From: Escherichia coli
GTDB taxonomy: Bacteria > Pseudomonadota > Gammaproteobacteria > Enterobacterales > Enterobacteriaceae
Length of the DNA: 64,000 nucleotides
Reading direction: 5' to 3' (one strand)
NCBI RefSeq assembly: GCF_011045215.1
Contig: NZ_CP049201.1
In this document: positions 1 through 64,000 of the stretch, in pieces
Layout of the letters: each line of letters begins with the position of its first letter
Position numbering within the stretch: the stretch's first letter is position 1
The notes under the pieces: generated by a model
Databases searched by the model: none
Told to the model about the DNA's origin: nothing
The model's input: the letters and a program-made list of their open reading frames with translations, nothing else
Made by a program: the position numbers and the translations under genes

Positions 1-155
1 ATACATGGAATATCCCCGCCCCGGCAATACTCAATTTTTGCAGCAAGATGAGTGTCACGCGGATAGAACTCCAGACGATACATATCCCCCAGGACATGCA
101 CTTCCTCAACCTGACGGCCATCTTTAGTTACCGTTATTTTTTTCAGTGCGTACAT
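1..155 (-). CDS. Hypothetical phage protein, N-terminal part only (continues past window start)
   Basis: ATG at 155-153 preceded by GGAGG (complement of 161-165) with a 5-nt spacer. Frame is open to position 1 (MYALKKITVTKDGRQVEEVHVLGDMYRLEFYPRD...). Confidence 0.45.
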   Translation of the reverse strand, partial: MYALKKITVTKDGRQVEEVHVLGDMYRLEFYPRDTHLAAKIEYCRGGDIPC

Positions 156-180
156 ACGTACCTCCGTTCTTTCGTTTTTT

Positions 181-210
181 GAGTAATAAAAAAGGCCGCC
201 ACAGCGACCT
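181..210 (-). terminator. Rho-independent terminator downstream of the endolysin
   Basis: Minus-sense AGGUCGC-UGUG-GCGGCCU hairpin (193-210) followed by UUUUUUAUU. The U.G pair only forms in minus sense. Confidence 0.6.
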
Positions 211-222
211 TTGCCAGTACGT

Positions 223-768
223 TTACAAACCAACGCGCGCTTTCATCCAGCCATAGACAAACGACTCATTGGCCTCGCGTTTCTCTGCCAGCTCCAGATA
301 ACGCTCGCCCTGCGTACAGTTCAGGGCTTTCACCAGTACCAGTTCACCATCCCTGCTGCGATTTTTCAGATATGCCCGTAACGCATTAAGAGTACGCGGT
401 CCGATGCGTCCATCTGCATCCATATCCGGATAGAGTTTCCCGCGCAGGTTAAAAACATTCAGCCAGCGCTGAAGCATTCTGGACGCCACGGCTGGTCCCA
501 TGTTCACGCCCGTGTCGCACAACTCTGCGGCAATATCCGGAGACAGATTCTCAACCTGGTCGAATCGTGGTCCGTACCAGTAGTCCGCCTCGAGTATTTC
601 CAGCGCCTGCCCACGCGTCAGGTCACGCATATCGCCCTGATAACCGTGTGCACGGGCAACTTTTTCAGTGATGCCCCATTTAGTCGGACCACCTTTATCA
701 TCCGGGTGATTGACGTAACCGCCCTCTTTTCCCAGAATTTCGTCAAAAATTTCATCTTTCGACTTCAT
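223..768 (-). CDS. Endolysin, GH108-type N-acetylmuramidase with C-terminal peptidoglycan-binding domain
   Basis: MKSKDEIFDEILGKEGGYVNHPDDKGGPTKWGIT motif typical of the GH108 family. ATG at 768 lies next to the stop of the upstream membrane-protein gene (TGAtATG). Confidence 0.85.
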   Translation of the reverse strand: MKSKDEIFDEILGKEGGYVNHPDDKGGPTKWGITEKVARAHGYQGDMRDLTRGQALEILEADYWYGPRFDQVENLSPDIAAELCDTGVNMGPAVASRMLQRWLNVFNLRGKLYPDMDADGRIGPRTLNALRAYLKNRSRDGELVLVKALNCTQGERYLELAEKREANESFVYGWMKARVGL

Positions 769-769
769 A

Positions 770-1048
770 TCAGCGCCTTCGTAATACAAGGATTTTTGAT
801 ACGTTCCCGCGTGCTCGTATCACCAGCACGCAGAACACCAGGTTAATCAGGACGACCAGCCAGTTACCGGGTGGAAAGCGACCACACAGATAACAAAGCG
901 GCGCAAAGGCATAAAGCAGCATCAGCAGCCAGGCCAGCCACGACATCAGCGGTTTATGTCTCGACTCACCACGACGATAAAAAAAGAGCGTCAGCACGAT
1001 AACCGTGCTTAACACCACATTCAGTAATCCGGGAAGGTTACTTAACAT
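770..1048 (-). CDS. Small multi-pass membrane protein of the lysis cassette (holin/antiholin-like)
   Basis: 92 aa with several hydrophobic helices and a basic C-terminal tail (RARGNVSKILVLRRR). GGAGG lies 5 nt upstream of the ATG at 1048. Sits between the holin and the endolysin. Confidence 0.65.
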   Translation of the reverse strand: MLSNLPGLLNVVLSTVIVLTLFFYRRGESRHKPLMSWLAWLLMLLYAFAPLCYLCGRFPPGNWLVVLINLVFCVLVIRARGNVSKILVLRRR

Positions 1049-1427
1049 TACCGCCTCCACCCCGCAGACGGGAGAACAGCCCGGATACCAGCGATGCGAT
1101 ATCCTGCTGGTGGATGAATGAGAGAATCTTCACTGACACCACCGATACCAGTACCGCACAAAGCGCGTCGAGAGATGTGCTGTGGAGATTCAGTTTTTCA
1201 ACCAGGTAAGACGCCATCACATCCGCCCCCAGCACGCCAACAATGAACGACACCAGAAAATGCGCTGCCACACGCCAGACAGAAATCTTCTGTGGTATCG
1301 TGGCCACAAACAGCGCCCCTGCGAATGCACCAAACACAATCCCGAAATCCGTTCCGGTAAACAGCCCGAATACCGTCGCCCCGCCGAGCGCCGCAGCCGT
1401 GCCGGAACCGGATAAGGGTTCAGACAT
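1038..1427 (-). CDS. Putative phage holin (130 aa, Gly/Ala-rich transmembrane helices)
   Basis: MSEPLSGSGTAAALGGATVFGLFTG... with multiple TM segments. AGGAG SD upstream of the ATG at 1427. First gene of the lysis cassette. Confidence 0.65.
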   Translation of the reverse strand: MSEPLSGSGTAAALGGATVFGLFTGTDFGIVFGAFAGALFVATIPQKISVWRVAAHFLVSFIVGVLGADVMASYLVEKLNLHSTSLDALCAVLVSVVSVKILSFIHQQDIASLVSGLFSRLRGGGGNVK

Positions 1428-1441
1428 ACTTTTTCTCCTGT

Positions 1442-1467
1442 AAATAAAAAAGGGCCGCTGTCGGCCC
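1442..1467 (-). terminator. Rho-independent terminator immediately upstream of the holin (tR'-like)
   Basis: Minus-sense GGGCCGACAGCGGCCC hairpin (1452-1467) followed by UUUUUUAUUUA. Confidence 0.7.
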
Positions 1468-1593
1468 GTAAAAAAACACCCCGTCAAAGGCACCCGCAGA
1501 TGCCTTTTGTGTGGTGTTATCTGGTGTTTTCTGATGTGGTGTGTGCAGGACACAGATGTGAAAAAGGTCCGCCGGTACGAACCCTGTGTATGG

Positions 1594-1621
1594 ATAAAAA
1601 AATGCCCGTCATGAGACGGGC
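1594..1621 (-). terminator. Second minus-strand Rho-independent terminator upstream of the lysis genes
   Basis: Minus-sense GCCCGUC-UCAU-GACGGGC hairpin (1604-1621) followed by AUUUUUUUAU. Confidence 0.65.
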
Positions 1622-1674
1622 TAACGCATTCATCATGCAAGAGTTAAGCAGGATTACCTGTATCGAATTATCGG

Positions 1675-1752
1675 TATCAGAATGAGTCGTCAACCTGCAA
1701 CGCAATTCTGACGAATCGTAGACCCCGGTTCAGGCGACGACTCATTCTGATA
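1675..1752. repeat. Perfect 17-bp inverted repeat with a 44-nt spacer
   Basis: tatcagaatgagtcgtc (1675-1691) and gacgactcattctgata (1736-1752) are exact reverse complements. Confidence 0.9.
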
Positions 1753-1896
1753 ACGCATACCATTAACAATGTAAAAAACACAGCACTGAAACTGTAACCG
1801 GCCAGGCATTACAGAATGAAGAAAATAAAGTGTCCGCAACCAGATTCTTCACGAAAATTCGTCAGTGCTGATAAAGCTATGACTCATCAGTTTTAC

Positions 1897-1972
1897 TGGA
1901 GAACGGTGGCGGGAATCGAACCCACATCATCAGCCTGGAAAGCTGAGGTAATAGCCATTATACGATACCCGC
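1897..1972 (-). tRNA. tRNA-Gly(UCC)-like element with an unpaired acceptor stem (probable pseudo-tRNA)
   Basis: The reverse complement GCGGGTATCGTATAATGGCTATTACCTCAGCTTTCCAGGCTGATGATGTGGGTTCGATTCCCGC... matches E. coli glyT as recalled through the D, anticodon and T arms. The 3' strand CACCGTT cannot pair with 5' GCGGGTA. Confidence 0.5.
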
Positions 1973-2190
1973 ATACTGTGCTGGCTTCCGGAATCACACG
2001 AATTACCGGGAAAGCCAGCACTGGTCTTTCCGGTGGCAAGCAACACCCCTGTGAACATAAAGACAACCACCTTCCGGACCAGTCAGAATACTAACGACAG
2101 TTTTTCAGACATCAAAAATATATTTGGTGTTCAGTTTTAAATATGTGTATACATCTGTATCAGAAATATACAACTTATATCATCACTGAA

Positions 2191-3237
2191 TTAAAAATCT
2201 TTCGTTATTTCTCTGACCGTCTGATTAAAACGTTCCTCTTCCAGTTCCACGCCAATCGCCCTGCGTCCCAGCAACAGTGCCGCTTTTATCGTGGAACCTG
2301 ACCCCATAAAAAAATCTGCGACCAAATCGCCTGGACGGCTGCTGGCAGTAATTATCTGACGCAACATATCCGCCGGTTTTTCACAGGGATGTTTGCCCGG
2401 ATAATACTGCACGGGCTTGTGCGTCCAGACATCCGTATAAGGAACGACAGCCGATACGGAAAAATAACGCCGCAGTGATTTGTATTCCTCCAGCAGGCTG
2501 ACATATTGCCGGTTCAGTTCGCTGTATGTGCTGACCAGCTGGTGATGTGGCTGCTCCAGTTCACCGCGCTGGTGTTTTTCTGCCGCCACACGTGCAAACA
2601 GCGCCTGCAGTTTACTGTAATCGGCCTCATTCGGTAACTGCCACTGACTGGTACCAAACCAGTGCGAAACCATGTTTTTCTTTCCGGTGGCTTCAGCTAT
2701 CTGTTTTGACGTTATCCCCAGTGATTCACGCGCATCACGGAAGTAAGAAATCAGCGGGGCCATCACGTGCTGTTTAAGCTCGCGCCCCTTTGCCGCATAG
2801 CCGTCATTTTTTGGCTGGTATGGCCCCTGATAATGTTCAGCAAACAGAATGCGCTCTGTTGCCGGGAAATACGCCCGCAGGCTTTCCTTGTTGCACCCGT
2901 TCCAGCGTCCGGACGGCTTCGCCCAGATAATGTGGTTCAGCACATTAAAGCGCTCACGCATCATGATTTCGGTGTCAGATGCCAGGCGATGACCACAGAA
3001 CAGGTAAAGACTTCCGGCAGGCTTCAGTACCCGCCAGAACTGCGCCAGACATCGGTCCAGCCATTGCAGGTAATCATCGTCGCCCTTCCACTGGTTATCC
3101 CAGCCCTCGGGCTTCACTTTAAAGTATGGCGGGTCTGTGACTATCAGATCGACAGAGTTTTCCGGTAATGTCCGGATAAATTCCAGGCAATCCGCGTTGA
3201 TTAACTCACAACTGGATATTTTTACAGTATTAGCCAT
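2191..3237 (-). CDS. DNA methyltransferase (N6-adenine/N4-cytosine, beta class), orphan
   Basis: DPPY motif (IVTDPPYF) is N-terminal and FFMGSGST (AdoMet motif I) is C-terminal. No adjacent endonuclease-like ORF. Confidence 0.85.
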   Translation of the reverse strand: MANTVKISSCELINADCLEFIRTLPENSVDLIVTDPPYFKVKPEGWDNQWKGDDDYLQWLDRCLAQFWRVLKPAGSLYLFCGHRLASDTEIMMRERFNVLNHIIWAKPSGRWNGCNKESLRAYFPATERILFAEHYQGPYQPKNDGYAAKGRELKQHVMAPLISYFRDARESLGITSKQIAEATGKKNMVSHWFGTSQWQLPNEADYSKLQALFARVAAEKHQRGELEQPHHQLVSTYSELNRQYVSLLEEYKSLRRYFSVSAVVPYTDVWTHKPVQYYPGKHPCEKPADMLRQIITASSRPGDLVADFFMGSGSTIKAALLLGRRAIGVELEEERFNQTVREITKDF

Positions 3238-3387
3238 AGATCAATAAGCACTTCTCTGATAGGCTCATACCGCTTTTGCGCAAAGCAGATGGGCCTGAGG
3301 TTTGCTTGTGACCCCAACGCATGAGCAGATGGCTGGCAGGTGCCGCTAACACCCACCAGCCGCCCATTACCACAAATTAAAAAGCCT

Positions 3388-3585
3388 TCACTGCGAAAGG
3401 CGTCTGTAACAACCGAACTGATAATCTGCCAGACCCGCCATAACAAGCTGGGTCAGTATTAACTGGCAGCGTTCGCGTGAAAGGTAAGTATTCTGCGCAA
3501 TTTCCCCGACGGTCGCCGGTTCGGTGACGCTTAATTCATTAAACACCACTCTGGCGGTTTTGGTCATATCCTGCTGTTTTAGCAT
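3388..3585 (-). CDS. Small (65 aa) putative winged-helix DNA-binding protein
   Basis: MLKQQDMTKTARVVFNELSVTEPATVGEIAQNTYLSRERCQLILTQLVMAGL... resembles an HTH. AGGGA SD-like sequence upstream. The longer annotated ORF upstream looks non-coding. Confidence 0.4.
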   Translation of the reverse strand: MLKQQDMTKTARVVFNELSVTEPATVGEIAQNTYLSRERCQLILTQLVMAGLADYQFGCYRRLSQ

Positions 3586-3707
3586 GTCTTTTTCCCTATT
3601 CCGGTTAACGTGACATACCAATAACTCTTGTCTGAAAAGCCAGCAAGCTGAAAAACCGGTATTCGTAACCACCAGCGCGTTTAACGTACTGCACCACTTT
3701 TCGGGCA

Positions 3708-3730
3708 CAAAAAACCCGCCTAACGGCGAG
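3708..3730 (-). terminator. Minus-strand intrinsic terminator (candidate tR'-type site)
   Basis: Minus-sense CUCGCC-GUUA-GGCGGG hairpin followed by UUUUUUG. Confidence 0.5.
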
Positions 3731-3902
3731 CTTAAGCTGTGTAGCGAAGTAACCACTCTTAACACACTAAGCGAAAAAATGCGGACCGCGTTAGTGATTT
3801 TTAGCAAGTTTTGCTTTATTTTTCCTACGTACAGTAAAAATAAGAAATCAATTCCAGCCAGGCTGGCTGAGTTAACACAGGTCTTAGAATGAGGGAACTT
3901 CT

Positions 3903-4913
3903 TTGTACGAAATACATTACGACGTTGAGTCTGAACAGCAAGCTTTTGAATTACTTGAACGTTACCTAAACGGACAAGCTTTACCCGAAAAAATTAGTTT
4001 CAATGGTTGGCCAAGTCTAACCATCAGGTTGACTGGTGAAAAATTCAACAAATCACTCACACCTTCAGTTATGAAAGGATTTGTTGAAATGCAATCGCAA
4101 CTCAATAAGTCTTATGCGCTAGCAAAGTTCGGAACTCCTGATGTCCGCAGGCTAACAAAAGAAGAACTTGATGCTTTAGAAATTGAAGTTACAGTAGAGC
4201 AAGGTTCATCTCTTGTAGAGATTAACATTGATGGCTTCCTAAGCAAGCTTACGCACGAACTGGTAGGGAAAATGAACGCCACAGAGATTGTATTTACGGT
4301 TCTCGGTGCTGCCGTTATATGGGGCGGTGTAACCGTCTTCAAACGCTATCTGGATAACCGTAAAGATACTCGGTTGGCTGAAATTGCTAAAGAAGGCGAC
4401 AAAGAACACCTACGCGCAATGCAAGTGATGACACAGGAGGAAACAAAACGCCTCCAAATCATCTCAGAAATGGTGGCTAAAAAACCTCTACTCGACAATA
4501 TGGATCGAATGTCTTATGACGCTAAAACCACCATGGTTAAATCTTTCGTGCGTTCAGATTCAGCAGAAATTGACGGTGTCACAATAGATTCAGAAACGGC
4601 AAAAGAGCTAGTAACAAATGCTCGTCGACGCTCAGTTGAAATGAGAATAGACGGTATATACCGTATCGAAGAAGTGAATAATACCGACCCCGAAAGCTTC
4701 AAAGTTAAGGTTCGAAAGGTCGATTCTGATCAACGTTTGACCTGCGTTGTTCAGGATATATTCCTTGATGAATCAGGGAACAAAGAAGCCTTACAGCGAG
4801 CTGAATGGGAAAGAAAGCCTGTGCATTTAAGCATCAATGCCAAACACATTGATGGAGATATCAAGTCCGCCGTAATTTTACATGTGAAAGATGTTGAAGA
4901 TAAGCCCGAGTAA
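3903..4913 (+). CDS. Hypothetical 336-aa single-pass membrane protein, counter-oriented moron
   Basis: TTG start with GAGGGA (3891-3896) 6 nt upstream. One hydrophobic helix (IVFTVLGAAVIWGGVTVF) between two charged soluble regions. AT-rich. Opposite strand to all neighbours. Confidence 0.75.
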   Translation: MYEIHYDVESEQQAFELLERYLNGQALPEKISFNGWPSLTIRLTGEKFNKSLTPSVMKGFVEMQSQLNKSYALAKFGTPDVRRLTKEELDALEIEVTVEQGSSLVEINIDGFLSKLTHELVGKMNATEIVFTVLGAAVIWGGVTVFKRYLDNRKDTRLAEIAKEGDKEHLRAMQVMTQEETKRLQIISEMVAKKPLLDNMDRMSYDAKTTMVKSFVRSDSAEIDGVTIDSETAKELVTNARRRSVEMRIDGIYRIEEVNNTDPESFKVKVRKVDSDQRLTCVVQDIFLDESGNKEALQRAEWERKPVHLSINAKHIDGDIKSAVILHVKDVEDKPE

Positions 4914-4928
4914 TCGGGCTGTCTGGTT

Positions 4929-5309
4929 TCAAGATTCCACTTCGGCATCCATTTCTAAACTTACATCCAACATACTCAGGCAACCGTCGATAAACCCTTC
5001 AGCCATCTGTATCTCTATACGTATCAATTTCTCATCCTTCCAACGCGCCTTTGCAATCTTGCGCTTGGATATCCTGTATAAATAATGTGCCACAAGAAGC
5101 GAATGCTCATAAGGCCTTTTTTGCTTTAAACAAGCAAGACAACCTTCAATAATTAATGCGTCACTATCTGAACAAGCCAGGCGTTTCTTACTGGTATAGG
5201 GCAGAAGTCCCTTAAACCCGGCAGCTATAGGTGAATAGTCCACACCCGAGCTATCACTAGCCGCCCATGCCCCCCAACGCTCAAGAACCATCTGAATATC
5301 ACGCGCCAT
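4929..5309 (-). CDS. Late-gene antiterminator Q (DLP12 QuuD / phage-82 type)
   Basis: MARDIQMVLERWGAWAA...AAGFKGL...QMAEGFIDGCLSMLDVSLEMD matches QuuD as recalled. AGGTGG SD. Overlaps the rusA stop. Confidence 0.85.
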   Translation of the reverse strand: MARDIQMVLERWGAWAASDSSGVDYSPIAAGFKGLLPYTSKKRLACSDSDALIIEGCLACLKQKRPYEHSLLVAHYLYRISKRKIAKARWKDEKLIRIEIQMAEGFIDGCLSMLDVSLEMDAEVES

Positions 5310-5670
5310 CGTTACCACCTGTAATTTCGTAAATCTTCACACCCAGCCGACCACCAGGTACGCGCTGACCGCGCACAATATTAATTTCATCAAACTGCTC
5401 GTCGTCGATAAGCAACCCCGCATGTGTCAGTGCATCCAGTGGTGCTTTCAGAATATTGTCCAGGTCACGACGGCGCTTATCCGGTGGCTCTGCAGTAATT
5501 TTTATTGCCAGCCTTCCGGACAGATTTAATTTCAGCCGCTGCTGGCGAACAATGAGCGCCACATCACGGCGATAACGCTCACCGGCTTTTGATACAAAAT
5601 ATGTGCTGCCACGACGTCGCCAGTAGGTGTTTACCGTCGGCGGGTAAGGCAAAACAAACTCTATACGCAT
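5299..5670 (-). CDS. rusA: Holliday-junction resolvase RusA
   Basis: RusA family signature ...PPDKRRRDLDNILKAPLDALTHAGLLIDDEQ... Confidence 0.9.
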   Translation of the reverse strand: MRIEFVLPYPPTVNTYWRRRGSTYFVSKAGERYRRDVALIVRQQRLKLNLSGRLAIKITAEPPDKRRRDLDNILKAPLDALTHAGLLIDDEQFDEINIVRGQRVPGGRLGVKIYEITGGNDGA

Positions 5671-5682
5671 CAGTAACCTCTT

Positions 5683-6732
5683 TTACCCGAGCACGCCGGT
5701 TGCAAAGGCGTGATCAAGAAAACGAAAAATTAAATCAACCTGGGAACCATGCTTTTCTTCGAACGCCAGCGGATCCGCATGAAGTTCGTTGTGATGTTCC
5801 CGGCATAACGGTAGCGTGAAAATATCGTGGGATTTTGTTCCCATTCCGCCCTGACCATGACCAATCAGGTGATGGGGATCGTCGGCTGGCTTACCACAGC
5901 ACGCACACGGCTGTGTCTTTACCCAGCGTGTATATTTCTCATTTATCCAACGGCGACGTTTAGGTCGCTTCATGAAAGATTCCGGAGACTCCGGATCTAC
6001 GGCAATGCTGACCACCGTCTTTTCCTGTGGTGCGTTCTGTTGCTGGTGGGCGTGAGGTGGTAGCGCAATATTTTTTGTGCGCTGCTTCAGTATGCTGGTA
6101 GCTGTCTGCTCTCCCGGTACGATGTCGCTTTCGCGGTATACTGAGTGGATTTTTTCACCCGGAAGCTTCAGGATTCGACGCGCCATATTTTCGGTCATGG
6201 CATCCACTACATCATTTACAGCAGCCCAGCAGTACAGTTCAGCCAGCGATAATTCCCGCTCCTGTGTACCGCTTATTGCGTGACGTATGACGTCAATCAT
6301 CCAGGCTGTCAGATTTTGTTGAGCAAGCTGCCCGAGTGATTCGGAGGTCTGGTCACGCAGCTGGTTGTCGCAGTGCCAGCACAACACCATCGCGCCGGTG
6401 CCGTAACGATGTATGACGGTTTCACTGTGATGATAGTCACCATGAGGCCACTGGCAGGATTTGACATGACGCAACAGCCAGTCAGACAGTGCGCCAGCGC
6501 CGCCAGCAGCACGAATCACCCGCTCATCGCTGAAAAATGGCAGTAATGATTTATCTTCCGCCAGCGGCTGGCGAACAGCAGGAACAACTCCGAACGGCAG
6601 ACCGCGCATGCTTTTCGGTTCCGGTTCCACCAGCACTCGAGGGTTATGAAATACCTGCATGGATTCACGACCAGGCTTAAGGACCACCAGCCCGAGTTCC
6701 GGTACCGGAACAGGTCGAAGTAATACCCGCAC
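5683..6732 (-). CDS. DUF968-type phage protein (YdfU-like) with C-terminal HNH-like zinc motif
   Basis: C-terminus CACCGKPADDPHHLIGHG...LCREHHNELH. Sits upstream of rusA as in Qin/Rac-type prophages. Confidence 0.75.
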   Translation of the reverse strand: MRVLLRPVPVPELGLVVLKPGRESMQVFHNPRVLVEPEPKSMRGLPFGVVPAVRQPLAEDKSLLPFFSDERVIRAAGGAGALSDWLLRHVKSCQWPHGDYHHSETVIHRYGTGAMVLCWHCDNQLRDQTSESLGQLAQQNLTAWMIDVIRHAISGTQERELSLAELYCWAAVNDVVDAMTENMARRILKLPGEKIHSVYRESDIVPGEQTATSILKQRTKNIALPPHAHQQQNAPQEKTVVSIAVDPESPESFMKRPKRRRWINEKYTRWVKTQPCACCGKPADDPHHLIGHGQGGMGTKSHDIFTLPLCREHHNELHADPLAFEEKHGSQVDLIFRFLDHAFATGVLG

Positions 6733-6733
6733 G

Positions 6734-7006
6734 TTACCTCCAGATGCGTTGCTGGAATGTGCGGGATGGACGCGGTGGGCGTTCGGAATAAGGGAGCCTG
6801 ACTGAAATTATCCAGTGTCGGAAGTCAGGGCTGAGGTCTTTCTGAAACTCGTACCCACGTCTGCGGTAGTTCTGTATCAGCCATTCGGCCTGTTCTTCAG
6901 TGCAGGGGTCATGCTGATACCAGTCATATTTGAATGTGTGAGAACGCCGCCCGTATCTGCTGGCAGGGGCGGCATCAGAATTGTTAATTTTCTTGTAATG
7001 CACCAC
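6734..7006 (-). CDS. Hypothetical nin-region protein (90 aa)
   Basis: ORF tightly packed against the downstream DUF968 gene. No family recognised. Confidence 0.6.
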   Translation of the reverse strand: MVHYKKINNSDAAPASRYGRRSHTFKYDWYQHDPCTEEQAEWLIQNYRRRGYEFQKDLSPDFRHWIISVRLPYSERPPRPSRTFQQRIWR

Positions 7007-7072
7007 TACTATCCTCGTAATGGTGCGACAGACGCCAGTTGTTCAGGCTGGCTTTAACTACAACATTATAAT

Positions 7073-7267
7073 CTAGTCTTTCTTAATGCTGAAGTGACTG
7101 ACCGAATCCGCATGTGATTCTTTGGTGATCAGAATAACATCGGATGGCAATGGCATTACGATAAACTCACCATTCTCAAGAACTATTACTTCATAATTAC
7201 CTGGTATAGAAAGCGCAGCAATTAATTCCTTATCGTTCATAACCAAAATCCCGTGAACTTTAAACAC
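7073..7267 (-). CDS. Hypothetical small protein (64 aa, GTG start)
   Basis: AT-rich ORF. AAGGGGAG lies directly upstream of the GTG. A 12-bp palindrome ccccttaagggg (7271-7282) is adjacent. Confidence 0.4.
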   Translation of the reverse strand: MFKVHGILVMNDKELIAALSIPGNYEVIVLENGEFIVMPLPSDVILITKESHADSVSHFSIKKD

Positions 7268-7401
7268 CTCCCCTTAAGGGGACCATCCTTCTTCTCCCTG
7301 CGCGCCAATCAAGTAATGAGATTCTATTTCCCCCGTAATTAGCCTCAAGAACAACAAATCACAAAAACACAAAAAGCCTGTTTGATTAAAAATAATCGTA
7401 A

Positions 7402-7424
7402 CAAAAAACCCGCCGAAGCGGGTT
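7402..7424 (-). terminator. Terminator of the hok mRNA
   Basis: Minus-sense AACCCGCUUCGGCGGGUU hairpin followed by UUUUUU. Confidence 0.75.
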
Positions 7425-7492
7425 AAGTGCGGGTGCGTTGAGGATGCCTGACACATCAGAGGTGGCGAGGGATTTCTCCCCCGCCAGGTCTC

Positions 7493-7648
7493 TTACTCCT
7501 CAGATTCGTAAGCTGTGAAGACAGCGACCTCCGTCTGGCCGGTTCGGATTCGTACCTCGCAGAGGTCTTTCCTCATTACCAGTGCCGTCACTATGACGGT
7601 TAAACAGATGACGATCAGGGCGATTAACATCGCCTTTTGCTGCTTCAT
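7493..7648 (-). CDS. hok: Hok-family type I toxin (HokD/RelF-like, 51 aa)
   Basis: MKQQKAMLIALIVICLTVIVTALVMRKDLCEVRIRTGQTEVAVFTAYESEE is near-identical to HokD as recalled. Confidence 0.9.
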   Translation of the reverse strand: MKQQKAMLIALIVICLTVIVTALVMRKDLCEVRIRTGQTEVAVFTAYESEE

Positions 7649-7850
7649 AGCCTGCTTCTCCTTGCCTTTCGGCACGTAAGAGGCTAACCTACGTTTGTGT
7701 AGCATAGATTGGGCCTCAGATTAATGTTAAGCGTCTTGCCGGACGCGTAATGTTAACTGGGGCTTTTCTCTGTCTGCCTTACAGTGGCATGCCCGAGGCA
7801 GACAGCCTCAGGCACCCGCAACAATCTTACCGACACCGATAAGAAAACGC
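7649..7850 (-). promoter_or_regulatory. hok mRNA leader (mok region), expected to be overlapped by an antisense Sok-type RNA on the plus strand
   Basis: An in-frame upstream extension (mok-like) runs to 7705. Long-range inverted repeat ctgtctgcc/ggcagacag at about 7771-7815. Candidate plus-strand promoter TTGCCT-17-TAACCT at about 7661-7689. Exact Sok ends not determined. Confidence 0.45.
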
Positions 7851-7985
7851 TATTTTTTATTGCCAGAACCTTCTGCCCAGGCTAATGTATCCGCGTCAGA
7901 ACGGCGCAATGCGCTCGCCTGAGATACGTTTACTTGTCATTGGTGGCAACAGATAACGGCAATTGTTGTTTCTGTTTGTTTCCTT

Positions 7986-8018
7986 CAAAAACCCCGGACC
8001 ATCAATCCGGGGTTTTTG
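7986..8018. terminator. Bidirectional stem-loop terminator
   Basis: CCCCGGA-ccatcaa-TCCGGGG (7992-8012) flanked by an A-run and a T-run. Confidence 0.65.
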
Positions 8019-8022
8019 TTTG

Positions 8023-8106
8023 TTATCCCCAGCGGCAAATCGAATACACCATCAGCGCCACCGCCATCGCAATTCCTGCCGTTGTGAATGCTTCAGGCCA
8101 GGTCAT
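8023..8106 (-). CDS. Candidate 27-aa hydrophobic peptide, translationally coupled
   Basis: ATGA overlap with the stop of the 8103-8465 gene. Sequence [27 protein letters not shown]. Its stop lies 5 nt before the terminator hairpin. Below the ORF-track size cut-off. Confidence 0.35.
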
Positions 8107-8465
8107 CGTAAAATATCCTCCACGCTTATCAGTCCGTTTCGCTCCAGGTAGTCCATCACCTTATCCGGCAGTTTGCAGTCCGGCTTCGCTTTCCTCAGTT
8201 GCCAGGTTAACTGCTTTACCTGCATGGTTAACTCGTCGACCAGACGCTGATACCCCACTGGTTTGTATTCATAAAATTTACCAACTGGCGCTGCTGCCAG
8301 CGATTGCAGTGCAATTTCCAGAACAGCAATATCCATCTTATATGCGCGAATGAGGTCATGGTCGATTGTACCTGGTATGCACAGTCTCTGTGATTCAATA
8401 GTCTCCTCTGCGTGGGCTATTAACTGCTCTTTGGTAAACCGTTCTTCTTTGGTCAAAGTCGCCAT
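8103..8465 (-). CDS. Hypothetical nin-region protein (120 aa)
   Basis: ORF in a tightly packed minus-strand operon. No family recognised. Confidence 0.65.
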
Positions 8466-8466
8466 T

Positions 8467-8640
8467 TTATTCTTCCTCTTCGTCTTTTATTTCGTGATAT
8501 GAGTAATTGCAGTGATTAAAGAAAACATCAATTGCCTCGTTTTCTATTTCCTCAGGAATCGCGTCATCATCCACTTCAAATACATCTTCACGCACGCCAC
8601 CAACAATCCTCGTTTCGATAACTATTTTGAATTTTCGCAT
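8467..8640 (-). CDS. Hypothetical small acidic protein (57 aa)
   Basis: [57 protein letters not shown]. Its stop lies 1 nt before the next gene's ATG. Not in the ORF track (under 60 aa). Confidence 0.5.
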
Positions 8641-8730
8641 TGTCTTACCACCATTTCTGGCAGTCTCCTGATGTTCTGAGGGTGCAGAAATCCCTCCGGT
8701 TAAGGATTTTATTTTCGATAATAATATTGG

Positions 8731-9087
8731 TTATTCTGGTCTGGTTTTTGTCGCCCTGCGTATCCGCGCTTTCACATTGCGCTCAATCTGAATTAGCTTT
8801 TCTATATTTTTACGTCTTTCCCGTTCCTCCTGACGCAATTGTTTTACATCATCTGCCAGTCTGGTTTCTCTTTTCGCCACAGAGAGCATCCAGTCAAATG
8901 GCTCCACAACTGCACCGCAGATTTTACAACGGACCTGACGCTCTTTTTCATCAACCCTGACAGAGGCGTGATGGCAATATGGTTTCTCCGATGACTCATA
9001 AAGAAAATTAACCTGATTACGTGGGTCATCCTCTTTTACCGGAAATAAAACAATATTACTTAACTCATCTTCTGGTTTTATTTCCAC
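8731..9087 (-). CDS. Hypothetical zinc-ribbon/coiled-coil protein (118 aa, GTG start)
   Basis: AGGAG lies 6 nt upstream of the GTG at 9087, just after the upstream stop at 9089. Cys/His cluster CHH...CKIC followed by a basic coiled coil. Confidence 0.6.
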   Translation of the reverse strand: MEIKPEDELSNIVLFPVKEDDPRNQVNFLYESSEKPYCHHASVRVDEKERQVRCKICGAVVEPFDWMLSVAKRETRLADDVKQLRQEERERRKNIEKLIQIERNVKARIRRATKTRPE

Positions 9088-9088
9088 G

Positions 9089-9418
9089 TCACTCTCCTTT
9101 GATGCGAATACCTGCCACACGTAGTGCATGCTCCAAATCAGCCAGATAAAGCCAGCGTCCATGCTCTCTGGGCATCATGACATATTGCTCATCGGCATTT
9201 ATCGGATGACCCCTTCGAAGGTCATAGCAAGTCGGTAACTGCACTGTCCTTGCTTCCAGCTCTGCAATGCGTTTATCTCTGGCTTCCAGTTCGTCCAGTA
9301 ACGCCAGCACAACCTGCGGTGTGACTTTCATGCGAAACGCCAGCAGTTTCTGAGGTGTGGACACTGTTTTTATTGCCTCTGCCACATCACGCAACGCCTG
9401 GTTGTTAATCTGATTCAC
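9089..9418 (-). CDS. Hypothetical coiled-coil phage protein (109 aa)
   Basis: ORF with overlapping start/stop junctions to its neighbours. LLDELEARDKRIAELEAR coiled coil. Confidence 0.65.
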   Translation of the reverse strand: MNQINNQALRDVAEAIKTVSTPQKLLAFRMKVTPQVVLALLDELEARDKRIAELEARTVQLPTCYDLRRGHPINADEQYVMMPREHGRWLYLADLEHALRVAGIRIKGE

Positions 9419-9756
9419 TGCATCACCTCACGATTCCTCAACCAGATACAAACCGGTCCATCCTCGGTGTCATGAATGGAGCCAATAAACCAGCCCTCAC
9501 CCTCTGGTCGTTCAGGTTCCCATGCGGAAATATCGGGACCATCTGCATCCGGGTTAAAATCATCTTCATCCATACTGCGAATAGTCCACTGAAGATTATT
9601 TACCTTCATCCAGGCGTTAAATTCTTCCGTCGAAATATACTCCCGGCCATCACAAAATTTTTCATATTCAGGATGCGTCCAGCAGCCATATTCATCACGT
9701 TCTACCGGCAGTTCTTTGATTTCAATCAAAACATTAACTCCATTAAGATAATGCAA
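9415..9756 (-). CDS. Hypothetical phage protein (113 aa)
   Basis: ORF overlapping its neighbours by 4 and 14 nt. No family recognised. Confidence 0.6.
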   Translation of the reverse strand: MHYLNGVNVLIEIKELPVERDEYGCWTHPEYEKFCDGREYISTEEFNAWMKVNNLQWTIRSMDEDDFNPDADGPDISAWEPERPEGEGWFIGSIHDTEDGPVCIWLRNREVMQ

Positions 9757-9925
9757 AACAAATTAACCACACCACGACAACCGATGCTATTAACACCCTG
9801 ATTGCAAACAGCGGGCTGATATGTCGAAAAGGATTTTCCCAGATAATAAAAGCCGCTGCCAGAAATGCACTGATAAGTAAAACAATAACAAACAGCTCAA
9901 TTTTGATTATCCAGAACATATTCAC
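9743..9925 (-). CDS. Small two-helix membrane protein (60 aa)
   Basis: Strongly hydrophobic sequence. 4-nt overlap with the upstream gene. Confidence 0.5.
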   Translation of the reverse strand: MNMFWIIKIELFVIVLLISAFLAAAFIIWENPFRHISPLFAIRVLIASVVVVWLICFALS

Positions 9926-10212
9926 TGCATCGCCTTCTGTAAAATAACCGCATGCCCCAGCTTCTCCGCCAGCGCCAGTTCTGCCTTAGCACCCGCCGAC
10001 CGCTGCCAGCCATTCAGCATGTAAATCGCATCCACGCAACGTATCATCGCCATGCAGATATCCATGTACTGCGACTGAGTCAGTCCGTCCGGAAGTACTG
10101 CCGGGTTTAAGACGGTATGCCCTTCCCGTTTCAGTTCCTCTTCCGCTTTGTGAAACGCCTCACGGTTGAAGTTTTCATGGCCAGTCATCGGCCCTGCGAC
10201 ATAAACCTTCAT
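9922..10212 (-). CDS. DUF4406 / nucleoside 2-deoxyribosyltransferase-like protein
   Basis: MKVYVAGPMTG...NPA...GW..S.GA..E motif arrangement typical of the family as recalled. Confidence 0.65.
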   Translation of the reverse strand: MKVYVAGPMTGHENFNREAFHKAEEELKREGHTVLNPAVLPDGLTQSQYMDICMAMIRCVDAIYMLNGWQRSAGAKAELALAEKLGHAVILQKAMQ

Positions 10213-10643
10213 ATCGTTTTTACTGTCCCTTTATTGTCCCTGTAAAACATCAAAACCCGCTGCATAACATCGCTATTCCGGCACTCACGACAGATTATGT
10301 TCTGACGCCTGTCATAGCGGCGTATTTCTCCATCTGGTAATGAATAAATCAGGTCTGGGTCGCTCTTTTTCTTCGCTCTGTTTTTCTTCACTCCCCCTTT
10401 CGCGATCTTTTGGTGAGCCCTTTCCCAGTCCCTGTGCGCCTGCTCAGACGGAAATACCCCGTAGTCAGAGTTGTACACCTCACCGCTGGCAGCAAGCTCT
10501 CTGGATAAGCGACCGGTAGTGACTCTGCTGACACCCGTTTTATCTGCCAACTGCTGATGTGTTTCTCGCCCACTCTGGCGTACGAGCTCCACAATGCGCG
10601 CCTTCACTTCTTCCCGTTGTTCGTGTGTGAAAGGTTTTGCCAT
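10209..10643 (-). CDS. Putative HTH DNA-binding protein (144 aa)
   Basis: GGAGG lies 5 nt upstream of the ATG at 10643. HTH-like QQLADKTGVSRVTTGRLSREL. Confidence 0.65.
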   Translation of the reverse strand: MAKPFTHEQREEVKARIVELVRQSGRETHQQLADKTGVSRVTTGRLSRELAASGEVYNSDYGVFPSEQAHRDWERAHQKIAKGGVKKNRAKKKSDPDLIYSLPDGEIRRYDRRQNIICRECRNSDVMQRVLMFYRDNKGTVKTI

Positions 10644-10658
10644 AAGCGCCTCCGGCAA

Positions 10659-11429
10659 TCACTTTTCTGATGCAACACGGCGGGAAGAATCAGTCATCTG
10701 CCGGAAAATATCCCGGTGCTTGTTCAGCTCCCGCAGCGCAGCGCAGACACGTTCCCACTTCCGGATATGACTTTTTGCCCGGCGCAGTTCACGGTTTGCC
10801 ATATGTAGCGATGGCAGCATTACATAGTCGGTATGTTTTTCGGTGAACAATGGCAGTGACTGCACAATATCCGCCACCGTTTCTGTTTTAATTTCTTCCT
10901 GTGTTGCAACCTCCTGTACTGGTAACGCAACCCCCGCTGGCTGAGGAAAGGCTTTACCATCAGTTTCCGCTACCGATGCGGCTTTCAGTTCTGCTGGTAA
11001 ATTCTCGCCTGGCATGCAGTAACGAAATTTACCGTTCTGATTAACGCGTGCCAGTCGCCCTGTTGAGGTTACTACCGCCAGCGTGGAAGCAACCTTGCGA
11101 ATGCTGACACCGAACTTACCCGCCAGTTCCTCACACGTTTTAGCCCCCTCCTGGCCGATAAACTCAATCATCATGTCAGCGGTAACTTTTTGTTCGCCCA
11201 CCCCGGTTAGCACATCCGGTGCTTCAGATTGTACTGGCTGCTCTTCGGTTACCCCGGATTCACCTTCGCCAGCCAGAAACCAGGTGTGGCCAGTTTTATC
11301 AACGACGCCATTTCTTTTGAGTTCCCACAGCTCGTTCAGAACTTCTTCACGACTGATTTCAAGTCGTGCGACCAGTTCCACCGACGTGGCTTTTCCCATT
11401 GCTTTCAGTGCATCAAAAACGGTCTCCAT
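10659..11429 (-). CDS. Hypothetical phage protein (256 aa), possibly DUF1627-like with N-terminal winged helices
   Basis: ORF downstream of the DnaC-like gene. Family assignment is from memory only. Confidence 0.7.
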
Positions 11430-11468
11430 TAAAATTTCCTCCCGGTAAAATTATTTCTCAATTCCTGG

Positions 11469-12197
11469 CTAACCAACATTTGAACGCCAGCTCTCCCAGT
11501 TAAAATTCACCCAGCGACCACCGTTCATGGTCATGCGGTCCATCACGCGCTCGCCAAGCAGCGTATTCATTGCCGTATGGTTCAGGTTCGTCAGCATCCC
11601 GACGCTGTGCATCGAGGCTGTTCTGCGATCGACTATCTGGTTCAGTGTGACCTGTTCGTTACGCGTATCCCGCTGCATACCAATTTCATCCAGGACAAGC
11701 AGGTCAACTTCACACAACCCCTGCAAAAATTTTTCGCCCGAGTTTTTGTTGTCGTAGTTGCCGTGTAACGCCAGCATCACATCCGCCACCGTCACCACAA
11801 TCACGCTGCGACCTTTCGCCAGAAGATGGTTGCCAATGGCTGCTGCCAGATGATTCTTTCCGGTACCCGGCTTACCGCTGAACACGAAATTTGTGCATCC
11901 GGTCATCATTTCTTCCGCGATGGATTTTGCCTGGCTCAGCGCGTGGCGTTGGCCATCGTTCTTCACCTGGTAATTCGCAAACGAACACTTCTGGTGCAAC
12001 AGTTGGATACCGGAACGCTTCATAATTTTCTCCACCCGGATCTGGCGATTCTGGCGGTTAATTTCCTCACTACGCTTTCGCCCTTCTGCAAGCTGCCACT
12101 CTCGCCACTCGTCCACTGTCCGGTACGGCGCGGTTACATGCTGCGGGGCCAGCTTACGGATACGCTCAAGAACACCACCTGCCGCAATATTTTTCAT
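11469..12197 (-). CDS. DnaC-like replication helicase loader (lambda P analogue, YdaV-like)
   Basis: Walker A GKPGTGKNHLAAAIG and Walker B LLVLDEIG. Confidence 0.9.
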   Translation of the reverse strand: MKNIAAGGVLERIRKLAPQHVTAPYRTVDEWREWQLAEGRKRSEEINRQNRQIRVEKIMKRSGIQLLHQKCSFANYQVKNDGQRHALSQAKSIAEEMMTGCTNFVFSGKPGTGKNHLAAAIGNHLLAKGRSVIVVTVADVMLALHGNYDNKNSGEKFLQGLCEVDLLVLDEIGMQRDTRNEQVTLNQIVDRRTASMHSVGMLTNLNHTAMNTLLGERVMDRMTMNGGRWVNFNWESWRSNVG

Positions 12198-12203
12198 AAC
12201 CCG

Positions 12204-13313
12204 TTACCCCCTGAATCCCGGCGGAATTTCGGTATCCGGTTCAGAAATATGATTCACACAACGCTGGTTGTTCGTGCCGCTTACCGGGAGCAACCAGGGG
12301 TTTTCAAAATTCCGGTCCGGTCCAAAAAACGTCGTCGCTCGCTGAACAAATTCCGTTCCCGCTTTCCCGGTCGCCGCCAGGTATCTCGCGTAACGCCTCA
12401 CACCATCCAGCATGGTCTCTGGTGGCACCCCCTCGCGCAATCTGGCCTTCCAGGCACTGAATGCGGATTTCTTCGGGTTTGCCCCGGCACGCAACGGGTA
12501 TTCCCGCCAGACCTGTTCGAACACATCCGGATAATCCACTCGTCCCACAGGCCGCCCGGTGTTTTCCGGGACTACCCGATCGGCTTCCCGCTGAATGGCG
12601 GAATCGGCTTCAGGCTGCTGCAGTTGGTGTGATTGCTCCGACCCTGCGGTCATCACCTGCTGCACAGCGCCCGAATCGGTTTTCAGCGCATACGCCGAAT
12701 CGGCTTCCGGTGTCGTGCCTGCTGGCTGACCAGAATTTACGGTCTGAACATCCCCTGCCTGGTTCGTGGTGTTTTTTTCGCCATGAGCTATAGTGTTTTT
12801 GTCCTGTTCTTTCTCCTGCTCCTGTTCCTGTTCTTGGCTTCGAAGCCCCTTAAAAGCCCCTTCGAAGCCCCTTACCGAATTTCGGCTATTATTCCGCCTC
12901 ACATCCAGATGGAAATCCGTTTTATATCTGTCGTAAAACGCTGACAGAAAAGCGTTTTCAGGTAATGATGCATACTCATTCCTGACACCTGCACAACGGT
13001 TATCGCCAGGCTTCAACGTTTCCCCAACCTGCCAGGCTGCCATTTCATGGACCCAGACCATCTCGGCATCATGGTCATAGCTACAAAAACCAGCTTCAAC
13101 AGCCCTTTTAAGCCCCTTTGAAGCCCCTTCCAGACCAAGCCCGGTTTCATGAGCAAGGTATAAAACTGGCAGGTAATACAAACCCAGCATATTTGCGTGA
13201 GGGGATGTCATCAGGTAAAAAGCAACAACTTGCGCTTCTGCACCCGCCTTTCTAAGTTCTCTCCCCGTTTCTCCCAGCCAGAATCGCGGAGAAACTTTTG
13301 CGTAATCACGCAT
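12204..13313 (-). CDS. Replication initiator (O analogue; YdaU/DUF1376-like N-terminus)
   Basis: MRDYAKVSPRFWLGETG... start with a GAGG SD. Sits upstream of the dnaC-like gene. Contains iteron-like repeats. Confidence 0.8.
   Translation of the reverse strand: MRDYAKVSPRFWLGETGRELRKAGAEAQVVAFYLMTSPHANMLGLYYLPVLYLAHETGLGLEGASKGLKRAVEAGFCSYDHDAEMVWVHEMAAWQVGETLKPGDNRCAGVRNEYASLPENAFLSAFYDRYKTDFHLDVRRNNSRNSVRGFEGAFKGLRSQEQEQEQEKEQDKNTIAHGEKNTTNQAGDVQTVNSGQPAGTTPEADSAYALKTDSGAVQQVMTAGSEQSHQLQQPEADSAIQREADRVVPENTGRPVGRVDYPDVFEQVWREYPLRAGANPKKSAFSAWKARLREGVPPETMLDGVRRYARYLAATGKAGTEFVQRATTFFGPDRNFENPWLLPVSGTNNQRCVNHISEPDTEIPPGFRG
12843..12873. repeat. Three AAGCCCCTT repeats at 11-bp spacing (candidate origin iterons, cluster 1)
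   Basis: Exact 9-mers start at 12843, 12854 and 12865, inside the O-like gene next to a low-complexity (QE)n-coding tract. Confidence 0.5.
13099..13129. repeat. Three AAGCCCCTT-type repeats at 11-bp spacing (candidate iterons, cluster 2)
   Basis: Exact 9-mers at 13110 and 13121 plus a degenerate copy at about 13100. Lies 256 bp from cluster 1. Confidence 0.5.
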
Positions 13314-13391
13314 GGCTACCTCATCTGGTGCCGAACCTTCCTCCGGATATAATCTGTGGTTCCCAATCGACAGAACCAGAGGAGGTTCGAC

Positions 13392-13847
13392 ATGTATTTT
13401 TTGAAAAGCCTTTATCAGGCTCATGTATTAAATGTTGCAGCAACAAACCGCTGGTGTAACAGCCCCGAAATGCTCCCGGATTACAGAGCCTGGCTGCGCG
13501 CCGAAACATACCTTCGTCTCGACATATTGATTAGCGAACTTCAAAAAGAGACTGCATCCATTCATAACCTTCAGGGTATCGACGCTGTTCGCATTCTGGT
13601 ATCGCGCCATAGTGCTCTCTCAATAATTGAAGTGCGTCATCTCTCTTTTTCTGAACTGATTTTCTTGCTTCAACCAGCTCTGGAATCAGCGAATATCCCA
13701 CCGAAAGTGATCCAATACCCACCTCATGTTGACGAGCAGTTACAAGATGTGCCATACAACCAGCGTGCTGGATTGACTCCCTGCTCAGAGGCTGAATGGG
13801 ATCACTCTCTGCTGAAGAAATACCAAGATTTGTATAATCCTCAATAA
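13392..13847 (+). CDS. Hypothetical 151-aa protein, counter-oriented within the early-right operon
   Basis: ATG preceded by GAGGAGG (13379-13385) with a 6-nt spacer. Perfect TATAAT at 13348-13353. Hairpin at 13894-13929 downstream. Overlaps a minus-strand ORF. Confidence 0.5.
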   Translation: MYFLKSLYQAHVLNVAATNRWCNSPEMLPDYRAWLRAETYLRLDILISELQKETASIHNLQGIDAVRILVSRHSALSIIEVRHLSFSELIFLLQPALESANIPPKVIQYPPHVDEQLQDVPYNQRAGLTPCSEAEWDHSLLKKYQDLYNPQ

Positions 13848-14040
13848 GCCCGGCACACGCTTCTGCATCAGCCAGCTTTATTCTGGTTTCCTTGCGCTGC
13901 TCTCTGGCTGACAAACGCCAGAGCAGCGCATTAGCTTTATGTATCAACCACTCTGCCAGCTCCACATCAGATAAACCGCCACGCCAGATGTGCGGACTGT
14001 TTTCGTAAACGCTCAGTGTCAATTTTTTGTCATTACTCAT
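13531..14040 (-). CDS. Hypothetical 169-aa ORF between the CII-like and O-like genes (may be a shadow of 13392-13847)
   Basis: Co-oriented with the operon, starts MSNDKKLTLSVYENSPHIW. Weak SD. Contains a 13-15 bp inverted repeat. Shares 317 bp with the plus-strand ORF. Confidence 0.4.
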   Translation of the reverse strand: MSNDKKLTLSVYENSPHIWRGGLSDVELAEWLIHKANALLWRLSAREQRKETRIKLADAEACAGLIEDYTNLGISSAESDPIQPLSRESIQHAGCMAHLVTARQHEVGIGSLSVGYSLIPELVEARKSVQKKRDDALQLLREHYGAIPECEQRRYPEGYEWMQSLFEVR

Positions 14041-14053
14041 ATTTATTACCCAA

Positions 14054-14479
14054 TTAATGCACAGCCAGAGTGTTTCCTGCCGGGCCACCACGATTCATCT
14101 GATCGAACAGAACGATCGCTGATGCAACGAAATCATCAATATCTTTCACCAGCCGTTCCTTCGTCTCTACCAACTCCCGAAAATAAGCGGAACTGTGGCT
14201 GCGCATTCGGGCCACCAGCGGAGGCGGCATTGCTTTTTCGATCGCTGGTAACAACGCCTGAATTTTTTTAACCGCATCAGGGGTGTCTTTATCCAGCCAA
14301 CGGAAAATTTTCTGGGTATTACGAGCCAGCGCTTCCGGATGCCTGTCGTCATATAGCTCCGGGAACGTCATACCCAGCTCAAAATAAGCCTGGGTTATTT
14401 CAGCTGCCGGAACTTTTTCACCGTCCGGATGCGCCCAGGCATTCATCGCCATACGGATGTGTTCATGCTTGATTTTCAT
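14054..14479 (-). CDS. YdaT-type (CII-like) regulator
   Basis: MKIKHEHI... N-terminus and length resemble Rac YdaT as recalled. Follows the Cro-like gene. Confidence 0.8.
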   Translation of the reverse strand: MKIKHEHIRMAMNAWAHPDGEKVPAAEITQAYFELGMTFPELYDDRHPEALARNTQKIFRWLDKDTPDAVKKIQALLPAIEKAMPPPLVARMRSHSSAYFRELVETKERLVKDIDDFVASAIVLFDQMNRGGPAGNTLAVH

Positions 14480-14738
14480 GAATCAACTCCGGTGTATTTG
14501 GTGTGTTAGCCTTATCTCCAGCAGGCAACCCGTCAGTTGGATTCGGGTATAAATCTGGTCGCAATTCATGAGGAGTCACCCCAGTTGCAATATAAATTTG
14601 ACGAACCCGTTCCCCCGTCGGAACTCGACCATTGTATTCATTTGCCCATTTGTGTATTTGAGATGGCCAAGCCCCTATTGCACGCCCTAGTGGACGAATA
14701 CCACCAGCAATCTTTATTGCTTTGTCCAATGCTGTCAT
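14463..14738 (-). CDS. Cro-like repressor (YdaS/DUF1019 type)
   Basis: HTH protein divergent from the repressor gene. MTALDKAIKIAGGIRPLGRAIG... Confidence 0.8.
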   Translation of the reverse strand: MTALDKAIKIAGGIRPLGRAIGAWPSQIHKWANEYNGRVPTGERVRQIYIATGVTPHELRPDLYPNPTDGLPAGDKANTPNTPELIHENQA

Positions 14739-14766
14739 ACAACCTCCAGTTCAACTAATCATAACA

Positions 14767-14835
14767 ATTGTTCACTTAAAACGAACATAAGTCAACACCT
14801 CGAGGAATTGTTAGTGTTCACTGAACGGTTATAAT
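14767..14835. promoter_or_regulatory. Divergent immunity promoters and operators
   Basis: Minus strand: TTGACT (14790-14795) -17- AACAAT (14767-14772). Plus strand: TTGTTA (14808-14813) -16- TATAAT (14830-14835). Operator-like TGTTC-N9-GAACA at 14769-14787 and tgttcact at 14815-14822. Confidence 0.6.
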
Positions 14836-14841
14836 TGCTAA

Positions 14842-15231
14842 ATGGACATGAGAAAAAAGCAATACGACACCCCGCTAGCAGAAAGGTTAGATGCGATCTC
14901 TCAACAGCATCATTTAAGTGGTTCAGATTTAGCGCGTATCGCTGGTGTAGGTCGTTCATCAGTCAACGCATGGAAAAAAAGAGGAACAATCAGTAAAGAT
15001 TCCGCAGCCAAAATTGCAGAAGCCACAAACGTTTCCCTTTCTTGGCTACTGACAGGGAAAGAAGAGACAAATAGAGAAGCGCTTGATGATGACGAGAAGG
15101 CCCTGCTTGATGTTTACAGAAACCTGCCACCTGTAGAACGTAGAAATATGCTGGCAGCTTTTCAAATGCGACTTCAAAAACTGACCGAATTTTACTCAGA
15201 ATACGTCGACCCAATAACACGACAAAAATAA
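14842..15231 (+). CDS. Prophage repressor, DicA-like (XRE HTH, no S24 peptidase domain)
   Basis: HTH LSGSDLARIAGVGRSSVNAWKKRG plus a C-terminal ALLDVYRNLPPVERRN segment like that of DicA. The ATG lies 7 nt after the TATAAT, suggesting a leaderless mRNA. Confidence 0.85.
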   Translation: MDMRKKQYDTPLAERLDAISQQHHLSGSDLARIAGVGRSSVNAWKKRGTISKDSAAKIAEATNVSLSWLLTGKEETNREALDDDEKALLDVYRNLPPVERRNMLAAFQMRLQKLTEFYSEYVDPITRQK

Positions 15232-15252
15232 TTCTTTATTTTACAGAATCAT

Positions 15253-15276
15253 ACCGCCGCAAGGCGGTTTTTTTTA
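15253..15276 (+). terminator. Rho-independent terminator after the repressor gene
   Basis: ACCGCC-gcaa-GGCGGT hairpin followed by TTTTTTTT. Confidence 0.85.
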
Positions 15277-15296
15277 CCTTTTACGTATTCATAATG

Positions 15297-15325
15297 TTGA
15301 CTTTTGTTCACCCAAAGAGAACAAT
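15297..15325 (+). promoter_or_regulatory. PdicB-like early-left promoter with overlapping operator
   Basis: TTGACT (15297-15302) -17- AACAAT (15320-15325), the same hexamers as the Cro-side promoter. Operator TGTTC-N9-GAACA at 15305-15323. Confidence 0.6.
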
Positions 15326-15399
15326 GTATTCCATCAAAGCACAACGGTGCGACAGGTCTTAGTTCCGCTACCCCGGCGTTAAGGGGAAATGAGGTCAAC

Positions 15400-15555
15400 A
15401 TGGATACTATCGATCTTGGCAACAACGAATCTCTGGTATACGGCGTGTTCCCCAACCAGGACGGCACGTTCACCGCCATGACGTATACCAAAAGCAAAAC
15501 GTTTAAAACCGAATCTGGCGCGCGTCGCTGGCTGGAAAGAAACTCAGGTGAGTGA
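15400..15555 (+). CDS. ydfA: YdfA/YdaF homologue (51 aa)
   Basis: MDTIDLGNNESLVYGVFPNQDGTFTAMTYTKSKTFKTESGARRWLERNSGE is near-identical to K-12 YdfA as recalled. Confidence 0.85.
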   Translation: MDTIDLGNNESLVYGVFPNQDGTFTAMTYTKSKTFKTESGARRWLERNSGE

Positions 15556-15556
15556 T

Positions 15557-15685
15557 ATGGATTTCGACACAATCATGGAAAAGGCTTACGAAGAATACTT
15601 CGAAGGCCTTGCCGAAGGCGAAGAAGCTCTCAGCTTCAGCGAATTTAAACAGGCGCTTTCCAGTTCGGTAAAATCTAACGGCTGA
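15557..15685 (+). CDS. ydfB: YdfB/YdaG homologue (42 aa)
   Basis: MDFDTIMEKAYEEYFEGLAEGEEALSFSEFKQALSSSVKSNG. Not in the ORF track (under 60 aa). Confidence 0.8.
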   Translation: MDFDTIMEKAYEEYFEGLAEGEEALSFSEFKQALSSSVKSNG

Positions 15686-15714
15686 TAAGCGAAGCGGCAC
15701 CGCGAGGAATCAGT

Positions 15715-15933
15715 ATGCAGAAACGAGAACCCCTCATCATCGCACCAGACTATACCGATGATGAACTTTATGAGTGGATGCGCGGGAAGATACGCGCCAT
15801 TAATGACCTGAAGCAGGCCACTGACCACAAAGAGCGCCTCTCTGAAACACTGACGTCAGTGACGCAGGATATTATCGCTCTGGCAAAAAGCGCGGCATTA
15901 AACGTTTCGCGACCGGTAAAAACAACTGACTAA
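15715..15933 (+). CDS. ydfC: YdfC homologue (72 aa)
   Basis: MQKREPLIIAPDYTDDELYEWMR... resembles K-12 YdfC as recalled. Confidence 0.75.
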   Translation: MQKREPLIIAPDYTDDELYEWMRGKIRAINDLKQATDHKERLSETLTSVTQDIIALAKSAALNVSRPVKTTD

Positions 15934-15944
15934 TGAGGTTAACC

Positions 15945-16103
15945 ATGAATGAGGCAGAACTGAGACACGTTATAGCATTGCTTCTGGAAGATGCAAAACG
16001 TCTACATGAACTGGAACCAAATGCAGGCACAGGGGCCCGTATTTTGTTAGCAAAAAAATGTCTTGCTTCACAAGTGGTAAAAGCAACTGAACAGCGAGGT
16101 TAA
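15945..16103 (+). CDS. Hypothetical small protein (52 aa)
   Basis: MNEAELRHVIALLLEDAKRLHELEPNAGTGARILLAKKCLASQVVKATEQRG. GAGG SD. Its stop overlaps the next start (TAATG). Confidence 0.5.
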   Translation: MNEAELRHVIALLLEDAKRLHELEPNAGTGARILLAKKCLASQVVKATEQRG

Positions 16104-16741
16104 TGATGGAATTTAAAGATTTACCGCTATCAATCCAGGGGATTGCAGCACACACACTACGTCAACGTCTGAACGAAGCTATGGCTGAATCTGCAACGAA
16201 AGAAACCATTGATAACATGGCTCGTAATGTGCACGATGCGTTTACCGGATTGTATTTCTGTGCGTCTGTAAATAAACACGACCCAGAGAGTGTGGCAAAG
16301 AAAATTGCAGAAACGACAGTGCAAAACATCAATACGAAACCAACCGAAGACGAAATTGACCAGCCTGCCAGTGAACAAAAGAAAGAAAAATCGCCATATG
16401 CGGGGAACATGTTTGTTTATGACAAACTTATCCGAATTCGTGGCGAAATTCCGACTGAATACCTGGCAAAAATTCACCAGGCATTACTTAAAAATCTGGA
16501 AACGGAAGTATTTGATGGCAACACCAACGGCTCCTTCGTGGTGTCAGCCCTCACAAAAGAATGGGATACAGATAATCGCCGGAATGTTGCTACATGGTTA
16601 TTCAGCAACAAAGCTGCTGCCCTGGAAGCTGCGGCCTGTATTTGCGACCTGCTAAGGACAGACCGCAAATACAACCTGGATGTGTATAGCTATATTTATG
16701 CTGAACACTATCCACTCTGGATTGACTGGTTTAAAGGGTAA
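16103..16741 (+). CDS. Hypothetical early protein (212 aa)
   Basis: ORF coupled to the upstream small ORF. No family recognised. Confidence 0.7.
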   Translation: MMEFKDLPLSIQGIAAHTLRQRLNEAMAESATKETIDNMARNVHDAFTGLYFCASVNKHDPESVAKKIAETTVQNINTKPTEDEIDQPASEQKKEKSPYAGNMFVYDKLIRIRGEIPTEYLAKIHQALLKNLETEVFDGNTNGSFVVSALTKEWDTDNRRNVATWLFSNKAAALEAAACICDLLRTDRKYNLDVYSYIYAEHYPLWIDWFKG

Positions 16742-16903
16742 CACCTGCGGGACCGAGCCGACCAGCACCACGATTATTTTATCCTCCATTAAGGGGTGAA
16801 TTAAAAATGGAGACCAACACGCTGCTACGTGTGGTCGTGCGCCGGACACGGATAACCTTCCGGCATGCTCTTTAACAATCTGGATATCCACAACAGCAAT
16901 AAC

Positions 16904-17422
16904 CTACGGATTGCTGCTCAATGCTCTACCTATCTCTTCTTCAGATGGGGGCGGTATATAGTCATCATTGCGTTCAAATTTAAAGCGCGAATCACATTTC
17001 AGGCATTTAGAAATATGGAACTTATCATGCTCACCAATTTCAACAGGTTGAAGTATTGCTATTACACCATGCTGATAGCAATTGGGACAGGCATAGTGAA
17101 AACATGTGTCTTCTTCGTCGAGGCTGTTCCTGAAAGCATAGACAAAATGCCCAAAACCAGTTTTGTGTATCGTATAGCATTCAAGTTTTCGATTACGCTC
17201 GTCAATTTCATGACATTTTTACTTAAGCAAGAGTATTTCCTCGTACTGAAGCGCGAGCGTTTTCGCTAGCTCTGCGTTCTGTATTTGTAAGTCTGCCAGT
17301 TGGCGACGCATTTCGTAGACAGCCTTTTCACGTTCAGATTGGCTTTTTGCATCAAGTATTACCTGTAATAAATCAATCGAGACTTTAATTGCCGTTATTG
17401 ATGAAGTTATTCCAGATAGCAT
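16904..17422 (-). pseudogene. Counter-oriented coiled-coil + zinc-ribbon gene interrupted by one in-frame TAA (17219-17221)
   Basis: A 67-aa ORF (17222-17422, MLSGITSS...EEILLLK) is followed in the same frame by 104 stop-free codons lacking any ATG/GTG/TTG (KCHEIDE...CFHYACPNC...KCLKCDS...SSNP). TATAAT (complement of 17454-17459) lies upstream. Confidence 0.55.
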
Positions 17423-17731
17423 TCTTAACTCTCTTTGTTGTTGGGGTATCCGGATTATACAAAATTCTTGTTGTTGGGGAACAACAGGAACCACCTCGCC
17501 TGATGTGGTTAAAAGCAGGCACACAACACGAAAGCGCACGGCGAAGGTTTCTTTTCCTTAGAAGGCTTGTCGTTAGATTTCTTCGGCCGTGCGCTTCCGG
17601 TTGTGGCAATCCGCGAAATGGCGCGGCGGTAAGTATGGCGGGGTTATCCTTACCCCCACTGGTAGCACCGGGTTGTCAGGTTGACCATACGCTTAAGTGA
17701 CAACCCCGCTACAACATCTCCATGTTGAGGC

Positions 17732-17787
17732 TTGTGTGAGACCTTTGGCGGCATCAGTTTAATTGCTGGCTGATGTCCGCCCTTTTT
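17732..17787 (+). ncRNA. dicF: DicF sRNA homologue (ftsZ-targeting)
   Basis: ...TTTGGCGGcATCAGTTT...CTGATgtCCGCCCTTTTT matches the core and terminator of K-12 DicF as recalled. Sits upstream of the dicB homologue. The 5' end is approximate. Confidence 0.8.
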
Positions 17788-17983
17788 AAAGTGAATTTTG
17801 TGATGTGGTGAATGCGGCTAAGCGCACGCGGAACAGTTAAAAGACCATTTGTTCTCCGTATCAATACTTATGGGTAGGTACTTGCAGGCGGGTCCCTGTA
17901 TTCCGGCGTTAATTGTTAACTGGTTAACGTCACCTGGAGGCACCAGGCACCGCATCACAAAATTCATTGTTGAGGACGCGATA

Positions 17984-18172
17984 ATGGAAACGTTATTACT
18001 CAATTCCACTACGCCTGAGACTCGTTTTGAAATTGGCGTTATCACTGGCGATAAAAACTTTATTGAGGATGCCATTAATCAGATAAAGCATGAGCCAGAT
18101 TCATCAAATGAGATATGCATTGCTTCAATGCTGGCCCGTTTACGCCCGACGCAAAAAGGATGCTGGCAATGA
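17984..18172 (+). CDS. dicB: Cell-division inhibitor DicB homologue (62 aa)
   Basis: METLLLNSTTPETRFEIGVITGDKNFIEDAIN...ICIASMLARLRPTQKGCWQ aligns with K-12 DicB (FEIGV, EDAIN, SMLARLR, KGC.Q). Confidence 0.85.
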   Translation: METLLLNSTTPETRFEIGVITGDKNFIEDAINQIKHEPDSSNEICIASMLARLRPTQKGCWQ

Positions 18173-18372
18173 ATACCACATTTGCACTTGTTCTGACGGT
18201 TTTTCTTGTTTCCGGTGAACCAGTTGACATGGTTATTGGCGTATACAGCTCAATGAAAGAATGCATGGCTGCCGCAGATGAACAGAAAATTCCCGGTAAC
18301 TGTTATCCGGTCGATAAAGTTATTCACCAGGATAATAACGAAATCCCGGCAGGACTTAAAACAGCGCCGTAA
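18169..18372 (+). CDS. ydfD: YdfD homologue (DUF1482, lysis-associated small membrane protein)
   Basis: MNTTFALVLTVFLVSGEPVD...EQKIPGNCYPVDKVIHQDN.EIPAGL matches K-12 YdfD as recalled. ATGA overlap with dicB. Confidence 0.85.
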   Translation: MNTTFALVLTVFLVSGEPVDMVIGVYSSMKECMAAADEQKIPGNCYPVDKVIHQDNNEIPAGLKTAP

Positions 18373-18449
18373 TTGATATTCGGTTTCATTTTTATATGTC
18401 AGCAATGACAGGGATTTGTTCACCCTTAAATCTGTAATGAGGTTTATCA

Positions 18450-20885
18450 ATGAGCACTGATAAAGAAGAATTTGCATTATATTGTGAAGCAAAAAATGAC
18501 AAAGTCAGAAAACGCCTTGGAATTAAAGGTGGTTTTTACTGGACTACAGCAAAAAAATTATCTGTTGCCATCTCCCGCTGCATTACCGCAATGGATGACA
18601 ACGATTATGATGAAGACGACTTTAAAAAACCCGTCCGCGTCCATTTACCCGTTGTGAATGACCTTCCACCTGAAGGCGTGTTTGATACTGAATTCTGTAA
18701 CCGTTACGAAAAAGGCGGGGAAGATGGCATCACAATGGTATTTATCGCGCCCTCACCCTCTGCGCAGGACAAACCAGCCAACATTGACAATACCAACGTC
18801 AACGGCGAAGACATGACTGAGATTGAGGAGAACATGCTCCTGCCGGTTTCAGGTCAGATTCTGCCTGTTCGATGGCTGGCACAGCACGGCAGCAAAAAAC
18901 CGATCACACACGTTTCGCGGGACGAACTGCGCGCATTACATAACGCACAGGATGAAAAACTTCCCGCCGTTACCGCGCTGGCTATCTCAAATAAAGCAGC
19001 GCAACTCGAACCGCTGGAGATTCGCGATCTCCACAAACTGGTGCGAGACACTGACAAAGTTTTCCCCGCCCCCGTAAATTCGGACCTGGGACTGATAACC
19101 TCTTTTATCGAAGCATACCTAGACGCCGACTACACCGATCGCGGTCTGCTGACAAAAGAGTGGATGAAAGGAAATCGTGTTTCGCGTATCACCCGTACGG
19201 CTTCCGGTGCAAATGCCGGTGGCGGGAACAAAACCGATCGCAATCCGAATTTAGTACACACCTTCGATACGCTGGATGTGGAGATTGCAACAGCCACACT
19301 TCCGATGGATTTTAATATTTATGAAATTCCGGGCAGCGTTTATCGTCGCGCAAAAGAAATCGTCCTGAAAAGAGAAAGTCCGTTCAAAGAATGGTCCGCA
19401 GCACTTCGCGCAACCCCGGGTATTCTGGATTATTCCCGCGCCGCTATTTTTGCACTTATCCGGAGCGCTCACCCTGAGTTTTATCACTACCCGGGACGCC
19501 TTCAGGGGTATATCAACGCCCACTTAACGGAGACTGATCACGAGAACCCCAGCAAGGAAACTCTCACTGCTGCACGACATACACCGGAAAAAGACATCCT
19601 GGAAGAAGTTAACCGCGAACTGGCTGCTGAACGCGAAACAGAAGAAGAAAAAAATAATGAGGAAAAATCACAACCGTCTGACGCAATGGCAGATGAACAG
19701 GCAACGACTGAAGCAATGGGACAGGATACAACTGAATATCGCCAGGACACACAATCGCTGGATACTCAGGCACAGATAAATCCGGTTAATCAGGTAAAAG
19801 TTACCGCTGACGAAGTAAACAAAATTATGCAGGCAGCCAATATCAACCAGCCTGATGCCGACAAAATACTGGCAGTCCATCGCGGTGAATTCGTTGACGG
19901 AATTAGCGACCCGAATGATCCGAAATGGGTTAAGGGGATTGAAACCCGCGATTCTGTGAACCAGAACCAGCCCGAATCGGAACAAAACAGCCAAAATGCG
20001 TTACAAAACGAGCCAGAAACGAAACAGCCTGAACCAGAAGAGCAACAAGAACCGGAAAAAGTCTGCACCGCCTGCGGTCAGACCGGCGGCGGCAACTGTC
20101 CTGACTGTGGCGCGGTGATGGGCGACGCAACATACCAGGAAACATTCGATGAAAAAAATCAGGCTGAAGTTCAGGAAGATGATCCGGAGGAAATGGAAGG
20201 CGCTGAACATCCGAACAATGAGAATGCTGGTAACGATCAGTATCACGCCAGCGATAGTGAAACTGGCGAGGCGACAGATCCCTTAATTAATGTGAACGGT
20301 CATCACGAAATCACATCCACCAGCAGTACGTGTGACCATCTAATGATCGACCTTGAAACCATGGGAAAAAATCCTGATGCCCCGATTATCTCAATAGGTG
20401 CAATATTTTTCGATCCGCAAACCGGAGATATGGGACCGGAATTTAGTAAGACTATAGATCTGGAAACAGCTGGCGGAGTCATTGATCGTGACACCATTAA
20501 ATGGTGGCTTAAGCAATCACGCGAGGCGCAATCTGCCATTCTGACCGATGAAATCCCGTTAGATGATGCACTGTTGCAATTGCGGGAATTTATCGACGAA
20601 AACTCCGGCGAATTTTTTGTTCGTGTCTGGGGAAATGGAGCCAGCTTCGACAACGTAATTTTACGCCGTTCATATGAACGGCAGGGGATCCCCTGCCCGT
20701 GGCGTTACTACAACGATCGCGATGTACGCACAATTCTTGAACTGGGAAAAGCCATAGACTTCGATGCCAGAACGGCTATTCCATTCGAAGGCGTACCCCA
20801 CAATGCGCTGGACGATGCCCGTCACCAGGCAAAACAAGTTTCAGCTATCTGGCAAAACCTGATCCCGAGTCAGGCTGATTTTTAA
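18450..20885 (+). CDS. RecE N-terminal-region homologue fused to a DEDDh 3'-5' exonuclease domain (YdfE-like; commonly annotated exodeoxyribonuclease VIII)
   Basis: Residues about 110-640 track K-12 RecE as recalled (NTNVNGEDMTEIEENMLLP, LTKEWMKGNRVS, CTACGQTGGGNCPDCGAVMGDATYQETFDE). The C-terminus has DLET...NGASFDN...HNALDDA exonuclease motifs. Confidence 0.8.
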   Translation: MSTDKEEFALYCEAKNDKVRKRLGIKGGFYWTTAKKLSVAISRCITAMDDNDYDEDDFKKPVRVHLPVVNDLPPEGVFDTEFCNRYEKGGEDGITMVFIAPSPSAQDKPANIDNTNVNGEDMTEIEENMLLPVSGQILPVRWLAQHGSKKPITHVSRDELRALHNAQDEKLPAVTALAISNKAAQLEPLEIRDLHKLVRDTDKVFPAPVNSDLGLITSFIEAYLDADYTDRGLLTKEWMKGNRVSRITRTASGANAGGGNKTDRNPNLVHTFDTLDVEIATATLPMDFNIYEIPGSVYRRAKEIVLKRESPFKEWSAALRATPGILDYSRAAIFALIRSAHPEFYHYPGRLQGYINAHLTETDHENPSKETLTAARHTPEKDILEEVNRELAAERETEEEKNNEEKSQPSDAMADEQATTEAMGQDTTEYRQDTQSLDTQAQINPVNQVKVTADEVNKIMQAANINQPDADKILAVHRGEFVDGISDPNDPKWVKGIETRDSVNQNQPESEQNSQNALQNEPETKQPEPEEQQEPEKVCTACGQTGGGNCPDCGAVMGDATYQETFDEKNQAEVQEDDPEEMEGAEHPNNENAGNDQYHASDSETGEATDPLINVNGHHEITSTSSTCDHLMIDLETMGKNPDAPIISIGAIFFDPQTGDMGPEFSKTIDLETAGGVIDRDTIKWWLKQSREAQSAILTDEIPLDDALLQLREFIDENSGEFFVRVWGNGASFDNVILRRSYERQGIPCPWRYYNDRDVRTILELGKAIDFDARTAIPFEGVPHNALDDARHQAKQVSAIWQNLIPSQADF

Positions 20886-20949
20886 TGTTCAACCCCGGTC
20901 GTCGCCCACTAGCTATAGTGGTGGCGACCATGATTAGCGAACGACGCTC

Positions 20950-21198
20950 ATGGCAAGACTTATTCTGCTCACTGAGTGGGCAAAAGAGGAATTCAGCGAT
21001 CCGGTCCCTACTCCGGGCACGTTAAGTAAATACGCTAAAGCCGGAATGATATTTCCTCTCCCCAAAAAAGTTGGAAGACACTGGCGAGTGGATCCACGAG
21101 CTCGCTTTGTCGGAATGGTAAACAAGCCGGAGGTGATCGCCACAGATCACCCTGCTTTGAAGAGGATACTGGAAGATGGCGCGCCCGCGAAAATATAA
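20950..21198 (+). CDS. xis: Excisionase (lambda Xis-like)
   Basis: LTEWAKEEF...GMIFPLPKKVGRHWRV resembles the lambda Xis fold sequence. Overlaps the int start. Confidence 0.8.
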   Translation: MARLILLTEWAKEEFSDPVPTPGTLSKYAKAGMIFPLPKKVGRHWRVDPRARFVGMVNKPEVIATDHPALKRILEDGAPAKI

Positions 21199-22306
21199 AA
21201 CCGAAGTTCCGGGACTATCTCCGTATTTTGACAAAAGAAATAACAAAGTTTACTGGCGTTACAGGCATCCCATAACAGGCAAAAATCACGGTCTCGGCAG
21301 TATTGACCAGAAACTGGCAGAAACTATTGCAGCAGAAGCGAACAGCCGTCTTGCCAGGCAGCAAATGGAACAAATGCTCAGTCTGCAGGAGAAAATTATT
21401 AATGATACCGGCGGTTCATCAACCGTTTCCATTTTTCTGAATAATTACAGAAAAATTCAACAGGAAAGATATGAAAACGGAGAGATCAAACTCAACACGC
21501 TGAAACAAAAAGCGGCCCCTCTCAGGGTATTTGATGAACGTTTTGGCACCAGACCGTTAGATGCCATAACTGTAAAAGATGTGGTATCGGTGCTGGAAGA
21601 GTACAAGGCCAGAGGACATAACAGAATGGGGCAAATTTTCAGGAAGGTACTGATCGATGTTTTCCGGGAAGCTCAGCAAACAGGCGATGTTCCGCCAGGC
21701 TTTAACCCTGCAGAATCGGCAAAAAAACCGCAGGTGCGGATATCAAGACAGCGACTGACTTTTGATGAGTGGATGATGATTTATAACGCAGCGGAAAAGG
21801 ATGGTTACTTTTTACAGCGCGGCATGCTGCTGGCACTGATGACAGGCCAGCGCCTTTCAGATATTTGCAAAATGCAATTTTCGGATATCCGGGATGGTTA
21901 TCTTCATGTCGAACAGCAAAAAACAGGAACCCGGATTGCCATCCCTCTTGCTCTGCGTTGCAATAAATTAAATCTCACCCTGGATGATGTGGTGTCATCC
22001 TGTCGCGATTGCGTTCTTAGTCCGTGGCTATTGCACCACCATCATGCGAAAGGGACAGCCAAGCGCGGCGGGATGGTTAAGCCAGCAACGTTAACAGTTG
22101 CATTTAAAAAAGCGCGGGATTCTGTGGATTACAACTGGCGTGCTAATGGCACCCCACCCTCTTTCCATGAGCAGAGATCTTTATCAGAGCGATTGTTCAG
22201 AGAGCAGGGAATTGATACCCAAATTTTGCTGGGTCATTCGAATCAAAAAATGACCGATATTTACAACGATGCACGCGGCAAGGAGTGGAAAAAACTGGTC
22301 ATTTGA
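21176..22306 (+). CDS. int: Tyrosine integrase (lambda Int family)
   Basis: 376 aa. C-terminal catalytic region with HHHAKGTA...LLGHSNQKMTDIYNDARG (H-x-x-R / Y motif context). Last phage gene before ompW. Confidence 0.9.
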   Translation: MARPRKYKTEVPGLSPYFDKRNNKVYWRYRHPITGKNHGLGSIDQKLAETIAAEANSRLARQQMEQMLSLQEKIINDTGGSSTVSIFLNNYRKIQQERYENGEIKLNTLKQKAAPLRVFDERFGTRPLDAITVKDVVSVLEEYKARGHNRMGQIFRKVLIDVFREAQQTGDVPPGFNPAESAKKPQVRISRQRLTFDEWMMIYNAAEKDGYFLQRGMLLALMTGQRLSDICKMQFSDIRDGYLHVEQQKTGTRIAIPLALRCNKLNLTLDDVVSSCRDCVLSPWLLHHHHAKGTAKRGGMVKPATLTVAFKKARDSVDYNWRANGTPPSFHEQRSLSERLFREQGIDTQILLGHSNQKMTDIYNDARGKEWKKLVI

Positions 22307-22313
22307 TGACCAG

Positions 22314-22347
22314 TTTTGCAGAGGAGTTTTGCAGAGATTTTGCAGAG
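22314..22347 (+). repeat. Three direct TTTTGCAGAG repeats (candidate Int arm-type binding sites, P' arm)
   Basis: Exact 10-mers at 22314, 22327 and 22338, between the int stop (22306) and the ompW stop (22352). Confidence 0.5.
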
Positions 22348-22351
22348 AAAA

Positions 22352-22990
22352 TTAAAAGCGGTACCCGGCAGAGAACATAAACACCCACGGATCCAGTCGT
22401 ACCGCGTCTTTCACGGGTGTTCCGTTAGATTTATAGCTGGCTGTGGTATCGATATCCATGTACCACACTGACATGTTAACCAACCAGTCACGGTTAATCA
22501 GATAATCAACCCCCACCTGCCCGGCAGCTCCCCAGGAATCTTTCAGACTGAGATCGGAAAGCCCCGCCTCTTTGCCATGATCGTTAAATCCATTATCAAA
22601 GAAGGTGGTGTAGTTAATACCTGCCCCAACATAAGGACGGAATTTGCTGCTGGCATCACCAAAATACCACTGCGCCATCAGTGTTGGCGGCAGATGATGA
22701 ACGGTTGCAATATCGCCGGTCGCCCGGGTGCCGATTTTATGGCGGAACGGCGTCGCTGCCAGTAATTCCACACCAATGTTGTCGGTCGCCATATAAGTAA
22801 ACGTCAGGCCCAGTTGAGTGTTATTGGTCACGCTGAATCCACCCAGACTTCCTAACGTACCACCAGCACCTTCTGTTGGACGTACGGTTGCAGAACCTGC
22901 ACGCATAAAAAATTCGCCTGCTTCATGCGCAAAGGCACTGCCAGAGAGAAGAGTTGTTACTGCCAAAGCCGCCACTGTTAACTTTTTCAT
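22352..22990 (-). CDS. ompW: Outer membrane protein W
   Basis: 212 aa. Matches K-12 OmpW as recalled except residues about 185-196. Confidence 0.95.
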   Translation of the reverse strand: MKKLTVAALAVTTLLSGSAFAHEAGEFFMRAGSATVRPTEGAGGTLGSLGGFSVTNNTQLGLTFTYMATDNIGVELLAATPFRHKIGTRATGDIATVHHLPPTLMAQWYFGDASSKFRPYVGAGINYTTFFDNGFNDHGKEAGLSDLSLKDSWGAAGQVGVDYLINRDWLVNMSVWYMDIDTTASYKSNGTPVKDAVRLDPWVFMFSAGYRF

Positions 22991-23346
22991 ATCCGCTCCG
23001 TCGTTATGGTTATAAAAACGTGACGAATATACCTACATTGGAGTAACAAATGATCCTACATAGATCACATTACATATGATAATTCACCATTTATTGATCT
23101 GGATTAATTTAGAAGTTGCATTGAGAATCCTGGTTAACGTGATTTAAATCAATTTTTAAATATTTTCGCTACGCAAATATTAACTCGTTCGCCACTTGCC
23201 GCGGTTTGCCCACGCCTGAAGGCCAGCAATTACCTCCGCTTTACAAAGATATGCTTTTCCATACAAGACCTGATGCTGCCACCCGAGGCTTAACCAGGGT
23301 ACAATTGCCCGCTAATTAACACCTGCATAAAACTCAAGGAGAGTGC

Positions 23347-24090
23347 ATGTCTATCACGGCGCAGTCCGTATACCGTGACACCGGAAATTTCTTCCGTAAT
23401 CAATTTATGACCATTCTGTTGGTATCGTTGCTATGTGCGTTTATCACAGTGGTGTTAGGGCATGTTTTCTCACCCAGTGATGCACAGCTTGCGCAGCTCA
23501 ATGACGGCGTGCCCGTTAGCGGCAGTAGTGGGTTGTTCGACCTGGTTCAGAATATGTCACCGGAACAGCAACAAATTTTGCTGCAGGCTTCAGCGGCGTC
23601 CACTTTTTCAGGATTAATCGGTAACGCCATTCTCGCCGGAGGCGTAATATTAATTATCCAGCTGGTGTCTGCGGGTCAGAGAGTCAGTGCGCTGCGAGCT
23701 ATTGGTGCCAGTGCGCCGATATTGCCAAAGTTATTTATTCTGATTTTTCTGACTACCCTTTTAGTACAGATTGGCATCATGCTGGTGGTCGTTCCGGGAA
23801 TTATCATGGCCATATTACTGGCCCTGGCACCGGTGATGTTGGTACAGGACAAAATGGGCGTTTTTGCCTCGATGCGTAGCAGTATGCGGCTGACTTGGGC
23901 GAATATGCGTCTGGTGGCACCCGCAGTACTGAGCTGGTTGCTGGCAAAAACACTGTTGCTGCTTTTTGCCTCTTCTTTTGCCGCATTAACCCCGGAAATT
24001 GGTGCCGTACTGGCGAACACCTTGAGCAACCTGATTTCAGCCATATTGCTCATCTATCTGTTCCGCCTGTATATGTTGATTCGCCAATAA
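23347..24090 (+). CDS. yciC: Inner membrane protein YciC
   Basis: 247-aa polytopic membrane ORF. K-12 synteny. Confidence 0.9.
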
Positions 24091-24119
24091 CCTTAAGCAT
24101 TTGATTACGGAATCGTAAA

Positions 24120-24659
24120 ATGAAGCAGTTTCTTGATTTTTTACCGCTGGTTGTCTTTTTCGCGTTTTACAAGATTTATGACATCTATGCGGCTACTGCG
24201 GCGCTGATCGTCGCCACGGCGATTGTGCTTATCTATAGCTGGGTTCGCTTTCGTAAGGTTGAGAAGATGGCCCTGATCACTTTTGTTCTGGTGGTCGTCT
24301 TCGGTGGCTTGACGCTGTTCTTCCACAATGATGAGTTTATAAAATGGAAGGTTACTGTCATTTATGCCCTGTTTGCGGGTGCCCTGTTAGTCAGCCAATG
24401 GGTGATGAAAAAGCCGCTAATTCAGCGGATGCTGGGTAAAGAACTCACGCTGCCGCAACCGGTATGGTCGAAGCTGAATCTGGCCTGGGCTGTTTTCTTT
24501 ATCCTTTGCGGTCTGGCAAACATCTACATCGCATTCTGGCTGCCGCAAAATATTTGGGTCAACTTTAAAGTCTTTGGCCTGACCGCCCTTACCTTAATCT
24601 TCACATTGTTAAGCGGTATCTATATCTACCGCCACATGCCGCAGGAAGATAAATCCTAA
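24120..24659 (+). CDS. yciB: Intracellular septation protein YciB
   Basis: 179-aa membrane ORF. K-12 synteny. Confidence 0.9.
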
Positions 24660-24763
24660 CCAGACTGCCAGTCCTTCGGGGCTGGCGCTGTATCTCCTCT
24701 GTTCTCCTCAGGAAAATCATAGTAGCATCGCGCCTGTGATTTTCCTTTTAAGTCGGTTTTACC

Positions 24764-25162
24764 ATGTCTACAACACATAACGTCCCTCAGGGCGATCTTG
24801 TTTTACGTACTTTAGCCATGCCCGCCGATACCAATGCCAATGGTGACATCTTTGGTGGTTGGTTAATGTCACAAATGGATATTGGCGGCGCTATTCTGGC
24901 GAAAGAAATTGCCCACGGTCGCGTAGTGACTGTGCGGGTTGAAGGAATGACTTTCTTACGGCCGGTTGCGGTCGGCGATGTGGTGTGCTGCTATGCACGC
25001 TGTGTCCAGAAAGGGACGACATCGGTCAGCATTAATATTGAAGTGTGGGTGAAAAAAGTAGCGTCTGAACCAATCGGGCAACGCTATAAAGCGACAGAAG
25101 CATTATTTAAGTATGTCGCGGTTGATCCTGAAGGAAAACCTCGCGCCTTACCTGTTGAGTAA
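24764..25162 (+). CDS. yciA: Acyl-CoA thioesterase YciA
   Basis: 132-aa hotdog-fold sequence. K-12 synteny. Confidence 0.9.
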   Translation: MSTTHNVPQGDLVLRTLAMPADTNANGDIFGGWLMSQMDIGGAILAKEIAHGRVVTVRVEGMTFLRPVAVGDVVCCYARCVQKGTTSVSINIEVWVKKVASEPIGQRYKATEALFKYVAVDPEGKPRALPVE

Positions 25163-25164
25163 TA

Positions 25165-25194
25165 GTCAAAAGCCTCCGGTCGGAGGCTTTTGAC
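25165..25194. terminator. Bidirectional yciA/tonB terminator
   Basis: Perfect long palindrome GTCAAAAGCCTCCG-gt-CGGAGGCTTTTGAC between convergent genes. Confidence 0.85.
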
Positions 25195-25201
25195 TTTCTG
25201 C

Positions 25202-25921
25202 TTACTGAATTTCGGTGGTGCCGTTAATTTTAAACAGGATATTCACCACAATCCCACTGCCTGGCTTACCCGGCTCATAACGCCATCTGCGCATCGCATT
25301 TTTCACCTCACGCTCAAACATGTTCGCAGGCTTGGCTGAGAGGATTTGTACGTTATCCACGCGACCATCCGGCGTGACGTCAAATTTAACTTTAACCTGC
25401 CCTTCAATGCGCAATGCCTGTGCTCGTGCCGGATACTGCGGCTGATTACGGCTTAATGCGCGTGGTCCTGAAGCCACACTGGTAACCGGCTTGCTGGTTG
25501 CAGCCGTTGCTGTACTTGATGTCGGGCGTGCCGGTGTCGTATTTTCAAACGGTGATGCCGGACGCGACTCTACGGGTTTGACATCGCGTTTTGGCTGCTC
25601 CTGTACCTTTTTCACCGGCTTCGGTTTTGGCTTAGGTTTCGGCTTCGGCTTTTCAATGACCACCGGTGCTTCTTTTGGCGGTTCAGGAATCGGCTCAGGT
25701 TCCGGTTCTGGCTCTACCACCGGCTCCGGTGGCGGCTGAACGGCTTGTGGCGGTTCGAGATCAGCAGGCGCAACCATCGTGACAGAAATCGGCTGCGCAG
25801 GCGCAGGTAGTTCAATAACCTGATGTACCGAGGTATAGAGCAGACCCGCCACAACAGCACCATGAATGCAGACCGAAAGTAACGTCGGCCAGGGGAAGCG
25901 GCGAGGTAAATCAAGGGTCAT
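25202..25921 (-). CDS. tonB: TonB energy transducer
   Basis: [17 protein letters not shown]... with (EP)n/(KP)n spacer. 239 aa. Confidence 0.95.
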
Positions 25922-25968
25922 TGAAGTCATAATCATTTCAGTAGAAAAACCAGGTCTCGATTTTAAAT

Positions 25969-25987
25969 GCAAATAGCAATCATATTC
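25969..25987. promoter_or_regulatory. Fur box-like site in the tonB promoter
   Basis: gcaaatagcaatcatattc matches 12 of 19 positions of the GATAATGATAATCATTATC consensus. tonB is known to be Fur-regulated. Confidence 0.5.
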
Positions 25988-26144
25988 AATAAGGCAAGAC
26001 GATCAGGATCAGTGAAAATGTCATTTTTGGCGTAATTGACCTTACTTTATGCATGGTCTTAACAAAGACATCATCTTTCCGTTGCAGATCTTCGCCCTTT
26101 CAAATAACGTACTTTACAACTTTCCCGAACAAGGAGTTGTGCCC

Positions 26145-26441
26145 GTGTTGTATGTTATTTACGCTCAAGACAAAGCTGATAGCCTCGAAAAACGCCTTTC
26201 CGTTCGTCCGGCACATTTAGCACGTTTACAGTTACTGCATGATGAAGGTCGTTTGTTGACAGCTGGTCCAATGCCAGCGGTAGACAGTAACGATCCAGGG
26301 GCTGCGGGATTTACTGGCTCAACCGTTATTGCTGAATTTGAATCGCTGGAAGCAGCTCAGGCCTGGGCCGATGCTGACCCGTACGTAGCGGCAGGAGTCT
26401 ATGAACACGTTTCAGTGAAACCATTTAAGAAAGTGTTCTGA
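26145..26441 (+). CDS. yciI: YciI-family protein
   Basis: GTG start. Sequence (M)[24 protein letters not shown]..., 98 aa. Confidence 0.9.
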
Positions 26442-26741
26442 GTAGAGATCCAATATTTAAGGGCACGGTTTTTGCAACCGTGTTCTTGTTTGGCCTTTCC
26501 TTATAGGTCGGTCATTGCATTCACCACCACAAGCAGATAATAACTTTATCTGTATTTCTTTATATGATGTGAGCATGTTCAGGAAAAATGCCCTTTCCTG
26601 ACGCAGAGTTGCTCACTCAAAACCTTTGATTACTGCAGATAAAGTCATCTACTATTGTTTAACACATTCACGTGTCGCATGTATGTTCAGAAAATGTGCA
26701 CGTTAAGATAATTAAACAAAATTGTGGTTACAGAGGTATCA

Positions 26742-27995
26742 GTGAGTCACTGGGCTACATTCAAACAAACAGCAACAAATTTATGGGTGACCCTACGGCA
26801 CGACATTCTCGCGCTGGCCGTCTTTTTAAATGGGTTGCTTATTTTTAAAACAATCTATGGTATGTCGGTCAATTTGCTTGATATTTTCCATATCAAAGCA
26901 TTTTCAGAGTTGGATCTCTCCTTGCTGGCAAACGCCCCACTATTTATGCTCGGCGTCTTTCTTGTCCTGAACTCCATTGGCTTACTGTTCCGGGCAAAGC
27001 TCGCATGGGCAATCAGTATCATTTTGTTGTTGATAGCGCTAATTTACACCCTGCATTTTTATCCCTGGCTGAAATTTAGTATTGGATTTTGCATTTTTAC
27101 GCTGGTGTTTTTACTGATACTGCGCAAAGACTTCTCCCACAGTAGCGCCGCAGCCGGGACAATTTTTGCATTTATTAGTTTCACGACATTACTGTTTTAC
27201 TCAACCTACGGTGCGCTTTATTTAAGCGAAGGTTTTAATCCGCGAATAGAAAGTTTGATGACCGCGTTCTATTTTTCGATAGAAACCATGTCAACCGTCG
27301 GCTATGGAGATATTGTCCCTGTTTCTGAATCAGCACGATTGTTCACTATTTCGGTCATTATTTCCGGCATTACCGTTTTTGCCACATCTATGACCTCAAT
27401 TTTTGGTCCGCTTATCCGCGGGGGATTCAACAAACTTGTAAAAGGAAACAATCATACAATGCATCGTAAAGATCATTTTATTGTTTGCGGACATTCGATT
27501 CTCGCTATCAATACGATCCTGCAACTGAATCAACGCGGACAAAACGTAACGGTTATCAGCAACTTGCCTGAAGATGATATCAAGCAACTTGAGCAACGCT
27601 TAGGCGATAACGCTGATGTTATCCCCGGTGACAGTAATGACAGTTCAGTATTAAAGAAAGCGGGAATCGATCGTTGCCGGGCCATTCTGGCGCTGAGTGA
27701 TAACGATGCAGATAACGCGTTTGTTGTACTCTCGGCAAAAGATATGAGCAGTGATGTCAAAACAGTTCTCGCCGTCAGTGATAGCAAAAACCTGAATAAG
27801 ATTAAGATGGTACATCCGGATATCATTCTCTCACCGCAACTGTTTGGCAGCGAAATTCTGGCGCGAGTTTTAAATGGTGAAGAGATTAATAATGATATGC
27901 TCGTTTCAATGTTGTTGAACTCAGGTCATGGTATTTTCAGCGATAACGATGAACAAGAAACGAAAGCTGACAGTAAAGAATCGGCGCAAAAATAG
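26742..27995 (+). CDS. kch: Voltage-gated K+ channel Kch
   Basis: GTG start. TVGYGD selectivity filter plus RCK domain. 417 aa. Confidence 0.95.
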   Translation: MSHWATFKQTATNLWVTLRHDILALAVFLNGLLIFKTIYGMSVNLLDIFHIKAFSELDLSLLANAPLFMLGVFLVLNSIGLLFRAKLAWAISIILLLIALIYTLHFYPWLKFSIGFCIFTLVFLLILRKDFSHSSAAAGTIFAFISFTTLLFYSTYGALYLSEGFNPRIESLMTAFYFSIETMSTVGYGDIVPVSESARLFTISVIISGITVFATSMTSIFGPLIRGGFNKLVKGNNHTMHRKDHFIVCGHSILAINTILQLNQRGQNVTVISNLPEDDIKQLEQRLGDNADVIPGDSNDSSVLKKAGIDRCRAILALSDNDADNAFVVLSAKDMSSDVKTVLAVSDSKNLNKIKMVHPDIILSPQLFGSEILARVLNGEEINNDMLVSMLLNSGHGIFSDNDEQETKADSKESAQK

Positions 27996-28049
27996 AGTTT
28001 AAAGACGGAAGAGTAAACTTATTGGGCACCGCAATGGTGCCCAGTACAT

Positions 28050-28223
28050 TTAGATATTGTAGATCGCAAACAATAACGAGTTACGCTGTTTGTTTAGAAT
28101 GCACTTCCTGATGCTGTGGATACGCATATTTCGGCGCGATTGCCCCTCAAGCCAACGCGATTTACGTCGGCTAGCCTGACGCTGCATGCGCCAGCGCCCC
28201 ACTTCCGTTCTACTCCGCTTCAT
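28050..28223 (-). CDS. yciY: Small basic protein YciY
   Basis: MKRSRTEVGRWRMQRQASRRKSRWLEGQSRRNMRIHSIRKCILNKQRNSLLFAIYNI (57 aa). Sits upstream of clsA. Confidence 0.7.
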   Translation of the reverse strand: MKRSRTEVGRWRMQRQASRRKSRWLEGQSRRNMRIHSIRKCILNKQRNSLLFAIYNI

Positions 28224-28365
28224 GTTAACTACTCTATGCAATAACAGAATGGTCATTATACCCCCGCCCCCGACGCTGACCAGTGGTTTTCCCGCGTTTT
28301 TATTTGCCAGATGAATCCATATGCGTAAACTCATAACAATGCGCTTTCAAAAGGATTTCTAATCT

Positions 28366-30190
<1,825 letters not shown>

Positions 30191-30242
30191 ATAATCACTT
30201 TCGGCGTGAAAAAGGGCTGACAACTGTCAGCCCTTTTTGTGT

Positions 30243-31247
30243 TTAAAGCGGATCGACTTTCAGGCAAGAAACGGCGTGTCTGAAACTCCCCTCCAGCACA
30301 GGACGTGTTTTGGCACACTCCGGACCGGCAATCGGGCAACGGGTACGGAAAACACAACCGGAAGGCGGGTTGATCGGCGACGGTAATTCTCCTTCCAGTA
30401 ACTGGATGGTTTTGTTCTTCTCCAGATCCGGATCAGGTATGGGGACTGCCGACATCAATGCCCTGGTGTAAGGATGTAGTGGATTGTGGTAGACCTCATC
30501 ATAGGTCCCCAGTTCTACCGCATGGCCGAGATACATCACTAACACACGATCGGAAATGTGTTTTACCACGGCCAGGTCGTGAGCGATAAAAATTAATGAC
30601 AATCCCATCTCACGTTGTAACTGCTGGAGCAGGTTGACCACCTGCGCCTGAATTGACACGTCCAGCGCCGACACCGGCTCATCACAGATAATCAGCTTCG
30701 GTTCAAGAATAAGAGCACGAGCAATCCCGATACGCTGGCACTGCCCACCGGAGAACTCATGCGGATAGCGGTTAATCAGGTTAGGCAATAACCCGACTTT
30801 CAGCATCATCGCCTTCACGCGCTCGCGAACTTCCTGGCGTGACATTTTCGGATGATAGGTACGCAGCGGTTCAGCGATAATCTCGCCGATGGTCATACGC
30901 GGGTTTAGCGATGCCAACGGATCCTGGAAAATCATCTGAATATCACTGCGAACGGCACGCCATTCATCGGGCTTCATGCCCAGCAACTCTTTACCTAACC
31001 AGGCAACATGACCGTCGGTCGCCTTGACCAAACCGATGATGGCGCGAGCAAAGGTGGACTTACCGCATCCCGATTCCCCTACCACACCTAATGTTTCCCC
31101 TTCATACAGGCGAAGAGTTACACCATCGACGGCTTTGAGAGTTTTCGGCGGTTGCCAGAACCACTGTTTGCCATCTTTGATTTCAAAGTGCACTTTCAGA
31201 TCGGCGATTTCGAGGAGGACTTTTCTTCCTTCGGTTACAGCATTCAT
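30243..31247 (-). CDS. oppF: Oligopeptide ABC transporter ATPase OppF
   Basis: Walker A GESGCGKST and ABC signature FSGGQCQR. opp operon order. Confidence 0.95.
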   Translation of the reverse strand: MNAVTEGRKVLLEIADLKVHFEIKDGKQWFWQPPKTLKAVDGVTLRLYEGETLGVVGESGCGKSTFARAIIGLVKATDGHVAWLGKELLGMKPDEWRAVRSDIQMIFQDPLASLNPRMTIGEIIAEPLRTYHPKMSRQEVRERVKAMMLKVGLLPNLINRYPHEFSGGQCQRIGIARALILEPKLIICDEPVSALDVSIQAQVVNLLQQLQREMGLSLIFIAHDLAVVKHISDRVLVMYLGHAVELGTYDEVYHNPLHPYTRALMSAVPIPDPDLEKNKTIQLLEGELPSPINPPSGCVFRTRCPIAGPECAKTRPVLEGSFRHAVSCLKVDPL

Positions 31248-32257
31248 AACAGTTCCTCCACCGGTTTAAAGCAAGCACGCAGACGGCCAGGCGTAAACTC
31301 TTCCAGCGGCGGTGCGCTACTACAAATTTCCATCGCATGCGGACAACGTGGCTGGAACGGGCAACCTTTCGGTAATCGCAGCAAGTTTGGCGGATTACCC
31401 GGGATGGTCAACATTGTTTCACCTTCCGCATCAAGACGCGGCACCGCGTTGAGCAAACCGATAGAATAAGGATGAACGGGTTGATAAAAGACATCGCGCG
31501 CATTGCCATATTCCATCGTGCGCCCGGCGTACATTACCAGCACTTTGTCGCAGATCCCCGCCACCACGCCAAGATCGTGGGTGATCATAATGATGGCGGT
31601 ATTAAATTCCCGCTTCAGTTCATTCAATAGCGTCATGATCTGCGCCTGTACGGTGACGTCCAGCGCAGTAGTGGGTTCATCTGCAATCAGCAGCTTAGGT
31701 CGACATAGCAATGCCATCGCAATCATGACTCGCTGACGCATGCCGCCAGAAAATTCGTGCGGGTACATTTTCATGCGTTTACGCGCTTCCGGCATTTTAA
31801 CCGCATCGAGCATCCGCACCGACTCTTCAAACGCCTCAGCTTTGCTCATGTTCTTATGCAGCCTCAGCACTTCCATCAACTGCTCACCGACGCGCATATA
31901 GGGATTCAACGAAGTCATTGGGTCCTGAAAAATCATTGAGATTTGTTCAGCGCGCAGTTTATTGAGTTCACGCTCTGGCAAATTGAGGATTTCACGCCCA
32001 TTGAAGGTTGCCGATCCGCCAATGCGTCCGTTGGCAGCCAACAGGCCCATCAACGCAAATGCAGTTTGCGATTTACCCGAACCAGACTCACCTACAATGC
32101 CCAGCGTTTCTCCGGCACGTAGGGAAAAATTTAAATCATTGACCGCCGTGACGTCGCCGTCCGGGGTACTAAAGGTGACACGCAAATCTTTCACGTTCAG
32201 CAGTGCGTCAGCCTGTTGTTGTGCGAGCGGCACAGTTGCAGTTTCAATTACGCTCAT
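31244..32257 (-). CDS. oppD: Oligopeptide ABC transporter ATPase OppD
   Basis: Walker A GESGSGKSQ and signature FSGGMRQR. Confidence 0.95.
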   Translation of the reverse strand: MSVIETATVPLAQQQADALLNVKDLRVTFSTPDGDVTAVNDLNFSLRAGETLGIVGESGSGKSQTAFALMGLLAANGRIGGSATFNGREILNLPERELNKLRAEQISMIFQDPMTSLNPYMRVGEQLMEVLRLHKNMSKAEAFEESVRMLDAVKMPEARKRMKMYPHEFSGGMRQRVMIAMALLCRPKLLIADEPTTALDVTVQAQIMTLLNELKREFNTAIIMITHDLGVVAGICDKVLVMYAGRTMEYGNARDVFYQPVHPYSIGLLNAVPRLDAEGETMLTIPGNPPNLLRLPKGCPFQPRCPHAMEICSSAPPLEEFTPGRLRACFKPVEELL

Positions 32258-32268
32258 GGCTGCACTCC

Positions 32269-33177
32269 TTAACGATCTTTCGGGTCGAGGGCATCACGCA
32301 AGCCATCGCCGATAAAGTTGAAACAAAACAGCGTCACCACGAGGAATCCCGCTGGGAACAACAGTAACCATGGAGAGACTTCCATCGAGTTCGCGCCATC
32401 ACTCAGCAATGCACCCCAGCTGCTTAACGGCTCTTGCGTACCCAACCCCAGGAAGCTAAGGAAAGATTCAAAGAGGATCATGCTGGGCACCAGTAGCGAT
32501 GCGTAGACCACCACCACACCGAGTACGTTCGGCACAATGTGGCGAATAACAATGCCCGGCGTCGATACACCGCCAACTTGTGCCGCCTCAATAAACTCTT
32601 TGCGCTTCAGACTCAGGGTTTGCCCACGCACAATACGAGCCATATCCAGCCAGGAAACCATGCCAATCGCCACGAAAATCAGCAGAATGTTTTGGCCGAA
32701 AAAGGTCACCAGCAAAATGACGAAGAACATGAATGGGAAGGAGTTGAGGATTTCCAGCAGACGCATCATTACCGAATCCACTTTACCGCCCAGATAACCG
32801 GAAAGCGAACCATAAAGTGTCCCCACGACCACTGCCACCAGTGCCGCAGCAACACCGACCATGAGTGAGATACGCCCGCCAATCGCAACGCGCACAAGCA
32901 GGTCGCGACCGGATGAGTCAGTACCAAAGTAGTGACCGGACTCCATATCCGGGGCGCTGGACATCATCGCCCAGTCAGTATCGTCATAGGCAAACTGCGA
33001 AAGCATCGGTGCCAGGATTACAAATAACGCGATCAGCACCAGCACTATCAGACTGGCAACCGCCGCACGGTTATGCATAAAACGTCGACGTGCGTCCTGC
33101 CACAAGCTGCGCCCTTCGACCTCCAGCTTTTCACTGAAATTTTCCAGCGTCTCGCTGTTTTTCTTACTTAACATCAT
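32269..33177 (-). CDS. oppC: Oligopeptide permease OppC
   Basis: 302-aa ABC permease. Operon order. Confidence 0.95.
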   Translation of the reverse strand: MMLSKKNSETLENFSEKLEVEGRSLWQDARRRFMHNRAAVASLIVLVLIALFVILAPMLSQFAYDDTDWAMMSSAPDMESGHYFGTDSSGRDLLVRVAIGGRISLMVGVAAALVAVVVGTLYGSLSGYLGGKVDSVMMRLLEILNSFPFMFFVILLVTFFGQNILLIFVAIGMVSWLDMARIVRGQTLSLKRKEFIEAAQVGGVSTPGIVIRHIVPNVLGVVVVYASLLVPSMILFESFLSFLGLGTQEPLSSWGALLSDGANSMEVSPWLLLFPAGFLVVTLFCFNFIGDGLRDALDPKDR

Positions 33178-33191
33178 CGCGAGCTCCAGTA

Positions 33192-34112
33192 TCAGTAACG
33201 GATTTTCGGGTCGATAACCGCATATAGCACATCGACAATGGCATTAAACAAAATGGTTAAAGCACCAACCAGGATGGTCAGGCTTAACACTAAGGAATAG
33301 TCACGGTTCAATGCGCCATTAACGAACAGTTGTCCAATCCCCGGCAAACCATAAATGGTTTCGATAACCATAGAACCGGTAATAATGCCGACAAATGCGG
33401 GGCCCATATAAGAGAGCACGGGTAACAGAGCAGGTTTTAATGCGTGACGTAAAATGATCCGCCGCATAGGTAACCCTTTCGCCCGGGCAGTACGAATAAA
33501 ATTGGAGTGTAATACTTCAATCATAGAGCCACGGGTAATACGCGCAATACTGGCGATATAGGCGAGTGACAACGCCACCATCGGCAATATCATGAATTTA
33601 AGCGCCCCACCATTCCAGCCACCGCCCGGCAGCCAATGCAAAATGATCGCAAATATCATGACTAATAATGGCGCAACCACAAAACTGGGGATAACAACCC
33701 CGGTCATTGCCAGCCCCATCACGGTATAGTCCCATTTGGTGTTTTGTTTTAATGCGGCAATAACGCCAGCACTAACACCCAGTATTACCGCAAGGAAAAA
33801 TGCTGCGGCTCCCAGTTTGGCAGAAACGGGAAAACTGGATGCAACCAGGTCATTGACCGAATAATCTTTATATTTAAACGATGGACCGAAATCGCCATGC
33901 GCCAGTTGTTTCAGGTAGCTGAAATACTGTGTCATGATCGGATCATTAAGATGATATTTCGCTTCGATATTGGCCATTACTTCCGGCGGTAAAGTACGTT
34001 CGCCGGTAAAAGGGCTTCCCGGCGCGAGGCGCATCATAAAGAACGAAATAGTAATAAGAATAAATAGCGTCGGAATCGCTTCCAGACAGCGACGTAGAAT
34101 AAATTTTAACAT
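33192..34112 (-). CDS. oppB: Oligopeptide permease OppB
   Basis: 306-aa ABC permease. Operon order. Confidence 0.95.
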   Translation of the reverse strand: MLKFILRRCLEAIPTLFILITISFFMMRLAPGSPFTGERTLPPEVMANIEAKYHLNDPIMTQYFSYLKQLAHGDFGPSFKYKDYSVNDLVASSFPVSAKLGAAAFFLAVILGVSAGVIAALKQNTKWDYTVMGLAMTGVVIPSFVVAPLLVMIFAIILHWLPGGGWNGGALKFMILPMVALSLAYIASIARITRGSMIEVLHSNFIRTARAKGLPMRRIILRHALKPALLPVLSYMGPAFVGIITGSMVIETIYGLPGIGQLFVNGALNRDYSLVLSLTILVGALTILFNAIVDVLYAVIDPKIRY

Positions 34113-34197
34113 TGCCCTACCTTCTGGCCTGTGCCTTCTGTAATGCGATAAAAATCAGACACCGTGGAGCAGGACACTCCTGCCCCACGTATTGCCA

Positions 34198-35829
34198 TTA
34201 GTGCTTCACAATGTACATATTCCGGGTATAGGTATTATCCAGCGGATCTTTGCCGGTATAGCCACCAACCCACGGTTTCACCAGACGCGCATTCACGTAG
34301 TAATAAACAGGAACAATGGCCGAATCCTTATCCAGCTGTTGTTCTGCTTTAGTGTACAGAGCTGTGCGCTGCGCCTCGTCAGTCACTTTCAGCGTTTCCG
34401 CCATAATGCTGTCAAAGGCCGGGCTCTTATAATGCGCCGTATTCATCGAGCTGTTCGACAGCATGGTGTTCAGGAAGGAAGTTGGTTCGTTGTAGTCTGC
34501 ACACCAGCCTGCACGGGCCACATCAAAAGTGCCCTGGTGACGGGTGTCGAGGAACGTTTTCCACTCCTGGTTAACCAGTTTGACGTTTACACCAATGTTT
34601 TTCTTCCACAATGAAGAGGCTGCAATCGCCAACTTTTTATGCAGATCGGAGGTGTTATACAACAGGTTGATGGTCAACGGTTTGTCTGCGGTATAACCCG
34701 CTTCAGCCAGCAGTTTTTTTGCTTCTTCGTTACGTTTTTCCTGGCTCCAGCCAAACCATTCCGGCTGAGTCAATTTTGCGCCATCAGTATACGGTGGAGT
34801 GTAACCATAGGCGGGCATGTCGCCCTGCGCTTTCACTTTATTAACAATGATATCGCGGTCCATACCTAGTTTCAGTGCGGTACGCACACGCACATCGTTG
34901 AATGGCGGTTTCTGGTTGTTAATTTCGTAATAGTAAGTGCACAGGTATGGATCAACGTGAACTTCGTCCGGGATCTCTTTTTTCAGCTTCTGGAACAATT
35001 CGATCGGCATATTGTTATACGTCATGTCGATTTCACCACTACGGTAGCGGTTGACATCGGTAACTTCAGAAGCAATAGGCAAATAGGTTACCTGGTTAAT
35101 AACGGTTTTCGCGTTGTTCCAGTAGGTCGGGCTGCGTTCAAGAACGATTCGTTCGTTTACGACCCAATCTTTTAAGGTATAGGCACCGTTGGTGACGATA
35201 TTACCAGGCTGGGTCCATTTTTCGCCGAATTTCTCGATAGCGGCTTTTGGCACCGGTGAAGTTGATGGGTGAACAAGTAATTTATAGAAGTACGGAACGG
35301 GTTCACTTAAGGTGACTTCTAATGTGTGATCATCAATAGCTTTCACGCCGAGATCGGTAATCGGTTTTTTCCCTTCAAGAATTTCATCAATACCGGCGAT
35401 ATGCCCATATTGCAGATAACTGGCATACGGAGAAGCAGTGTTCGGATCAACAGAACGTTGCCAGCTATACACAAAGTCTTGTGCTGTGACTGGCGTGCCA
35501 TCAGACCATTTCGCATCTTTACGCAAATGGAAGGTCCAGACTTTCGCGTCTTTATTATCCCAGGATTCAGCGACGCCAGGTGCTGGATGACCGTCAAGAT
35601 CGCTGACCAGTAAGCCTTCAAACAGGTCTCGGCTGATATTAGACTCCGGAACACCTTCAATTTTGTGCGGATCTAATGACTGAACTTCTGAACCATTGTT
35701 ACGTACCAGCGTTTGTTTTTCCGCCAGTGTGACGCCTGCGGGTACATCAGCTGCCAGCGCGACATTCCCTGCCATTAGCGCAGCCAGAACGCCAGCTGCT
35801 ACTAAACTTCTCTTGGTGATGTTGGTCAT
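34198..35829 (-). CDS. oppA: Periplasmic oligopeptide-binding protein OppA
   Basis: 543 aa with a signal peptide. Family 5 SBP. Confidence 0.95.
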   Translation of the reverse strand: MTNITKRSLVAAGVLAALMAGNVALAADVPAGVTLAEKQTLVRNNGSEVQSLDPHKIEGVPESNISRDLFEGLLVSDLDGHPAPGVAESWDNKDAKVWTFHLRKDAKWSDGTPVTAQDFVYSWQRSVDPNTASPYASYLQYGHIAGIDEILEGKKPITDLGVKAIDDHTLEVTLSEPVPYFYKLLVHPSTSPVPKAAIEKFGEKWTQPGNIVTNGAYTLKDWVVNERIVLERSPTYWNNAKTVINQVTYLPIASEVTDVNRYRSGEIDMTYNNMPIELFQKLKKEIPDEVHVDPYLCTYYYEINNQKPPFNDVRVRTALKLGMDRDIIVNKVKAQGDMPAYGYTPPYTDGAKLTQPEWFGWSQEKRNEEAKKLLAEAGYTADKPLTINLLYNTSDLHKKLAIAASSLWKKNIGVNVKLVNQEWKTFLDTRHQGTFDVARAGWCADYNEPTSFLNTMLSNSSMNTAHYKSPAFDSIMAETLKVTDEAQRTALYTKAEQQLDKDSAIVPVYYYVNARLVKPWVGGYTGKDPLDNTYTRNMYIVKH

Positions 35830-36565
35830 TGTTTTTGGACTCCCTCATTATAATTACTGGTATTAACCAGCATGTGTAATCCCGGATTGGGACCCTGCAC
35901 AGGCTCGGAGACTTTCTGCTGTCAGGTTACTTTATCGTTACGGATTGCTATCACCGACTTTATTTATTCTGGTGATTCAGACGATCACCTTATGTCGATT
36001 CGTACTGTGTCTCCCCTGTCGAGACACATTATTCTTTCGCGACGCTCTTTAATTGTTAATTATTCTCATTACCAATAAAGAATCGCCTGACGGTTGCCCG
36101 GAAAGTACCAAATGCGGTTCTTACTCGCCAATACATTTTGCAAAATTGTTAAGCAATTCTCTTTTATTGACCGTATCAGAATCTATAGCTTGCATCCATG
36201 TCTTAACAAACATCTTTAAATTCAATCAAATAGAGATTGGTTAAGCATGTCTATCTTTTCTGATTACAGTTCCAGTAGTGAAATGCACAATAATTTAACA
36301 ATTGATTATTATTTAGCACTTTCCTCTACCAAAGGCAGTGGAATTACTAATATCATTTCAATTATTCTTCAGCAAGCCCAGGATTATGATGTGGCGAAAA
36401 TAACATGATGGTGAGGAGAAGCAGTTAAGGAAATCCTTATAACTAACTGTAATTTGAGAAGAATATTTTTACCTATTCCTTTTGCTTTTGATAACTGCGC
36501 GGGAACAAAGTAAAAATAATGACGAAGTAAACGGAGCATGGCAGCTCCGTTTCATTTGAAAGGAA

Positions 36566-37213
36566 TTAATTAAGCAGGCCGGGGAAAATCCCCTTAATAC
36601 CAGTAACGATAAATTCAATCCCCAATGCCATCAGCAATAGCCCCATAATACGCGTAATCACGTTGATGCCGGTCTGGCGTAAAACCCGTACCAGCCACGG
36701 TGCCATGCGGAACAATCCCCAACAACATAAAGCGAACAATGCAATAGCCACAAAGAAACCAAACAGATAGCTAATGCTGTGATAACGCGTACCCCAGACG
36801 ATGGTAGAACTGATCGCCCCTGGCCCCGCCATCAACGGCAACGCCAGTGGCACCACACCAATGCTTTCACGTACCGCGGTTTCTGATTTTTCTTGCTTGT
36901 TCTGTTTATCCTCTCCAAGCTTGCCGCTGATCATCGACATCGCTATCGTCACCACCAGGATGCCCCCGGCGATACGGAACGAATCAATTGATATACCAAA
37001 AAGTTGTAGAATCGTGTCGCCGAGAAAAAGCGAGATCCACAAGATAATGGCCACAGACAGGTTGGCTGTAAGGTTAGTTTTGTTTCGCGCTGCCGCTGTC
37101 TGATAACTGGTCATGCTGATAAAGACGGGAATAATCCCTACCGGGTTGACCAGCGCAAATAACCCGATGAAAAATTTGAAGTAAACGGGAAAATCAAAAA
37201 GGGTCTGAATCAC
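36566..37213 (-). CDS. ychE: MarC-family inner membrane protein YchE
   Basis: 215-aa polytopic membrane ORF. K-12 synteny. Confidence 0.9.
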   Translation of the reverse strand: MIQTLFDFPVYFKFFIGLFALVNPVGIIPVFISMTSYQTAAARNKTNLTANLSVAIILWISLFLGDTILQLFGISIDSFRIAGGILVVTIAMSMISGKLGEDKQNKQEKSETAVRESIGVVPLALPLMAGPGAISSTIVWGTRYHSISYLFGFFVAIALFALCCWGLFRMAPWLVRVLRQTGINVITRIMGLLLMALGIEFIVTGIKGIFPGLLN

Positions 37214-37689
37214 GGTTAGCTCCGAAGCAAAAGCCGGATAATGTTAGCCATAAATAAGGTTGAAAAGACGCGCTGACAATACGCCTTTTGACAGCATTTT
37301 TCACCTCCTAACTACTTAAAATTGCTATCATTCGTTATTGTTATCTAGTTGTGCAAAACATGCTAATGTAGCCACCAAATCATACTACAATTTATTAACT
37401 GTTAGCTATAATGGCGAAAAGCGATGCTGAAAGGTGTCAGCTTTGCAAAAATTTGATTTGGATCACGTAATCAGTACCCAGAAGTGAGTAATCTTGCTTA
37501 CGCCACCTGGAAGTGACGCATTAGAGATAATAACTCTAATGTTTAAACTCTTTTAGTAAATCACAGTGAGTGTGAGCGCGAGTAAGCTTTTGATTTTCAT
37601 CGGTTAAGCAAATCATCACCGCACTGACTATACTCTCGTATTCGAGCAGATGATTTACTAAAAAAGTTTAACATTATCAGGAGAGCATT

Positions 37690-40365
37690 ATGGCTGTTAC
37701 TAATGTCGCTGAACTTAACGCACTCGTAGAGCGTGTAAAAAAAGCCCAGCGTGAATATGCCAGTTTCACTCAAGAGCAAGTAGACAAAATCTTCCGCGCC
37801 GCCGCTCTGGCTGCTGCAGATGCTCGAATCCCACTCGCGAAAATGGCCGTTGCCGAATCCGGCATGGGTATCGTCGAAGATAAAGTGATCAAAAACCACT
37901 TTGCTTCTGAATATATCTACAACGCCTATAAAGATGAAAAAACCTGTGGTGTTCTGTCTGAAGACGACACTTTTGGTACCATCACTATCGCTGAACCAAT
38001 CGGTATTATTTGCGGTATCGTTCCGACCACTAACCCGACTTCAACTGCTATCTTCAAATCGCTGATCAGTCTGAAGACCCGTAACGCCATTATCTTCTCC
38101 CCGCACCCGCGTGCAAAAGATGCCACCAACAAAGCGGCTGATATCGTTCTGCAGGCTGCTATCGCTGCCGGTGCTCCGAAAGATCTGATCGGCTGGATCG
38201 ATCAACCTTCTGTTGAACTGTCTAACGCACTGATGCACCACCCAGACATCAACCTGATCCTCGCGACTGGTGGTCCGGGCATGGTTAAAGCCGCATACAG
38301 CTCCGGTAAACCAGCTATCGGTGTAGGCGCGGGTAACACTCCAGTTGTTATTGATGAAACTGCTGATATCAAACGTGCAGTTGCATCTGTACTGATGTCC
38401 AAAACCTTTGACAACGGCGTAATCTGTGCTTCTGAACAGTCTGTTGTTGTTGTTGACTCTGTTTATGACGCAGTACGTGAACGTTTCGCAACCCACGGCG
38501 GCTATCTGTTGCAGGGTAAAGAGCTGAAAGCTGTTCAGGACGTTATCCTGAAAAACGGTGCGCTGAACGCGGCTATCGTTGGTCAGCCAGCCTATAAAAT
38601 TGCTGAACTGGCAGGCTTCTCTGTACCAGAAAACACCAAGATTCTGATCGGTGAAGTGACCGTTGTTGATGAAAGCGAACCGTTCGCACATGAAAAACTG
38701 TCCCCGACTCTGGCAATGTACCGCGCTAAAGATTTCGAAGACGCGGTAGAAAAAGCAGAGAAACTGGTTGCTATGGGTGGTATCGGTCATACCTCTTGCC
38801 TGTACACTGACCAGGATAACCAACCGGCTCGCGTTTCTTACTTCGGTCAGAAAATGAAAACGGCTCGTATCCTGATTAACACCCCGGCTTCTCAGGGTGG
38901 TATCGGTGACCTGTATAACTTCAAACTCGCACCTTCCCTGACTCTGGGTTGTGGTTCCTGGGGTGGTAACTCCATCTCTGAAAACGTTGGTCCGAAACAC
39001 CTGATCAACAAGAAAACCGTTGCTAAGCGAGCTGAAAACATGTTGTGGCACAAACTTCCGAAATCTATCTACTTCCGCCGTGGCTCCCTGCCAATCGCGC
39101 TGGATGAAGTGATTACTGATGGCCACAAACGTGCGCTCATCGTGACTGACCGCTTCCTGTTCAACAATGGTTATGCTGATCAGATCACTTCCGTACTGAA
39201 AGCAGCAGGTGTTGAAACTGAAGTCTTCTTCGAAGTAGAAGCGGACCCGACCCTGAGCATCGTTCGTAAAGGTGCAGAACTGGCAAACTCCTTCAAACCA
39301 GACGTGATTATCGCGCTGGGTGGTGGTTCCCCGATGGACGCCGCGAAGATCATGTGGGTTATGTACGAACATCCGGAAACTCACTTCGAAGAGCTGGCGC
39401 TGCGCTTTATGGATATCCGTAAACGTATCTACAAGTTCCCGAAAATGGGCGTGAAAGCGAAAATGATTGCTGTCACCACCACTTCTGGTACAGGTTCTGA
39501 AGTCACTCCGTTTGCGGTTGTAACTGACGACGCTACTGGTCAGAAATACCCGCTGGCGGACTATGCGCTGACCCCGGATATGGCGATTGTCGATGCCAAC
39601 CTGGTTATGGACATGCCGAAGTCCCTGTGTGCTTTCGGTGGTCTGGACGCAGTAACTCACGCCATGGAAGCTTATGTTTCTGTACTGGCATCTGAGTTCT
39701 CTGATGGTCAGGCTCTGCAGGCACTGAAACTGCTGAAAGAATATCTGCCAGCGTCCTACCACGAAGGGTCTAAAAATCCGGTAGCGCGTGAACGTGTTCA
39801 CAGTGCAGCGACTATCGCGGGTATCGCGTTTGCGAACGCCTTCCTGGGTGTATGTCACTCAATGGCGCACAAACTGGGTTCCCAGTTCCATATTCCGCAC
39901 GGTCTGGCAAACGCCCTGCTGATTTGTAACGTTATTCGCTACAATGCGAACGACAACCCGACCAAGCAGACTGCATTCAGCCAGTATGACCGTCCGCAGG
40001 CTCGCCGTCGTTATGCTGAAATTGCCGACCACCTGGGTCTGAGCGCACCGGGCGACCGTACTGCTGCTAAGATCGAGAAACTGCTGGCATGGCTGGAAAC
40101 GCTGAAGGCTGAACTGGGTATTCCGAAATCTATCCGTGAAGCTGGCGTTCAGGAAGCAGACTTCCTGGCGAACGTGGATAAACTGTCTGAAGATGCATTC
40201 GATGACCAGTGCACCGGCGCTAACCCGCGTTACCCGCTGATCTCCGAGCTGAAACAGATTCTGCTGGATACCTACTACGGTCGTGATTATGTAGAAGGTG
40301 AAACTGCAGCGAAAAAAGAAGCCGCTCCGGCTAAAGCTGAGAAAAAAGCGAAAAAATCCGCTTAA
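37690..40365 (+). CDS. adhE: Bifunctional aldehyde/alcohol dehydrogenase AdhE
   Basis: 891 aa, [35 protein letters not shown]... Confidence 0.97.
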
Positions 40366-40390
40366 TCAGTAGCGCTGTCTGGCAACATAA

Positions 40391-40417
40391 ACGGCCCCTT
40401 CTGGGGCCGTTTTTTTG
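40391..40417 (+). terminator. adhE terminator
   Basis: ACGGCCCC-ttct-GGGGCCGT hairpin followed by TTTTTTT. Confidence 0.85.
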
Positions 40418-40665
40418 TTTTCCTAATGCAACTATTCCATAAACCGACAGCATTAGCCTTCATCATAATTGCAGCGATGTATAACGCCTACACACAGGGA
40501 TATTGTACTTTACAGGTCACAAGTCAACGTCGGTGCTTAAGCGCTCTGTGAGGCGTATAGCGGCGTTAAAAACTACCGCGAAGGGTGTATAACCCAGAAG
40601 AAGTGCGTAAAACGAACTGACAGGATAAAAACGCCCTGCTCACCCTGTCAGTAAAGAAATTCTTA

Positions 40666-41283
40666 TTAATCGTGGCGATGCCTTTCCTGAATAGCCGTTA
40701 ATGAGCCGACTTCTAACGCCTCTTTATAGTGTTTACGGCATACAGAAACGTAGCGTTCATTACCACCAATAACCACCTGCTCACCTTCGTTATAAGGTCT
40801 GCCTGCTTGATCAAGACGCAGCACCATGCTTGCTTTACGGCCACAAAAACAGATGGTTTTTAATTCAACCAGTTTGTCGGACCATGCCAGTAAGTATTGG
40901 CTGCCAATAAATAATTCACCTCGAAAATCGGTACGTAAACCATAACAAAGTACGGGTATATCGAGTTGATCGACAACCTCCGATAATTCATATACTTGTT
41001 GTCTGGTTAAAAACTGGCATTCATCAACCAGTACGCAATGAATTGCCTGCTGTTCATGTTCCGCACGAATCTCATCAAATAATGATGAATTTTGGTTAAA
41101 TAATTTTGCAGGCGATGACAAACCTATACGCGAACTGACTTTCCCGGCACCAAAGCGATCATCAATTTCTGCCGTATATACGACAGTGCGCATGCCGCGT
41201 TCCTGGTAATTGTATGAAGATTGCAACAATGCTGTAGACTTACCCGCATTCATTGCGGAATAGTAGAAATATAGCTGTGCCAT
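40666..41283 (-). CDS. tdk: Thymidine kinase
   Basis: [30 protein letters not shown]..., 205 aa. Confidence 0.95.
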
Positions 41284-41886
41284 CAGCCACAGGCCCTCAA
41301 TGATATGAAATAAAGTTGGCTGGAGTTTATCATAATTCGTCAGTTTTTCAGCTCAACAGTATGCACAGAAGTGGTATATGCGTTCTCCCTTACGAAGCCT
41401 TGCATAATCCTTCTGAGCTATCATTACAACTGCCTCGCTTGTTATAAGCGGGTAAATGACTGCTGGTAACTATTCACAATCTTTAACCTGTTGCGCAAGT
41501 AATAGCCCTCTGTTGACCTCCAGGAGATAGTGCAATACTAAGTCCCTGCTCTTATTGCGACTGTTCTACTTTTCATCATTCGCTTAATAGGGAATTCTCG
41601 TAAACACGACTAATACAGAAGACTGAAAGGTCGTCAGCCTACGATGATCTCCCCATAAAATGTGACATGAATCAGGAAGTTTTAACCTCACGTGCTGCGA
41701 AATCATCGGTGCAAATAGGGCTATATGCCGCGTCTTTTCTGGCTAATTTTATGAAAAGATATTTATTGGCGGCACAAAATAAAGAACAATTTTGAATTCC
41801 TTACATTCCTGGCTATTGCACAACTGAATTTAAGGCTCTATTATTACCTCAACAAACCACCCCAATATAAGTTTGAGATTACTACA

Positions 41887-42300
41887 ATGAGCGAAGCACT
41901 TAAAATTCTGAACAACATCCGTACTCTTCGTGCGCAGGCAAGAGAATGTACACTTGAAACGCTGGAAGAAATGCTGGAAAAATTAGAAGTTGTTGTTAAC
42001 GAACGTCGCGAAGAAGAAAGCGCGGCTGCTGCTGAAGTTGAAGAGCGCACTCGTAAACTGCAGCAATATCGCGAAATGCTGATCGCTGACGGTATTGACC
42101 CGAACGAGCTGCTGAATAGCCTTGCCGCCGTTAAATCTGGCACCAAAGCTAAACGTGCTCAGCGTCCGGCAAAATATAGCTACGTTGACGAAAACGGCGA
42201 AACTAAAACCTGGACTGGCCAGGGCCGTACTCCAGCTGTAATCAAAAAAGCGATGGATGAGCAAGGTAAATCCCTCGACGATTTCCTGATCAAGCAATAA
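41887..42300 (+). CDS. hns: Nucleoid protein H-NS
   Basis: [41 protein letters not shown]..., 137 aa. Confidence 0.97.
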
Positions 42301-42324
42301 TCTTTTGTAGATTGCACTTGCTTA

Positions 42325-42351
42325 AAATCCCGCCATCGGCGGGATTTTTTA
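42325..42351 (+). terminator. hns terminator
   Basis: AAATCCCGCC-atc-GGCGGGATTT hairpin followed by a T-run. Confidence 0.85.
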
Positions 42352-42443
42352 TTGTCCGGTTTAAGACAATTTAATAAGAATAAGCTATAAAAAAACGGCG
42401 TCGATTGCTCAACGCCGTTTCGTGGATAACACCGATACGGATG

Positions 42444-43352
42444 TTACTTCTTAATGCCCATCTCTTCTTCAAGCCAGGCTTTAAATTCCGTGCCAAGGGT
42501 GTTATGACGAATACCGTATTCAACGAAGGCCTGCATGTAACCTAATTTATTACCGCAGTCATGGCTCTTCCCTTTCATATGATAGGCTTCAACCGTTTCT
42601 TTTTCGATTAGCATATCAATTGCGTCGGTGAGCTGAATTTCATCACCAGCTCCCGGAGGGGTTTTTGCCAGCAACGGCCAAATATCCGCACTAAGTACGT
42701 AACGACCCACAATAGCGAGATTAGACGGCGCAACATCCGCTTTTGGTTTTTCAACCACGCCAACCATCGGTACGCTTTCACCCGGCGCTAATTCAACGCC
42801 TTTGCAATCCACAACGCCATATGCGGTCACATCAGCAACCGGTTCAACCATGATCTGGCTATGACCCGTTTCATCGAAGCGGCGGATCATCTCTGCCAGG
42901 TTATCCTGTGACAAATCGGATTCATATTCATCCAGAATAACGTCAGGCAAAATAACAGCCACAGGTTCATCACCCACTACCGGGTGAGCACACAATACCG
43001 CGTGTCCCAGGCCTTTCGCCAGCCCCTGACGAACTTGCATAATAGTTACGTGCGGCGGACAAATAGACTGCACTTCATCAAGCAGTTGACGTTTTACACG
43101 TTTTTCCAGCATTGCTTCCAGTTCAAAACTGGTATCAAAGTGGTTTTCAATAGAGTTTTTAGATGAGTGTGTAACCAGCACAATTTCAGTAATGCCAGCC
43201 GCAATACATTCATTCACGACGTATTGAATTAAAGGCTTATCGACAAGTGGCAGCATCTCTTTCGGGATGGCTTTCGTCGCCGGCAACATCCTGGTTCCTA
43301 ATCCCGCAACGGGGATAACGGCTTTTTTGACTTTCGTATTAATGGCAGCCAT
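42444..43352 (-). CDS. galU: UTP-glucose-1-phosphate uridylyltransferase GalU
   Basis: [35 protein letters not shown]..., 302 aa. Confidence 0.97.
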
Positions 43353-43553
43353 TTAAATTCTCCTGGACTGTTCGTGTTTTGAACGTGTTCATATTTCTGT
43401 ATCGCATCCCAGTATATCAGCACCCCAGAGGGGCTAAGTTCTGAAAAGGATGCGAGTTAGCATAATTAAGACAATTACTTATACGAATGGCGACGATAGT
43501 ACCACCAGCCGACATTAGCTGGTAATGCAAATTTAGCCCGCGTTATCGTTTGC

Positions 43554-44567
43554 TCATTCTGCAGACAACATCAAGCGCAGCCGACCACCGGTTCCCCATA
43601 TTTGGCATTGCCAGGCATCGCATCGCTGGCTCAATTGATTCAAATAAGCGTTACCTAAAGTGCCTAACGGAACACCATTACTGATTTGCACCTGGTGTTC
43701 GCCGGTATTTAACGTCGCATTCAGACCCGCAGAAACCAGAATGAGATTTTTCAGTTCGCGATGATAATAGCCAACTAATAGCGGAAACTGCCCCGGCAGA
43801 TTGGCCTGACGGAGTAAATGGTTTACCTGCTTCAATAACGCGCCCAACTCTGGCAACCGTTGATTTTGGTGTGCAAGCTGTTCCTGTAATAATCCGTTAA
43901 ACAATGCGCGTAATAACAAGGCAGCAAGTACGCCATTATGTCCAGCTCGGGTTACATCAAGGCAATAAAATGCCAGATCGTTTTCCGAAAGTGCGGCAAT
44001 ATCAAGCACCAGGCCGGGTTTGTCCGCGGCAACCAATTGACGATAATTAACCCGGCAATGGGAAATCACCTGCTGAACCGGCGGTTGTAGTTCCTGTAAT
44101 AATTTCGCCGCTGCGGCAGGGTTATCAACCATTGCATCCCAGTCGCGAAAAAGCCTTTCCTCTTCCTCAACGCGCGAATTAAACATGCTGGGATAGAGAC
44201 AGGCAAAAACCATCTCGCGCAAGCGATTCAGATCTTTAACTGGTTTCAGCAAAACATCTTCAACGCCCAGACGTAACGCTTTGGCAATATCTGCCATATT
44301 TTCAGTGGCAGATATCACCAGAACTGGGGTCTGGTCGCCTCTGTTACGTATATGCTCCAGCAGTTTAAGCCCGTTCATTCGTGGCATCGCGATATCACAT
44401 ATCATCAGGTCTGGAGTGAAACCTCCCAGCAACTCAAGGGCATCCACCCCATCAGCCGCCAGTACCGTTGTCGCTCCCAATGAGGAAAACCACGAATCCA
44501 GAAGCGAGCGAAATACCTGCTCATCTTCAACAATGAGAATCTGTTTTCCGACCAATGGCTGCGTCAT
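43554..44567 (-). CDS. rssB: RpoS-degradation adaptor / response regulator RssB
   Basis: 337 aa. Receiver domain followed by a PP2C-like domain. K-12 synteny. Confidence 0.95.
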   Translation of the reverse strand: MTQPLVGKQILIVEDEQVFRSLLDSWFSSLGATTVLAADGVDALELLGGFTPDLMICDIAMPRMNGLKLLEHIRNRGDQTPVLVISATENMADIAKALRLGVEDVLLKPVKDLNRLREMVFACLYPSMFNSRVEEEERLFRDWDAMVDNPAAAAKLLQELQPPVQQVISHCRVNYRQLVAADKPGLVLDIAALSENDLAFYCLDVTRAGHNGVLAALLLRALFNGLLQEQLAHQNQRLPELGALLKQVNHLLRQANLPGQFPLLVGYYHRELKNLILVSAGLNATLNTGEHQVQISNGVPLGTLGNAYLNQLSQRCDAWQCQIWGTGGRLRLMLSAE

Positions 44568-44658
44568 GTTCTCTCCCCTGACTGGCTTTACTCAATAGTG
44601 GCATGCTATTGCCACCTGCGCCTGTCAGAATTAACTTAAGTGTAGATAAAAATTCTGG

Positions 44659-45564
44659 TCAAATGTTGGTGCGTACCAACGGCAAAAGTTCGTCCATTTT
44701 CTTTTCCACTGCCAGCTGCCCGGCCGCAATGGCAGCGTGCGCGCGATGGAAATCAAGCGTAGATATTTGCGGGCAAACAGGTTGAATCAGAATATCGGGC
44801 GGATCACCTGCCATGCGGTTCCTTTTAAGGCGGTTCTCCAGCACCTGGATAGAAGTGGTCATAATCTCTGTTGCCGTTGGTGCTGTCACCGCCCGACGTG
44901 TCGTTATGCTGCCTAACCTTTCTTTCAGACGCGCATGCCACGGCAGAGAATCACCATTCTCGCTATTTTCTTCACTGACATTAAAGGAGAGCAAATCTTG
45001 TTGCATCAAATGAGCATCGTGCTGCAGGTCGACCGCTATCACAATGTCAGCACCCAATGCACGCGTGAGCGAAATAGGAATTGGGTTAACGACTGCCCCA
45101 TCAACCAGCCAGTAGCCGTTATGCGCAACGGGTGCCATTAGTCCTGGAATACTGCATGATGCGCGAATAGCAAGATGGAGATCGCCTTCAGTAAACCATA
45201 ATTCACGCCCCGTACTTAAATTGGTGGCAACAGCCGCGAAGCGACGGGAACAATTTTCGATCTCTGTTTCCGGCATTATTTCGCGGTATTGATTGAAGAC
45301 ACGCTCGCCGCGCAGTAACCCACCGCGCTGCCAGGAGAGATCCATCAGGCGTAAAACATCCCAATAACTGAAAGAGGTTACCCAATCTTCCAGCGCAGAT
45401 AATCGATCGCATGCATAGGCCGCGCCCACCAGCGAACCAATTGAACATCCTGCAACGATATCAATTTCAATACCCACTTTTTTTAGCGCATTAATAACGC
45501 CAATATGCGACCAACCTCTCGCCGCGCCAGATCCCAGCGCCAGCCCTATTTTTATCTTTCTCAT
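44659..45564 (-). CDS. rssA: Patatin-like phospholipase RssA
   Basis: MRKIKIGLALGSGAARGWSHIG... with GCSIG lipase motif. 301 aa. Confidence 0.9.
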   Translation of the reverse strand: MRKIKIGLALGSGAARGWSHIGVINALKKVGIEIDIVAGCSIGSLVGAAYACDRLSALEDWVTSFSYWDVLRLMDLSWQRGGLLRGERVFNQYREIMPETEIENCSRRFAAVATNLSTGRELWFTEGDLHLAIRASCSIPGLMAPVAHNGYWLVDGAVVNPIPISLTRALGADIVIAVDLQHDAHLMQQDLLSFNVSEENSENGDSLPWHARLKERLGSITTRRAVTAPTATEIMTTSIQVLENRLKRNRMAGDPPDILIQPVCPQISTLDFHRAHAAIAAGQLAVEKKMDELLPLVRTNI

Positions 45565-45676
45565 TATTCCCGCAAGATTCCCCTGGAATGCAATCGTAGC
45601 CACATCGCTACTGCTCGGTTAACATAGTGCTACTCAGGCGGTTAATACGCCGTTATTGTTTCCAGGGAGATTATTT

Positions 45677-46135
45677 GTGTCTCAGCTTTGTCCCTGTGGT
45701 AGTGCTGTCGAGTATAGCCTATGTTGCCACCCTTATGTGTCTGGTGAAAAGGTTGCACCTGATCCAGAACATCTCATGCGTTCGCGTTACTGCGCTTTTG
45801 TGATGCAAGACGCAGATTATTTAATAAAGACCTGGCATCCATCTTGTGGGGCAGCGGCGTTACGTGCCGAATTGATTGCCGGATTTGCGCATACTGAATG
45901 GTTGGGATTGACCGTATTTGAACATTGTTGGCAGGACGTCGACAATATCGGATTTGTCAGTTTTGTTGCTCGATTTACCGAAGGTGGCAAAACAGGTGCA
46001 ATAATTGAACGTTCGCGATTTTTGAAAGAAAACGGTCAATGGTACTATATTGACGGTACACGTCCGCAGTTTGGCCGCAACGATCCCTGCCCTTGTGGTT
46101 CAGGTAAAAAATTTAAAAAGTGCTGCGGCCAATAA
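45677..46135 (+). CDS. ychJ: SEC-C motif protein YchJ
   Basis: GTG start. N- and C-terminal CPCGS motifs. 152 aa. Confidence 0.9.
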
Positions 46136-46184
46136 TGGTTGACGGTACGGTTTAGCAAACACTCTCAACAAGGTTTTTCCAGCA

Positions 46185-47027
46185 ATGCATTCACTCCAAC
46201 GTAAAGTTCTGCGTACTATTTGTCCGGACCAAAAAGGTCTGATCGCACGTATTACCAATATTTGCTACAAGCACGAGTTAAATATCGTACAGAACAATGA
46301 ATTTGTTGATCACCGTACCGGGCGCTTTTTTATGCGCACGGAACTGGAAGGGATTTTTAATGATTCCACCCTGCTGGCGGATCTCGATAGCGCATTGCCA
46401 GAAGGCTCCGTGCGTGAGCTGAATCCTGCCGGTCGTCGCCGGATAGTGATTCTGGTCACTAAAGAAGCGCATTGCCTTGGCGATTTGTTGATGAAAGCCA
46501 ATTACGGCGGCCTGGATGTCGAAATCGCGGCAGTTATTGGTAACCACGATACTTTACGTTCTCTGGTTGAGCGTTTTGATATACCGTTTGAGCTGGTAAG
46601 CCATGAAGGGTTAAGCCGCAACGAGCACGATCAAAAGATGGCGGATGCCATTGATGCTTATCAACCTGACTACGTGGTGCTGGCGAAGTATATGCGGGTA
46701 TTAACACCGGAATTTGTGGCACGCTTCCCGAATAAAATCATCAATATTCACCATTCATTCCTGCCAGCGTTTATCGGCGCACGTCCTTATCACCAGGCCT
46801 ATGAACGTGGCGTGAAGATTATTGGCGCAACAGCTCACTATGTGAATGACAATCTGGACGAAGGCCCAATCATCATGCAGGACGTTATTCATGTCGATCA
46901 TACCTACACAGCTGAAGATATGATGCGCGCAGGTCGTGACGTCGAGAAAAACGTCTTAAGTCGCGCGCTCTACAAAGTACTGGCGCAGCGCGTCTTTGTT
47001 TACGGTAATCGGACGATTATTCTTTAA
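46185..47027 (+). CDS. purU: Formyltetrahydrofolate deformylase PurU
   Basis: 280 aa. ACT domain plus formyltransferase domain. Confidence 0.95.
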   Translation: MHSLQRKVLRTICPDQKGLIARITNICYKHELNIVQNNEFVDHRTGRFFMRTELEGIFNDSTLLADLDSALPEGSVRELNPAGRRRIVILVTKEAHCLGDLLMKANYGGLDVEIAAVIGNHDTLRSLVERFDIPFELVSHEGLSRNEHDQKMADAIDAYQPDYVVLAKYMRVLTPEFVARFPNKIINIHHSFLPAFIGARPYHQAYERGVKIIGATAHYVNDNLDEGPIIMQDVIHVDHTYTAEDMMRAGRDVEKNVLSRALYKVLAQRVFVYGNRTIIL

Positions 47028-47186
47028 TCGCCAGCAAAAATAACTGGTTACCTTTAATCCGTTACGGATGAAAATTACGCAACCAGTTCATTTTTCTCAA
47101 CGTAACACTTTACAGCGGCGCGTCATTTGATATGATGCGCCCCGCTTCCCGATAAGGGAGCAGGCCAGTAAAAAGCATTACCCCGT

Positions 47187-47252
<66 letters not shown>

Positions 47253-47271
<19 letters not shown>

Positions 47272-47449
47272 TCACTTTCAAAAGTACCTGAACTCTCAAG
47301 CGAATCCGTAAATAAATATTCTGCCCAAGCGGGGAAGGACGAGAAGCTTCGACCAAGGTTCGACTCGAGCGCCAGCGAGAGAGCGTTGCCGCAGGCAACG
47401 ACCCGAAGGGCGAAGCGCGCAGCGCTGAGTAATCCTTCCTCCACCACCA
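47253..47449 (+). repeat. tyrT-distal 178-bp repeat carrying a copy of the tRNA 3' end
   Basis: aatccttcccccaccacca (47253) recurs as aatccttcctccaccacca at 47431, exactly 178 bp later. This is the known tyrT operon repeat (rtT/tpr region). Confidence 0.8.
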
Positions 47450-47493
47450 TTTCTTCCTGAAATACTCAAAACCTGTTACTCCGAGCTAATTTT

Positions 47494-47568
47494 GCCCGAT
47501 GGCACCGCGTTTACCGGACCTACAATATCCTCCCCTGTAGGTCGGATAAGCGAAGCGCATCCGACAAC
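47494..47568. repeat. REP/BIME element
   Basis: gcccgatggcaccgcgtttaccggacctaca and tgtaggtcggataagcgaagcgcatccgacaac are REP-type palindromic units in inverted orientation. Confidence 0.65.
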
Positions 47569-47632
47569 TCACCCCGCACCGTGCCCATAAAAAAACCCCG
47601 CCGAAGCAGGGTCTATGTGAACTAAAATTCGC

Positions 47633-48310
47633 TTAGTGACGAGCGCGCACCAGCTGGTACTTACGTGTCAGATACTCCACCGGTACGCTCCAGATGTGTA
47701 CCAGACGCGAGAACGGGAACAGCAGGAATAACGTCATCCCCAGCACCAGGTGTAGACGGAAGATAAACGCCACACCATCGAGGTGTTGAGAAGCGCCACC
47801 GTGGAAGGTCACCACCGACTGCGCCCAGCCAACCAGTTTCATCATCTCGCTACCGTCCATATGTTGGGCGGAGAACGGAATGGTCAACAGGCCCAGCGCG
47901 CACTGGATAACGAGCAGCGACAGGATCAGGATATCCGCTCCGGTAGTGGTTGCACGCACGCGTGGGCTGAACAGACGACGCTTAAGCAACAGTAGGCCGC
48001 CAATCAGACACAGCACGCCGCTGGCACCACCAGCAAACATCGCCATTTTCTGTTTCACTTCAATCGGCAGCCAGGCTTCATACATCCAGTGCGGCGTCAG
48101 CATACCGAAGAAGTGACCGACAAAAATCCCCAGAATACCGATATGGAACAGGTTCGACGCCAGGTTCATCCCTTTGCGATCCAGCATCTGGCTGGACGCC
48201 GCGCGCCAGGTGTACTGCCCGTAGTCATAACGCAGCCAGCTACCAATCAGGAAGACCGCCCCGGCTATGTACGGGTAGATATCAAAGAAGAACATATTCA
48301 GGAATTGCAT
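47633..48310 (-). CDS. narI: Nitrate reductase A gamma subunit NarI
   Basis: 225-aa heme b membrane subunit. nar operon order. Confidence 0.97.
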
Positions 48311-49020
48311 TAGTGCTGTCCTCCGGTGGTGATATTCAGATATTGCGGCGCGACGGCACCGGCAAAGCGACGCTGATGAGCAGTGATTGCTGAATCACCG
48401 CAGCCTTTGTCAGCAAAGAATTTAACCTGCTCTTCTTCCCAAACAGCATCCAGCGCCTGCGGCGTATCATCGCGCGCTTCGTCGGCAATTTTTTCCGCCA
48501 CTTTGTCGCTGTCGATAGCGGTATTGGCCAATTTCAGCAGCAGATCAAACAGCACGGCATAACGGCTTTCACGCTGTTGCAGACGCGCGCTCAGCAATGC
48601 CAGAATTGGCGCGATATCTTTCAAACCTTCCACGGCTTCGCTTTGCGGCAGCTGCGACAGGTACTCCAGATACAGCGGCAGATGATCCGGCAATTCGCGG
48701 CTGTTTAACTGCAAGCCGTGCTGCTCGTACTGCGCCAGCAGGTCCACCATCGCCTGGCCGCGGTCGCGGGATTCGCCGTGCACATGTTCAAACAGCAACA
48801 GTGACGTGGCGCGGCCACGGTCGAACAGTTCGCTGTACTGCGCCTGGGCATCGAGCGGATCCATCGTCGTTAAATCGCGCAGGAAAATGCCCAGCGCATG
48901 GGCATCCTCTTTTGGCAGATTTTTCGACGCGGCAATCGCCTCAAACATCTCTTGTTGATGCTGCCATAAGGCAGCATCCGGATATTCAAGGAGACGCGAT
49001 ACAATCACGAGTTCGATCAT
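48310..49020 (-). CDS. narJ: Nitrate reductase chaperone NarJ
   Basis: 236 aa. Operon order. Confidence 0.97.
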
Positions 49021-50555
49021 GGATGCGGCTCCGTTTTGCTGGTCACATCGATGGCATCGATACGACGGCTGTTGAACAGATTGAATTTGGTATCTGAACC
49101 GTGGCAGCCATCACCAAAGGTAAAGCCGCAGCCATTTTTCTCCGGGAAGGCTTCCCGTGCCAGTTCACGATGACTACTCGGCACCACAAAGCGATCTTCG
49201 TAGTTAGCAATCGCCAGATAACGGTACATCTCCTGTGCCTGGGCTTCGGTCAGACCGACCTCTTCCAGCGCACGGGTATCAACTTTACCGTCAACGGTTT
49301 CAGCACGTTTGTAATGACGCATCGCCAGCATACGTTTCAGCGCGCGCAGTACCGGTTTGGTATCACCGGCGGTCAGCAGATTCGCCAGATACTGTACCGG
49401 AATACGCAGGCTTTCGACGTCTGGCAGAATGCCGTTGCTACCCAGCTCACCCGCGTCTGCTGCAGACTGAATCGGAGACAGAGGCGGCACGTACCAGACC
49501 ATCGGCAGTGTGCGATATTCTGGATGCAGCGGCAGCGCCAGTTTCCATTCCATTGCCATTTTATAAACCGGCGACTGCTGTGCAGCTTCAATAACGCTCA
49601 GCGGAATACCGTCTTTAATCGCCTGCTCGATGACTTTCGGATCGTTCGGATCGAGGAACACCTCCAGCTGACGCTGGTAGAGATCTTTCTCGTTCTCGGT
49701 GCTGGCTGCACGTTCAATCGCGTCGGCATCATACAGCAGCACGCCAAGATAACGGATACGACCGACACAGGTTTCTGAGCACACGGTCGGCTGACCCGCT
49801 TCAATACGCGGATAGCAGAAGATGCACTTCTCAGACTTACCGCTCTTCCAGTTGAAGTAGATTTTTTTGTACGGGCATCCGGTGATGCACATACGCCAGC
49901 CACGGCATTTATCCTGGTCGATCAGGACGATGCCATCTTCTTCACGCTTGTAAATCGCACCGCTCGGGCAGGTCGCCACACATGCCGGGTTCAGGCAGTG
50001 TTCGCACAGGCGCGGCAAATACATCATGAAGGTGTTTTCGAACTGGCTATACATCGCCTTCTGGATGTTGTCGAAGTTCTTGTCTTTCGCCAGCTTGTCA
50101 AACTCACCGCCCAGGTCATCTTCCCAGTTCGGCCCTTTTTCGATTTTCGCCATCCGTTCCCCGGTAATCAGCGAACGCGGACGGGCAATCGGCTGCGATT
50201 TGCTGCCTTCCGGCGCGGTATGCAGGTTCTGATAGTCAAAATCGAACGGCTCGTAATAATCGTCGATCCCCGGCAGATGCGGGTTAGCGAAGATTTTACC
50301 CAGCAGCATGGCACGGTTACCCATGCGCGGTTGCAGTTTGCCGTTGATTTTACGGATCCAGCCGCCTTTGTATTTTTCCTGGTTTTCCCAGTCAGTCGGG
50401 AAGCCCTGGCCCGGCTTGGTTTCCACGTTGTTGAACCACGCGTATTCCACGCCTTCACGGCTGGTCCAGACGTTTTTACAGGTAACTGAACAGGTGTGGC
50501 AGCCGATGCACTTATCGAGATTCAGCACCATGCCGACTTGTGAACGAATTTTCAT
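49017..50555 (-). CDS. narH: Nitrate reductase A beta subunit NarH
   Basis: 512 aa with multiple Fe-S Cys clusters. Confidence 0.97.
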   Translation of the reverse strand: MKIRSQVGMVLNLDKCIGCHTCSVTCKNVWTSREGVEYAWFNNVETKPGQGFPTDWENQEKYKGGWIRKINGKLQPRMGNRAMLLGKIFANPHLPGIDDYYEPFDFDYQNLHTAPEGSKSQPIARPRSLITGERMAKIEKGPNWEDDLGGEFDKLAKDKNFDNIQKAMYSQFENTFMMYLPRLCEHCLNPACVATCPSGAIYKREEDGIVLIDQDKCRGWRMCITGCPYKKIYFNWKSGKSEKCIFCYPRIEAGQPTVCSETCVGRIRYLGVLLYDADAIERAASTENEKDLYQRQLEVFLDPNDPKVIEQAIKDGIPLSVIEAAQQSPVYKMAMEWKLALPLHPEYRTLPMVWYVPPLSPIQSAADAGELGSNGILPDVESLRIPVQYLANLLTAGDTKPVLRALKRMLAMRHYKRAETVDGKVDTRALEEVGLTEAQAQEMYRYLAIANYEDRFVVPSSHRELAREAFPEKNGCGFTFGDGCHGSDTKFNLFNSRRIDAIDVTSKTEPHP

Positions 50556-53500
50556 TTTACGCTCTCCTGTACCTGGTCATTGCCTTCGCCATCTAACCAG
50601 TCAATGTTCTTCATCTTACGCACTACAACAAACTCATCGCGGTTAGAACCTACGGTGCCGTAGTAGTTAAAGCCGTATGCCAGATGGGCATAGCCGCCGA
50701 TCATATGCGTCGGTTTCGGTGTGATGCGGGTGACCGAGTTATGGATACCACCACGCTGTTGGGTAATTTCCGAACCAGGCAGGTTAACGATACGTTCCTG
50801 CGCGTGGTACATCATGGTCATCCCTGCCGGAACACGCTGGCTGACAACCGCACGGGCAGTCAGCGCACCGTTGCTGTTGAAGACTTCAATCCAGTCGTTA
50901 TCGGCGATACCCAGATCTTTGGCATCGGCTTCGCTCAACCAGACTACCGGACCACCGCGACCTAAAGTCAGCATCAGCAGGTTGTCGCTGTAGGTGGAGT
51001 GGATACCCCACTTCTGGTGCGGCGTCAGGAAGTTGAGCGCTTTTTCCGGGTTGCCGTTGGATTTCTGGCCTATCACTTCTTTCACCGAACGGGTGTCGAT
51101 CGGCGGACGATAAACCAGCAGGCTTTCACCGAAATCACGCATCCACTGGTGATCCTGATACAGTTGCTGACGACCAGAGAGCGTACGCCATGGGATCAGC
51201 TCGTGAACGTTGGTGTAACCGGCGTTGTAAGAAACGTGTTCATCTTCCAGACCAGACCAGGTCGGGCTGGAGATAATTTTGCGCGGCTGTGCCTGAATAT
51301 CGCGGAAGCGGATCTTCTCGTCTTCTTTATTCAGCGCCAGATGCGTATGGTCACGACCGGTAAATTCGCTCAGGGCAGCCCAGGCTTTCACGGCTACCTG
51401 ACCGTTGGTTTCCGGTGCCAGTGTCAGGATCATCTCTGCCGCATCAATTGCGGTGTTCAGCATCGGCTGGCCTTTCGCCGGACCTTCCGCTTTGGTGTAG
51501 TTGAGCTTACGCAGCAGATCCATCTCGCTCTGGGTGTTCCAGGCAATCCCTTTACCGCCGTTACCGATTTTCTCCATCAGCGGGCCGATAGAGGTAAAGC
51601 GTTCGTAAGTTGCCGGATAATCGCGCTCTACGACCATAATGTGCGGTGCAGTTTTGCCTGGGATCAGGTCGCATTCGCCTTTTTTCCAGTCTTTCACATC
51701 CAGCGGCTGCGCCAGTTCAGCGGCAGAGTCGTGCTGGATAGGCAGCGTGACGATGTCGGTTTCTTTACCCAGATGGCCGACGCACACTTCGGAGAATTTC
51801 TTCGCGATGGCTTTGTAGATTTCCCAGTCGCTTTTCGCTTCCCAGGCCGGATCGACCGCCGCAGACAGCGGGTGAATAAACGGATGCATATCCGAAGTAT
51901 TCATGTCGTCTTTTTCGTACCAGGTCGCCGTCGGCAAAATGATGTCGGAATAGAGACAGGTACTCGACAGACGGAAGTCCAGCGTAACCACCAGATCCAG
52001 CTTGCCTTCCAGACCATTGTCCTGCCAGTCCACTTCTTCCGGCTTCACGCCGCCCTGCTGCCCCAGATCTTTACCCTGGATACCGTGCTCCGTCCCCAGC
52101 AGGTACTTGAGCATAAACTCATGACCTTTACCGGAAGAACCGAGCAGGTTAGAACGCCAGATGAACAGGTTGCGCGGGTGGTTTTTGCCGTTTTCCGGCT
52201 GTTCCGCAGCGAAACGGATAGAACCCTCTTTCAGGGATTTCACCGTATAGTCCACCGGATTCATCCCGGCTTTTTCTGCTTCGCCAGCGATAGTCAGCGG
52301 GTTAGTGCCTAACTGCGGCGCAGACGGCAGCCAGCCCATGCGTTCTGCACGGACGTTAAAGTCGATCAGATGTCCGGTATAGCGGGATTTATCCGCCATC
52401 GGCGACAGCAGTTCTTCCGCAGTCACGGTTTCATAACGCCACTGGCTGGAGTGGTTATAGAAATAAGAGGTGCTGTTCATGTGACGCGCCGGACGCTGCC
52501 AGTCGAGGGCAAACGCCAGCGGCTGCCAGCCGGTTTGCGGACGCAGTTTTTCCTGACCTACATAGTGCGCCCAGCCGCCCCCGCTCTGACCGACACAGCC
52601 GCAGAAAATCAGCATGTTGATCAGACCACGATAGTTCATATCGAGGTGATACCAGTGGTTCAGCCCCGCACCGACGATAATCATCGAACGACCGTGCGTT
52701 TTATCAGCGTTATCGGCAAATTCACGGGCGATGCGAATAATCTGGCTGCGAGAAACGCCGGTAATCTGCTCGGCCCAGGCCGGGGTATAAGCTTTCACAT
52801 CGTCATAGCTGGTTGCACAGTTAACGTCGTTCAGGCCACGTTCCAGACCGTAGTTTGCCAGCGTCAGATCATAAACGGTGGTCACCAGGGCGGTGCTGCC
52901 ATCAGCCAGTTGCAGGCGTTTCACCGGCAGTTTGTGCAGCAGCACGTTTTCCAGTTCCACTTTGTTGAAGTGTTCCGTGCCGTCGCCACCAAAGTACGGG
53001 AAGCCTACCTCAGCGATCTCATCCTGGCTACCCAGCAGGCTCAGTTGCAGCTCGGTTTCTTCGCCAGTTTTGCCGTCGCGCTGCTCAAGATTCCATTTGC
53101 CCTTCTCGCCCCAGCGGAAGCCAATAGAACCGTTCGGCGCAACCATTTCGCCATTGGTATTAAAGGCGACAGTTTTCCATTCCGGATTGTTTTCCTGGCC
53201 CAGCGCATCAACCAGATCAGCAGCGCGCAGCATACGACCTGCAGCGTAGTAACCGTCGCGTTCTTCCAACATCACCAGCATCGGCATGTCGGTGTAGCGA
53301 CGCACATAGTCGGTGAAATACTGGCTTGGGTTGTCGAGATGGAATTCACGCAGCATTACGTGGCCCATCGCCAGCGCCATTGCCGCATCGGTGCCCTGTT
53401 TCGGTGCCAGCCACAGATCGCACAGTTTGGCGATTTCAGCGTAGTCTGGTGTGACGGCAACAGTTTTGGTGCCTTTGTAACGCACTTCAGTAAAGAAGTG

Positions 53501-54295
53501 AGCATCTGGGGTACGCGTCTGCGGCACGTTTGAACCCCAGGCGATGATGTAGCTGGAGTTGTACCAGTCAGCAGATTCCGGTACGTCAGTCTGCTCGCCC
53601 CAGGTTTGCGGCGACGCAGGAGGCAGGTCGCAGTACCAGTCGTAGAAGCTTAAGCAAGTACCGCCAATCAGCGAGAGATAGCGTGCACCCGATGCGTAAG
53701 AAACCATCGACATTGCCGGAATTGGCGAGAAACCAGCAACACGGTCCGGGCCGTAGTTTTTGATGGTGTAAACGTTAGATGCGGCGATCAGTTCGTTCAC
53801 CTCCTGCCAGGAAGAACGAACAAAACCACCGCGTCCACGCGCCTGCTTAAAGCTTTTCGCTTTATCGGCGTCTTCAATGATAGAAGCCCATGCCTCAACC
53901 GGATCGCTATGCAGCGCCTTCGCTTCACGCCACATTTTCATCAGGCGTTTGCGCATCATCGGGTATTTCAGGCGGTTGGCACTGTAAAGATACCAGGAGT
54001 AGCTGGCACCGCGCGGGCAGCCGCGAGGTTCATGGTTTGGCAGATCCGGACGGGTACGCGGATAGTCAGTCTGCTGGGTTTCCCAGGTGACCAGACCGTT
54101 TTTGACGTAGATTTTCCAGCTGCAGGAGCCGGTGCAGTTTACCCCGTGGGTAGAGCGGACGATTTTGTCATGCTGCCAACGCTGGCGATATCCATCCTCC
54201 CAGTCACGGTTGGTATTGAGAAGCTGGCCATGCCCATCGGCAAAGGTTTCACCCTTCTGTTTGAAGTAGCGAAACCGGTCCAGGAATTTACTCAT
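50552..54295 (-). CDS. narG: Nitrate reductase A alpha subunit NarG
   Basis: 1247-aa molybdopterin enzyme. Confidence 0.97.
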   Translation of the reverse strand: MSKFLDRFRYFKQKGETFADGHGQLLNTNRDWEDGYRQRWQHDKIVRSTHGVNCTGSCSWKIYVKNGLVTWETQQTDYPRTRPDLPNHEPRGCPRGASYSWYLYSANRLKYPMMRKRLMKMWREAKALHSDPVEAWASIIEDADKAKSFKQARGRGGFVRSSWQEVNELIAASNVYTIKNYGPDRVAGFSPIPAMSMVSYASGARYLSLIGGTCLSFYDWYCDLPPASPQTWGEQTDVPESADWYNSSYIIAWGSNVPQTRTPDAHFFTEVRYKGTKTVAVTPDYAEIAKLCDLWLAPKQGTDAAMALAMGHVMLREFHLDNPSQYFTDYVRRYTDMPMLVMLEERDGYYAAGRMLRAADLVDALGQENNPEWKTVAFNTNGEMVAPNGSIGFRWGEKGKWNLEQRDGKTGEETELQLSLLGSQDEIAEVGFPYFGGDGTEHFNKVELENVLLHKLPVKRLQLADGSTALVTTVYDLTLANYGLERGLNDVNCATSYDDVKAYTPAWAEQITGVSRSQIIRIAREFADNADKTHGRSMIIVGAGLNHWYHLDMNYRGLINMLIFCGCVGQSGGGWAHYVGQEKLRPQTGWQPLAFALDWQRPARHMNSTSYFYNHSSQWRYETVTAEELLSPMADKSRYTGHLIDFNVRAERMGWLPSAPQLGTNPLTIAGEAEKAGMNPVDYTVKSLKEGSIRFAAEQPENGKNHPRNLFIWRSNLLGSSGKGHEFMLKYLLGTEHGIQGKDLGQQGGVKPEEVDWQDNGLEGKLDLVVTLDFRLSSTCLYSDIILPTATWYEKDDMNTSDMHPFIHPLSAAVDPAWEAKSDWEIYKAIAKKFSEVCVGHLGKETDIVTLPIQHDSAAELAQPLDVKDWKKGECDLIPGKTAPHIMVVERDYPATYERFTSIGPLMEKIGNGGKGIAWNTQSEMDLLRKLNYTKAEGPAKGQPMLNTAIDAAEMILTLAPETNGQVAVKAWAALSEFTGRDHTHLALNKEDEKIRFRDIQAQPRKIISSPTWSGLEDEHVSYNAGYTNVHELIPWRTLSGRQQLYQDHQWMRDFGESLLVYRPPIDTRSVKEVIGQKSNGNPEKALNFLTPHQKWGIHSTYSDNLLMLTLGRGGPVVWLSEADAKDLGIADNDWIEVFNSNGALTARAVVSQRVPAGMTMMYHAQERIVNLPGSEITQQRGGIHNSVTRITPKPTHMIGGYAHLAYGFNYYGTVGSNRDEFVVVRKMKNIDWLDGEGNDQVQESVK

Positions 54296-54386
54296 CGGTT
54301 TTCTCCTGTGGGAGCCTGTCGGCCCTCTGATAAATCGACATTGCTAATGTTTAAGGGCAAGGTAACGCTCTGAAACAGCGTGGGAA

Positions 54387-54400
54387 TTGATAACGATCAA
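54387..54400. promoter_or_regulatory. FNR box of the narG promoter
   Basis: TTGATaacgATCAA is a perfect FNR consensus, about 90 bp upstream of the narG ATG. Confidence 0.8.
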
Positions 54401-54533
54401 GAGTGATGGGGATGAAAAATAAAGTAAATTCCTAAGATACCCCTTTAGGATAATTAACAGTTACAGCATAACATGCTGTAAATTAAGACGTTTTATACCT
54501 GTAGTTATTTAAACTATTAAGATTTTTATGCAA

Positions 54534-54550
54534 ATGGGTATTAAGGAGTA
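54534..54550 (-). promoter_or_regulatory. NarL heptamers of the narG upstream region
   Basis: Minus-sense TACTCCT-taa-TACCCAT matches the TACYYMT heptamer consensus. Confidence 0.6.
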
Positions 54551-54687
54551 TTCCCCATGGGTAACATATTAATGGCTCTTAATGAAATCCGGCGAAATAA
54601 ACCATATAACATTAGTATGTTGTAACTAAATGACGCATAAAAAAAGCGCGACATCATGCCGCGCAAAGGATAATCAAATATTAAGAT

Positions 54688-56079
54688 TTATTTTTTAGAA
54701 TGCCGACCATATACCGCCCAGGTAATCACTACGCAGGCGATATAGAAAATCAAAAATACCTTCATTGCGCCGACTGGCGAACCCGTTAATGCCAGCGAGC
54801 TACCAAATGCTTTCGGGATAAAGAAGCCACCAATCGCGCCAATCGCAGAGATGAAACCCAGGGCCGCCGCCGTGTCGGTTGCCGCTTCACGCATCGCACG
54901 CTCGTCAGAACCCCCTTCTGCTTTCACGCGATCCATTGTCAGTTTACGGAAGATCACTGAAATCATCTGGAAAGTGGAACCACTACCCAGCCCAGCTGTC
55001 AGGAACAGCGCCAGGAAGACCGCGAAGAACGCCATGAAGCTTCCGCCCTGCCCGTCAGTCGGTAAGGTCAGGAACAGCAGGCCGCTGAAAATCGCCATCA
55101 GAATAAAGTTCACCAGCGTGACACGAGTTCCGCCCAGACGGTCAGATAATGCACCACCTGCAGAACGCGCCAGCGCACCAATAAACGGCCCGAAGAAAGC
55201 GTATTGCAGAATCTGAACATCCGGGAACTGCGTTTTTGACAGCATCGCAAAGCCCGCGGAGAAGCCGATAAAGGAGCCGAAGGTTGCCAGATACAGCAGG
55301 CTCATAATCCACAGATGACCCCGTTTGAGTACCGGCAACTGCTCCTTGATGGAGGCTTTCGAGGTAGCAAGATCGTTCATGCCAAACCACGCCGCAATGG
55401 TGAAGATGGCAAGGAACGGCACCCATATCCAGGACGCATTCGCCAGATACAGCTCAGTCCCATCCGGCTGTTTGACGCCCTGGCTACCAAATACTGCGAA
55501 AATCGACAGTGATACCACCAGCGGAGCAACCAACTGCATGACGCTGACGCCCATGTTGCCCAGACCACCATTCAGACCCAGCGCGCCACCCTGCTTCTGT
55601 TTCGGAAAGAAGAAGCTGATGTTTGCCATACTGGAAGCGAAGTTCGCGCCAGCAAAGCCGCACAGCAGAGAGATGATGATGAAGACGCTATAAGGCGTGG
55701 AGGTATCCTGCACGGCAAAACCCAGCCAGACACAAGGAATAATCAGAATACCGGTGCTGAACGCCGTCCAGCGACGACCACCGAAGATAGGAACCATAAA
55801 GGAGTATGGAACACGTAATAACGCGCCAGAAACCGAAGGCAGCGCAGTCAACATAAATAGCTGATCGGTCGTAAAATTAAAACCGACTTTCGGTAAGTTC
55901 ACCGCAACAGCGCTGAACAACATCCATACGCAAAACGCCAGCAGCAGACAGGGAACGGAAATCCACAGGTTGCGGCTGGCAATACGTTGACCGCGTTGTT
56001 GCCAGAACGCAGGATCTTCCGGTCGCCAATCTGTAATGACAGCTCCAGTAGCCCTTTCGGGGGCGGATGAGTGACTCAT
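54688..56079 (-). CDS. narK: Nitrate/nitrite transporter NarK
   Basis: MSHSSAPERATGAVITDWRPEDPAFWQQRGQ..., 463-aa MFS protein. Confidence 0.95.
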   Translation of the reverse strand: MSHSSAPERATGAVITDWRPEDPAFWQQRGQRIASRNLWISVPCLLLAFCVWMLFSAVAVNLPKVGFNFTTDQLFMLTALPSVSGALLRVPYSFMVPIFGGRRWTAFSTGILIIPCVWLGFAVQDTSTPYSVFIIISLLCGFAGANFASSMANISFFFPKQKQGGALGLNGGLGNMGVSVMQLVAPLVVSLSIFAVFGSQGVKQPDGTELYLANASWIWVPFLAIFTIAAWFGMNDLATSKASIKEQLPVLKRGHLWIMSLLYLATFGSFIGFSAGFAMLSKTQFPDVQILQYAFFGPFIGALARSAGGALSDRLGGTRVTLVNFILMAIFSGLLFLTLPTDGQGGSFMAFFAVFLALFLTAGLGSGSTFQMISVIFRKLTMDRVKAEGGSDERAMREAATDTAAALGFISAIGAIGGFFIPKAFGSSLALTGSPVGAMKVFLIFYIACVVITWAVYGRHSKK

Positions 56080-56176
56080 AGACACCTCTGATACTCGTTT
56101 CGATGTCTGCCACCTTAGTGTCTGTAGCTAAAGGCAATTTGATGTAAATCAAACGATAAGATAACTTTATCTATCA

Positions 56177-56205
56177 TTGATATTTATCATTACCCATAGT
56201 GAGTA
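56177..56205. promoter_or_regulatory. narK promoter FNR-like box and adjacent NarL 7-2-7-like site
   Basis: TTGATatttATCAT (56177-56190) followed by TACCCATagTGAGTA. Confidence 0.55.
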
Positions 56206-56417
56206 CAGTGATTTCATAAAAATTATGAGATTTTTCACGGTGCTGTAGAATCCCTACCCTTACCGATGTAAAGCGACTAACCACACGGCAAATAAGGAGT
56301 AACTCTTTCCGGGTATGGGTATACTTCAGCCAATAGCCGAGAATACTGCCATTCCAGAATGTATCGTCACATTCATTAAGGTTATTGCTCATTTAAAGCC
56401 TGAAGGAAGAGGTTTAC

Positions 56418-58214
56418 ATGCTTAAACGTTGTCTCTCTCCGCTCACCCTGGTTAATCAGGTTGCGCTTATTGTGTTGCTTTCTACTGCTATTGGACTGGC
56501 AGGGATGGCGGTTTCTGGCTGGCTGGTGCAAGGCGTTCAGGGCAGCGCCCATGCGATCAACAAAGCGGGATCGCTGCGCATGCAAAGTTACCGTCTGTTG
56601 GCGGCAGTTCCATTAAGCGAGAAAGACAAGCCCTTAATTAAAGAGATGGAACAAACGGCATTTAGCGCCGAGTTGACTCGAGCAGCAGAACGAGACGGAC
56701 AACTGGCGCAATTACAAGGTTTACAAGATTACTGGCGTAATGAACTGATCCCTGCGCTGATGCGTGCACAAAACCGAGAAACGGTGTCAGCGGATGTCAG
56801 CCAGTTTGTTGCCGGGCTTGATCAGCTGGTATCTGGTTTTGACCGCACCACGGAAATGCGCATTGAGACAGTGGTACTGGTCCATCGGGTAATGGCGGTA
56901 TTTATGGCACTTTTACTGGTGTTCACTATTATCTGGTTGCGGGCGCGACTGCTACAACCGTGGCGGCAACTGCTGGCAATGGCGAGTGCCGTCAGCCATC
57001 GCGATTTTACCCAACGCGCAAACATCAGCGGGCGCAACGAAATGGCGATGCTTGGAACTGCGTTGAACAATATGTCTGCAGAACTGGCCGAAAGTTATGC
57101 CGTACTTGAGCAGCGGGTTCAGGAGAAAACCGCCGGGCTGGAGCATAAAAATCAGATCCTCTCTTTTTTATGGCAGGCTAACCGCCGTTTGCATTCCCGC
57201 GCCCCGCTGTGTGAACGCCTGTCACCTGTACTCAACGGCTTACAGAATTTAACCCTGCTACGTGATATCGAACTGCGGGTGTATGACACTGATGATGAAG
57301 AGAATCATCAGGAGTTTACCTGCCAGCCAGATATGACTTGTGATGATAAAGGCTGCCAGCTCTGCCCGCGCGGCGTATTACCCGTTGGTGATCGCGGCAC
57401 GACCCTGAAGTGGCGGCTGGCTGACTCTCATACGCAGTACGGTATTTTGCTGGCGACCCTGCCGCAGGGGCGTCATCTTAGCCATGATCAACAACAACTG
57501 GTGGATACCCTGGTTGAACAACTCACCGCCACGCTGGCGCTGGATCGGCATCAGGAACGTCAGCAACAGTTGATCGTGATGGAAGAGCGTGCCACCATTG
57601 CGCGCGAACTGCATGATTCTATTGCCCAATCTCTCTCTTGCATGAAGATGCAGGTGAGTTGTTTACAGATGCAGGGCGATGCGCTGCCAGAAAGCAGCCG
57701 CGAACTGTTAAGTCAGATCCGTAACGAACTGAATGCATCCTGGGCGCAGTTGCGTGAATTGCTCACCACATTCCGCTTGCAGCTCACCGAGCCTGGATTA
57801 CGTCCGGCGCTGGAGGCGAGTTGCGAAGAGTACAGCGCCAAATTTGGCTTCCCGGTGAAGCTGGATTATCAATTGCCGCCTCGTCTGGTGCCTTCGCATC
57901 AGGCAATCCACTTGTTGCAAATTGCCCGTGAGGCATTAAGTAACGCCCTCAAACATTCGCAAGCGAGTGAAGTCGTGGTGACGGTGGCGCAAAACGATAA
58001 TCAGGTCAAACTGACCGTCCAGGATAACGGCTGCGGCGTGCCTGAAAATGCCATCCGCAGCAATCACTACGGCATGATAATAATGCGCGACCGTGCGCAA
58101 AGTTTACGAGGCGATTGCCGCGTCCGCCGTCGTGAATCAGGTGGCACCGAAGTGGTGGTCACCTTTATTCCCGAAAAAACTTTCACAGACGTCCAAGGAG
58201 ATACCCATGAGTAA
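56418..58214 (+). CDS. narX: Nitrate/nitrite sensor kinase NarX
   Basis: 598 aa with HAMP and histidine kinase domains (ELHDSIAQ H-box). Confidence 0.97.
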
Positions 58215-58857
58215 TCAGGAACCGGCTACTATCCTGCTGATTGACGATCACCCGATGCTGCGAACTGGCGTAAAACAGCTTATCAGTATGGCACCAGATA
58301 TCACCGTGGTTGGCGAAGCGAGTAATGGCGAACAGGGTATTGAACTGGCGGAGTCTCTTGATCCCGATCTGATCCTGTTAGATCTCAATATGCCCGGCAT
58401 GAACGGTCTGGAAACGCTGGATAAACTGCGCGAAAAGTCCCTCTCAGGGCGCATTGTGGTATTCAGCGTCTCTAACCATGAAGAAGATGTGGTCACCGCA
58501 CTGAAACGCGGCGCGGATGGCTATCTGTTAAAAGATATGGAACCGGAAGATCTGCTGAAAGCATTGCATCAGGCAGCTGCTGGCGAAATGGTATTAAGCG
58601 AAGCATTAACGCCTGTTCTGGCCGCCAGCTTGCGCGCTAACCGTGCCACGACTGAGCGCGATGTTAACCAGTTAACCCCACGCGAGCGCGATATTCTCAA
58701 GCTGATTGCCCAGGGTTTGCCGAACAAGATGATTGCCCGCCGCCTGGACATCACCGAAAGCACAGTAAAAGTGCACGTCAAGCACATGCTGAAGAAAATG
58801 AAGCTCAAGTCTCGCGTGGAAGCAGCGGTATGGGTGCATCAGGAGCGCATTTTCTGA
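58207..58857 (+). CDS. narL: Nitrate/nitrite response regulator NarL
   Basis: [25 protein letters not shown]..., 216 aa, LuxR-type HTH. Confidence 0.97.
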
Positions 58858-60252
58858 TTACGGTTCCCAGCGCAGTTCGTCGTTTGACAATGCGTCGAAC
58901 GGTTCGACAAGCGTTAGCGTGATCTCATTGGAGGAGACACGCTGCCCCTGGTTATCTTCCACCACCACCGACAATCGCCAGTGATTGCTCGCCCCTTCCC
59001 CGTTCTGCCAGTCAGGCATGATCAGCGTCCAGCCCTCCGCGCTGTTGGCTTGTGCGCCCGGCGTCAAACTTAATATCTGCGTATCGCCCTGCCAAATCAG
59101 TTGCCGAATACCGTAACGACTGCGGATTTGTAATTTCAGCGGCACTGTTTCGCCAGGTTTTAAATCCCACGGCGGTGTCGCCAGAAACACCGTTAACGTT
59201 TTTCGCTGTCGGTACTCAAGAGTCGGTAGATTATTTCGCTGCGGATTATCATAGCGACTACCACGTAACGACTGACTTTCGGCAACCTCGCCCGCAGAAA
59301 GTTGTTTTTTGAGCGGTACACCAAAGCGGTAATTAAGATTCAGCCCGAGGTTATTTTGATTCTCGCCACTTTCACCCTGTTTATGCTGGGCCGTCACAGT
59401 GACTAATGGCACAGGGGTGTAATTTAATCCCAGACTCAACGCGACGGGATTGTGATAACCCGTACCAGAGTTAAACAAATCAACACGATCACCAAAATAC
59501 TGTTCTACGCTGACACTGGTATTGAGGTGTTGATAGAACGGCATGCGCATCCGGGCTGTCAGGTCGTACCCGCGCGCCATCCGTTGTTCCTGCGTGGCTG
59601 TCTGTTCATGCCATGCAGCAAATGGCTGATAAAAGTTTGCCGATAGTCGCAAATATTCGCCCCACGCTTCGGCACCAAAGCCCGCTCGCTGAAGATTTTC
59701 GTCCATCAAGTTGTCATAAAAAGTGTTATAACCCACCAGCCAGTTGCCGCGCGCCCAGCGTTGCCCAACGCCCACATTGCTCACCAACCCATCATCCTGC
59801 TGAGTAAGACCAAGCTGGCTCCAGGTGAGATAACGATCATTATCTTGTAACGGCACAAACCAGCTTCCACGACTGCCGGTAAAATGACCTTCGTTATCCA
59901 CTTTGACGTCAACACTGGCATTTCCCCACGGTGATAGCCAGGACTCTACGTGCTGATTAACCTGTTGACTAAGCGCGTCGCGGACTTTTCCCAATGCGAA
60001 AGCTTTTGCCTGCTCGCCAGTATCCAGCCCGTTATCATTCATACTGGTTTCGCCGAAATCTTTCACAATTTCAGCAAAGTGTTTTTCCCCATCATGATTT
60101 TCAGGTGCCATGCCTAAATCCGGCAGACCATCATTGTTATTATCAAAGGGATTTGCCGCTTTTTGCTCGAAGGTAGATTGTGCGTTAGCTGTACCGCCTG
60201 CCGCCAGCAAGAGTAAATAAAACGGAATAATGCGAGGAACGAAACGGCTCAA
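58858..60252 (-). CDS. ychO: Invasin/intimin-like outer membrane protein YchO
   Basis: 464 aa with a signal peptide and a beta-barrel-like domain. K-12 synteny. Confidence 0.85.
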   Translation of the reverse strand: MSRFVPRIIPFYLLLLAAGGTANAQSTFEQKAANPFDNNNDGLPDLGMAPENHDGEKHFAEIVKDFGETSMNDNGLDTGEQAKAFALGKVRDALSQQVNQHVESWLSPWGNASVDVKVDNEGHFTGSRGSWFVPLQDNDRYLTWSQLGLTQQDDGLVSNVGVGQRWARGNWLVGYNTFYDNLMDENLQRAGFGAEAWGEYLRLSANFYQPFAAWHEQTATQEQRMARGYDLTARMRMPFYQHLNTSVSVEQYFGDRVDLFNSGTGYHNPVALSLGLNYTPVPLVTVTAQHKQGESGENQNNLGLNLNYRFGVPLKKQLSAGEVAESQSLRGSRYDNPQRNNLPTLEYRQRKTLTVFLATPPWDLKPGETVPLKLQIRSRYGIRQLIWQGDTQILSLTPGAQANSAEGWTLIMPDWQNGEGASNHWRLSVVVEDNQGQRVSSNEITLTLVEPFDALSNDELRWEP

Positions 60253-60274
60253 AACGTCGGTAACTTCCGGTAAT

Positions 60275-60314
<40 letters not shown>

Positions 60315-60315
60315 A

Positions 60316-60419
<104 letters not shown>

Positions 60420-60436
60420 GAATACAGGAGTAAATA

Positions 60437-60790
60437 ATGCAAAAAATCGTGATCGTTGCCAATGGCGCACCTTACGGGAGCGAATCCTTGTTTAACAGCT
60501 TGCGGCTGGCCATTGCGTTACGAGAGCAGGAGAGCAATCTGGATCTGCGTCTCTTCCTGATGTCTGATGCGGTCACAGCCGGGTTGCGCGGGCAAAAACC
60601 AGGGGAAGGCTACAACATTCAGCAAATGCTGGAGATCCTTACCGCTCAGAATGTACCGGTGAAATTGTGCAAAACCTGTACCGACGGGCGCGGGATTAGT
60701 ACACTTCCTCTGATTGATGGGGTGGAAATCGGTACTCTTGTGGAACTGGCGCAATGGACGCTGTCAGCCGATAAAGTGCTCACATTTTAA
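60437..60790 (+). CDS. ychN: DsrE/TusD-like protein YchN
   Basis: 117 aa, MQKIVIVANGAPYGSESLFNSLRLA... Confidence 0.9.
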   Translation: MQKIVIVANGAPYGSESLFNSLRLAIALREQESNLDLRLFLMSDAVTAGLRGQKPGEGYNIQQMLEILTAQNVPVKLCKTCTDGRGISTLPLIDGVEIGTLVELAQWTLSADKVLTF

Positions 60791-60833
60791 TGTTTGAGGG
60801 GGCGTCTGACGCCCCACGATGAGGGAAGTTTAC

Positions 60834-61529
60834 TCAGGCGAATCCCGGCCGTAACACACCATCCGGAAAATTCTCCGCCAGCAGTTTTTTTACCGATACC
60901 AGCAAATCATTCAGCCCATCGTCCTGCATTCCCAGTTTGATAAGCTCCTGTTCCAGTGAAAACAGGTATTGTGCGTTGGTTCCCAGCGGACCGCTCGCCG
61001 CCGCAATCAACGGCGCGATGACCTGAGCGCGAGTGTCAGATTCATATTCTGGATGTCGCGGGTCCATAATAAACACAATGGCGTTTACTGTGCGTCCATC
61101 ATCAAGATCAAGCTGACACCAGGTTGGCAGATAACAGCCGGTAATCATCTCGCGCTTCCACAACAGGGTTAGTTCCTGCTCCAGCGTCTCTTCTGGCAGT
61201 CGATAGGCGACGCCTGTGGTACGTCCGCCCTCTTTCAGTGCAAGCATCCGTCCCGGCTGGTGCGCAGTCCCGCGCCCAGCGGTCAGGCGCAGGCAAAACG
61301 CGCGATGCCATCCAACCAGTGTACCGGTGCACGACTCGGTAAACTCCAGTGCCGGATTCCACATCAACGATCCATAACCGAAGATCCACACCGGTCCCTC
61401 ATCAGGTCGACAAGCCAGCGTCGCCGCCAGCGAAGCCGCCCGTTGTTCTGCTGACCATAAGAGTGATTCTTCAATGGCACCAAATGCCGTTTTACAATCG
61501 GCATTCATCAAGAAATCACGCGTTATCAC
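60834..61529 (-). CDS. chaC: Glutathione-specific gamma-glutamylcyclotransferase ChaC
   Basis: GTG start. ...VWIFGYGSLMWNP motif. 231 aa. Confidence 0.9.
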   Translation of the reverse strand: MITRDFLMNADCKTAFGAIEESLLWSAEQRAASLAATLACRPDEGPVWIFGYGSLMWNPALEFTESCTGTLVGWHRAFCLRLTAGRGTAHQPGRMLALKEGGRTTGVAYRLPEETLEQELTLLWKREMITGCYLPTWCQLDLDDGRTVNAIVFIMDPRHPEYESDTRAQVIAPLIAAASGPLGTNAQYLFSLEQELIKLGMQDDGLNDLLVSVKKLLAENFPDGVLRPGFA

Positions 61530-61686
61530 CTTACACCTCCGCCACTGCATACTTCCCTGCGACAACTATTTGGTGTCTTCCGGACATTTTTACTGCTCAT
61601 TTTGAAACCACTAACGGGACAATATGCAATCCGCGGACCACTTGCAAGGCAACACCGCACGAATAGCTTTAACTAAGCTACCGGTT

Positions 61687-61917
61687 TTACGATTTTTTAT
61701 GCCATTTATCATCATCCCCTTTGGCATATTCATGCTTCACAGCAGCCCAGGCCACTTTATGCGCGGTTTCTTCGCGACTGGCGTCATCACGCCGATCTTC
61801 TTTATCTTTATATTGATCCCATGCGCTGTTGAACGCTTCTTTATAGATATCCTGGGCATGAGACGGTAGAACGTGCTTTACGCTTTCCGGCAGGTCGCTT
61901 TTCGTTTTATACGGCAT
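61687..61917 (-). CDS. chaB: Cation transport regulator ChaB
   Basis: MPYKTKSDLPESVKHVLPSHAQDIYKEAFNSAW..., 76 aa. Confidence 0.95.
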   Translation of the reverse strand: MPYKTKSDLPESVKHVLPSHAQDIYKEAFNSAWDQYKDKEDRRDDASREETAHKVAWAAVKHEYAKGDDDKWHKKS

Positions 61918-62186
61918 CGTTGACTCCTTTTACAAAGTTGAACATTAAGTGTGGTCAACAATATCTACTCTTGCCAAAACATAAGAATTTTCGTGTCAGA
62001 CTGTTCTTAAGAAACGCTAAAACAAACATTGTCTAAACGTATTACTTATTTTTATGCCCCAATGAGTAAAAAATCGACAGCGGGGTAAAATTTCGTAAAA
62101 TGTTACCGATATCCAGACACTTTCTGTTATTTTTCCTACCTATTTTTTACATTTTCGACAAATTCATCTGCAAAGGGATAACCATA

Positions 62187-63287
62187 ATGTCAAATGCTCA
62201 AGAGGCGGTGAAAACCCGCCACAAGGAGACTTCGCTTATTTTCCCGGTTCTGGCGCTGGTAGTGCTGTTCCTGTGGGGAAGCAGCCAGACACTACCAGTG
62301 GTCATTGCCATCAATCTTCTTGCGCTTATTGGTATTTTAAGTAGCGCCTTTAGTGTTGTCCGTCATGCGGACGTATTAGCCCATCGCCTGGGAGAACCTT
62401 ACGGTTCGCTTATTCTTAGCCTTTCAGTGGTTATTCTTGAAGTCAGTTTGATTTCAGCTTTAATGGCAACCGGCGACGCCGCGCCAACGCTAATGCGTGA
62501 TACGCTCTATTCAATCATTATGATTGTTACCGGTGGGCTGGTTGGCTTTTCATTATTGTTGGGCGGTCGTAAGTTTGCCACCCAATATATGAATCTGTTT
62601 GGTATCAAGCAGTATTTAATTGCGCTGTTCCCCCTGGCGATAATCGTACTGGTATTTCCAATGGCTCTGCCTGCGGCGAATTTTTCAACCGGTCAGGCGT
62701 TACTGGTAGCATTAATTTCTGCGGCAATGTATGGCGTATTTTTGCTGATCCAGACCAAAACGCATCAAAGTTTGTTTGTCTACGAGCACGAAGATGACAG
62801 TGATGACGACGACCCGCACCACGGTAAACCGTCTGCCCATAGCAGCCTGTGGCATGCTATCTGGTTGATTATCCACCTGATTGCCGTTATTGCAGTCACC
62901 AAAATGAACGCCAGCCCGCTGGAGACTTTGCTCGACAGCATGAATGCCCCTGTCGCCTTTACTGGCTTCCTGGTGGCACTGTTGATTCTGTCGCCGGAAG
63001 GTTTAGGTGCATTAAAAGCAGTGTTGAACAACCAGGTCCAGCGCGCGATGAATCTGTTCTTTGGTTCAGTGTTAGCAACAATTTCGCTTACCGTACCTGT
63101 CGTCACGCTAATTGCATTTATGACGGGTAACGAATTGCAGTTTGCACTTGGTGCGCCAGAAATGGTGGTGATGGTGGCCTCTTTAGTGCTGTGCCATATC
63201 TCCTTCTCCACCGGACGTACTAACGTGCTCAATGGCGCAGCGCATCTGGCACTGTTTGCCGCCTATTTGATGACGATATTTGCCTGA
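62187..63287 (+). CDS. chaA: Ca2+/H+ (Na+/H+) antiporter ChaA
   Basis: MSNAQEAVKTRHKETSLIFPVLALV..., 366 aa. Confidence 0.95.
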   Translation: MSNAQEAVKTRHKETSLIFPVLALVVLFLWGSSQTLPVVIAINLLALIGILSSAFSVVRHADVLAHRLGEPYGSLILSLSVVILEVSLISALMATGDAAPTLMRDTLYSIIMIVTGGLVGFSLLLGGRKFATQYMNLFGIKQYLIALFPLAIIVLVFPMALPAANFSTGQALLVALISAAMYGVFLLIQTKTHQSLFVYEHEDDSDDDDPHHGKPSAHSSLWHAIWLIIHLIAVIAVTKMNASPLETLLDSMNAPVAFTGFLVALLILSPEGLGALKAVLNNQVQRAMNLFFGSVLATISLTVPVVTLIAFMTGNELQFALGAPEMVVMVASLVLCHISFSTGRTNVLNGAAHLALFAAYLMTIFA

Positions 63288-63414
63288 CAGTTATATCTCC
63301 TCCGATGACGGAAATCGGGGGAGATAATATAAATTCCTGCTTATTGTATTTCTTCATACTACCTGGACAGGTCGTTAATCAGAATTGCGAGCCTGTACCA
63401 CAACCTGCACGAAT

Positions 63415-64000
63415 CCACTGCAACAGCTGTTGAAAAGCCGGAATGTACTCTTCATTGCAAACATTTCAGGGATGAAGTGAAGATGAATTGAGACGTAGTA
63501 TCCACACCAAGCCGGCGTTATCCGGTGAGGCGCAATGTTGCGGGGGCTTTATCCCTGGTGGCATTGGTTGCTGGAAAGAGAAAACCCCCGCACGTTGAGA
63601 GGTAAAACCTGACAACAGAACGGGGGCTAATCTTGAAACCAGACACTTCAAGAATAGCCGCAAAATGTTGTCATTACAACAAGGCGGCTATATGACGCTC
63701 GCGCAGTTTGCCATGACTTTCTGGCACGACCTGGCGGCACCGATCCTGGCGGGAATTATTACCGCAGCGATTGTCGGCTGGTGGCGTAACCGGAAGTAAG
63801 GTGAAAACGGGCGTCAGGCTGCCGTGATGGCAATATGCGCCCGAAACCGGCCGCAGGGGTAACAGCCTGCGGCCATTTTTGTCTTTATCACTTCCACAAG
63901 TAAATATTGGCAACCCGAGCTGGAAGCATCATCCAGAGCACTCATGAAACGACTGTAACAGCTGTTGAAAAACCGGAATGCACTCTTCATTGCAAACATT
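63415..64000 (+). repeat. Long direct repeat (LDR) units of the ldr/rdl type I TA locus. One full unit plus the start of the next.
   Basis: caacagctgttgaaaagccggaatgtactcttcattgcaaacatt (63421) recurs at 63957 with 3 mismatches, a period of 536 bp. Confidence 0.85.
63692..63799 (+). CDS. ldrC: Ldr-family type I toxin (35 aa)
   Basis: MTLAQFAMTFWHDLAAPILAGIITAAIVGWWRNRK. The symbol is assigned only by position next to chaA. The antisense Rdl RNA was not mapped. Confidence 0.8.
   Translation: MTLAQFAMTFWHDLAAPILAGIITAAIVGWWRNRK

Follow-up and report, generated by a model that had tools for sequence, protein, structure and literature searches.

Why would a prophage carry a gene that runs against every phage gene around it, between the antiterminator gene Q and the late genes? 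The window analyzed here, a stretch of 64,000 nucleotides of Escherichia coli DNA, holds such a gene, ORF336, which encodes a 336-aa protein. A sequence-only reading had taken it for moron cargo expressed in the lysogen and had named superinfection exclusion and abortive infection as candidate functions.

A conserved gene opposed to its neighbors

Re-reading the coordinates and the sequence bore out a plus-strand ORF with a TTG start at 3903 and GAGGGA 6 nt upstream. Gene calls and Pfam matches placed all of the neighboring phage genes on the minus strand, as had been claimed for Q, the small winged-HTH gene, the methylase, and the holins and endolysin. The features are as follows:

223–1640, minus strand: holins and endolysin (gene calls)
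2191–3237, minus strand: DNA methylase (gene call)
3388–3585, minus strand: small winged-HTH gene with a weak TrmB match; first gene downstream of the tR' candidate
3854–3866, no strand assigned: 13-bp palindrome CCAGCCAGGCTGG in the predicted 5' UTR; lineage-specific, without conservation
3891–3896, plus strand: Shine–Dalgarno sequence GAGGGA, 6 nt before the TTG; GAGG is kept in all Q-convergent relatives
3903–4913, plus strand: 336-aa cargo CDS of family phrog_6191, TTG start (gene calling and conservation)
4903–4920, plus strand: hairpin AGCCCGA-GTAA-TCGGGCT with the TAA stop in its loop, -16 kcal/mol, conserved in relatives
4929–5309, minus strand: antiterminator Q (PF06530, Phage_antitermQ; Pfam E 4e-50)

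Across 22 relatives, first and second codon positions are 0.8–1.0 conserved (about 0.9) and third positions 0.5–0.7 (about 0.6). Judged by this codon pattern, ORF336 is a real gene under purifying selection rather than a chance ORF. The TTG start is kept both in relatives that converge on Q and in relatives linked to a repressor, and the conservation of so rare a start fits a protein held at a low level. The segment is AT-rich, as had been described, with 23 G+C in 3961–4020; the ORF has 41.5% GC, whereas the window as a whole has 48.9% and the flanks have about 50%. Because the Q gene is itself low, at 45.1%, the low-GC unit consists of the ORF and Q together.

The stop codon does lie in the loop of a hairpin, 15 nt from the convergent Q stop. 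This hairpin is nearly invariant across the 22 relatives that converge on Q, and relatives in other contexts have a canonical terminator 10–45 nt past the stop instead. The hairpin is predicted to be the terminator of the cassette or its insulator against the convergent Q gene. The palindrome noted in the upstream region is present, and since the surrounding stretch varies among relatives, it is probably no functional site; a role as an operator was ruled out because the palindrome is not conserved.

ORF336 matches the phrog_6191 profile over its full length (PHROG HMM E 8e-143, residues 3–334). A word search found homologues in 82 clusters at 90% identity, and an HMM search found 1,408 representatives at 50% identity. 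Nearly all members are 320–350 aa long and match over the full length. Their hosts range from Enterobacterales to Moraxella, Acinetobacter, and Pasteurellaceae, and the phages that carry them are lambdoid, P2-like, and Mu-like. Searches of Pfam, NCBIfam, PADLOC, and PDB sequences with ORF336 returned nothing significant, and a literature search on the protein accession and PHROG id found no mention. No catalytic motif or effector domain that would indicate a mechanism is recognizable in ORF336.

A variable slot whose identifiable cargo is of a defense type

Homology among the relatives covers 3732–5304 and stops at the terminator that precedes the late genes. Within this segment, Q forms the right flank of the slot and is co-inherited with a noncoding block at 3780–3800. 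We found the block, as TGCGGACCGCRYTARTGATTT, in at least 118 viral contigs (IMG/VR). Among these loci, 35 carry the ORF336 gene, and 64 have the same Q type (67–96% identical) with other cargo, amounting to at least 11 other cassettes of 0.57–2.2 kb, all on the same strand as ORF336. Thus, 12 cargo types including ORF336 are flanked by the block and the same Q type. That the gene is a moron cassette in a variable slot is borne out by these conserved flanks around at least 11 other, unrelated cassettes.

The sequence-only reading had suggested looking for exchange with known defense genes at the same place, and such exchange was found, both in PADLOC types and in annotated genomes. PADLOC identified PDC-S20 (E 4e-177, a KAP NTPase type also matching PifA), PDC-S42 (E 4e-30), TIR-TM (E 2e-57; Pfam TIR_2), a methyl-directed REase (mREase_II, E 1.5e-26), and an AriA/GajA-like ATPase as slot cargo. 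In annotated E. coli genomes with identical flanks, the slot holds a “KAP family NTPase” or a three-gene cassette. All of the alternative slot cargo that could be identified is of a defense type, known or candidate. The slot behaves as a recombination hotspot for antiphage cargo.

The slot also holds, beside the known systems, several two- and three-gene cassettes without an assigned identity. By hhalign, the ORF336 family showed no homology to the PDC-S42-like protein or to the 313-aa and 355-aa slot proteins. HepS and RemAIN of Gifsy-1 were considered as occupants of the same slot and rejected; SEN34 has a different small HTH gene in the slot downstream of cI.

The position of the slot needs a correction. 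It had been described as running from Q to the lysis genes; a variable slot downstream of Q does exist, but it runs from Q to the putative late promoter pR'. In classic Stx phages, the stx genes are found downstream of pR' and thus in a different slot, and the equation of this slot with the stx position does not hold. Our literature search found no description of a defense hotspot between Q and pR', although its coverage was partial and an earlier description is possible.

Putative regulatory elements beside the slot

The noncoding sequence between the late genes and ORF336 contains the following elements:

3709–3730, minus strand: intrinsic terminator, tR' candidate (CTCGCC-GTTA-GGCGGG-TTTTTT), -17.8 kcal/mol
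3749–3769, minus strand: putative pR' core, with -10 TAGTGT (3769–3764) followed by GTTAAGAGTGGTTAC (3763–3749); from conservation
3780–3800, no strand assigned: conserved 21-bp block TGCGGACCGCGTTAGTGATTT, candidate Q-binding element (qut); from conservation and linkage to Q
3794–3822, plus strand: putative outward cargo promoter, with -35-like GTGATT (3794–3799), a 17-nt T-rich spacer, and -10-like TATTTT (3817–3822)

In aligned relatives, the 21-bp block is conserved more strongly than the CDS; on the minus strand, it overlaps the putative -35 region of pR'. A TAnnGT directly followed by GTTAAGAGTGG is conserved in all of the loci compared. Phage phiP27, whose Q is 54% identical, has TATCCT-GTTAAGAGTGGTTAC with TTGCGG upstream at a spacing of 17 bp, and the place equivalent to the block holds a different sequence. 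The block matched no Rfam family. It was rejected as a private promoter of ORF336, as both the block and Q are present in 64 loci that lack the gene. We place pR' and qut at about 3757–3800 on the minus strand, with a predicted +1 at about 3757; the proposed promoter has a poor -35. Its initially transcribed sequence, GTTAAGAGTGGTTAC, contains a -10-like AAGAGT that is possibly a sigma-dependent pause element.

The terminator at 3709–3730 is the left boundary of the Q module, as homology with the Q-convergent relatives ends at 3732–3747. If it is tR', the terminated pR' transcript would be only about 48 nt long. Downstream of it, the small winged-HTH gene is part of a conserved late leader common to phiP27 and many E. 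coli prophages. We also considered a pR' that directly follows Q and falls within the 3' end of the ORF. It was rejected, as synonymous sites in that part of the ORF show no unusual conservation and the only Q-linked noncoding element is at 3749–3800. The earlier proposal that the cassette separates Q from its target is supported, with the putative site 1.1 kb from Q.

A canonical Q-dependent cassette runs from the Q gene to pR', with its QBE and sigma-dependent pause element, and then to a terminator (bioRxiv 10.1101/651190). The window shares with it a PF06530 Q, which has a weak match to Q21 structures (E 0.043). It also has, ahead of the late genes, a strong intrinsic terminator, a putative -10, and a -10-like element in the sequence that would be transcribed first. 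In the canonical cassette, however, Q is adjacent to the promoter, whereas here Q and the putative promoter are 1.1 kb apart with a counter-oriented gene between them.

Reading in the other direction, a divergent cargo promoter may lie at 3794–3822 on the plus strand. In the loci counted (the window, L108, and L150), (G/A)TGATT is invariant and is followed 17 nt downstream by a TAnnnT hexamer. Most other cargo types have a TAnnnT-like hexamer near the same position; L191 and L120 have no clear one. All of the cargo ORFs start 50–140 nt downstream of the promoter-like element and read rightward like ORF336. A promoter consensus scan called no promoter in this region, and the promoter assignments rest on weak consensus matches. 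Expression in the lysogen, as the sequence-only reading had proposed, is plausible given this common outward element and the distant relatives that are co-oriented behind a CI repressor and have their own terminator.

Predicted structure of the protein

The AlphaFold model of ORF336 is confident (pTM 0.82) and compact, without flexible linkers, and divides as follows:

Residues ~1–120: N-terminal alpha/beta domain
Residues 126–146: hydrophobic helix
To residue ~215: helical region
Residues ~220–330: C-terminal OB fold

In the predicted model, the C-terminal five-stranded barrel matches OB-fold proteins and is the sole recognizable part; it resembles domains of SSB, PriB, RecO, and RPA. The OB-fold match is a generic one.

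ORF336 had also been described as a single-pass membrane protein. The hydrophobic helix is there and its position is conserved. The segment EIVFTVLGAAVIWGGVTVF (residues 128–146) has a Kyte–Doolittle 19-residue mean of 1.89, above the 1.6 threshold, and the hydrophobicity peak lies near residue 129 in 204 of 213 representatives (median 1.77; at least 1.6 in 147 of 213). The hydrophobicity is only moderate, however, with central-position Hessa values that come to +2.5 kcal/mol as a simple sum. The helix is also the most confident segment of the model and is packed inside the compact body. The K+R counts (4.0 after the helix versus 1.9 before it) favor a C-in topology, which would need export of the 125-aa N-terminal domain; this domain is acidic and has no signal peptide. 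A mean-field co-variation analysis of helix burial (248 sequences, Meff 167) gave hub-dominated noise as its top pairs and was discarded. On the model and these measures, membrane anchoring of ORF336 is doubtful.

Other genomic contexts of the family

It had been asked whether the relatives always sit between Q and the lysis genes; they do not. All close relatives are convergent with this Q type, but distant ones lie elsewhere. At 50 of 98 loci, transcription of the gene runs opposite to that of the early and late operons. At 29 of the 98 (11 distinct proteins), it lies directly behind a repressor-sized gene and is co-oriented with it; eight of the 10 distinct upstream neighbors scanned carry Peptidase_S24, and the repressor-linked family genes end in their own terminator. 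One family member lies beside gpD in a P2-like prophage, and in a Mu-like locus (L011), the family gene is co-oriented with the late genes.

The repressor-linked arrangement recalls lambda rexA and rexB, as these distant members are directly downstream of an S24 CI-type repressor, co-oriented with it, and end in a terminator. In such a position, their expression would follow the immunity operon expressed in the lysogen. The likeness is one of position: by hhalign, the ORF336 family has no relationship to lambda RexA or RexB (probability <1%). RexAB combines a sensor with a four-TM channel, whereas ORF336 is one protein, and the gene in the window lies outside the immunity operon, convergent with Q.

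Function of ORF336

Segment 3732–5309 is inherited as one module, and one-protein defense against superinfecting phages is the most likely function of its slot gene; we give this reading about an even chance. The argument is from position: as the slot in related prophages holds known and candidate defense genes, ORF336 is most likely a single-gene phage-defense factor. An E. coli orthologue with 86% identity, WP_000357056.1, occupies the same slot and is listed in DefensePredictor Table S10 as a “putative novel defense gene”, with a mean log-odds of 6.55 versus a strict cut-off of 4 (PMC13092281). This is a prediction only: none of the 118 transcription units that were cloned contains the protein, the table of validated proteins lacks its motifs, and the method's own validation rate is 45% (PMC13092281). 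The family is absent from PADLOC and from the proteins that DefensePredictor validated or cloned, and we found no experimental reports on any member in the literature searched. Assigning a function by association within hotspots also yields a substantial share of false positives.

In the defense reading, the module would comprise Q, the cargo slot, a back-to-back regulatory region, and the terminator tR'. In the back-to-back region, the late promoter and qut would read left and the outward cargo promoter right. The lysogen would transcribe ORF336 from the outward promoter, the TTG start would give low-level translation, and transcription would end at the hairpin that contains the stop codon. 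The C-terminal OB-fold domain may bind a phage-derived ligand (nucleic acid or protein), and the central hydrophobic helix may anchor the protein in the inner membrane or insert on activation. The mode of defense would be exclusion or abortive infection.

Among the counter-oriented morons that lie between Q and the lysis genes are non-defense ones such as porins, with toxins further downstream, and iss is found close to the lysis genes. ORF336, with its conserved hydrophobic helix and no recognizable defense domain, may likewise be a lysogenic-conversion gene that alters host physiology or the cell envelope (stress tolerance, colonization, or receptor masking) without direct antiphage activity. 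We think this unlikely, as all of the identifiable alternative cargo in the exact slot is of a defense type and the other main context of the family is the rexAB position in a repressor operon. The spread of the family over lambdoid, P2-like, and Mu-like phages whose hosts differ widely also fits phage–phage conflict better than a host-specific trait. A lytic-cycle accessory protein, such as a nucleic-acid-binding OB-fold factor that serves replication or recombination, or one that modulates lysis timing, would account for the resemblance to SSB, PriB, RecO, and RPA domains and for the co-orientation with late genes at the Mu-like locus. It is very improbable given the 50 of 98 loci that oppose the early and late operons and the 29 behind a repressor-sized gene, where transcription would be expected to cease on induction, as for cI-rexAB. 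The gene is also dispensable, since closely related prophages hold unrelated cargo in the same place.

Little credence, finally, goes to a regulatory or selfish role, in which convergent transcription or promoter competition would damp Q and the late genes and stabilize lysogeny, or in which the product would be a toxic addiction factor. A conserved hairpin or terminator lies between the cargo and Q, and no antitoxin partner is present, although hok/sok is also found in the prophage and the TTG start suggests dosage sensitivity. What also suits this role is that 12 cargo types share one orientation and a common promoter-bearing block that overlaps the proposed qut. However, the 336-aa protein is under strong purifying selection, with >1,400 representatives, also in contexts without Q, which shows that selection acts on the protein itself.

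The defense reading has a bolder form, to which we assign a low probability. The slot would be an undescribed defense hotspot inside an antitermination module, where the cargo -35 overlaps the Q site, so that Q loading at induction would turn on the late genes while shutting off or modulating the defense cargo. ORF336 would then be the founder of a single-protein family that combines an OB-fold sensor with a membrane-active helix.

Comparison with known defense loci and implications

Among the closest known systems is SNIPE (PD-lambda-1), a membrane-bound GIY-YIG nuclease with a hydrophobic anchor and a nucleic-acid-binding domain (PMC13190303). Its homologue in phiP27, L22 (PADLOC E 2e-89), lies in the equivalent slot, from a related Q to the same late leader, and it is single-gene prophage cargo, as is ORF336. 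The two proteins are nevertheless different: ORF336 has neither a DUF4041 nor a GIY-YIG nuclease domain in Pfam and no PADLOC match, and the hydrophobic anchor of SNIPE lies within the first 70 residues, compared with 126–146 for the helix of ORF336. L22 is co-oriented with Q, whereas ORF336 is counter-oriented. The slot as such resembles the defense hotspots of P2 and P4 (Rousset et al. 2022, PMC9122126) in its conserved flanks, interchangeable cassettes, and mixture of known systems with unassigned genes. Unlike those hotspots, it is nested in the Q and qut-pR' module of lambdoid prophages, and its cargo appears to use a promoter element within the conserved flank.

The Q-to-pR' slot is bounded by a 21-bp anchor and by the Q stop, and it forms a compact hotspot that is easy to search. 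As it yields several unassigned cassettes beside known systems, it offers a practical handle for mining lambdoid prophages for defense genes. The separation of Q from its putative qut indicates that the two need not adjoin, which bears on how late promoters are annotated, also in toxin-converting phages such as phiP27. If ORF336 does protect against phages, its family would be a widespread single-gene system, with >1,400 sequence clusters and no recognizable effector domain, and its mechanism would probably be new.

The ORF336 gene and its neighbours

The sequence-only reading had placed a 336-aa cargo gene, ORF336, with a TTG start and opposed to every neighbouring gene, and our gene calls and domain search bear this out.

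223-1640, minus strand: endolysin and two holins (gene calls and domain search)
2191-3237, minus strand: DNA methylase (gene calls and domain search)
3388-3585, minus strand: 65-aa wHTH protein (gene calls and domain search)
3903-4913, plus strand: ORF336, 336 aa, TTG start, GAGGGA 6 nt upstream
4903-4920, plus strand: hairpin AGCCCGA-GTAA-TCGGGCT
4929-5309, minus strand: antiterminator Q (Pfam Phage_antitermQ, E 4e-50)
beyond Q, minus strand: RusA and a DUF968 protein, also opposed to ORF336

The stop codon does lie in the hairpin loop, 15 nt from the Q stop, and the AT-richness holds, with 41.5% GC in ORF336 against 48.9% in the window (Q is also low, at 45.1%). The palindrome noted at 3854-3866 is present, but relatives do not share it. 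The conservation pattern marks ORF336 as a real gene, because across 22 relatives conservation is 0.8-1.0 at codon positions one and two and 0.5-0.7 at the third.

Elsewhere in the prophage, an Rfam tRNA match (36 bits; no ARAGORN call) lies between the methylase and the holins at 1902-1972 on the minus strand, the position at which phage phiP27 carries ileZ and argO; it is possibly a degenerate phage tRNA. The early region holds a hok/sok-type toxin-antitoxin module (7493-7817, minus strand):

7493-7705: Hok/Gef-family ORF, 70 aa
7643-7817: sok antisense RNA (Rfam, 109 bits)

In the early-left region, an 811-aa protein (18450-20885, plus strand) carries both an Exonuclease VIII (RecE-like) domain and an Rv2179c-like 3'-5' exoribonuclease domain. 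A lambda-type integrase (21176-22306, plus strand) probably marks the prophage end near 21-22 kb, and the remainder of the window consists of host DNA with tRNA-Tyr, an RtT element and rdlD antitoxin RNA (47187-47449, 63579-63644). The closest protein relatives belong to the Enterobacter cloacae complex.

A defence hotspot beside Q

Pairwise comparison showed that homology among relatives convergent with Q runs from about 3732 to 5304 regardless of leftward content, its left edge falling at a strong minus-strand terminator (CTCGCC-GTTA-GGCGGG-T6, 3730-3709). Upstream of ORF336, conservation in the non-coding stretch 3749-3825 exceeds that of the coding sequence; this stretch matches no Rfam family and contains a near-invariant 21-bp block, TGCGGACCGCGTTAGTGATTT, at 3780-3800. 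Scanning IMG/VR for this block returned at least 118 loci, including 35 with the ORF336 family and 64 with the same Q type (67-96% identity) and no ORF336. When complete E. coli genomes were searched with a 123-nt flank query, 1,256 of 5,426 had any match, the shortest covering the leader only; the first 63-70% of the query (terminator, leader, 21-bp block) was matched in many of these, and the flank into the ORF336 5' UTR in only 87, which agrees with the 85 genomes carrying ORF336.

In the 64 loci without ORF336, the interval from block to Q (the slot) measures 0.57-2.2 kb. At least 11 other cassettes occur in it, with all their ORFs on the strand of ORF336:

KAP-type NTPase (PDC-S20): PADLOC E 4e-177, 19 loci
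PDC-S42 with two small membrane proteins: 10 loci
TIR protein: 4 loci
methyl-directed restriction endonuclease: 2 loci
AriA/GajA-like ATPase: 1 locus
several unknown two-gene sets: one protein of 300-370 aa, the other multi-TM and of 150-180 aa

In RefSeq-annotated chromosomes of E. coli, the same flanks enclose either a three-gene cassette or a "KAP family NTPase". The Q of phiP27 is 54% identical, and the corresponding place in that phage is occupied by L22, a homologue of SNIPE (PD-lambda-1), an experimentally validated membrane-bound nuclease (PMC13190303). ORF336 is thus exchanged with known or candidate defence genes (PDC-S20, PDC-S42, TIR, the SNIPE homologue), the outcome that the sequence-only reading had proposed to look for, and, given this known and candidate defence cargo, the slot is a defence hotspot. 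The proposal of lysogen-type cargo in a variable slot was largely right in kind, with at least 11 alternatives between the same flanks.

Several of the cassettes at IMG/VR loci L107, L104, L108, L137, L164 and L216 lack a Pfam or PADLOC match; these comprise pairs of a soluble 300-370 aa and a multi-TM 150-180 aa protein and one three-gene set, and are candidate defence systems by position. In phiP27 (L003), the 94-nt gap between Q and L22 contains a near-consensus promoter, TTGATT-16 nt-TAAAAT (5442-5537, minus strand), which suggests that L22 is served by a constitutive promoter of its own, ahead of the late one.

Predicted promoters at the slot edge

In the general order, the Q gene is followed by pR', with its Q-binding element (qut) and a sigma-dependent pause element, and then a terminator (bioRxiv 10.1101/651190; PMC6266700). 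At its 3' end, where a promoter immediately after Q would lie, ORF336 showed no extra synonymous-site conservation, and among non-coding elements only the block at 3780-3800 is linked to Q. All loci carry, on the minus strand, a TAnnGT hexamer (TAGTGT, 3769-3764, in the window) that runs straight into GTTAAGAGTGGTTAC (3763-3749), with the terminator next; in phiP27 the same place, downstream of L22, reads TTGCGG-17 bp-TATCCT-GTTAAGAGTGGTTAC. From these three observations we slightly favour the following layout, despite a poor -35:

3769-3764, minus strand: putative pR' -10, with +1 near 3757
initially transcribed region, minus strand: AAGAGT, -10-like, candidate pause element
3780-3800, minus strand: candidate qut, the Q-specific block, about -23 to -43 of pR'
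3730-3709, minus strand: putative tR', predicted terminated RNA of about 48 nt

The slot described as Q-to-lysis is indeed variable and next to Q, but would run from Q to the putative pR'.

On the plus strand, a TAnnnT hexamer lies 17 nt downstream of (G/A)TGATT, which is part of the block, in the loci counted (window, L108, L150); a similar hexamer sits at about the same position in most other cargo types, with none clear in L191 and L120. Homology between cargo types stops inside the 17-nt spacer.

3794-3799 (GTGATT, -35) and 3817-3822 (TATTTT, -10), plus strand: putative cargo promoter, from conservation

The arrangement resembles an outward promoter common to the cargo types, with its -35 in the conserved flank. 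The two promoters would then be back to back, overlapping the putative Q site, which raises the possibility that Q binding at induction alters cargo expression.

The ORF336 protein family

ORF336 had no significant match in Pfam, NCBIfam, PADLOC or PDB sequences, and matches phrog_6191, a function-unknown family, over its full length. A word-indexed search gave 82 homologous clusters, all named "hypothetical", from Enterobacter, Escherichia, Salmonella, Klebsiella, Serratia, Pantoea, Yersinia and other hosts. An exhaustive profile search gave 1,408 representatives at 50% identity (504 below 1e-30), nearly all 320-350 aa long and aligned over their whole length. The most conserved motifs (GEKFxxSLTPSVMKGFVEMQ, GSS, NARR, DGxYRI, AEW and INAK) include no known catalytic signature.

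Of the "single-pass membrane protein" proposed earlier, the helix stands, since the hydrophobicity maximum falls at its position in 204 of 213 representatives; basic residues come after it. The membrane call is uncertain because the helix has no more than moderate hydrophobicity (median Kyte-Doolittle 1.77), an acidic domain of 125 aa that lacks a signal peptide precedes it, and the AlphaFold model is compact, without flexible linkers, the helix being its most confident part. As a rough estimate, we lean towards a buried or latent membrane-active helix and consider a constitutive anchor somewhat less probable.

Among 98 loci surveyed for context, 50 are Q-convergent (24 distinct proteins, 70-100% identical to ORF336, 5-23 nt from Q). 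Another 29 (11 distinct proteins, 31-67% identical) have a co-oriented, repressor-sized gene directly upstream, and Peptidase_S24, with or without HTH_3, was found by Pfam in 8 of 10 distinct upstream neighbours. The remainder include a Mu-like element and a P2-like one, in which the gene lies next to gpD, after an HTH repressor and a 145-aa gene. Outside the Q context, a canonical terminator lies 10-45 nt past the gene; repressor-context loci thus share the layout of lambda cI-rexA-rexB, behind a repressor and with their own terminator. The TTG start recurs in Q-convergent and repressor contexts, which suggests selection for low translation. The rare TTG codon with a GAGG-type Shine-Dalgarno is kept in distant members from both settings (window 3903, L004, L015, L073-L077, L090, L092, L100). 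At L020 (Pasteurellaceae), a co-oriented 283-aa KilA-N-domain protein (5075-5926) precedes the family gene, with no repressor there; this domain also occurs in the BstA defence protein.

What ORF336 may do

The E. coli orthologue WP_000357056.1, in identical synteny, is listed as a "Putative novel defense gene" in the machine-learning predictions of DefensePredictor (Table S10, sheet "uncharacterized_clusters"), with a mean log-odds of 6.55 (range 4.5-9.7; strict cut-off 4); the table listing cloned units does not contain it, and none of the validated-protein sequences has its motifs (PMC13092281). The best-supported reading, to which we give about an even chance, is that ORF336 would act by itself as an anti-phage factor, combining the conserved hydrophobic helix with a C-terminal OB-fold domain for ligand binding; the one-gene defence candidate of the sequence-only reading is a reasonable one. 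That the gene instead alters host physiology as a conversion gene is unlikely, and we consider it quite improbable that it encodes a lytic-cycle accessory protein or, to the same degree, that the cassette has a regulatory or selfish role.

In our literature search, no paper gave the family a name or described a Q-to-pR' hotspot. Prophage hotspot cargo as such is well known; what had so far been uncharacterised is the ORF336 protein family and a hotspot nested inside the antitermination module.

Follow-up and report, generated by a model that had tools for sequence, protein, structure and literature searches.

The window analysed here, a 64,000-nt stretch of the Escherichia coli genome GCF_011045215.1 (NZ_CP049201.1), carries from position 1 to about 22,400 the right part of a dicA/ydaS/ydaT/dicB-type lambdoid prophage that is inserted beside ompW. 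An initial annotation had described three genes that run against the lytic transcription units surrounding them, and all three counter-oriented ORFs were found in the window: cassette A (3903..4913, plus strand; 336 amino acids [aa]), cassette B (13392..13847, plus strand; 151 aa) and cassette C (16904..17422, minus strand; 172 codons). Comparison with relatives established that these genes are real and conserved and occupy the places given, that B forms a dual-coding overlap with a gene on the opposite strand, here called anti-B, that C carries a nonsense mutation, and that the three are distributed independently. The reading we prefer, and hold to be reasonably probable, is that of three independent accessory units in habitual lambdoid cargo slots, in which B belongs to a B/anti-B module and C is inactivated. 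Promoter activity, expression in the lysogen, transcriptional interference and any defence role of the cassettes are what we infer.

The expectation of exactly one counter-oriented cassette per lytic unit could not be confirmed. The window takes in no more than about 3.8 kb of the late unit, and the early-right unit holds, besides B, a hok/sok module and a plus-strand ORF (6815-7057) matching phrog_2734. The hok/sok type I toxin-antitoxin module (7493..7817, minus strand; PF01848, E=2e-22; NCBIfam Hok; Rfam sok, 109 bits) is a further autonomous cargo unit of this region, which had gone uncounted. The proposed AT-richness applies to A (41.5% GC) and C (40.2%) against 48% for the prophage, but B (45.0%) is only marginally lower. 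Similarly, A and C match families of unknown function (phrog_6191 and phrog_1244), as had been thought of all three, but B falls in a named NCBIfam family, NF033230. This family is named yet uncharacterised.

Prophage accessory cassettes are known as morons (PMC3594210). Of the traits by which we recognised them, deviant base composition is displayed by A and C and is marginal in B, and presence in some relatives with replacement in others was seen for the cassettes, the slots holding other genes in L001, L002, L008, L047 and strain Sakai. Full-length DNA was present in 85 (A type), 454 (B) and 2 (C) of 5426 complete E. coli genomes; this patchiness, and the unrelated genes that fill the slots in relatives, agree with the initial view that the cassettes are accessory and not core lytic genes. 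The search of PADLOC-DB v2.0 with A, B, anti-B and C gave no defence-protein match at E<=0.01, and no PADLOC, Pfam or structural match indicated a defence or conversion function for A, B or C.

The coexistence of A, B and C in this one prophage, all of them counter-oriented, could be taken to mean that they cooperate as a single multi-gene system spread over the prophage. Their differing frequencies contradict this, and the three do not co-occur, as the initial annotation had anticipated in treating them as separate systems. In strain C5, B and C are present while a MazF gene and an HTH gene take the slot of A, A is found within differing prophage backbones (L003, L004), and the Salmonella and Pantoea contexts hold a single cassette without the others. 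The region was covered to a maximum of 67% by any single genome. We regard cooperation of the three as extremely unlikely.

Cassette A between Q and the probable late promoter block

Cassette A begins with TTG, preceded by an SD-like GAGGGA (3891-3896). It is convergent with a small Q-type antiterminator gene (4929..5318, minus strand; about 126-129 aa; PF06530 on neighbouring Q genes), and this pairing is kept in prophages of E. coli, Enterobacter and Pantoea. The two stops are 15 nt apart, and a hairpin in this gap (4903..4920, both strands) overlaps the A stop codon. With fold energies of -16.2 and -12.5 kcal/mol and a z score of about -4.5, the hairpin is stable and a candidate bidirectional terminator, with weak U-tails on both strands. 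The region upstream of A (3808..3902, plus strand) contains, in addition to GAGGGA, the palindrome CAGCCAG-G-CTGGCTG (3855-3869); it is poorly conserved among A-carrying prophages, and a consensus scan found no sigma-70 promoter there.

On the far side of this region lies a probable pR' and qut region followed by tR' (3709..3803, minus strand), directed away from A. Candidate pR' elements are the -10 hexamer TAGTGT (3769-3764) and the -10-like TAAGAG (3761-3756), and tR' was computed to fold as an intrinsic terminator with a stem at 3730-3715 and a U-run at 3714-3709. The block is conserved from Pantoea to E. coli. Positions 3764-3710 are homologous to the stretch of PA-2 between lc and the lysis genes, and the block is homologous to sequence beside the annotated "putative late promoter PR'" of Shigella phage Ss-VASD. 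It is probably the late promoter pR', by homology to a promoter itself annotated as putative. Since A lies between Q and pR' and is divergent from pR', late transcription would never cross it. The plus-strand gene that had been placed inside the late unit is real, but it is located upstream of the pR'/tR' block (~3803-3709) and outside the late transcript. The claim that all three cassettes face oncoming lytic transcription fails for A, which faces at most read-through from Q.

Full-length homologues of A (about 336 aa; 33-94% identity) occur in many genera, and the family is conserved across Enterobacterales. The AF2 model is confident and consists of an N-terminal alpha/beta domain, long helices and a C-terminal OB-fold-like barrel. 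A single strongly hydrophobic helix spans about residues 126-141. A may be anchored in the membrane, and a role for its OB-fold domain may likewise be supposed. In phage PA-2 and the cryptic prophage DLP12, the slot of A is taken by the porin genes lc and nmpC, which serve in lysogenic conversion. Like A, they lie between Q and the late regulatory block, converging on Q and pointing away from that block. We rejected A as an OmpC-family porin, as it has no porin domain and no signal peptide and its model shows the alpha/beta domain, helices and OB-like barrel.

A second comparison concerns the genes after cI. The abortive-infection genes rexAB of lambda and bstA of BTP1 lie at this position, a hotspot for defence genes expressed in the lysogen (PMC8585504). 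A Salmonella homologue of A (59% identity) is found directly downstream of cI and co-oriented with it in a common Salmonella prophage, sharing the position and orientation of rexAB and bstA, whereas A in the window sits in the Q-pR' slot, away from the repressor. Models for RexA, RexB and BstA in PADLOC and Pfam did not match A. Judged by position, A is most likely a protein of exclusion, abortive infection or conversion that is made in the lysogen. It would act as a single-gene cassette of the Q-pR' slot, convergent with Q and divergent from pR'.

Cassette C and the lambdoid pattern

Cassette C, read from an ATG at 17422, encodes a coiled-coil N terminus and a CPNC...CLKC zinc ribbon. These motifs had been described initially, together with a perfect -10, and both are present; the gene in the window, however, is a nonsense allele. 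An in-frame TAA (17221-17219) follows codon 67, so that only a 67-aa N-terminal fragment can be produced. At this site, the 99.3% identical copy of strain C5 reads CAA, and the C of the window is therefore a truncated allele. The same allele was found in other assemblies too, whereas C is intact in relatives and in Salmonella at 89% identity. The TATAAT of C (17454..17459, minus strand) lies 31 nt upstream of the ATG. Its sole -35 candidate, TTGTTC, is weak and separated from it by a 19-nt spacer, and the sigma-70 consensus scan did not report this promoter despite the perfect -10. The slot, between a gene for a 212-aa protein and dicB, is variable and holds unrelated small genes in relatives. 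C is a former small coiled-coil/zinc-ribbon gene of this slot, inactivated in the window by the nonsense mutation.

The counter-oriented geometry is an already known pattern that reproduces lambda, and it is the cargo genes themselves that are uncharacterised. In lambda, sieB (plus strand) is counter-oriented among the leftward genes of the pL unit, and bor (minus strand) among the rightward late genes. The oop RNA, which is not annotated in the lambda record, sits at the cII-O junction, the position that matches B. Lambda thus resembles the prophage in having one counter-oriented, independently transcribed element per lytic unit (sieB, oop and bor). In DLP12, nmpC and borD are also counter-oriented, so this prophage is not alone in showing the pattern. 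The genes are nevertheless different: A, B and C have no sequence or fold in common with SieB or Bor, B encodes a 151-aa protein whereas lambda oop is a 77-nt RNA, and bor is inside the late operon whereas A lies before pR'.

The overlapping B and anti-B genes

The most interesting result of the analysis is the dual-coding pair formed by B and anti-B. B, an all-alpha protein of the ECs1072 family, is encoded inside the early-right (ydaS-ydaT-...-O) operon from an ATG at 13392. The perfect -10 and strong SD ascribed to it are both present (TATAAT, 13348-13353; GGAGG, 13381-13385); as in C, the -35 element is poor. The predicted promoter and leader (13325..13391, plus strand) comprise TGGTGCCGAACC, TATAAT and AACAGAACCAGAGGAGGTTCGAC, after which the ATG follows. 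They are conserved in all lineages, beside differing neighbour genes, and in most lineages more strongly than the B coding sequence; in the Salmonella lineages, TGnTAGCCT replaces TATAAT. A terminator scan found no intrinsic terminator after B or C. In the literature, the one trace of expression is a microarray signal for ECs1072 in uninduced Sakai, the strand and ORF assignment of which is uncertain because the current Sakai tag is ECs_5703.

B matches NF033230 over 139/142 model positions with 104.6 bits (E=4.6e-30), above the curated cut-off of 70 bits. Its model folds confidently, purifying selection on the protein is evident, and B shows a coding substitution signature, invariant motifs and a conserved SD and ATG. 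These findings bear on whether the counter-oriented ORFs might be chance frames or annotation artefacts, only the genes co-oriented with the operons being real. Such a view could draw on the facts that PHROGs calls the ORF opposite B and has no family for B, that C is interrupted, and that A starts with TTG and lacks a detectable promoter. Against it stand the coding evidence for B, the full-length homologues and confident fold of A, and the intact copies of C in relatives and Salmonella. The comparative data refute it for A and B; for C, they refute only the functionality of this copy. Overall, we consider an artefact highly unlikely.

Anti-B (13531..14040, minus strand; 169 aa; phrog_8304, E=4e-119) is co-oriented with the early-right operon, its ATG lying 13 nt beyond the stop of the ydaT-like gene. 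Its family comprises about 23 clusters at 50% identity and is independent of the B family. B and anti-B overlap over 317 nt (13531..13847), in which codons 47-151 of B (105 codons) lie opposite codons 65-169 of anti-B. The two frames are arranged so that position 1 is opposite position 1, and positions 2 and 3 are opposite each other. In the exclusive parts of both genes, substitutions are in excess at third positions (e.g. 17/11/29 and 17/13/37 by codon position versus L005), the excess for anti-B being measured in its 64 non-overlapping codons. Within the overlap, substitutions are flat by codon position (36/30/38), and third-position rates, about 0.6 outside, drop in each of the two frames to 0.3-0.4 (p = 4e-5 to 5e-3, Fisher tests). 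For B, the third-position rate in the overlap is 0.37, compared with 0.67 against L006, a lineage with no anti-B, where the normal pattern is back. Together, these substitution patterns show that both strands of the stretch are protein-coding.

Nine lineages, with identities as low as 27-34%, retain both genes intact, with overlaps of 209-317 nt. The pair is found at the ydaT-O junction, beside a repressor gene, and in a Salmonella prophage with Cox and integrase. In one relative (L001), B is a pseudogene (W34stop) beside an intact anti-B, and in one Salmonella lineage (L006/L007) B is present without anti-B, so that neither gene strictly depends on the other. B is a real counter-oriented gene, but no simple inserted cassette: it constitutes one half of a conserved, antisense-overlapping pair within the early-right operon. 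About 8% of the complete E. coli genomes carry the module, O157:H7 Sakai among them, and one partner is missing from the RefSeq annotations examined: in these relatives, anti-B is not annotated and its place shows as a 207-nt gap. Standard annotation thus leaves out a real gene that shares about 317 bases with B on the opposite strand.

Possible roles of the B/anti-B pair

The arrangement suggests a model in which B is the counter-oriented half of a two-gene module with its own conserved promoter and leader, and anti-B is read from the early-right operon right after ydaT. While pR is repressed, B alone could be transcribed. Upon induction, transcription from pR would make anti-B and collide head-on with that of B. 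Polymerase collision, along with pairing of sense and antisense RNA, would be expected to result in reciprocal expression of the two proteins.

An experimental precedent for such an architecture exists in Staphylococcus aureus phage 80alpha. Its Tha/Ith pair forms a "noncontiguous operon," in which an antisense nested gene has its own promoter and the coding sequences overlap (PMC11087260). Silencing by antisense or convergent transcription, which renders the lysogenic and lytic states mutually exclusive, was shown experimentally in that system (PMC11087260). In the window, B runs opposite to ydaT/anti-B on one side and O on the other, with the 317-nt overlap and conserved promoter motifs, and comparative evidence indicates that both overlapping ORFs are protein-coding. 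The polarity of Tha/Ith is reversed: in 80alpha, it is the lysogenic cI operon that harbours the nested gene, which encodes the lytic-phase inhibitor. The overlap of B and anti-B also differs from that of Tha/Ith in being long (105 codons) and conserved to about 28% identity. No Pfam or PADLOC match relates B or anti-B to Tha (HEPN) or Ith, which excludes homology but not similar action.

By analogy, B and anti-B may be an effector and antagonist coupled to the phage life cycle, each state being kept from the other by antisense transcription. In the lysogen, B would be active, perhaps against superinfecting phages, and anti-B made from pR would neutralise it directly after induction or infection. 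In favour of this idea are the antisense gene nested in the operon under a conserved promoter of its own, the constraint on both overlapping coding sequences and the movement of the pair as a unit among differing contexts. However, B and anti-B resemble no known defence protein, toxin or inhibitor, and the lineages with B alone or with only anti-B intact argue against it. We advance it tentatively, as a less probable reading. Equally speculative is its extension, that the pair is an ancient mobile module in which the off or on state of pR alone selects the protein made, effector in the lysogenic phase or antagonist in the lytic phase.

Alternatively, the B promoter may mainly drive a regulatory transcript resembling oop or pRE, which would serve primarily in the lysis-lysogeny decision and only secondarily encode B. 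This transcript would be antisense to anti-B, to the cII-like ydaT and to the cro-like gene before entering the dicA-like repressor gene, which shares its strand. B sits at the place that oop has in lambda, between cII and O, and in the window, L008, L047 and L059 it is directed toward the repressor gene. We found no strong plus-strand terminator from 13847 to the repressor gene, and the greater conservation of the promoter and leader than of the coding sequence would also fit. On the other hand, the B protein is under purifying selection and has a confident model fold, B converges on the repressor gene in L046 and is kilobases distant from it in Salmonella, and the required read-through of about 1 kb is supposition. 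A primarily regulatory transcript therefore appears doubtful.

Should the effector/antagonist reading be true, B/anti-B would represent the Tha/Ith autoimmunity switch in a lambdoid, Gram-negative setting, and few long antisense dual-coding regions of bacteria would have comparative support as good. Antisense overlapping genes reported from E. coli O157:H7 (ano, asa, pop, laoB and others; e.g. PMC7103648, PMC5810103) are likewise coding ORFs antisense to annotated genes. In those cases as for B/anti-B, annotation pipelines omit one partner. The O157:H7 examples are reportedly for the most part young ORFs that lie within an older gene and have expression data behind them, whereas B and anti-B are two partly overlapping convergent genes, each of a family of its own, whose support is comparative and consists of a substitution signature seen in lineages at 27-89% identity.

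Prophage setting of the counter-oriented cassettes

ORF listing, family scans and annotated relatives together assign window positions 1 to ~22,400 to a lambdoid prophage of E. coli, of which they form the right part. The chromosome alongside it (ompW, tonB, yciA) matches E. coli genomes at 99.4% identity. Coverage of 3000-19000 by any complete E. coli genome was at most 67%, indicating that this mosaic is absent from that collection. The minus strand carries the lysis genes (below ~1700), a DNA methyltransferase gene (2191-3237), a 65-aa gene (3388-3585) and the genes for a small Q antiterminator (4929-5318), RusA (5299-5670) and a DUF968 protein (5683-6732), followed by hok/sok (7493-7817), a DnaC-like gene (11469-12197), an O-like gene (12204-13313), a ydaT-like gene (14054-14479) and a cro/ydaS-like gene (14463-14738). 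A single tRNA gene (1902-1972, minus strand; tRNA-Gly according to the annotation of strain OkiPb01716) lies between the DNA methyltransferase and holin genes in the late region. On the plus strand are a dicA/cI-like repressor gene (14842-15231), a 212-aa gene of the early-left unit (16103-16741), a RecE-like exonuclease gene (18450-20885) preceded by dicB and a DUF1482 gene, and the integrase gene (21176-22306) preceded by xis.

The initial annotation had described exactly one counter-oriented cassette in each lytic unit. All three ORFs, and the signals quoted for B and C, are present: cassette A (3903-4913) and cassette B (13392-13847) on the plus strand and cassette C (17422-16904) on the minus strand. 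Their description as AT-rich fits A (41.5% GC) and C (40.2%), compared with 48% for the prophage, while B is only marginally lower (45.0%). The count of one per unit did not hold: the window edge cuts the late unit, A is placed outside that unit, hok/sok is an extra autonomous module, and a further plus-strand ORF (6815-7057) matches phrog_2734. The cassettes are accessory, as had been proposed, since relatives hold unrelated genes in the C slot and presence across E. coli genomes is uneven. Neither do they form one system. Among 5426 genomes, an A-type gene (77% nucleotide identity) occurs in 85, the B-containing stretch in 454 and C in 2; these differing frequencies and backbones indicate independent cassettes.

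The original observation is therefore confirmed in part, and its interpretation supported in part. The proposed expression in the lysogen, with silencing by interference after induction, is plausible and has precedent. In lambda, sieB is a plus-strand gene in the leftward pL unit, bor is a minus-strand gene in the rightward late unit, and the oop RNA is encoded between cII and O. In DLP12, nmpC, borD, ybcV and ylcI are counter-oriented. The window reproduces this known architecture of moron (PMC3594210) and conversion genes. As a textbook lambdoid arrangement, the pattern is of a known kind and adds little in itself; the cargo consists of uncharacterised proteins. Of most value is the comparative evidence for antisense dual coding at cassette B.

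Antisense coding at the B locus

B has a TATAAT at 13348-13353 and a GGAGG 6 nt 5' of its ATG. It scored 104.6 bits against the curated NCBIfam ECs1072-family model (cut-off, 70 bits) and matched no PHROG family. On the opposite strand, a 169-aa gene that we call anti-B (13531-14040, minus strand) overlaps B by 317 nt, starts 13 nt past the ydaT-like stop codon, and matches phrog_8304 over its full length (E=4e-119). In the RefSeq relatives examined, B is annotated and anti-B begins in a 207-nt gap, an omission explained by the overlap with an HMM-supported gene on the other strand. In Sakai, anti-B is unannotated between ECs_1071 and ECs_1073; the tag ECs_1072 is gone, and the opposite-strand ECs1072-family gene is now tagged ECs_5703.

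To characterize coding on the two strands, we counted substitutions per codon position across diverged B loci. Over the 46 codons exclusive to B, substitutions at positions 1/2/3 were 17/11/29 between the window and locus L005 and 14/7/30 between the window and L045. In the 64 codons exclusive to anti-B, read in the minus frame, the counts were 17/13/37 and 24/20/40 for the same comparisons and 2/0/12 for L047 versus L008. The third-position excess in both exclusive parts is the pattern expected of coding sequence. Over the 103-codon overlap with both ORFs present, the counts were 36/30/38 (window versus L005), and the third-position rate fell in both frames from ~0.6 to 0.3-0.4 (Fisher p 4e-5 to 5e-3). 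A Salmonella locus (L006) has no minus-strand ORF and no homology to anti-B. There, the B overlap stretch showed a normal single-gene pattern (52/41/68; third-position rate, 0.67). A synonymous-codon shuffle test of whether the opposite frame is kept open gave 0.003-0.44 per lineage; these values are only moderate and, because the lineages are not independent, lend weak support to dual coding. A simplified OLGenie-like substitution classification, from which rows with L005 were left out, had little power because the B/anti-B frame relation contains no doubly synonymous sites.

Conservation of the pair extends well beyond close relatives. The anti-B family comprises ~23 clusters at 50% identity, with conserved motifs including LTVFKNSPHIWAGGLEG.ELA.WL and LGLS.KE.DPIHPLS. 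All three remote members for which DNA was retrieved (27-33% identity) have a B-family ORF opposite (HMM E=3e-27 to 7e-35). Both ORFs are intact in nine lineages, with an unchanged relative frame and an overlap of 209-317 nt. In strain OkiPb01716 (locus L001, 12748-13203), B is a pseudogene with W34stop inside the invariant AWLRAE motif, and anti-B is intact. Together, these comparisons argue that B and anti-B are a long, conserved antisense dual-coding pair. A 169-aa gene is thus kept in many lineages yet missing from the RefSeq relatives examined, including O157:H7 Sakai. We found no functional studies of ECs1072, ECs_5703, NF033230, WP_000273724 or phrog_8304 in the literature.

The B promoter and leader (TGGTGCCGAACC, the -10, then AACAGAACCrrAGGAGGTTCGAC-ATG) show almost no variation in most lineages, irrespective of the upstream gene; Salmonella lineages have TGnTAGCCT instead of TATAAT. 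A small hairpin at the B Shine-Dalgarno sequence (SD) was no more stable than shuffled sequence. An O-like gene overlapping the start of B was considered and rejected, as annotated relatives start the O-like gene from the ATG at 13313, so that a 78-nt intergenic stretch remains for the promoter. The module sits beside three different replication genes at the ydaT-O junction, elsewhere beside a repressor gene, and also in Salmonella prophages that encode Cox and integrase; it is therefore a mobile unit. Scanning GTDB representative genomes with the B alignment recovered no relative, and a tblastn search with anti-B as query gave no match in 50,697 phage records. In the collections examined, the module was found only in prophages and viral contigs. 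At one remote locus (L060), an Acb2/Tad1-like (anti-defence) gene at 332-571 lies a few genes upstream of the module, oriented as anti-B.

According to our model, the B promoter alone would be able to fire while the early-right promoter pR is repressed. Upon induction, pR transcription would produce anti-B and collide with B transcription, and the two mRNAs could pair over ~300 nt. The expected result would be reciprocal expression of B and anti-B. The B module shares its architecture with Tha/Ith of S. aureus phage 80alpha, where a gene lying antisense within a phage operon and read from its own promoter has been shown to make the lysogenic and lytic states mutually exclusive (PMC11087260). 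Alternatively, on geometry, an unterminated B transcript would extend as far as the same-strand repressor gene and be antisense to anti-B, ydaT and the cro-like gene on the way, resembling the lambda oop and pRE transcripts. Consistent with this, a scan found no strong plus-strand terminator between B and the repressor gene. The locus offers a clean natural case both of long antisense dual coding and, as proposed, of reciprocal expression coupled to the life cycle.

Cassette A between Q and the probable late promoter

Cassette A (336 aa) starts with TTG behind an SD-like GAGGGA; a consensus scan found no consensus promoter upstream. The protein matches phrog_6191 (E=8e-143) and had no match in Pfam, NCBIfam or PADLOC. 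Its homologues (82 clusters, ~336 aa, 33-94% identity), every one named "hypothetical," come from Escherichia, Salmonella, Enterobacter, Klebsiella, Serratia, Pantoea, Erwinia, Yersinia and Cronobacter. An AlphaFold2 model built with 41 sequences (pLDDT 86.5, pTM 0.85) consists of an N-terminal alpha/beta domain, a strongly hydrophobic helix (~126-141) whose TVLGxAxIWGG is retained in the consensus, long helices and a C-terminal beta-barrel.

A had been assigned to the late unit. In E. coli, Enterobacter and Pantoea, it is always convergent with small Q (PF06530), the stop codons being 14-24 nt apart, and the late genes come next after the pair. The non-coding stretch from the 5' flank of A to the next late gene contains a block, AAAAATCACTAACGCGGTCCGCA...TA.TGTGTTAAGAGTGG, conserved from Pantoea to E. 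coli (window ~3803-3755, minus strand) and followed by one or two intrinsic terminators (in the window, stem 3730-3715 and U-run 3714-3709). The distal part of this late-promoter block has homology to >200 phage records. In Shigella phage Ss-VASD, the homologous part directly follows a feature annotated as "putative late promoter PR'"; its PA-2 counterpart is flanked by the divergent porin gene lc on one side and the lysis genes on the other. This homology and the A/Q arrangement place A in the gap between Q and the probable late promoter pR', outside the late unit, in the slot and orientation of lc in PA-2 and nmpC in DLP12. Late transcription would begin beyond A and head away from it, and read-through from Q would be the sole head-on transcription that A could meet. 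The stop codons of A and Q have a stable hairpin between them (4903-4920; z about -4.5). A near-perfect palindrome, CAGCCAG-G-CTGGCTG (3854-3870), between pR' and the A start is not kept among relatives of 77% identity and could serve as an operator or form a small hairpin.

In a Salmonella prophage, an A homologue with 59% identity (5001-5999 in loci L049 and L050) lies directly 3' of a cI-like repressor gene, co-oriented. This prophage is very common: the collection indexes the protein in 466 of its blocks. The slot after cI is a lysogen-expressed hotspot that also holds rexAB and bstA (PMC8585504), and the Salmonella homologue occupies the same position. Its position alone recommends A as a good candidate for an exclusion or abortive-infection protein made in the lysogen; its sequence and fold contained nothing confirming such a role. 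Because this widespread, confidently folding, uncharacterised protein occurs in two classical lysogen-expressed hotspots, Q-pR' and downstream of cI, there is good reason to consider it for a new exclusion or defence function in prophages.

Cassette C and minor loci

The coiled-coil/zinc-ribbon cassette C has a TATAAT at 17459-17454. The initial annotation had missed a stop in it: from its ATG (17422), 67 coiled-coil residues are followed by TAA and then 104 in-frame residues with CPNC...CLKC. Strain C5, 99.3% identical over 859 nt, has CAA at this codon, a single C-to-T difference on the coding strand. Thus, C in the window is a nonsense allele. Other assemblies also carry the shortened form, and members of this small family (phrog_1244) with all 172 aa intact occur in both E. 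coli and Salmonella. L001, L008, L047 and Sakai Sp4 have unrelated small counter-oriented genes in the interval from the 212-aa gene to dicB, which is a variable cargo slot. At gathering score, Rfam detected neither DicF nor any other sRNA around dicB. Conservation of the stretch upstream of dicB (17465-17850) extends to thousands of E. coli genomes and takes in the K-12 Qin prophage.

The hok/sok-type type I toxin-antitoxin locus (7493-7817, minus strand) lies in the early-right (nin-like) region, and its Rfam "sok" match falls on hok's own strand. Just upstream, a perfect 13-bp hairpin between an A-run and a T-run (7986-8018) is a candidate strong bidirectional terminator; early-right genes downstream of it would need antitermination or promoters of their own. 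The plus-strand ORF at 6815-7057 (80 aa; phrog_2734, E=4e-28) is antisense to a 90-aa gene (6734-7006, minus strand) annotated in relatives, and may represent a second strand conflict or a second overlapping pair.

Follow-up and report, generated by a model that had tools for sequence, protein, structure and literature searches.

Two ORFs on opposite strands overlap tail-to-tail within the window, the whole 64,000-nucleotide stretch of Escherichia coli DNA (contig NZ_CP049201.1) that was analysed. The plus ORF begins with an ATG at 13392, the minus ORF runs from an ATG at 14040 to a stop codon ending at 13531, and the 317 nt of overlap, in which both stop codons are included, are open on both strands. 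The minus ATG lies 13 nt beyond the stop codon of ydaT (at 14054), and in E. coli the cassette formed by the two genes is found between ydaT and an O-like replication gene. The RefSeq annotation puts the start of the replication gene at 13313, and a mechanically called ORF extending to 13424 was rejected as that gene. The features of the locus are listed below.

13392..13847, plus strand: plus gene, 151 aa, ECs1072 family (RefSeq WP_000273724.1)
13531..14040, minus strand: minus gene of the phrog_8304 family, 169 aa, third in the ydaS-ydaT operon
13531..13847, both strands: dual-coding overlap, 317 nt with both stops, register 'sas11'
13325..13353, plus strand: promoter-like element, with a -35-like CTGGTG (13325-13330), a 17-nt spacer and a -10 box TATAAT (13348-13353)
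13326..13346, plus strand: leader box 1, TGGTGCCGAACCTTCCTCCGG, complementary to the Shine-Dalgarno (SD) region (anti-SD)
13372..13391, plus strand: leader box 2, AGAACC-AGAGGAGG-TTCGAC, containing the SD (13379-13385) and a 6-nt spacer
13893..13930, plus strand: terminator-like hairpin, 46 nt past the plus stop and inside minus codons 37-50
13970..14005, plus strand: decayed remnant of an ancestral terminator, in the codons for NSPHIWRGGL on the minus strand

The coordinates of both ORFs in the original prediction were all present in the sequence, as was its placing of the plus unit antisense to an operon of the Cro/CII/O/P type. A perfect copy of the published YdaT operator (TTGATTN6AATCAA) is located at 14469-14486. 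A second candidate operator at 13527-13544 carries two mismatches, which is within chance expectation, and was rejected.

Leader and putative terminator of the plus gene

The -10 box of the promoter-like element is a perfect TATAAT and is followed after 25 nt by the SD GAGGAGG (13379-13385), the 6-nt spacer TTCGAC and the ATG, an arrangement that had been predicted from the window and was confirmed element by element. A (T/C)TGGTG motif with an A/T-rich -10-like box 16-18 nt further on keeps its position in all lineages, with a weak -10 box in those of Salmonella. A sigma-70 scan made no promoter call for the plus gene because the -35 is poor, and the element at 13325-13353 is regarded here as a putative promoter. 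Conservation of the leader is high, with TGGTGCCGAAC of leader box 1 conserved at 90 % or more across the family and AGAACCnAAGGAGGTTCGAC-ATG retained in almost every lineage, even at 30 % protein identity. At locus L007 the same leader is duplicated ahead of a second plus-strand ORF. Folding of the full leader (13318-13400) gave a structure with the SD paired (-26.9 kcal/mol, z -2.9). RNAalifold supported just a 5-bp GAACC/GGTTC hairpin in the leader, without covariation, and a long-range anti-SD stem was rejected as a leader RNA structure, being likewise without covariation support.

Downstream of the plus ORF, the hairpin at 13893-13930 has perfect arms of 11 nt (13893-13903 and 13920-13930) and an extended stem of -25 kcal/mol. 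Its tail, ATTAGCTTTATG, is moderately U-rich with no canonical U-tract, and the hairpin is a putative terminator. No lineage other than that of E. coli (lineage A) has it. In most lineages the terminator hairpin of the plus transcript is encoded by the conserved NSPHIWxGGL codons of the minus protein, where it takes the form CAGCCCGC..GCGGGCTG followed by a T-run (-15 to -24 kcal/mol). Synonymous codons in the arms of this ancestral terminator are conserved (AGC 11/14, CCG 13/14, GGC 11/14 and GGG 10/14), and in the window synonymous changes have cut the ancestral stem to 4 bp. The hairpin of the original prediction, including its location within the minus coding sequence, is thus real, but it is specific to E. 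coli and replaces the older NSPHIW-GGL terminator of other lineages.

Protein families, distribution and annotation

The plus protein matched NCBIfam family NF033230 with 104.6 bits (E 4.6e-30, profile positions 3-141 of 142), against a curated cutoff of 70 bits for the whole-protein HMM score, and the identical CDS in RefSeq E. coli carries the ECs1072-family name. The wider family phrog_5286, which includes SfIV gp36-like proteins, was matched by the window protein with an E value of 0.014 only and by distant members of the plus family with E values of 1e-14 to 4e-18. Comparison of the plus alignment with SfIV gp36 using hhalign gave a probability of 58 % (E 1e-4, 135 columns), and SfIV gp36 is a remote homologue of the plus protein along its full length, including the C-terminal EWD motif. 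The minus protein matched all of phrog_8304 (positions 1-169 of 169, E 3.7e-119) and its distant members matched with E values of 1e-22 to 2e-39. A search of a library of 1.8 billion proteins with the minus profile returned 23 matches at E≤0.001, 22 of which were family members. Neither protein had been recognised when the locus was first noted, but both are already represented in databases, the plus protein in NF033230 and possibly in phrog_5286, and the minus protein in phrog_8304.

Matches in NCBIfam and PHROGs were solely to families of unknown function. There was no match for either protein in Pfam, or in PADLOC-DB (models of known and candidate defence and toxin-antitoxin systems) at E≤0.1; nothing was found with PDB sequence profiles, or with Foldseek against BFVD at E≤0.001. 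The AF2 model of the plus protein was all-helical, with a pLDDT of 84.6 and a pTM of 0.81 from an input of just eight sequences. The minus protein was modelled with low confidence as extended helices (pLDDT 56.5). ECs1072 is listed in a microarray expression table for uninduced cultures of O157 Sakai (PMC2241611).

The pair was found in prophages of E. coli, Salmonella, Klebsiella, Serratia and Yokenella, down to approximately 30 % protein identity. The cassette was present in 478 of 5,426 complete E. coli genomes, strains of O157, O26 and O121 among them. Salmonella carries full-length homologues of both proteins, down to approximately 50 % identity, in another prophage context, the Int-Cox...ASH-ExoVIII region. 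The cassette lies between int/xis and the repressor at locus L017, and adjoins lysis and terminase genes, in the late region, at L072. INPHARED phage records yielded neither DNA nor protein matches to the window genes, and none to a distant minus protein, and a scan of GTDB genome contigs gave no confirmed relative. Among the distant viral loci found with the minus profile, all 20 of 20 encoded a full-length member of the plus family on the other strand, and no minus gene lacking a plus partner was encountered. The plus gene does occur without its partner (loci L007 and L008, and SfIV gp36, whose gene has no long antisense ORF). The minus gene carries frameshifts in L017/L018 and L063 and has no N-terminal domain in L126/L127, which indicates that it can be lost or remodelled. 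The position of its stop codon varies, giving proteins of 148-197 aa across lineages, and its C-terminal 20-25 residues or so, corresponding to the distal 60 nt (approximately) of the overlap in the window, are not conserved between lineages.

RefSeq/PGAP annotates the plus ORF alone in E. coli, whereas in Klebsiella, Serratia and Yokenella RefSeq has the minus ORF. The RefSeq records examined contained one ORF or the other and never both, because long overlaps are disallowed. No description of the antisense pair was found in the literature searched.

Coding constraint on the two strands of the overlap

The two start codons are separated by a multiple of three (14040-13392=648=3×216), which sets first codon positions opposite one another, with plus position 2 opposite minus position 3 and plus position 3 opposite minus position 2. 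As originally predicted, this is not the register of an RNY shadow. All lineages carrying the minus gene have the identical register and convergent orientation, with an overlap of 257-323 nt. Both frames were open in 18/18 non-redundant sequences, and the minus frame had at least 85 open codons in every lineage. With one protein held fixed and its synonymous codons resampled, the chance of the second frame staying open had a median of approximately 0.06 per lineage (range 0.002-0.41). The joint probability for 12 diverged lineages taken as independent was of the order of 1e-15 to 1e-17, a product that overstates significance as the lineages are not fully independent. Relatives of the plus gene without a partner (Salmonella lineage D, Shigella phage SfIV gp36 and Klebsiella phage KpF5) have six to seven stops in the antisense frame. 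Openness of the two strands exceeds chance.

Substitution rates were obtained from pairwise counts in nine phylogenetically independent pairs. The plus-only N-terminal region had the pattern of coding sequence, with rates of 0.198, 0.147 and 0.346 at codon positions one to three, as did the 64 codons of the minus-only N-terminal region (0.189, 0.141 and 0.330). Rates in the overlap were flat by plus codon position (0.158, 0.167 and 0.223), and the depression of wobble rates there was significant for the plus (P=1e-6) and the minus frame (P=8e-13). In an OLGenie-type test, dN/dS within the overlap was 0.35 (dNN/dSN; CI 0.26-0.47) for the plus frame and 0.49 (dNN/dNS; CI 0.35-0.68) for the minus frame. 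Phantom antisense frames of the flanking single-coding parts, used as controls in the same test, gave 1.03-1.37. Conserved motifs of the minus protein, YxxLGxSxxxSDPIxPLSxEAIQF and PVGYSxLPDL, extend into the overlap in lineages at 30-40 % identity. By these comparative measures, both frames of the overlap are under purifying selection. A comparison of dN/dS per frame across related prophages had been proposed from the outset; it finds both frames constrained, and a pattern of constraint in the minus frame alone was absent.

It is very improbable that the plus gene alone is real, with the minus ORF open by chance or as its shadow. This explanation would fit the PGAP annotation of E. coli, the poor model of the minus protein and the weak minus SD, which had been predicted for this window and was confirmed; it would also fit the wobble rates of the overlap, 0.223 for plus against 0.167 for minus, as the slightly more variable plus wobble points to stronger constraint on the plus frame than on the minus frame. 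However, a shadow frame does not account for the coding pattern of the 64 minus codons beyond the overlap, for the motifs conserved into the overlap among 22 diverged minus representatives or for the good minus SDs of most lineages. The minus frame is open in 18/18 sequences against an expectation of approximately 0.06 and is broken by six to seven stops where the partner is absent, its dNN/dNS of 0.49 contrasts with 1.0-1.4 for phantom frames, and RefSeq itself has the minus ORF in three genera. The converse, that only the phrog_8304 gene is real and the plus ORF is its shadow, is marginally less probable still. The coding pattern of the plus-only N-terminal region, the dNN/dSN of 0.35 and the leader, strong SD and ATG that are conserved across the plus family all argue against it, as do the confident plus model obtained from so few sequences and the plus homologues that exist where the minus gene is absent (L007, and SfIV gp36 with its EWD motif). 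The register is also not that of an RNY shadow, so stop avoidance is not automatic. Against these points stand the choice of the minus ORF by gene callers and RefSeq in several genera and its being co-directional with the surrounding operon.

A third explanation accepts both genes but treats the overlapped stretch of the minus ORF as a functionless read-through tail, with constraint arising from the plus protein and the nucleic acid; it is improbable, though less so than either single-gene explanation. Constraint from the plus protein alone predicts a ratio of at least 1, as in the controls, whereas changes that are silent in minus and alter plus accumulate faster than those that alter both (0.49, CI 0.35-0.68). 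A tail of this kind would be consistent with the variable length and sequence of the minus C-terminus, the low-confidence extended helices of its model, the existence of frameshifted minus genes and the nucleic-acid constraint nearby, where a terminator hairpin lies inside coding sequence. However, the minus motifs in the overlap are conserved at 30-40 % identity, the frame is uninterrupted over 85 codons or more in each lineage, and perfectly complementary transcripts pair without conservation of their sequence. No repeats or iterons were found, and the idea that iterons or an origin of replication cause the constraint on the overlap was rejected; a known RNA family was likewise rejected, as Rfam gave no match. 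On the comparative evidence, both genes are real, as the non-overlapped N-terminal part of each evolves as ordinary coding sequence, and the two options in the original prediction, a shadow ORF or a genuine antisense pair, are decided in favour of the genuine pair.

Probable origin, possible mechanism and comparison with known systems

The locus is probably a mobile two-gene prophage cassette in which the 3' parts of the genes share approximately 260-320 bases on opposite strands. A plus-strand cassette had originally been proposed; the plus unit with its leader, SD and terminator-like hairpin stands, but the mobile unit is the two-gene module, because every minus gene found is accompanied by the plus gene. 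The plus frame is probably older than the minus frame, since its family (ECs1072/phrog_5286) occurs without the partner and its product is predicted to fold confidently. Overprinting on the antisense strand is the most likely source of roughly the last 100 residues of the minus protein.

The minus gene would be read within the phage early (pR-type) operon, here directly after the cII-like ydaT, and the plus gene would form an autonomous, opposite-facing unit with a promoter-like box, a conserved leader, a strong SD and its own terminator. With this terminator located in the 5' portion of the minus gene, the plus transcript would be antisense to most of the minus ORF, covering its 3' four-fifths in the window (to approximately 13930) and nearly all of it in lineages with the ancestral terminator. 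Convergent transcription and RNA pairing could then make the plus and minus proteins mutually exclusive, the plus protein presumably being made in the lysogen and the minus protein after induction or infection. The one-sided dependence of the minus gene on the plus gene suggests that the minus protein acts on, or jointly with, the plus protein. The location of the cassette in the lysis-lysogeny control region means that it may affect prophage induction or immunity.

It is possible, though unlikely, that overprinting has made the partners inseparable, with the plus protein as a lysogen effector (for example, an exclusion, abortive-infection or host-modulating factor) and the minus protein as an early antidote or regulator. 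The minus coding sequence would then be built antisense to its own target, recombination could not split antidote from effector and transcription of either gene would silence the other. If so, the pair would constitute an 'interlocked' addiction or defence module of an undescribed kind, with a third layer of information in the form of an effector terminator inside the most conserved motif of the antidote.

Long antisense overlaps between protein-coding genes are contested in prokaryotes and the accepted cases are, to our knowledge, few, young and taxonomically narrow. Unlike these, the two-gene cassette is conserved in both frames to approximately 30 % identity in at least five genera, and it is a rare, previously undescribed case. 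With internal controls at hand in the non-overlapped halves of both genes and in partner-less relatives, it provides an unusually clean system for studying the co-evolution of two proteins on one stretch of DNA and the birth of genes by overprinting. It also exposes a systematic blind spot of annotation.

The parallel with the lambda oop RNA drawn in the original prediction holds for position, in that an early operon is opposed by a short unit between cII-type and replication genes, and antisense and convergent interference with early-operon expression would be expected in both. The plus unit is, however, not a strict equivalent of oop, which is 77 nt long, non-coding and antisense to the 3' end of cII. 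It codes for a conserved protein of 151 aa, has no match in Rfam and overlaps the 169-aa minus gene rather than ydaT, whose stop at 14054 lies 124 nt beyond the end of the hairpin at 13930. The cassette is also found in non-equivalent positions, beside int/xis and in the late region.

The antisense genes of O157:H7 (nog1/citC, ano/ECs2385, pop/ompA and oloz) likewise involve coding frames on opposite strands, in the same group of organisms, with one member of each pair suppressed by annotation pipelines. They are short or embedded, taxonomically young ORFs within widespread 'mother' genes and are supported mainly by Ribo-seq and phenotypes (PMC9927249, PMC5960689); 0/3 of the genes in PMC9927249 are in a phage-derived region. 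In contrast, the prophage genes are arranged tail-to-tail, each with a non-overlapped part of its own, and the support for them is evolutionary, with conservation to approximately 30 % identity across genera. The olg1 and olg2 genes of Pseudomonas aeruginosa share with the pair a long antisense overlap and purifying selection on the alternative frame in an OLGenie-type test, but are fully embedded in chromosomal genes and evolutionarily novel (PMC8850804), whereas the prophage pair is mobile, overlaps partially and 3'-to-3', and has a terminator embedded in a coding motif of the partner. The plus gene also resembles a phage moron in having an SD with a putative promoter and a putative terminator, in facing against the operon and in belonging to a cassette found as an insertion in varied genomic contexts. 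However, a classical moron is a single gene between two genes, whereas the plus unit is interlocked with a second operon gene through shared coding sequence.

Genomic context and annotation of the two genes

The two antisense ORFs belong to a lambdoid E. coli prophage of the Rac/CP-933P type and are located in its immunity and replication region, among the following features.

11469-12197, minus strand: DnaC-like gene
12204-13313, minus strand: O-like replication gene, true start at 13313
13392-13847, plus strand: plus gene, 151 aa
14040-13531, minus strand: minus gene, 169 aa
14054-14479, minus strand: CII-like YdaT
14463-14738, minus strand: Cro-like YdaS
14842-15231, plus strand: CI-type repressor

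The window sequence agreed with the original prediction in its TATAAT (13348-13353), its GAGGAGG (13379-13385), the plus ORF from the ATG at 13392 to the stop at 13847, the minus ORF (14040-13531), the 317 nt open on both strands, the alignment of codon position 1 opposite position 1 (648 = 3x216) and a hairpin at approximately 13893-13930. A perfect copy of the YdaT operator OM (TTGATTTTCATGAATCAA), corresponding to the published site TTGATTN6AATCAA (PMC9986795), was located at the ydaS/ydaT junction (14469-14486), indicating that the immunity region is of the CP-933P type. A match to the operator consensus with two mismatches (TTGATTAGCGAACTTCAA) falls exactly on the stop codon of the minus gene (13527-13544); matches with up to three mismatches occurred in the window at chance frequency (43 found, 41 expected). 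Some relatives (loci L002 and L015) carry a paaA2-parE2 toxin-antitoxin pair after the repressor, in place of which the window has a terminator (15253-15268) and different small ORFs. Of 5,426 complete E. coli genomes, 478 carry the 901-base region, 450 of them at an identity of 99 % or more.

Neither protein had been recognised in the original prediction, but both ORFs are already on record. The plus ORF is the only one of the pair annotated in RefSeq E. coli, as an 'ECs1072 family phage-associated protein' (WP_000273724.1), and matched NCBIfam NF033230 with 104.6 bits, while the minus ORF belongs, over its full length, to phrog_8304 (E 4e-119). In Klebsiella (WP_258550843.1), Serratia (WP_237735406.1) and Yokenella (WP_237723274.1) it is the minus ORF that RefSeq records. 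For E. coli, with an NCBIfam model available, the annotation pipeline takes the plus ORF; for other genera it takes the minus ORF. Homologous loci consequently carry non-homologous annotated proteins. Each ORF is on record individually, and none of the records examined has both. Neither protein had a match in Pfam or PADLOC. AlphaFold2 predicted a confident, compact helical domain for the plus protein from only eight sequences (pLDDT 84.6, pTM 0.81), and extended helices of low confidence for the minus protein (pLDDT 56.5, pTM 0.27).

Dual coding in the overlap

It had been left open whether one ORF is a shadow of the other or the two form a genuine antisense pair. Substitution rates by codon position were obtained from nine phylogenetically independent sequence pairs, whose lineages nevertheless share ancestry. 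The plus-only and minus-only parts had ordinary coding signatures, while both wobble positions had lower rates in the overlap than in these single-coding parts (P=1e-6 for plus, P=8e-13 for minus).

Table. Substitution rates at codon positions 1, 2 and 3
Plus-only part: 0.198, 0.147, 0.346
Minus-only part (minus frame): 0.189, 0.141, 0.330
Overlap (plus frame): 0.158, 0.167, 0.223

Selection was estimated with OLGenie-style site classes (NN, non-synonymous in both frames; SN, synonymous in plus only; NS, synonymous in minus only) by a pairwise Nei-Gojobori-type count on pairs 1-7, not a tree-based model. Plus dN/dS (dNN/dSN) was 0.35 (bootstrap CI 0.26-0.47) and minus dN/dS (dNN/dNS) was 0.49 (bootstrap CI 0.35-0.68), so that purifying selection was found in both frames and not in the minus frame only. 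As a control, a phantom antisense frame of that register was assigned to the single-coding parts; the same code then returned 0.28-0.31 for the real gene and 1.03-1.37 for the phantom frame.

Stop avoidance was assessed by keeping one protein and resampling its synonymous codons. The other frame stayed open by chance with a probability of 0.002-0.41 (median approximately 0.06), or a median of approximately 0.01 under codon permutation; both frames were open in 18 of 18 non-redundant sequences. Plus genes that have no partner contained six to seven stops in the same antisense frame (Salmonella lineage D locus L007, Shigella phage SfIV gp36 and Klebsiella phage KpF5), and in comparisons with lineage D the sequence corresponding to the overlap again had a third-position-rich pattern (for example, 52, 41 and 69 differences per 103 codons). 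As judged by coding signatures, dN/dS and stop avoidance, both frames are shown to be under selection, which argues for two real genes with dual coding and against a shadow ORF. The overlap also contains an imperfect 14-nt inverted repeat (13703-13716/13796-13809; 86 % complementary, 79 nt apart).

Distribution and origin of the pair

Searches with both translations, as the original prediction had proposed, recovered full-length homologues of both ORFs in Salmonella down to approximately 50 % identity. In Salmonella DNA the two ORFs were found together at these loci, within another prophage setting (Int-Cox...ASH-ExoVIII), and the overlap of homologous locus L009 is 317 nt, identical to the window. 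A minus-profile search of 1.8 billion representative proteins gave 22 members of the minus family among 23 matches (E<=0.001); most are of approximately 146-163 aa, and their conserved motifs extend well into the overlapped part. Scanning IMG/VR with this profile identified 54 loci; opposite the minus gene, all 20 distant ones (33-47 % identity) also had a plus-family ORF of full length. The register was identical in every lineage and the overlap was 257-323 nt including stops, with hosts recorded as E. coli, Salmonella, Klebsiella spp., Serratia fonticola and Yokenella. The cassette follows cro- or cII-like genes and precedes replication genes in some lineages, lies between int/xis and the repressor in L017, and adjoins lysis and terminase genes in L072. 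These differing contexts indicate that the moving unit is the two-gene cassette.

The minus gene was frameshifted after approximately codon 47 in two independent assemblies (L017 3584-3835, L018 619-870), in which the downstream frame is still open in register to the usual stop (LFEDL*), and was split into two frames in L063. These cases look like recent inactivations, or possibly programmed frameshifts. In L126/L127 (1526-1981, minus strand of the locus) the minus gene is without its conserved N-terminal NSPHIW domain, alongside an intact plus gene; a new start Met (MSYNLMNEH...) lies just past the plus stop, and the minus frame is open across nearly the entire plus ORF.

Of the two families, that of the plus gene is the wider. 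The plus gene occurs without the minus gene in L007 and L008, while the minus gene was never found without the plus gene. Shigella phage SfIV gp36, one of the remote full-length plus relatives in cultured phages, shares the C-terminal EWD motif that sits inside the overlap, and its locus has no long antisense ORF. On the most economical reading, we infer that the minus protein acquired its C-terminal two-thirds by overprinting on the antisense strand of a pre-existing plus gene. The last 20-25 residues of the window minus protein are not conserved and stops occur earlier in other lineages, so that approximately 60 nt at the distal end of the 317-nt overlap are probably a dispensable tail. In SfIV, a 73-aa ORF (L075 2751-2972) is convergent with gp36, overlapping its 3' end by 29 nt, and by eye resembles the 72-aa window ORF at 15715-15933 (common ...APxYTxxExYEWM... 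motif).

Expression signals and comparison with known systems

The plus-gene leader is kept family-wide and consists of a box (TGGTGCCGAAC), a fixed distance, an A/T-rich -10-like hexamer (a perfect TATAAT in the window) and, 25-45 nt further on, AGAACCnAAGGAGGTTCGAC-ATG. In L007 and L008 the plus gene is followed by a second, unrelated plus-strand ORF (L007 4462-5010; L008 708-1174, 151 aa), preceded in L007 by a near-identical leader copy (TGGTGCCGAAC...AACAGAACCTAAGGAGGTTCGACATG; match at 4543-4556). The leader looks like a portable expression signal common to different cargo genes. The box is complementary to the Shine-Dalgarno (SD) region of the plus gene; a transcript from upstream of it is predicted to sequester the SD (-26.9 kcal/mol, z -2.9), and one starting after TATAAT to leave it unsequestered. 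No covariation was detected for this pairing. A sigma-70 scan rejected the plus promoter for its poor -35, and both this putative promoter and the terminator of the window's lineage are only consensus-like.

Most lineages have a terminator-like hairpin (CAGCCCGC...GCGGGCTG, then a T-run) 110-130 nt past the plus stop, encoded by the minus codons for N-S-P-H-I-W-x-G-G-L. Synonymous positions of the arm codons are far more conserved (AGC 11/14, CCG 13/14, CAC 11/13, GGC 11/14, GGG 10/14) than those at other invariant residues, indicating that this stretch is protein motif and nucleic-acid structure at once. In the window lineage, synonymous changes have cut the ancestral stem to 4 bp (13976-13994), and a new, stronger hairpin, the one originally noted, is present at 13893-13930. 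In most lineages the minus gene is preceded by a good SD. In the window it starts 13 nt past the ydaT stop codon, suggesting that it is expressed as a member of the early operon.

The plus gene would be an autonomous unit opposing the early operon. Its mRNA would be complementary to the minus ORF over the 3' four-fifths in the window, and over nearly its whole length in lineages with the ancestral terminator. Convergent transcription and RNA pairing would probably make the two products mutually exclusive, the lysogen making plus and the lytic programme minus. A partner relationship, for example as effector and antidote or regulator, is conceivable because minus depends on plus and not the reverse, but seems rather unlikely.

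The proposed likeness to lambda oop, which acts against cII, may hold for the action of the plus unit but does not extend to its class, since unlike oop it encodes a protein, stops short of ydaT and has no match in Rfam. Literature searches found no description of the pair; ECs1072 appeared only in a microarray table of uninduced O157 Sakai cultures (PMC2241611). None of three overlapping genes reported from E. coli O157:H7 is in a phage-derived region; their occurrence is limited to Escherichia/Shigella, and their mother genes have a broader distribution (PMC9927249). Two further reports describe ano as a 186-bp ORF lying almost wholly inside an annotated gene (PMC5960689), and the Pseudomonas aeruginosa pair as evolutionarily novel ORFs within annotated genes (PMC8850804). 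Compared with the genes of these three reports, the present pair is a tail-to-tail overlap of two deeply conserved genes in a mobile cassette, with a third layer in the putative terminator within a coding motif.

Follow-up and report, generated by a model that had tools for sequence, protein, structure and literature searches.

Rip1 ("ring interacting pore 1") is a prophage-encoded defence that consists of a single protein, described as not toxic alone in a review (PMC13434031) of Patel et al. 2026. In the account of the system given by that review, escape mutations fall in the portal in phages of Pseudomonas and within the small terminase in coliphages, and an 11-mer small-terminase ring is surrounded by twelve Rip1 molecules, which contact it through their C-terminal half (PMC13434031). 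The N-terminal amphipathic helices are reported there to form a pore, to release dye from liposomes and to perforate the cell, with the consequent early end of the infection (PMC13434031). According to the same account, ring binding, pores and protection are known for the HK446 and Pseudomonas aeruginosa Rip1 proteins alone (PMC13434031). The title of PDB entry 9oox gives HK446 Rip1 in complex with the small terminase of T6. The JBD30 homologue is presented in an older citation as a blocker of genome injection, a description that differs from the pore model.

The HK446 protein (gp37; PDB code 9oox; Patel et al. 2026, Nature 651:1060) is encoded in the sieB slot, flanked by ral and N. It resembles the gene analysed here in near-full-length homology, fold and two-part architecture, in its stand-alone antisense position in the early-left operon, and in its P_sieB-type leader with paired repeats around the -10. 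The repeat of HK446 is ACCCCTACAG, whereas that of our locus is CCCCAACAACAA; the host prophage is lambda/HK97-like in HK446 and Rac/Qin-like, of the dicB type, at our locus, where the gene is in addition cut by a nonsense codon and only 24% identical to HK446 Rip1. JBD30 gp30 and its Pseudomonas Casadabanvirus orthologues, including D3112 orf25 (P. aeruginosa Rip1), belong to the same PHROG 1244. JBD30 gp30 is a single gene on the strand opposite to that of its neighbours and figures among the morons in the annotation table of JBD30, but it lacks a P_sieB-type leader and shows about 28% identity. HkaP of HK620 and HK630, annotated as a "putative superinfection exclusion protein", shares family, slot and leader type with our gene; unlike the latter it is intact, with about 28% identity, and its annotation is positional and its function putative. 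Rip1-family genes that run against the flanking operon are also present in HK620, JBD30 and a Citrobacter prophage.

Two systems with unrelated proteins are close in arrangement. The sieB-esc-sas region of P22 and lambda has the same slot and orientation as our gene, and its sieB promoter region matches ours in the core, the paired repeats, the position of the -10 and the RNA start. Both sieB and Rip1 are abortive-type defences expressed by the lysogen, whereas the proteins themselves are unrelated. In the published description of P22, sieB is under the control of sas, a 105-nt cis-antisense RNA. The Tab/anti-Tab pair of JBD26 is likewise a minus-strand defence moron with a promoter of its own, located in the inter-terminase slot, which in related phages is occupied by Rip1; Tab is, however, an unrelated 83-aa blocker of tail assembly with the partner anti-Tab, and no partner gene is evident at our locus. 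The "overlapping exclusion genes" of phage Fc02 were also considered and set aside, as they represent a different locus upstream of the repressor.

Position and family of the disrupted gene

The DNA analysed is a 64-kb stretch of an Escherichia coli genome, hereafter the window. The gene is located on the minus strand, where an ATG at 17422 opens a frame of 67 sense codons that ends at a TAA (17221-17219); beyond it, the same frame remains open for 104 further codons up to a TAG (16906-16904). The initial annotation had placed the frame, both stops, the TATAAT and the repeats at the positions that we find on re-reading the sequence. It had also reported that no ATG, GTG or TTG follows the TAA; in fact codon 168 (16921-16919) is a TTG, in the same frame and five codons from the final stop, which has no consequence for the reading. 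The complete gene spans 16904..17422 and comprises 172 sense codons in intact relatives. Its GC content of 40.3%, compared with 48.9% for the window and 45.6-47.3% for the flanks, agrees with its earlier description as AT-rich.

The surrounding operon is transcribed from the plus strand and is of the dicB type, as previously proposed. It includes a CI/RacR-like HTH gene (14842-15231), a DUF1391 gene (15304-15555), an ORF of 212 aa without Pfam match (16103-16741), the DicF RNA (17733-17782; 45.4 bits vs a gathering score of 48), DicB (17984-18172), a DUF1482 gene (18169-18372) and a RecE-like exonuclease (18450-20885). Downstream of the antisense gene, about 70 nt 3' of its TAG, a terminator-like hairpin on the minus strand (16803..16836; -13.9 kcal/mol, z -2.6) is followed by UCCAUUUUU; a bulge in the hairpin kept it out of the calls of a simple terminator scan. 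About 55 nt of the 3' flank of the gene are conserved with a paralogous cassette in strain RM11911. The terminator-like hairpin and the downstream U-run round off a classical moron unit.

With the stop codon repaired, the protein matches PHROG 1244 with an E value of 7.5e-32 (residues 3-156 on positions 3-152 of the 157 of the profile). A paralogue of 34% identity, carried at this position by other E. coli strains, matches PHROG 1244 as well and, when used as the query of a database search, retrieved 113 homologues from enterobacterial prophages. Leaving aside those that are disrupted or run into a contig end, the homologues are all single proteins with a length of about 155-175 aa, which runs counter to the possibility, raised initially, that the two halves are never fused. 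An alignment of 37 sequences reveals four invariant cysteines in a CxxC...CxxC arrangement (C112, C115, C140 and C143), together with a few invariant positions in the helices and beta-strands. The four residues align to the LCAQCY...RCHRCN segments of Rip1, and their codons are all present in the window, 3' of the stop.

Comparison with the HK446 protein confirms the relationship. The family profile matches the Rip1 chain 9oox_L with an E value of 2.9e-21 (profile 6-151 to residues 16-160 of the 164 of the chain), the single sequence matches Rip1 with an E value of 6.1e-9, and BLASTP gives 24% identity at an E value of 6e-12. JBD30 gp30 and HK620 HkaP score 206 and 172 bits, respectively, against PHROG 1244, and hhalign returns 99.25% for JBD30 gp30. 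The AlphaFold2 model (pLDDT 80.4) contains two helices, encompassing residues 2-24 and 28-80, followed by six strands that constitute a beta-rich domain. The initial description as a coiled coil joined to a zinc ribbon corresponds well to these N-terminal helices and to the four invariant cysteines of the C-terminal half. A Foldseek search of the PDB with the model gave significant matches only to chains M and L of 9oox, with E values of 8.8e-7 and 1.9e-6 and a probability of 1.00. The TM scores against 9oox_M and 9oox_L are modest, 0.38-0.56, because of the flexible arrangement of helices and domain.

Searches against general collections contributed little. Neither the two halves nor the fusion matched anything significantly in Pfam at E values up to 1; all that Pfam, NCBIfam and PADLOC 2.0, which predates Rip1, yielded for them was sub-threshold coiled-coil noise. 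Homology to the SieB protein was absent from Pfam at E values up to 1. SieB is reported to have a hydrophobic membrane-spanning stretch; a comparable stretch is absent from the 37-sequence alignment of the family. A full-text literature search for hkaP returned unrelated words only.

The locus therefore has sequence homology to Rip1 in both halves, the Rip1 fold, the four cysteines, and the arrangement as a single prophage gene that runs against its operon from a promoter of its own. The uninterrupted frame is found in E. coli C5 and strain 41 and is missing from the window, where the TAA occupies codon 68. Because of this absence, the copy is filed as a pseudogene of the family and not as a functional member. 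The gene is best read as a decaying member of the known Rip1 family, not as a split or read-through gene.

The premature stop codon

The premature TAA (17219..17221, minus strand) takes the place of a CAA codon (Gln68) in intact alleles, as seen in a three-way DNA alignment and in a variant table of ten copies. In E. coli C5 and strain 41 the CAA is retained within surrounding DNA that is 98-99% identical, and a single C-to-T change on the gene strand at 17221 separates the two forms. RefSeq annotates one uninterrupted CDS, coding for a 172-aa protein, in both strains, which are the only two of 5,426 complete E. coli genomes with the full-length gene. The Salmonella orthologue is 89% identical and intact, with 172 aa. 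The uninterrupted version of about 172 aa that the initial annotation had envisaged is therefore present in C5, strain 41 and Salmonella, and the proposal of a moron freshly inactivated by one nonsense mutation is supported: the codon is CAA in C5 and strain 41, and the undisrupted homologues are all single polypeptides. The stop lies within the second helix, with the beta domain about 15 residues further on and the first invariant cysteine 44 residues further on. Only the N-terminal 67 codons (17222..17422), covering helix 2-24 and most of helix 28-80, would be translated here, while the C-terminal 104 codons (16907..17218), which encode the beta-rich zinc-ribbon domain, would be left untranslated.

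In the protein database the truncated product appears as two sequences, P0005 and P0006, of 106 aa as called from an upstream GTG. P0005 occurs on no fewer than 23 contigs that belong to separate NCBI assemblies, from which it follows that the TAA allele is real, is in circulation and did not arise by an error of sequencing. The contigs that carry it adjoin differing immunity modules: ParE/PaaA2 with HTH genes, YdaS/YdaT, or an S24 repressor with a P22-type Cro. Among the ten aligned copies the TAA alleles form one haplotype, and apart from P126S and I164M, two non-synonymous changes 3' of the TAA, no other coding change is present. This pattern fits relaxed constraint, with numbers too small for proof, and the spread of the allele without a second lesion fits a recent neutral loss. 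Other lineages are damaged in other ways. A Salmonella allele (P0007) has a frameshift in an A5 run directly after the same codon, and P0083, P0118, P0119 and P0120 are further truncated or frameshifted forms; from these sequences, decay seems to be common in the Rip1 family.

Taken as a whole, the locus is very probably a Rip1-family antiphage moron with a P_sieB-type promoter that was inactivated by a nonsense mutation at codon 68, most likely as a young pseudogene. Three other readings of the truncated gene were weighed against this one. The first supposes an error of sequencing or assembly, the actual genome having an intact gene; in its favour, a single base separates the TAA allele from intact alleles. 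This reading is extremely improbable: the identical 106-aa product is found on 23 contigs plus one more, from independent assemblies and in the two haplotypes P0005 and P0006, and a C-to-T change outside a homopolymer is atypical of a systematic error. We also judge it very unlikely that the stop is read through or recoded, so that a full-length or two-part protein is still made and the gene is active. The 104 downstream codons are open, with the four cysteines intact, and the stop is placed between the helical and the sensor halves, as such a product would have it. Close relatives, however, have a plain CAA at this codon, a stop at the codon-68 column is absent from the 37 aligned homologues, and other lineages are disrupted differently. 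Among the stop codons of E. coli, read-through is generally lowest at TAA. A suppressor tRNA was not found within the 64-kb window, in which the only tRNA is tRNA-Tyr GTA, and downstream of the stop no usable in-frame start exists save the TTG five codons from the end. The two-part or read-through product proposed in the initial annotation is thus not supported. The new substitutions in the TAA alleles, all non-synonymous and 3' of the stop, also argue against continued translation. Frameshifting at the stop was dropped from consideration, since the downstream ORF is in the same frame and only read-through could help.

The remaining reading holds that the 67-aa N-terminal fragment is itself functional, either as a dominant-negative form that co-assembles with and poisons the full-length Rip1 of other prophages or as a small peptide that acts on membranes. 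Promoter and Shine-Dalgarno-like stretch are still in place for the fragment, which also retains the two predicted helices of the pore-forming part of Rip1, and the TAA allele persists on at least 23 contigs with differing immunity modules and with its first 67 codons unchanged. A precedent of a kind is offered by P22, which encodes in the same slot the truncated inhibitor Esc, a form of SieB that inhibits SieB. Esc is, however, the C-terminal part of its parent and results from internal initiation, whereas the fragment at our locus is N-terminal and results from a stop codon, so that the logic of the two is unlike. The absence of changes over 201 nt is without statistical weight among copies that are 99.6-99.9% identical, and no family member is naturally so short, the other short forms being different frameshifts, truncations and partial genes at contig ends. 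A function of the fragment is accordingly improbable, and the young pseudogene remains the preferred reading.

A portable promoter region with paired repeats

The antisense gene has its own promoter, as had been proposed, and this promoter is homologous to the annotated sieB promoter of P22 with its mapped RNA start. When the leader was compared by blastn with deposited phage genomes, 164 records were hit, among which the match in the P22 reference is annotated "sieB: promoter". The promoter feature of P22 spans 29690-29720, and its "sieB RNA start site" is annotated at 29727. With five sequences aligned, the -10 hexamer of P22, TAAACT, aligns with the TATAAT of the window (17454..17459, minus strand), which coincides with the -10 end of the annotated promoter, and the P22 start corresponds to the A directly before the second repeat copy. 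By this alignment, transcription of our gene is predicted to start at A17447, leaving a predicted C/A-rich 5' UTR of 25 nt (17447-17423) that is unstructured and folds at 0 kcal/mol. The TATAAT was missed by a simple promoter scan, as no -35 hexamer with at least 4/6 matches is found at 16-18 bp spacing; a TAnnnT hexamer is kept at the -10 position in the otherwise variable spacers of many cassettes. Rfam searches found no family over the leader, either in 7 kb at E values up to 1 or in 161 nt at E values up to 10. Judged from its sequence, the promoter is of a known type, the P_sieB of P22 and lambda.

Upstream of the -10 lies a nearly invariant core of 30 nt, GCCTGCTTTTAACCACATCAGGCGAGGTGG (17491..17520, minus strand), which characterizes a portable P_sieB-type "moron head". 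The core is present in at least 120 viral contigs, 5' of unrelated genes, and precedes sieB in P22 and lambda and Rip1 in HK446. In the matches listed, 88 ORFs come after the core, of which only 17 are Rip1-like. The remainder encode small proteins of unrelated kinds, for instance membrane proteins, small proteins with a zinc ribbon and a lipoprotein-like protein. In so-called type II leaders the core itself supplies an extended -10-like motif, TGnTATCCT, whereas in leaders of the window type it does not.

Two perfect 12-bp repeats bracket the -10 of the window, exactly as the initial annotation had noted. Copy 1 of CCCCAACAACAA (17468..17479, minus strand) is located at about -33 to -22 and overlaps the -35 region. 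Copy 2 (17435..17446, minus strand) covers +2 to +13 of the predicted mRNA, just 5' of the AGAGAG Shine-Dalgarno-like stretch. They are the sole exact copies in the 64-kb window, for which 0.39 chance matches are expected when one mismatch is allowed. In a set of 85 distinct leaders, those of the window type always carry direct repeats of 9-14 nt, 33-34 nt apart, that bracket a TAnnnT; the repeat sequence varies between cassettes while its two copies match each other. At least six repeat alleles were distinguished (CCCCAACAACAA, TTCCACAGTCAA, ACCCCTACAG, CCCCAATGCAA, CCCCCACAA and CCCCAACGA), of which ACCCCTACAG occurs in the leaders of the same design in P22, lambda, HK620 and HK446 Rip1. Since the copies co-vary, the repeats are under selection to stay alike and must serve some function. 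The same repeat type is found before unrelated genes, which implies that whatever reads the repeats is not the product of the moron itself.

Copy 1 is, in addition, part of a hairpin (17465..17490) with an 11-bp stem and a GGGG loop at 17476-17479, to which it contributes the loop and one arm. On the plus strand, in the sense of the operon, this hairpin folds at -12.4 kcal/mol (z -3.6), compared with -8.6 kcal/mol (z -2.7) for its minus-strand version. The asymmetry is general: the hairpin on the strand antisense to the gene is the more stable one in all 38 variants analysed (means of -8.6 vs -3.8 kcal/mol), with mean z values against shuffled sequences of -3.9 for the opposite strand and -2.3 for the gene strand. 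Of the 209 pairs in the opposite-strand hairpins, 30 are G.U, which are A.C mismatches on the gene strand. These comparisons rely on per-sequence folds and shuffles, because the variable stem was out of register in RNAalifold when 27 antisense leaders were aligned with MAFFT. The asymmetry bears the mark of an RNA element carried by the operon-sense transcript.

The initial annotation had interpreted the repeats as a pair of DNA operators, and they may be so. The strand asymmetry of the hairpin, however, points at least partly to a role in an antisense RNA and not to a purely DNA operator, and the sas RNA of P22 would fit the antisense-strand hairpin at our locus by analogy. Copy 2 would be the 5' end of the moron mRNA, and copy 1 the loop and arm of the hairpin in the opposite early-operon transcript; an antisense RNA made upon early-left transcription and pairing with copy 2 would keep the two copies identical. 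We tentatively put forward, as a possibility that is not the likelier outcome, that the repeats are specificity determinants by which a sas-like antisense RNA recognises the 5' end of the moron mRNA and silences or re-programmes it, with the repeat alleles acting as compatibility groups. Two other candidates were discarded. An AgvB-like sponge against GcvB, suggested by the CA-rich repeats, is a different RNA, as AgvB is located at the PR' moron site downstream of Q; an antisense immunity element of the P1 c4 or P4 CI type gave no Rfam C4 match.

Proposed mechanism and significance

The mechanism of the intact gene product is anticipated by homology to HK446 Rip1. The 172-aa protein would combine an N-terminal half consisting of a long amphipathic helical hairpin with a C-terminal half consisting of a four-cysteine zinc-ribbon domain. 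By analogy, the C-terminal half would dock on the small-terminase or portal ring of an infecting phage, and about twelve Rip1 copies would gather round the ring, allowing their N-terminal helices to make a membrane pore that kills the infected cell ahead of the completion of progeny. Because the identity to the characterised Rip1 is only 24%, the target specificity, and even the pore mechanism, are extrapolated. In the window, the change from CAA to TAA would end translation after the helical part, so that the effector helices are kept and the sensor and assembly half is not made. As the ring templates pore formation and the sensor half is missing, we infer that the defence function is lost.

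The family, the slot type and the promoter type are already known. The result is mainly a gain in annotation, since a "hypothetical protein" split by a stop codon is a decayed Rip1, a member of a defence family described in 2026. The known range of the Rip1 family now takes in prophages of the dicB type (Rac/Qin-like) from both E. coli and Salmonella, and the frequent pseudogenisation is as expected of costly abortive-infection genes. The part that deserves follow-up is the portable P_sieB head with its co-varying repeats and strand-asymmetric hairpin. This head of about 100 nt is a portable cassette that offers a sequence handle for morons expressed by the lysogen, and hence for candidate defence genes, and the combination of the repeat pair with the hairpin provides a concrete and testable regulatory hypothesis.

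Disrupted Rip1 alleles and the Pseudomonas homologue

The Rip1 orthologue of Salmonella enterica (P0007, 119 aa) is disrupted independently of the TAA found in the window. Its lesion is the absence of one A from an A5 run (CAAAAATG), directly 3' of the window's TAA codon. The helix/sensor junction of the Rip1 orthologues is hit by these two separate lesions, the window TAA and the A loss of P0007, a coincidence that could be due to chance or to a homopolymer sequencing error. The prophages that carry the TAA allele (loci L006–L014) differ in their immunity regions, which hold ParE/PaaA2 and an HTH gene, YdaS/YdaT and a 162-aa HTH gene, or an S24 repressor and a P22-type Cro. The segment with the TAA allele is shuffled among prophage backbones.

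Appendix Table S1 of PMC11445458 places JBD30 gp30 (L005), the Pseudomonas homologue, among the morons and, with reference to Tsao et al. 2018, notes that it 'blocks phage genome injection'. In the 2026 Rip1 work, as summarised in the review PMC13434031, the pore acts late and its trigger is a portal or terminase ring; the older genome-injection label appears to be superseded.

Features surrounding the pseudogene

In operon sense, the Rip1 pseudogene is closely preceded by a 212-aa ORF (16103–16741, plus strand), for which a Pfam search returned no match; its counterpart, a 211-aa gene, is kept in all related loci. A match to DicF RNA was found at 17733–17782 (plus strand; 45.4 bits, E 1.1e-7), slightly under the Rfam gathering score of 48, and it encompasses a terminator-like hairpin at 17750–17777. 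Directly 3' of it, a weak STnc100-like match (17784–18003, plus strand; 33.9 bits versus a gathering score of 47) overlaps the dicB start. The only tRNA within the 64-kb window is a tRNA-Tyr with anticodon GTA (47187–47271, plus strand).

Repeats and hairpins in the leaders

The two direct-repeat copies of the leader (17435–17446 and 17468–17479, minus strand) co-vary between cassettes (L004, L098, L127, L128, L134, L184, L190, L218, L219 and L220), with at least six distinct repeat sequences. In the compared cassettes, the spacing of the repeats is always 33–34 nt, with a TAnnnT hexamer in between. Because unrelated genes can follow one and the same repeat type, the moron product is not the reader of the repeats.

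Repeat copy 1 forms a hairpin at 17465–17490 (plus strand); in every one of the 38 variants compared, its operon-sense version is the more stable. The share of G·U pairs in this hairpin, about 14%, indicates a putative antisense RNA element opposite the moron promoter, which may be the counterpart of the P22 sas RNA.

A second class of leaders (L102, L108, L145, L170, L171, L176 and L196) has the core directly abutting TGgTATCCT, an extended -10-like motif, followed by an inverted repeat whose 3' arm holds the Shine-Dalgarno sequence. The stems, exemplified by ATCCTTAAAA-N9-TTTTAAGGAT, CCTTCTT/AAGAAGG and CCTTTTA/TAAAAGG, co-vary between cassettes, and the inverted repeat could be a hairpin that sequesters the Shine-Dalgarno sequence or an operator.

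The 30-nt core as a moron head

The 30-nt core, GCCTGCTTTTAACCAC(R)TCAGGCG(M)GGTGG (17491–17520, minus strand), is near-invariant across loci L098–L215 and is carried by at least 120 viral contigs. Among the matches listed, 17 of the 88 ORFs downstream of it are Rip1-like and the remainder are small, unrelated genes. Among their products are proteins of 144 aa (starting MSGNIYTLYKSH) and 66 aa (starting MTKEEFVSY), membrane proteins of 106 aa (starting MSQPPINPLKNM) and 178 aa, a CxxC protein of 68 aa and a lipoprotein-like protein. The core serves as a portable 'moron head', and a search for lysogen-expressed genes could use it as a handle.
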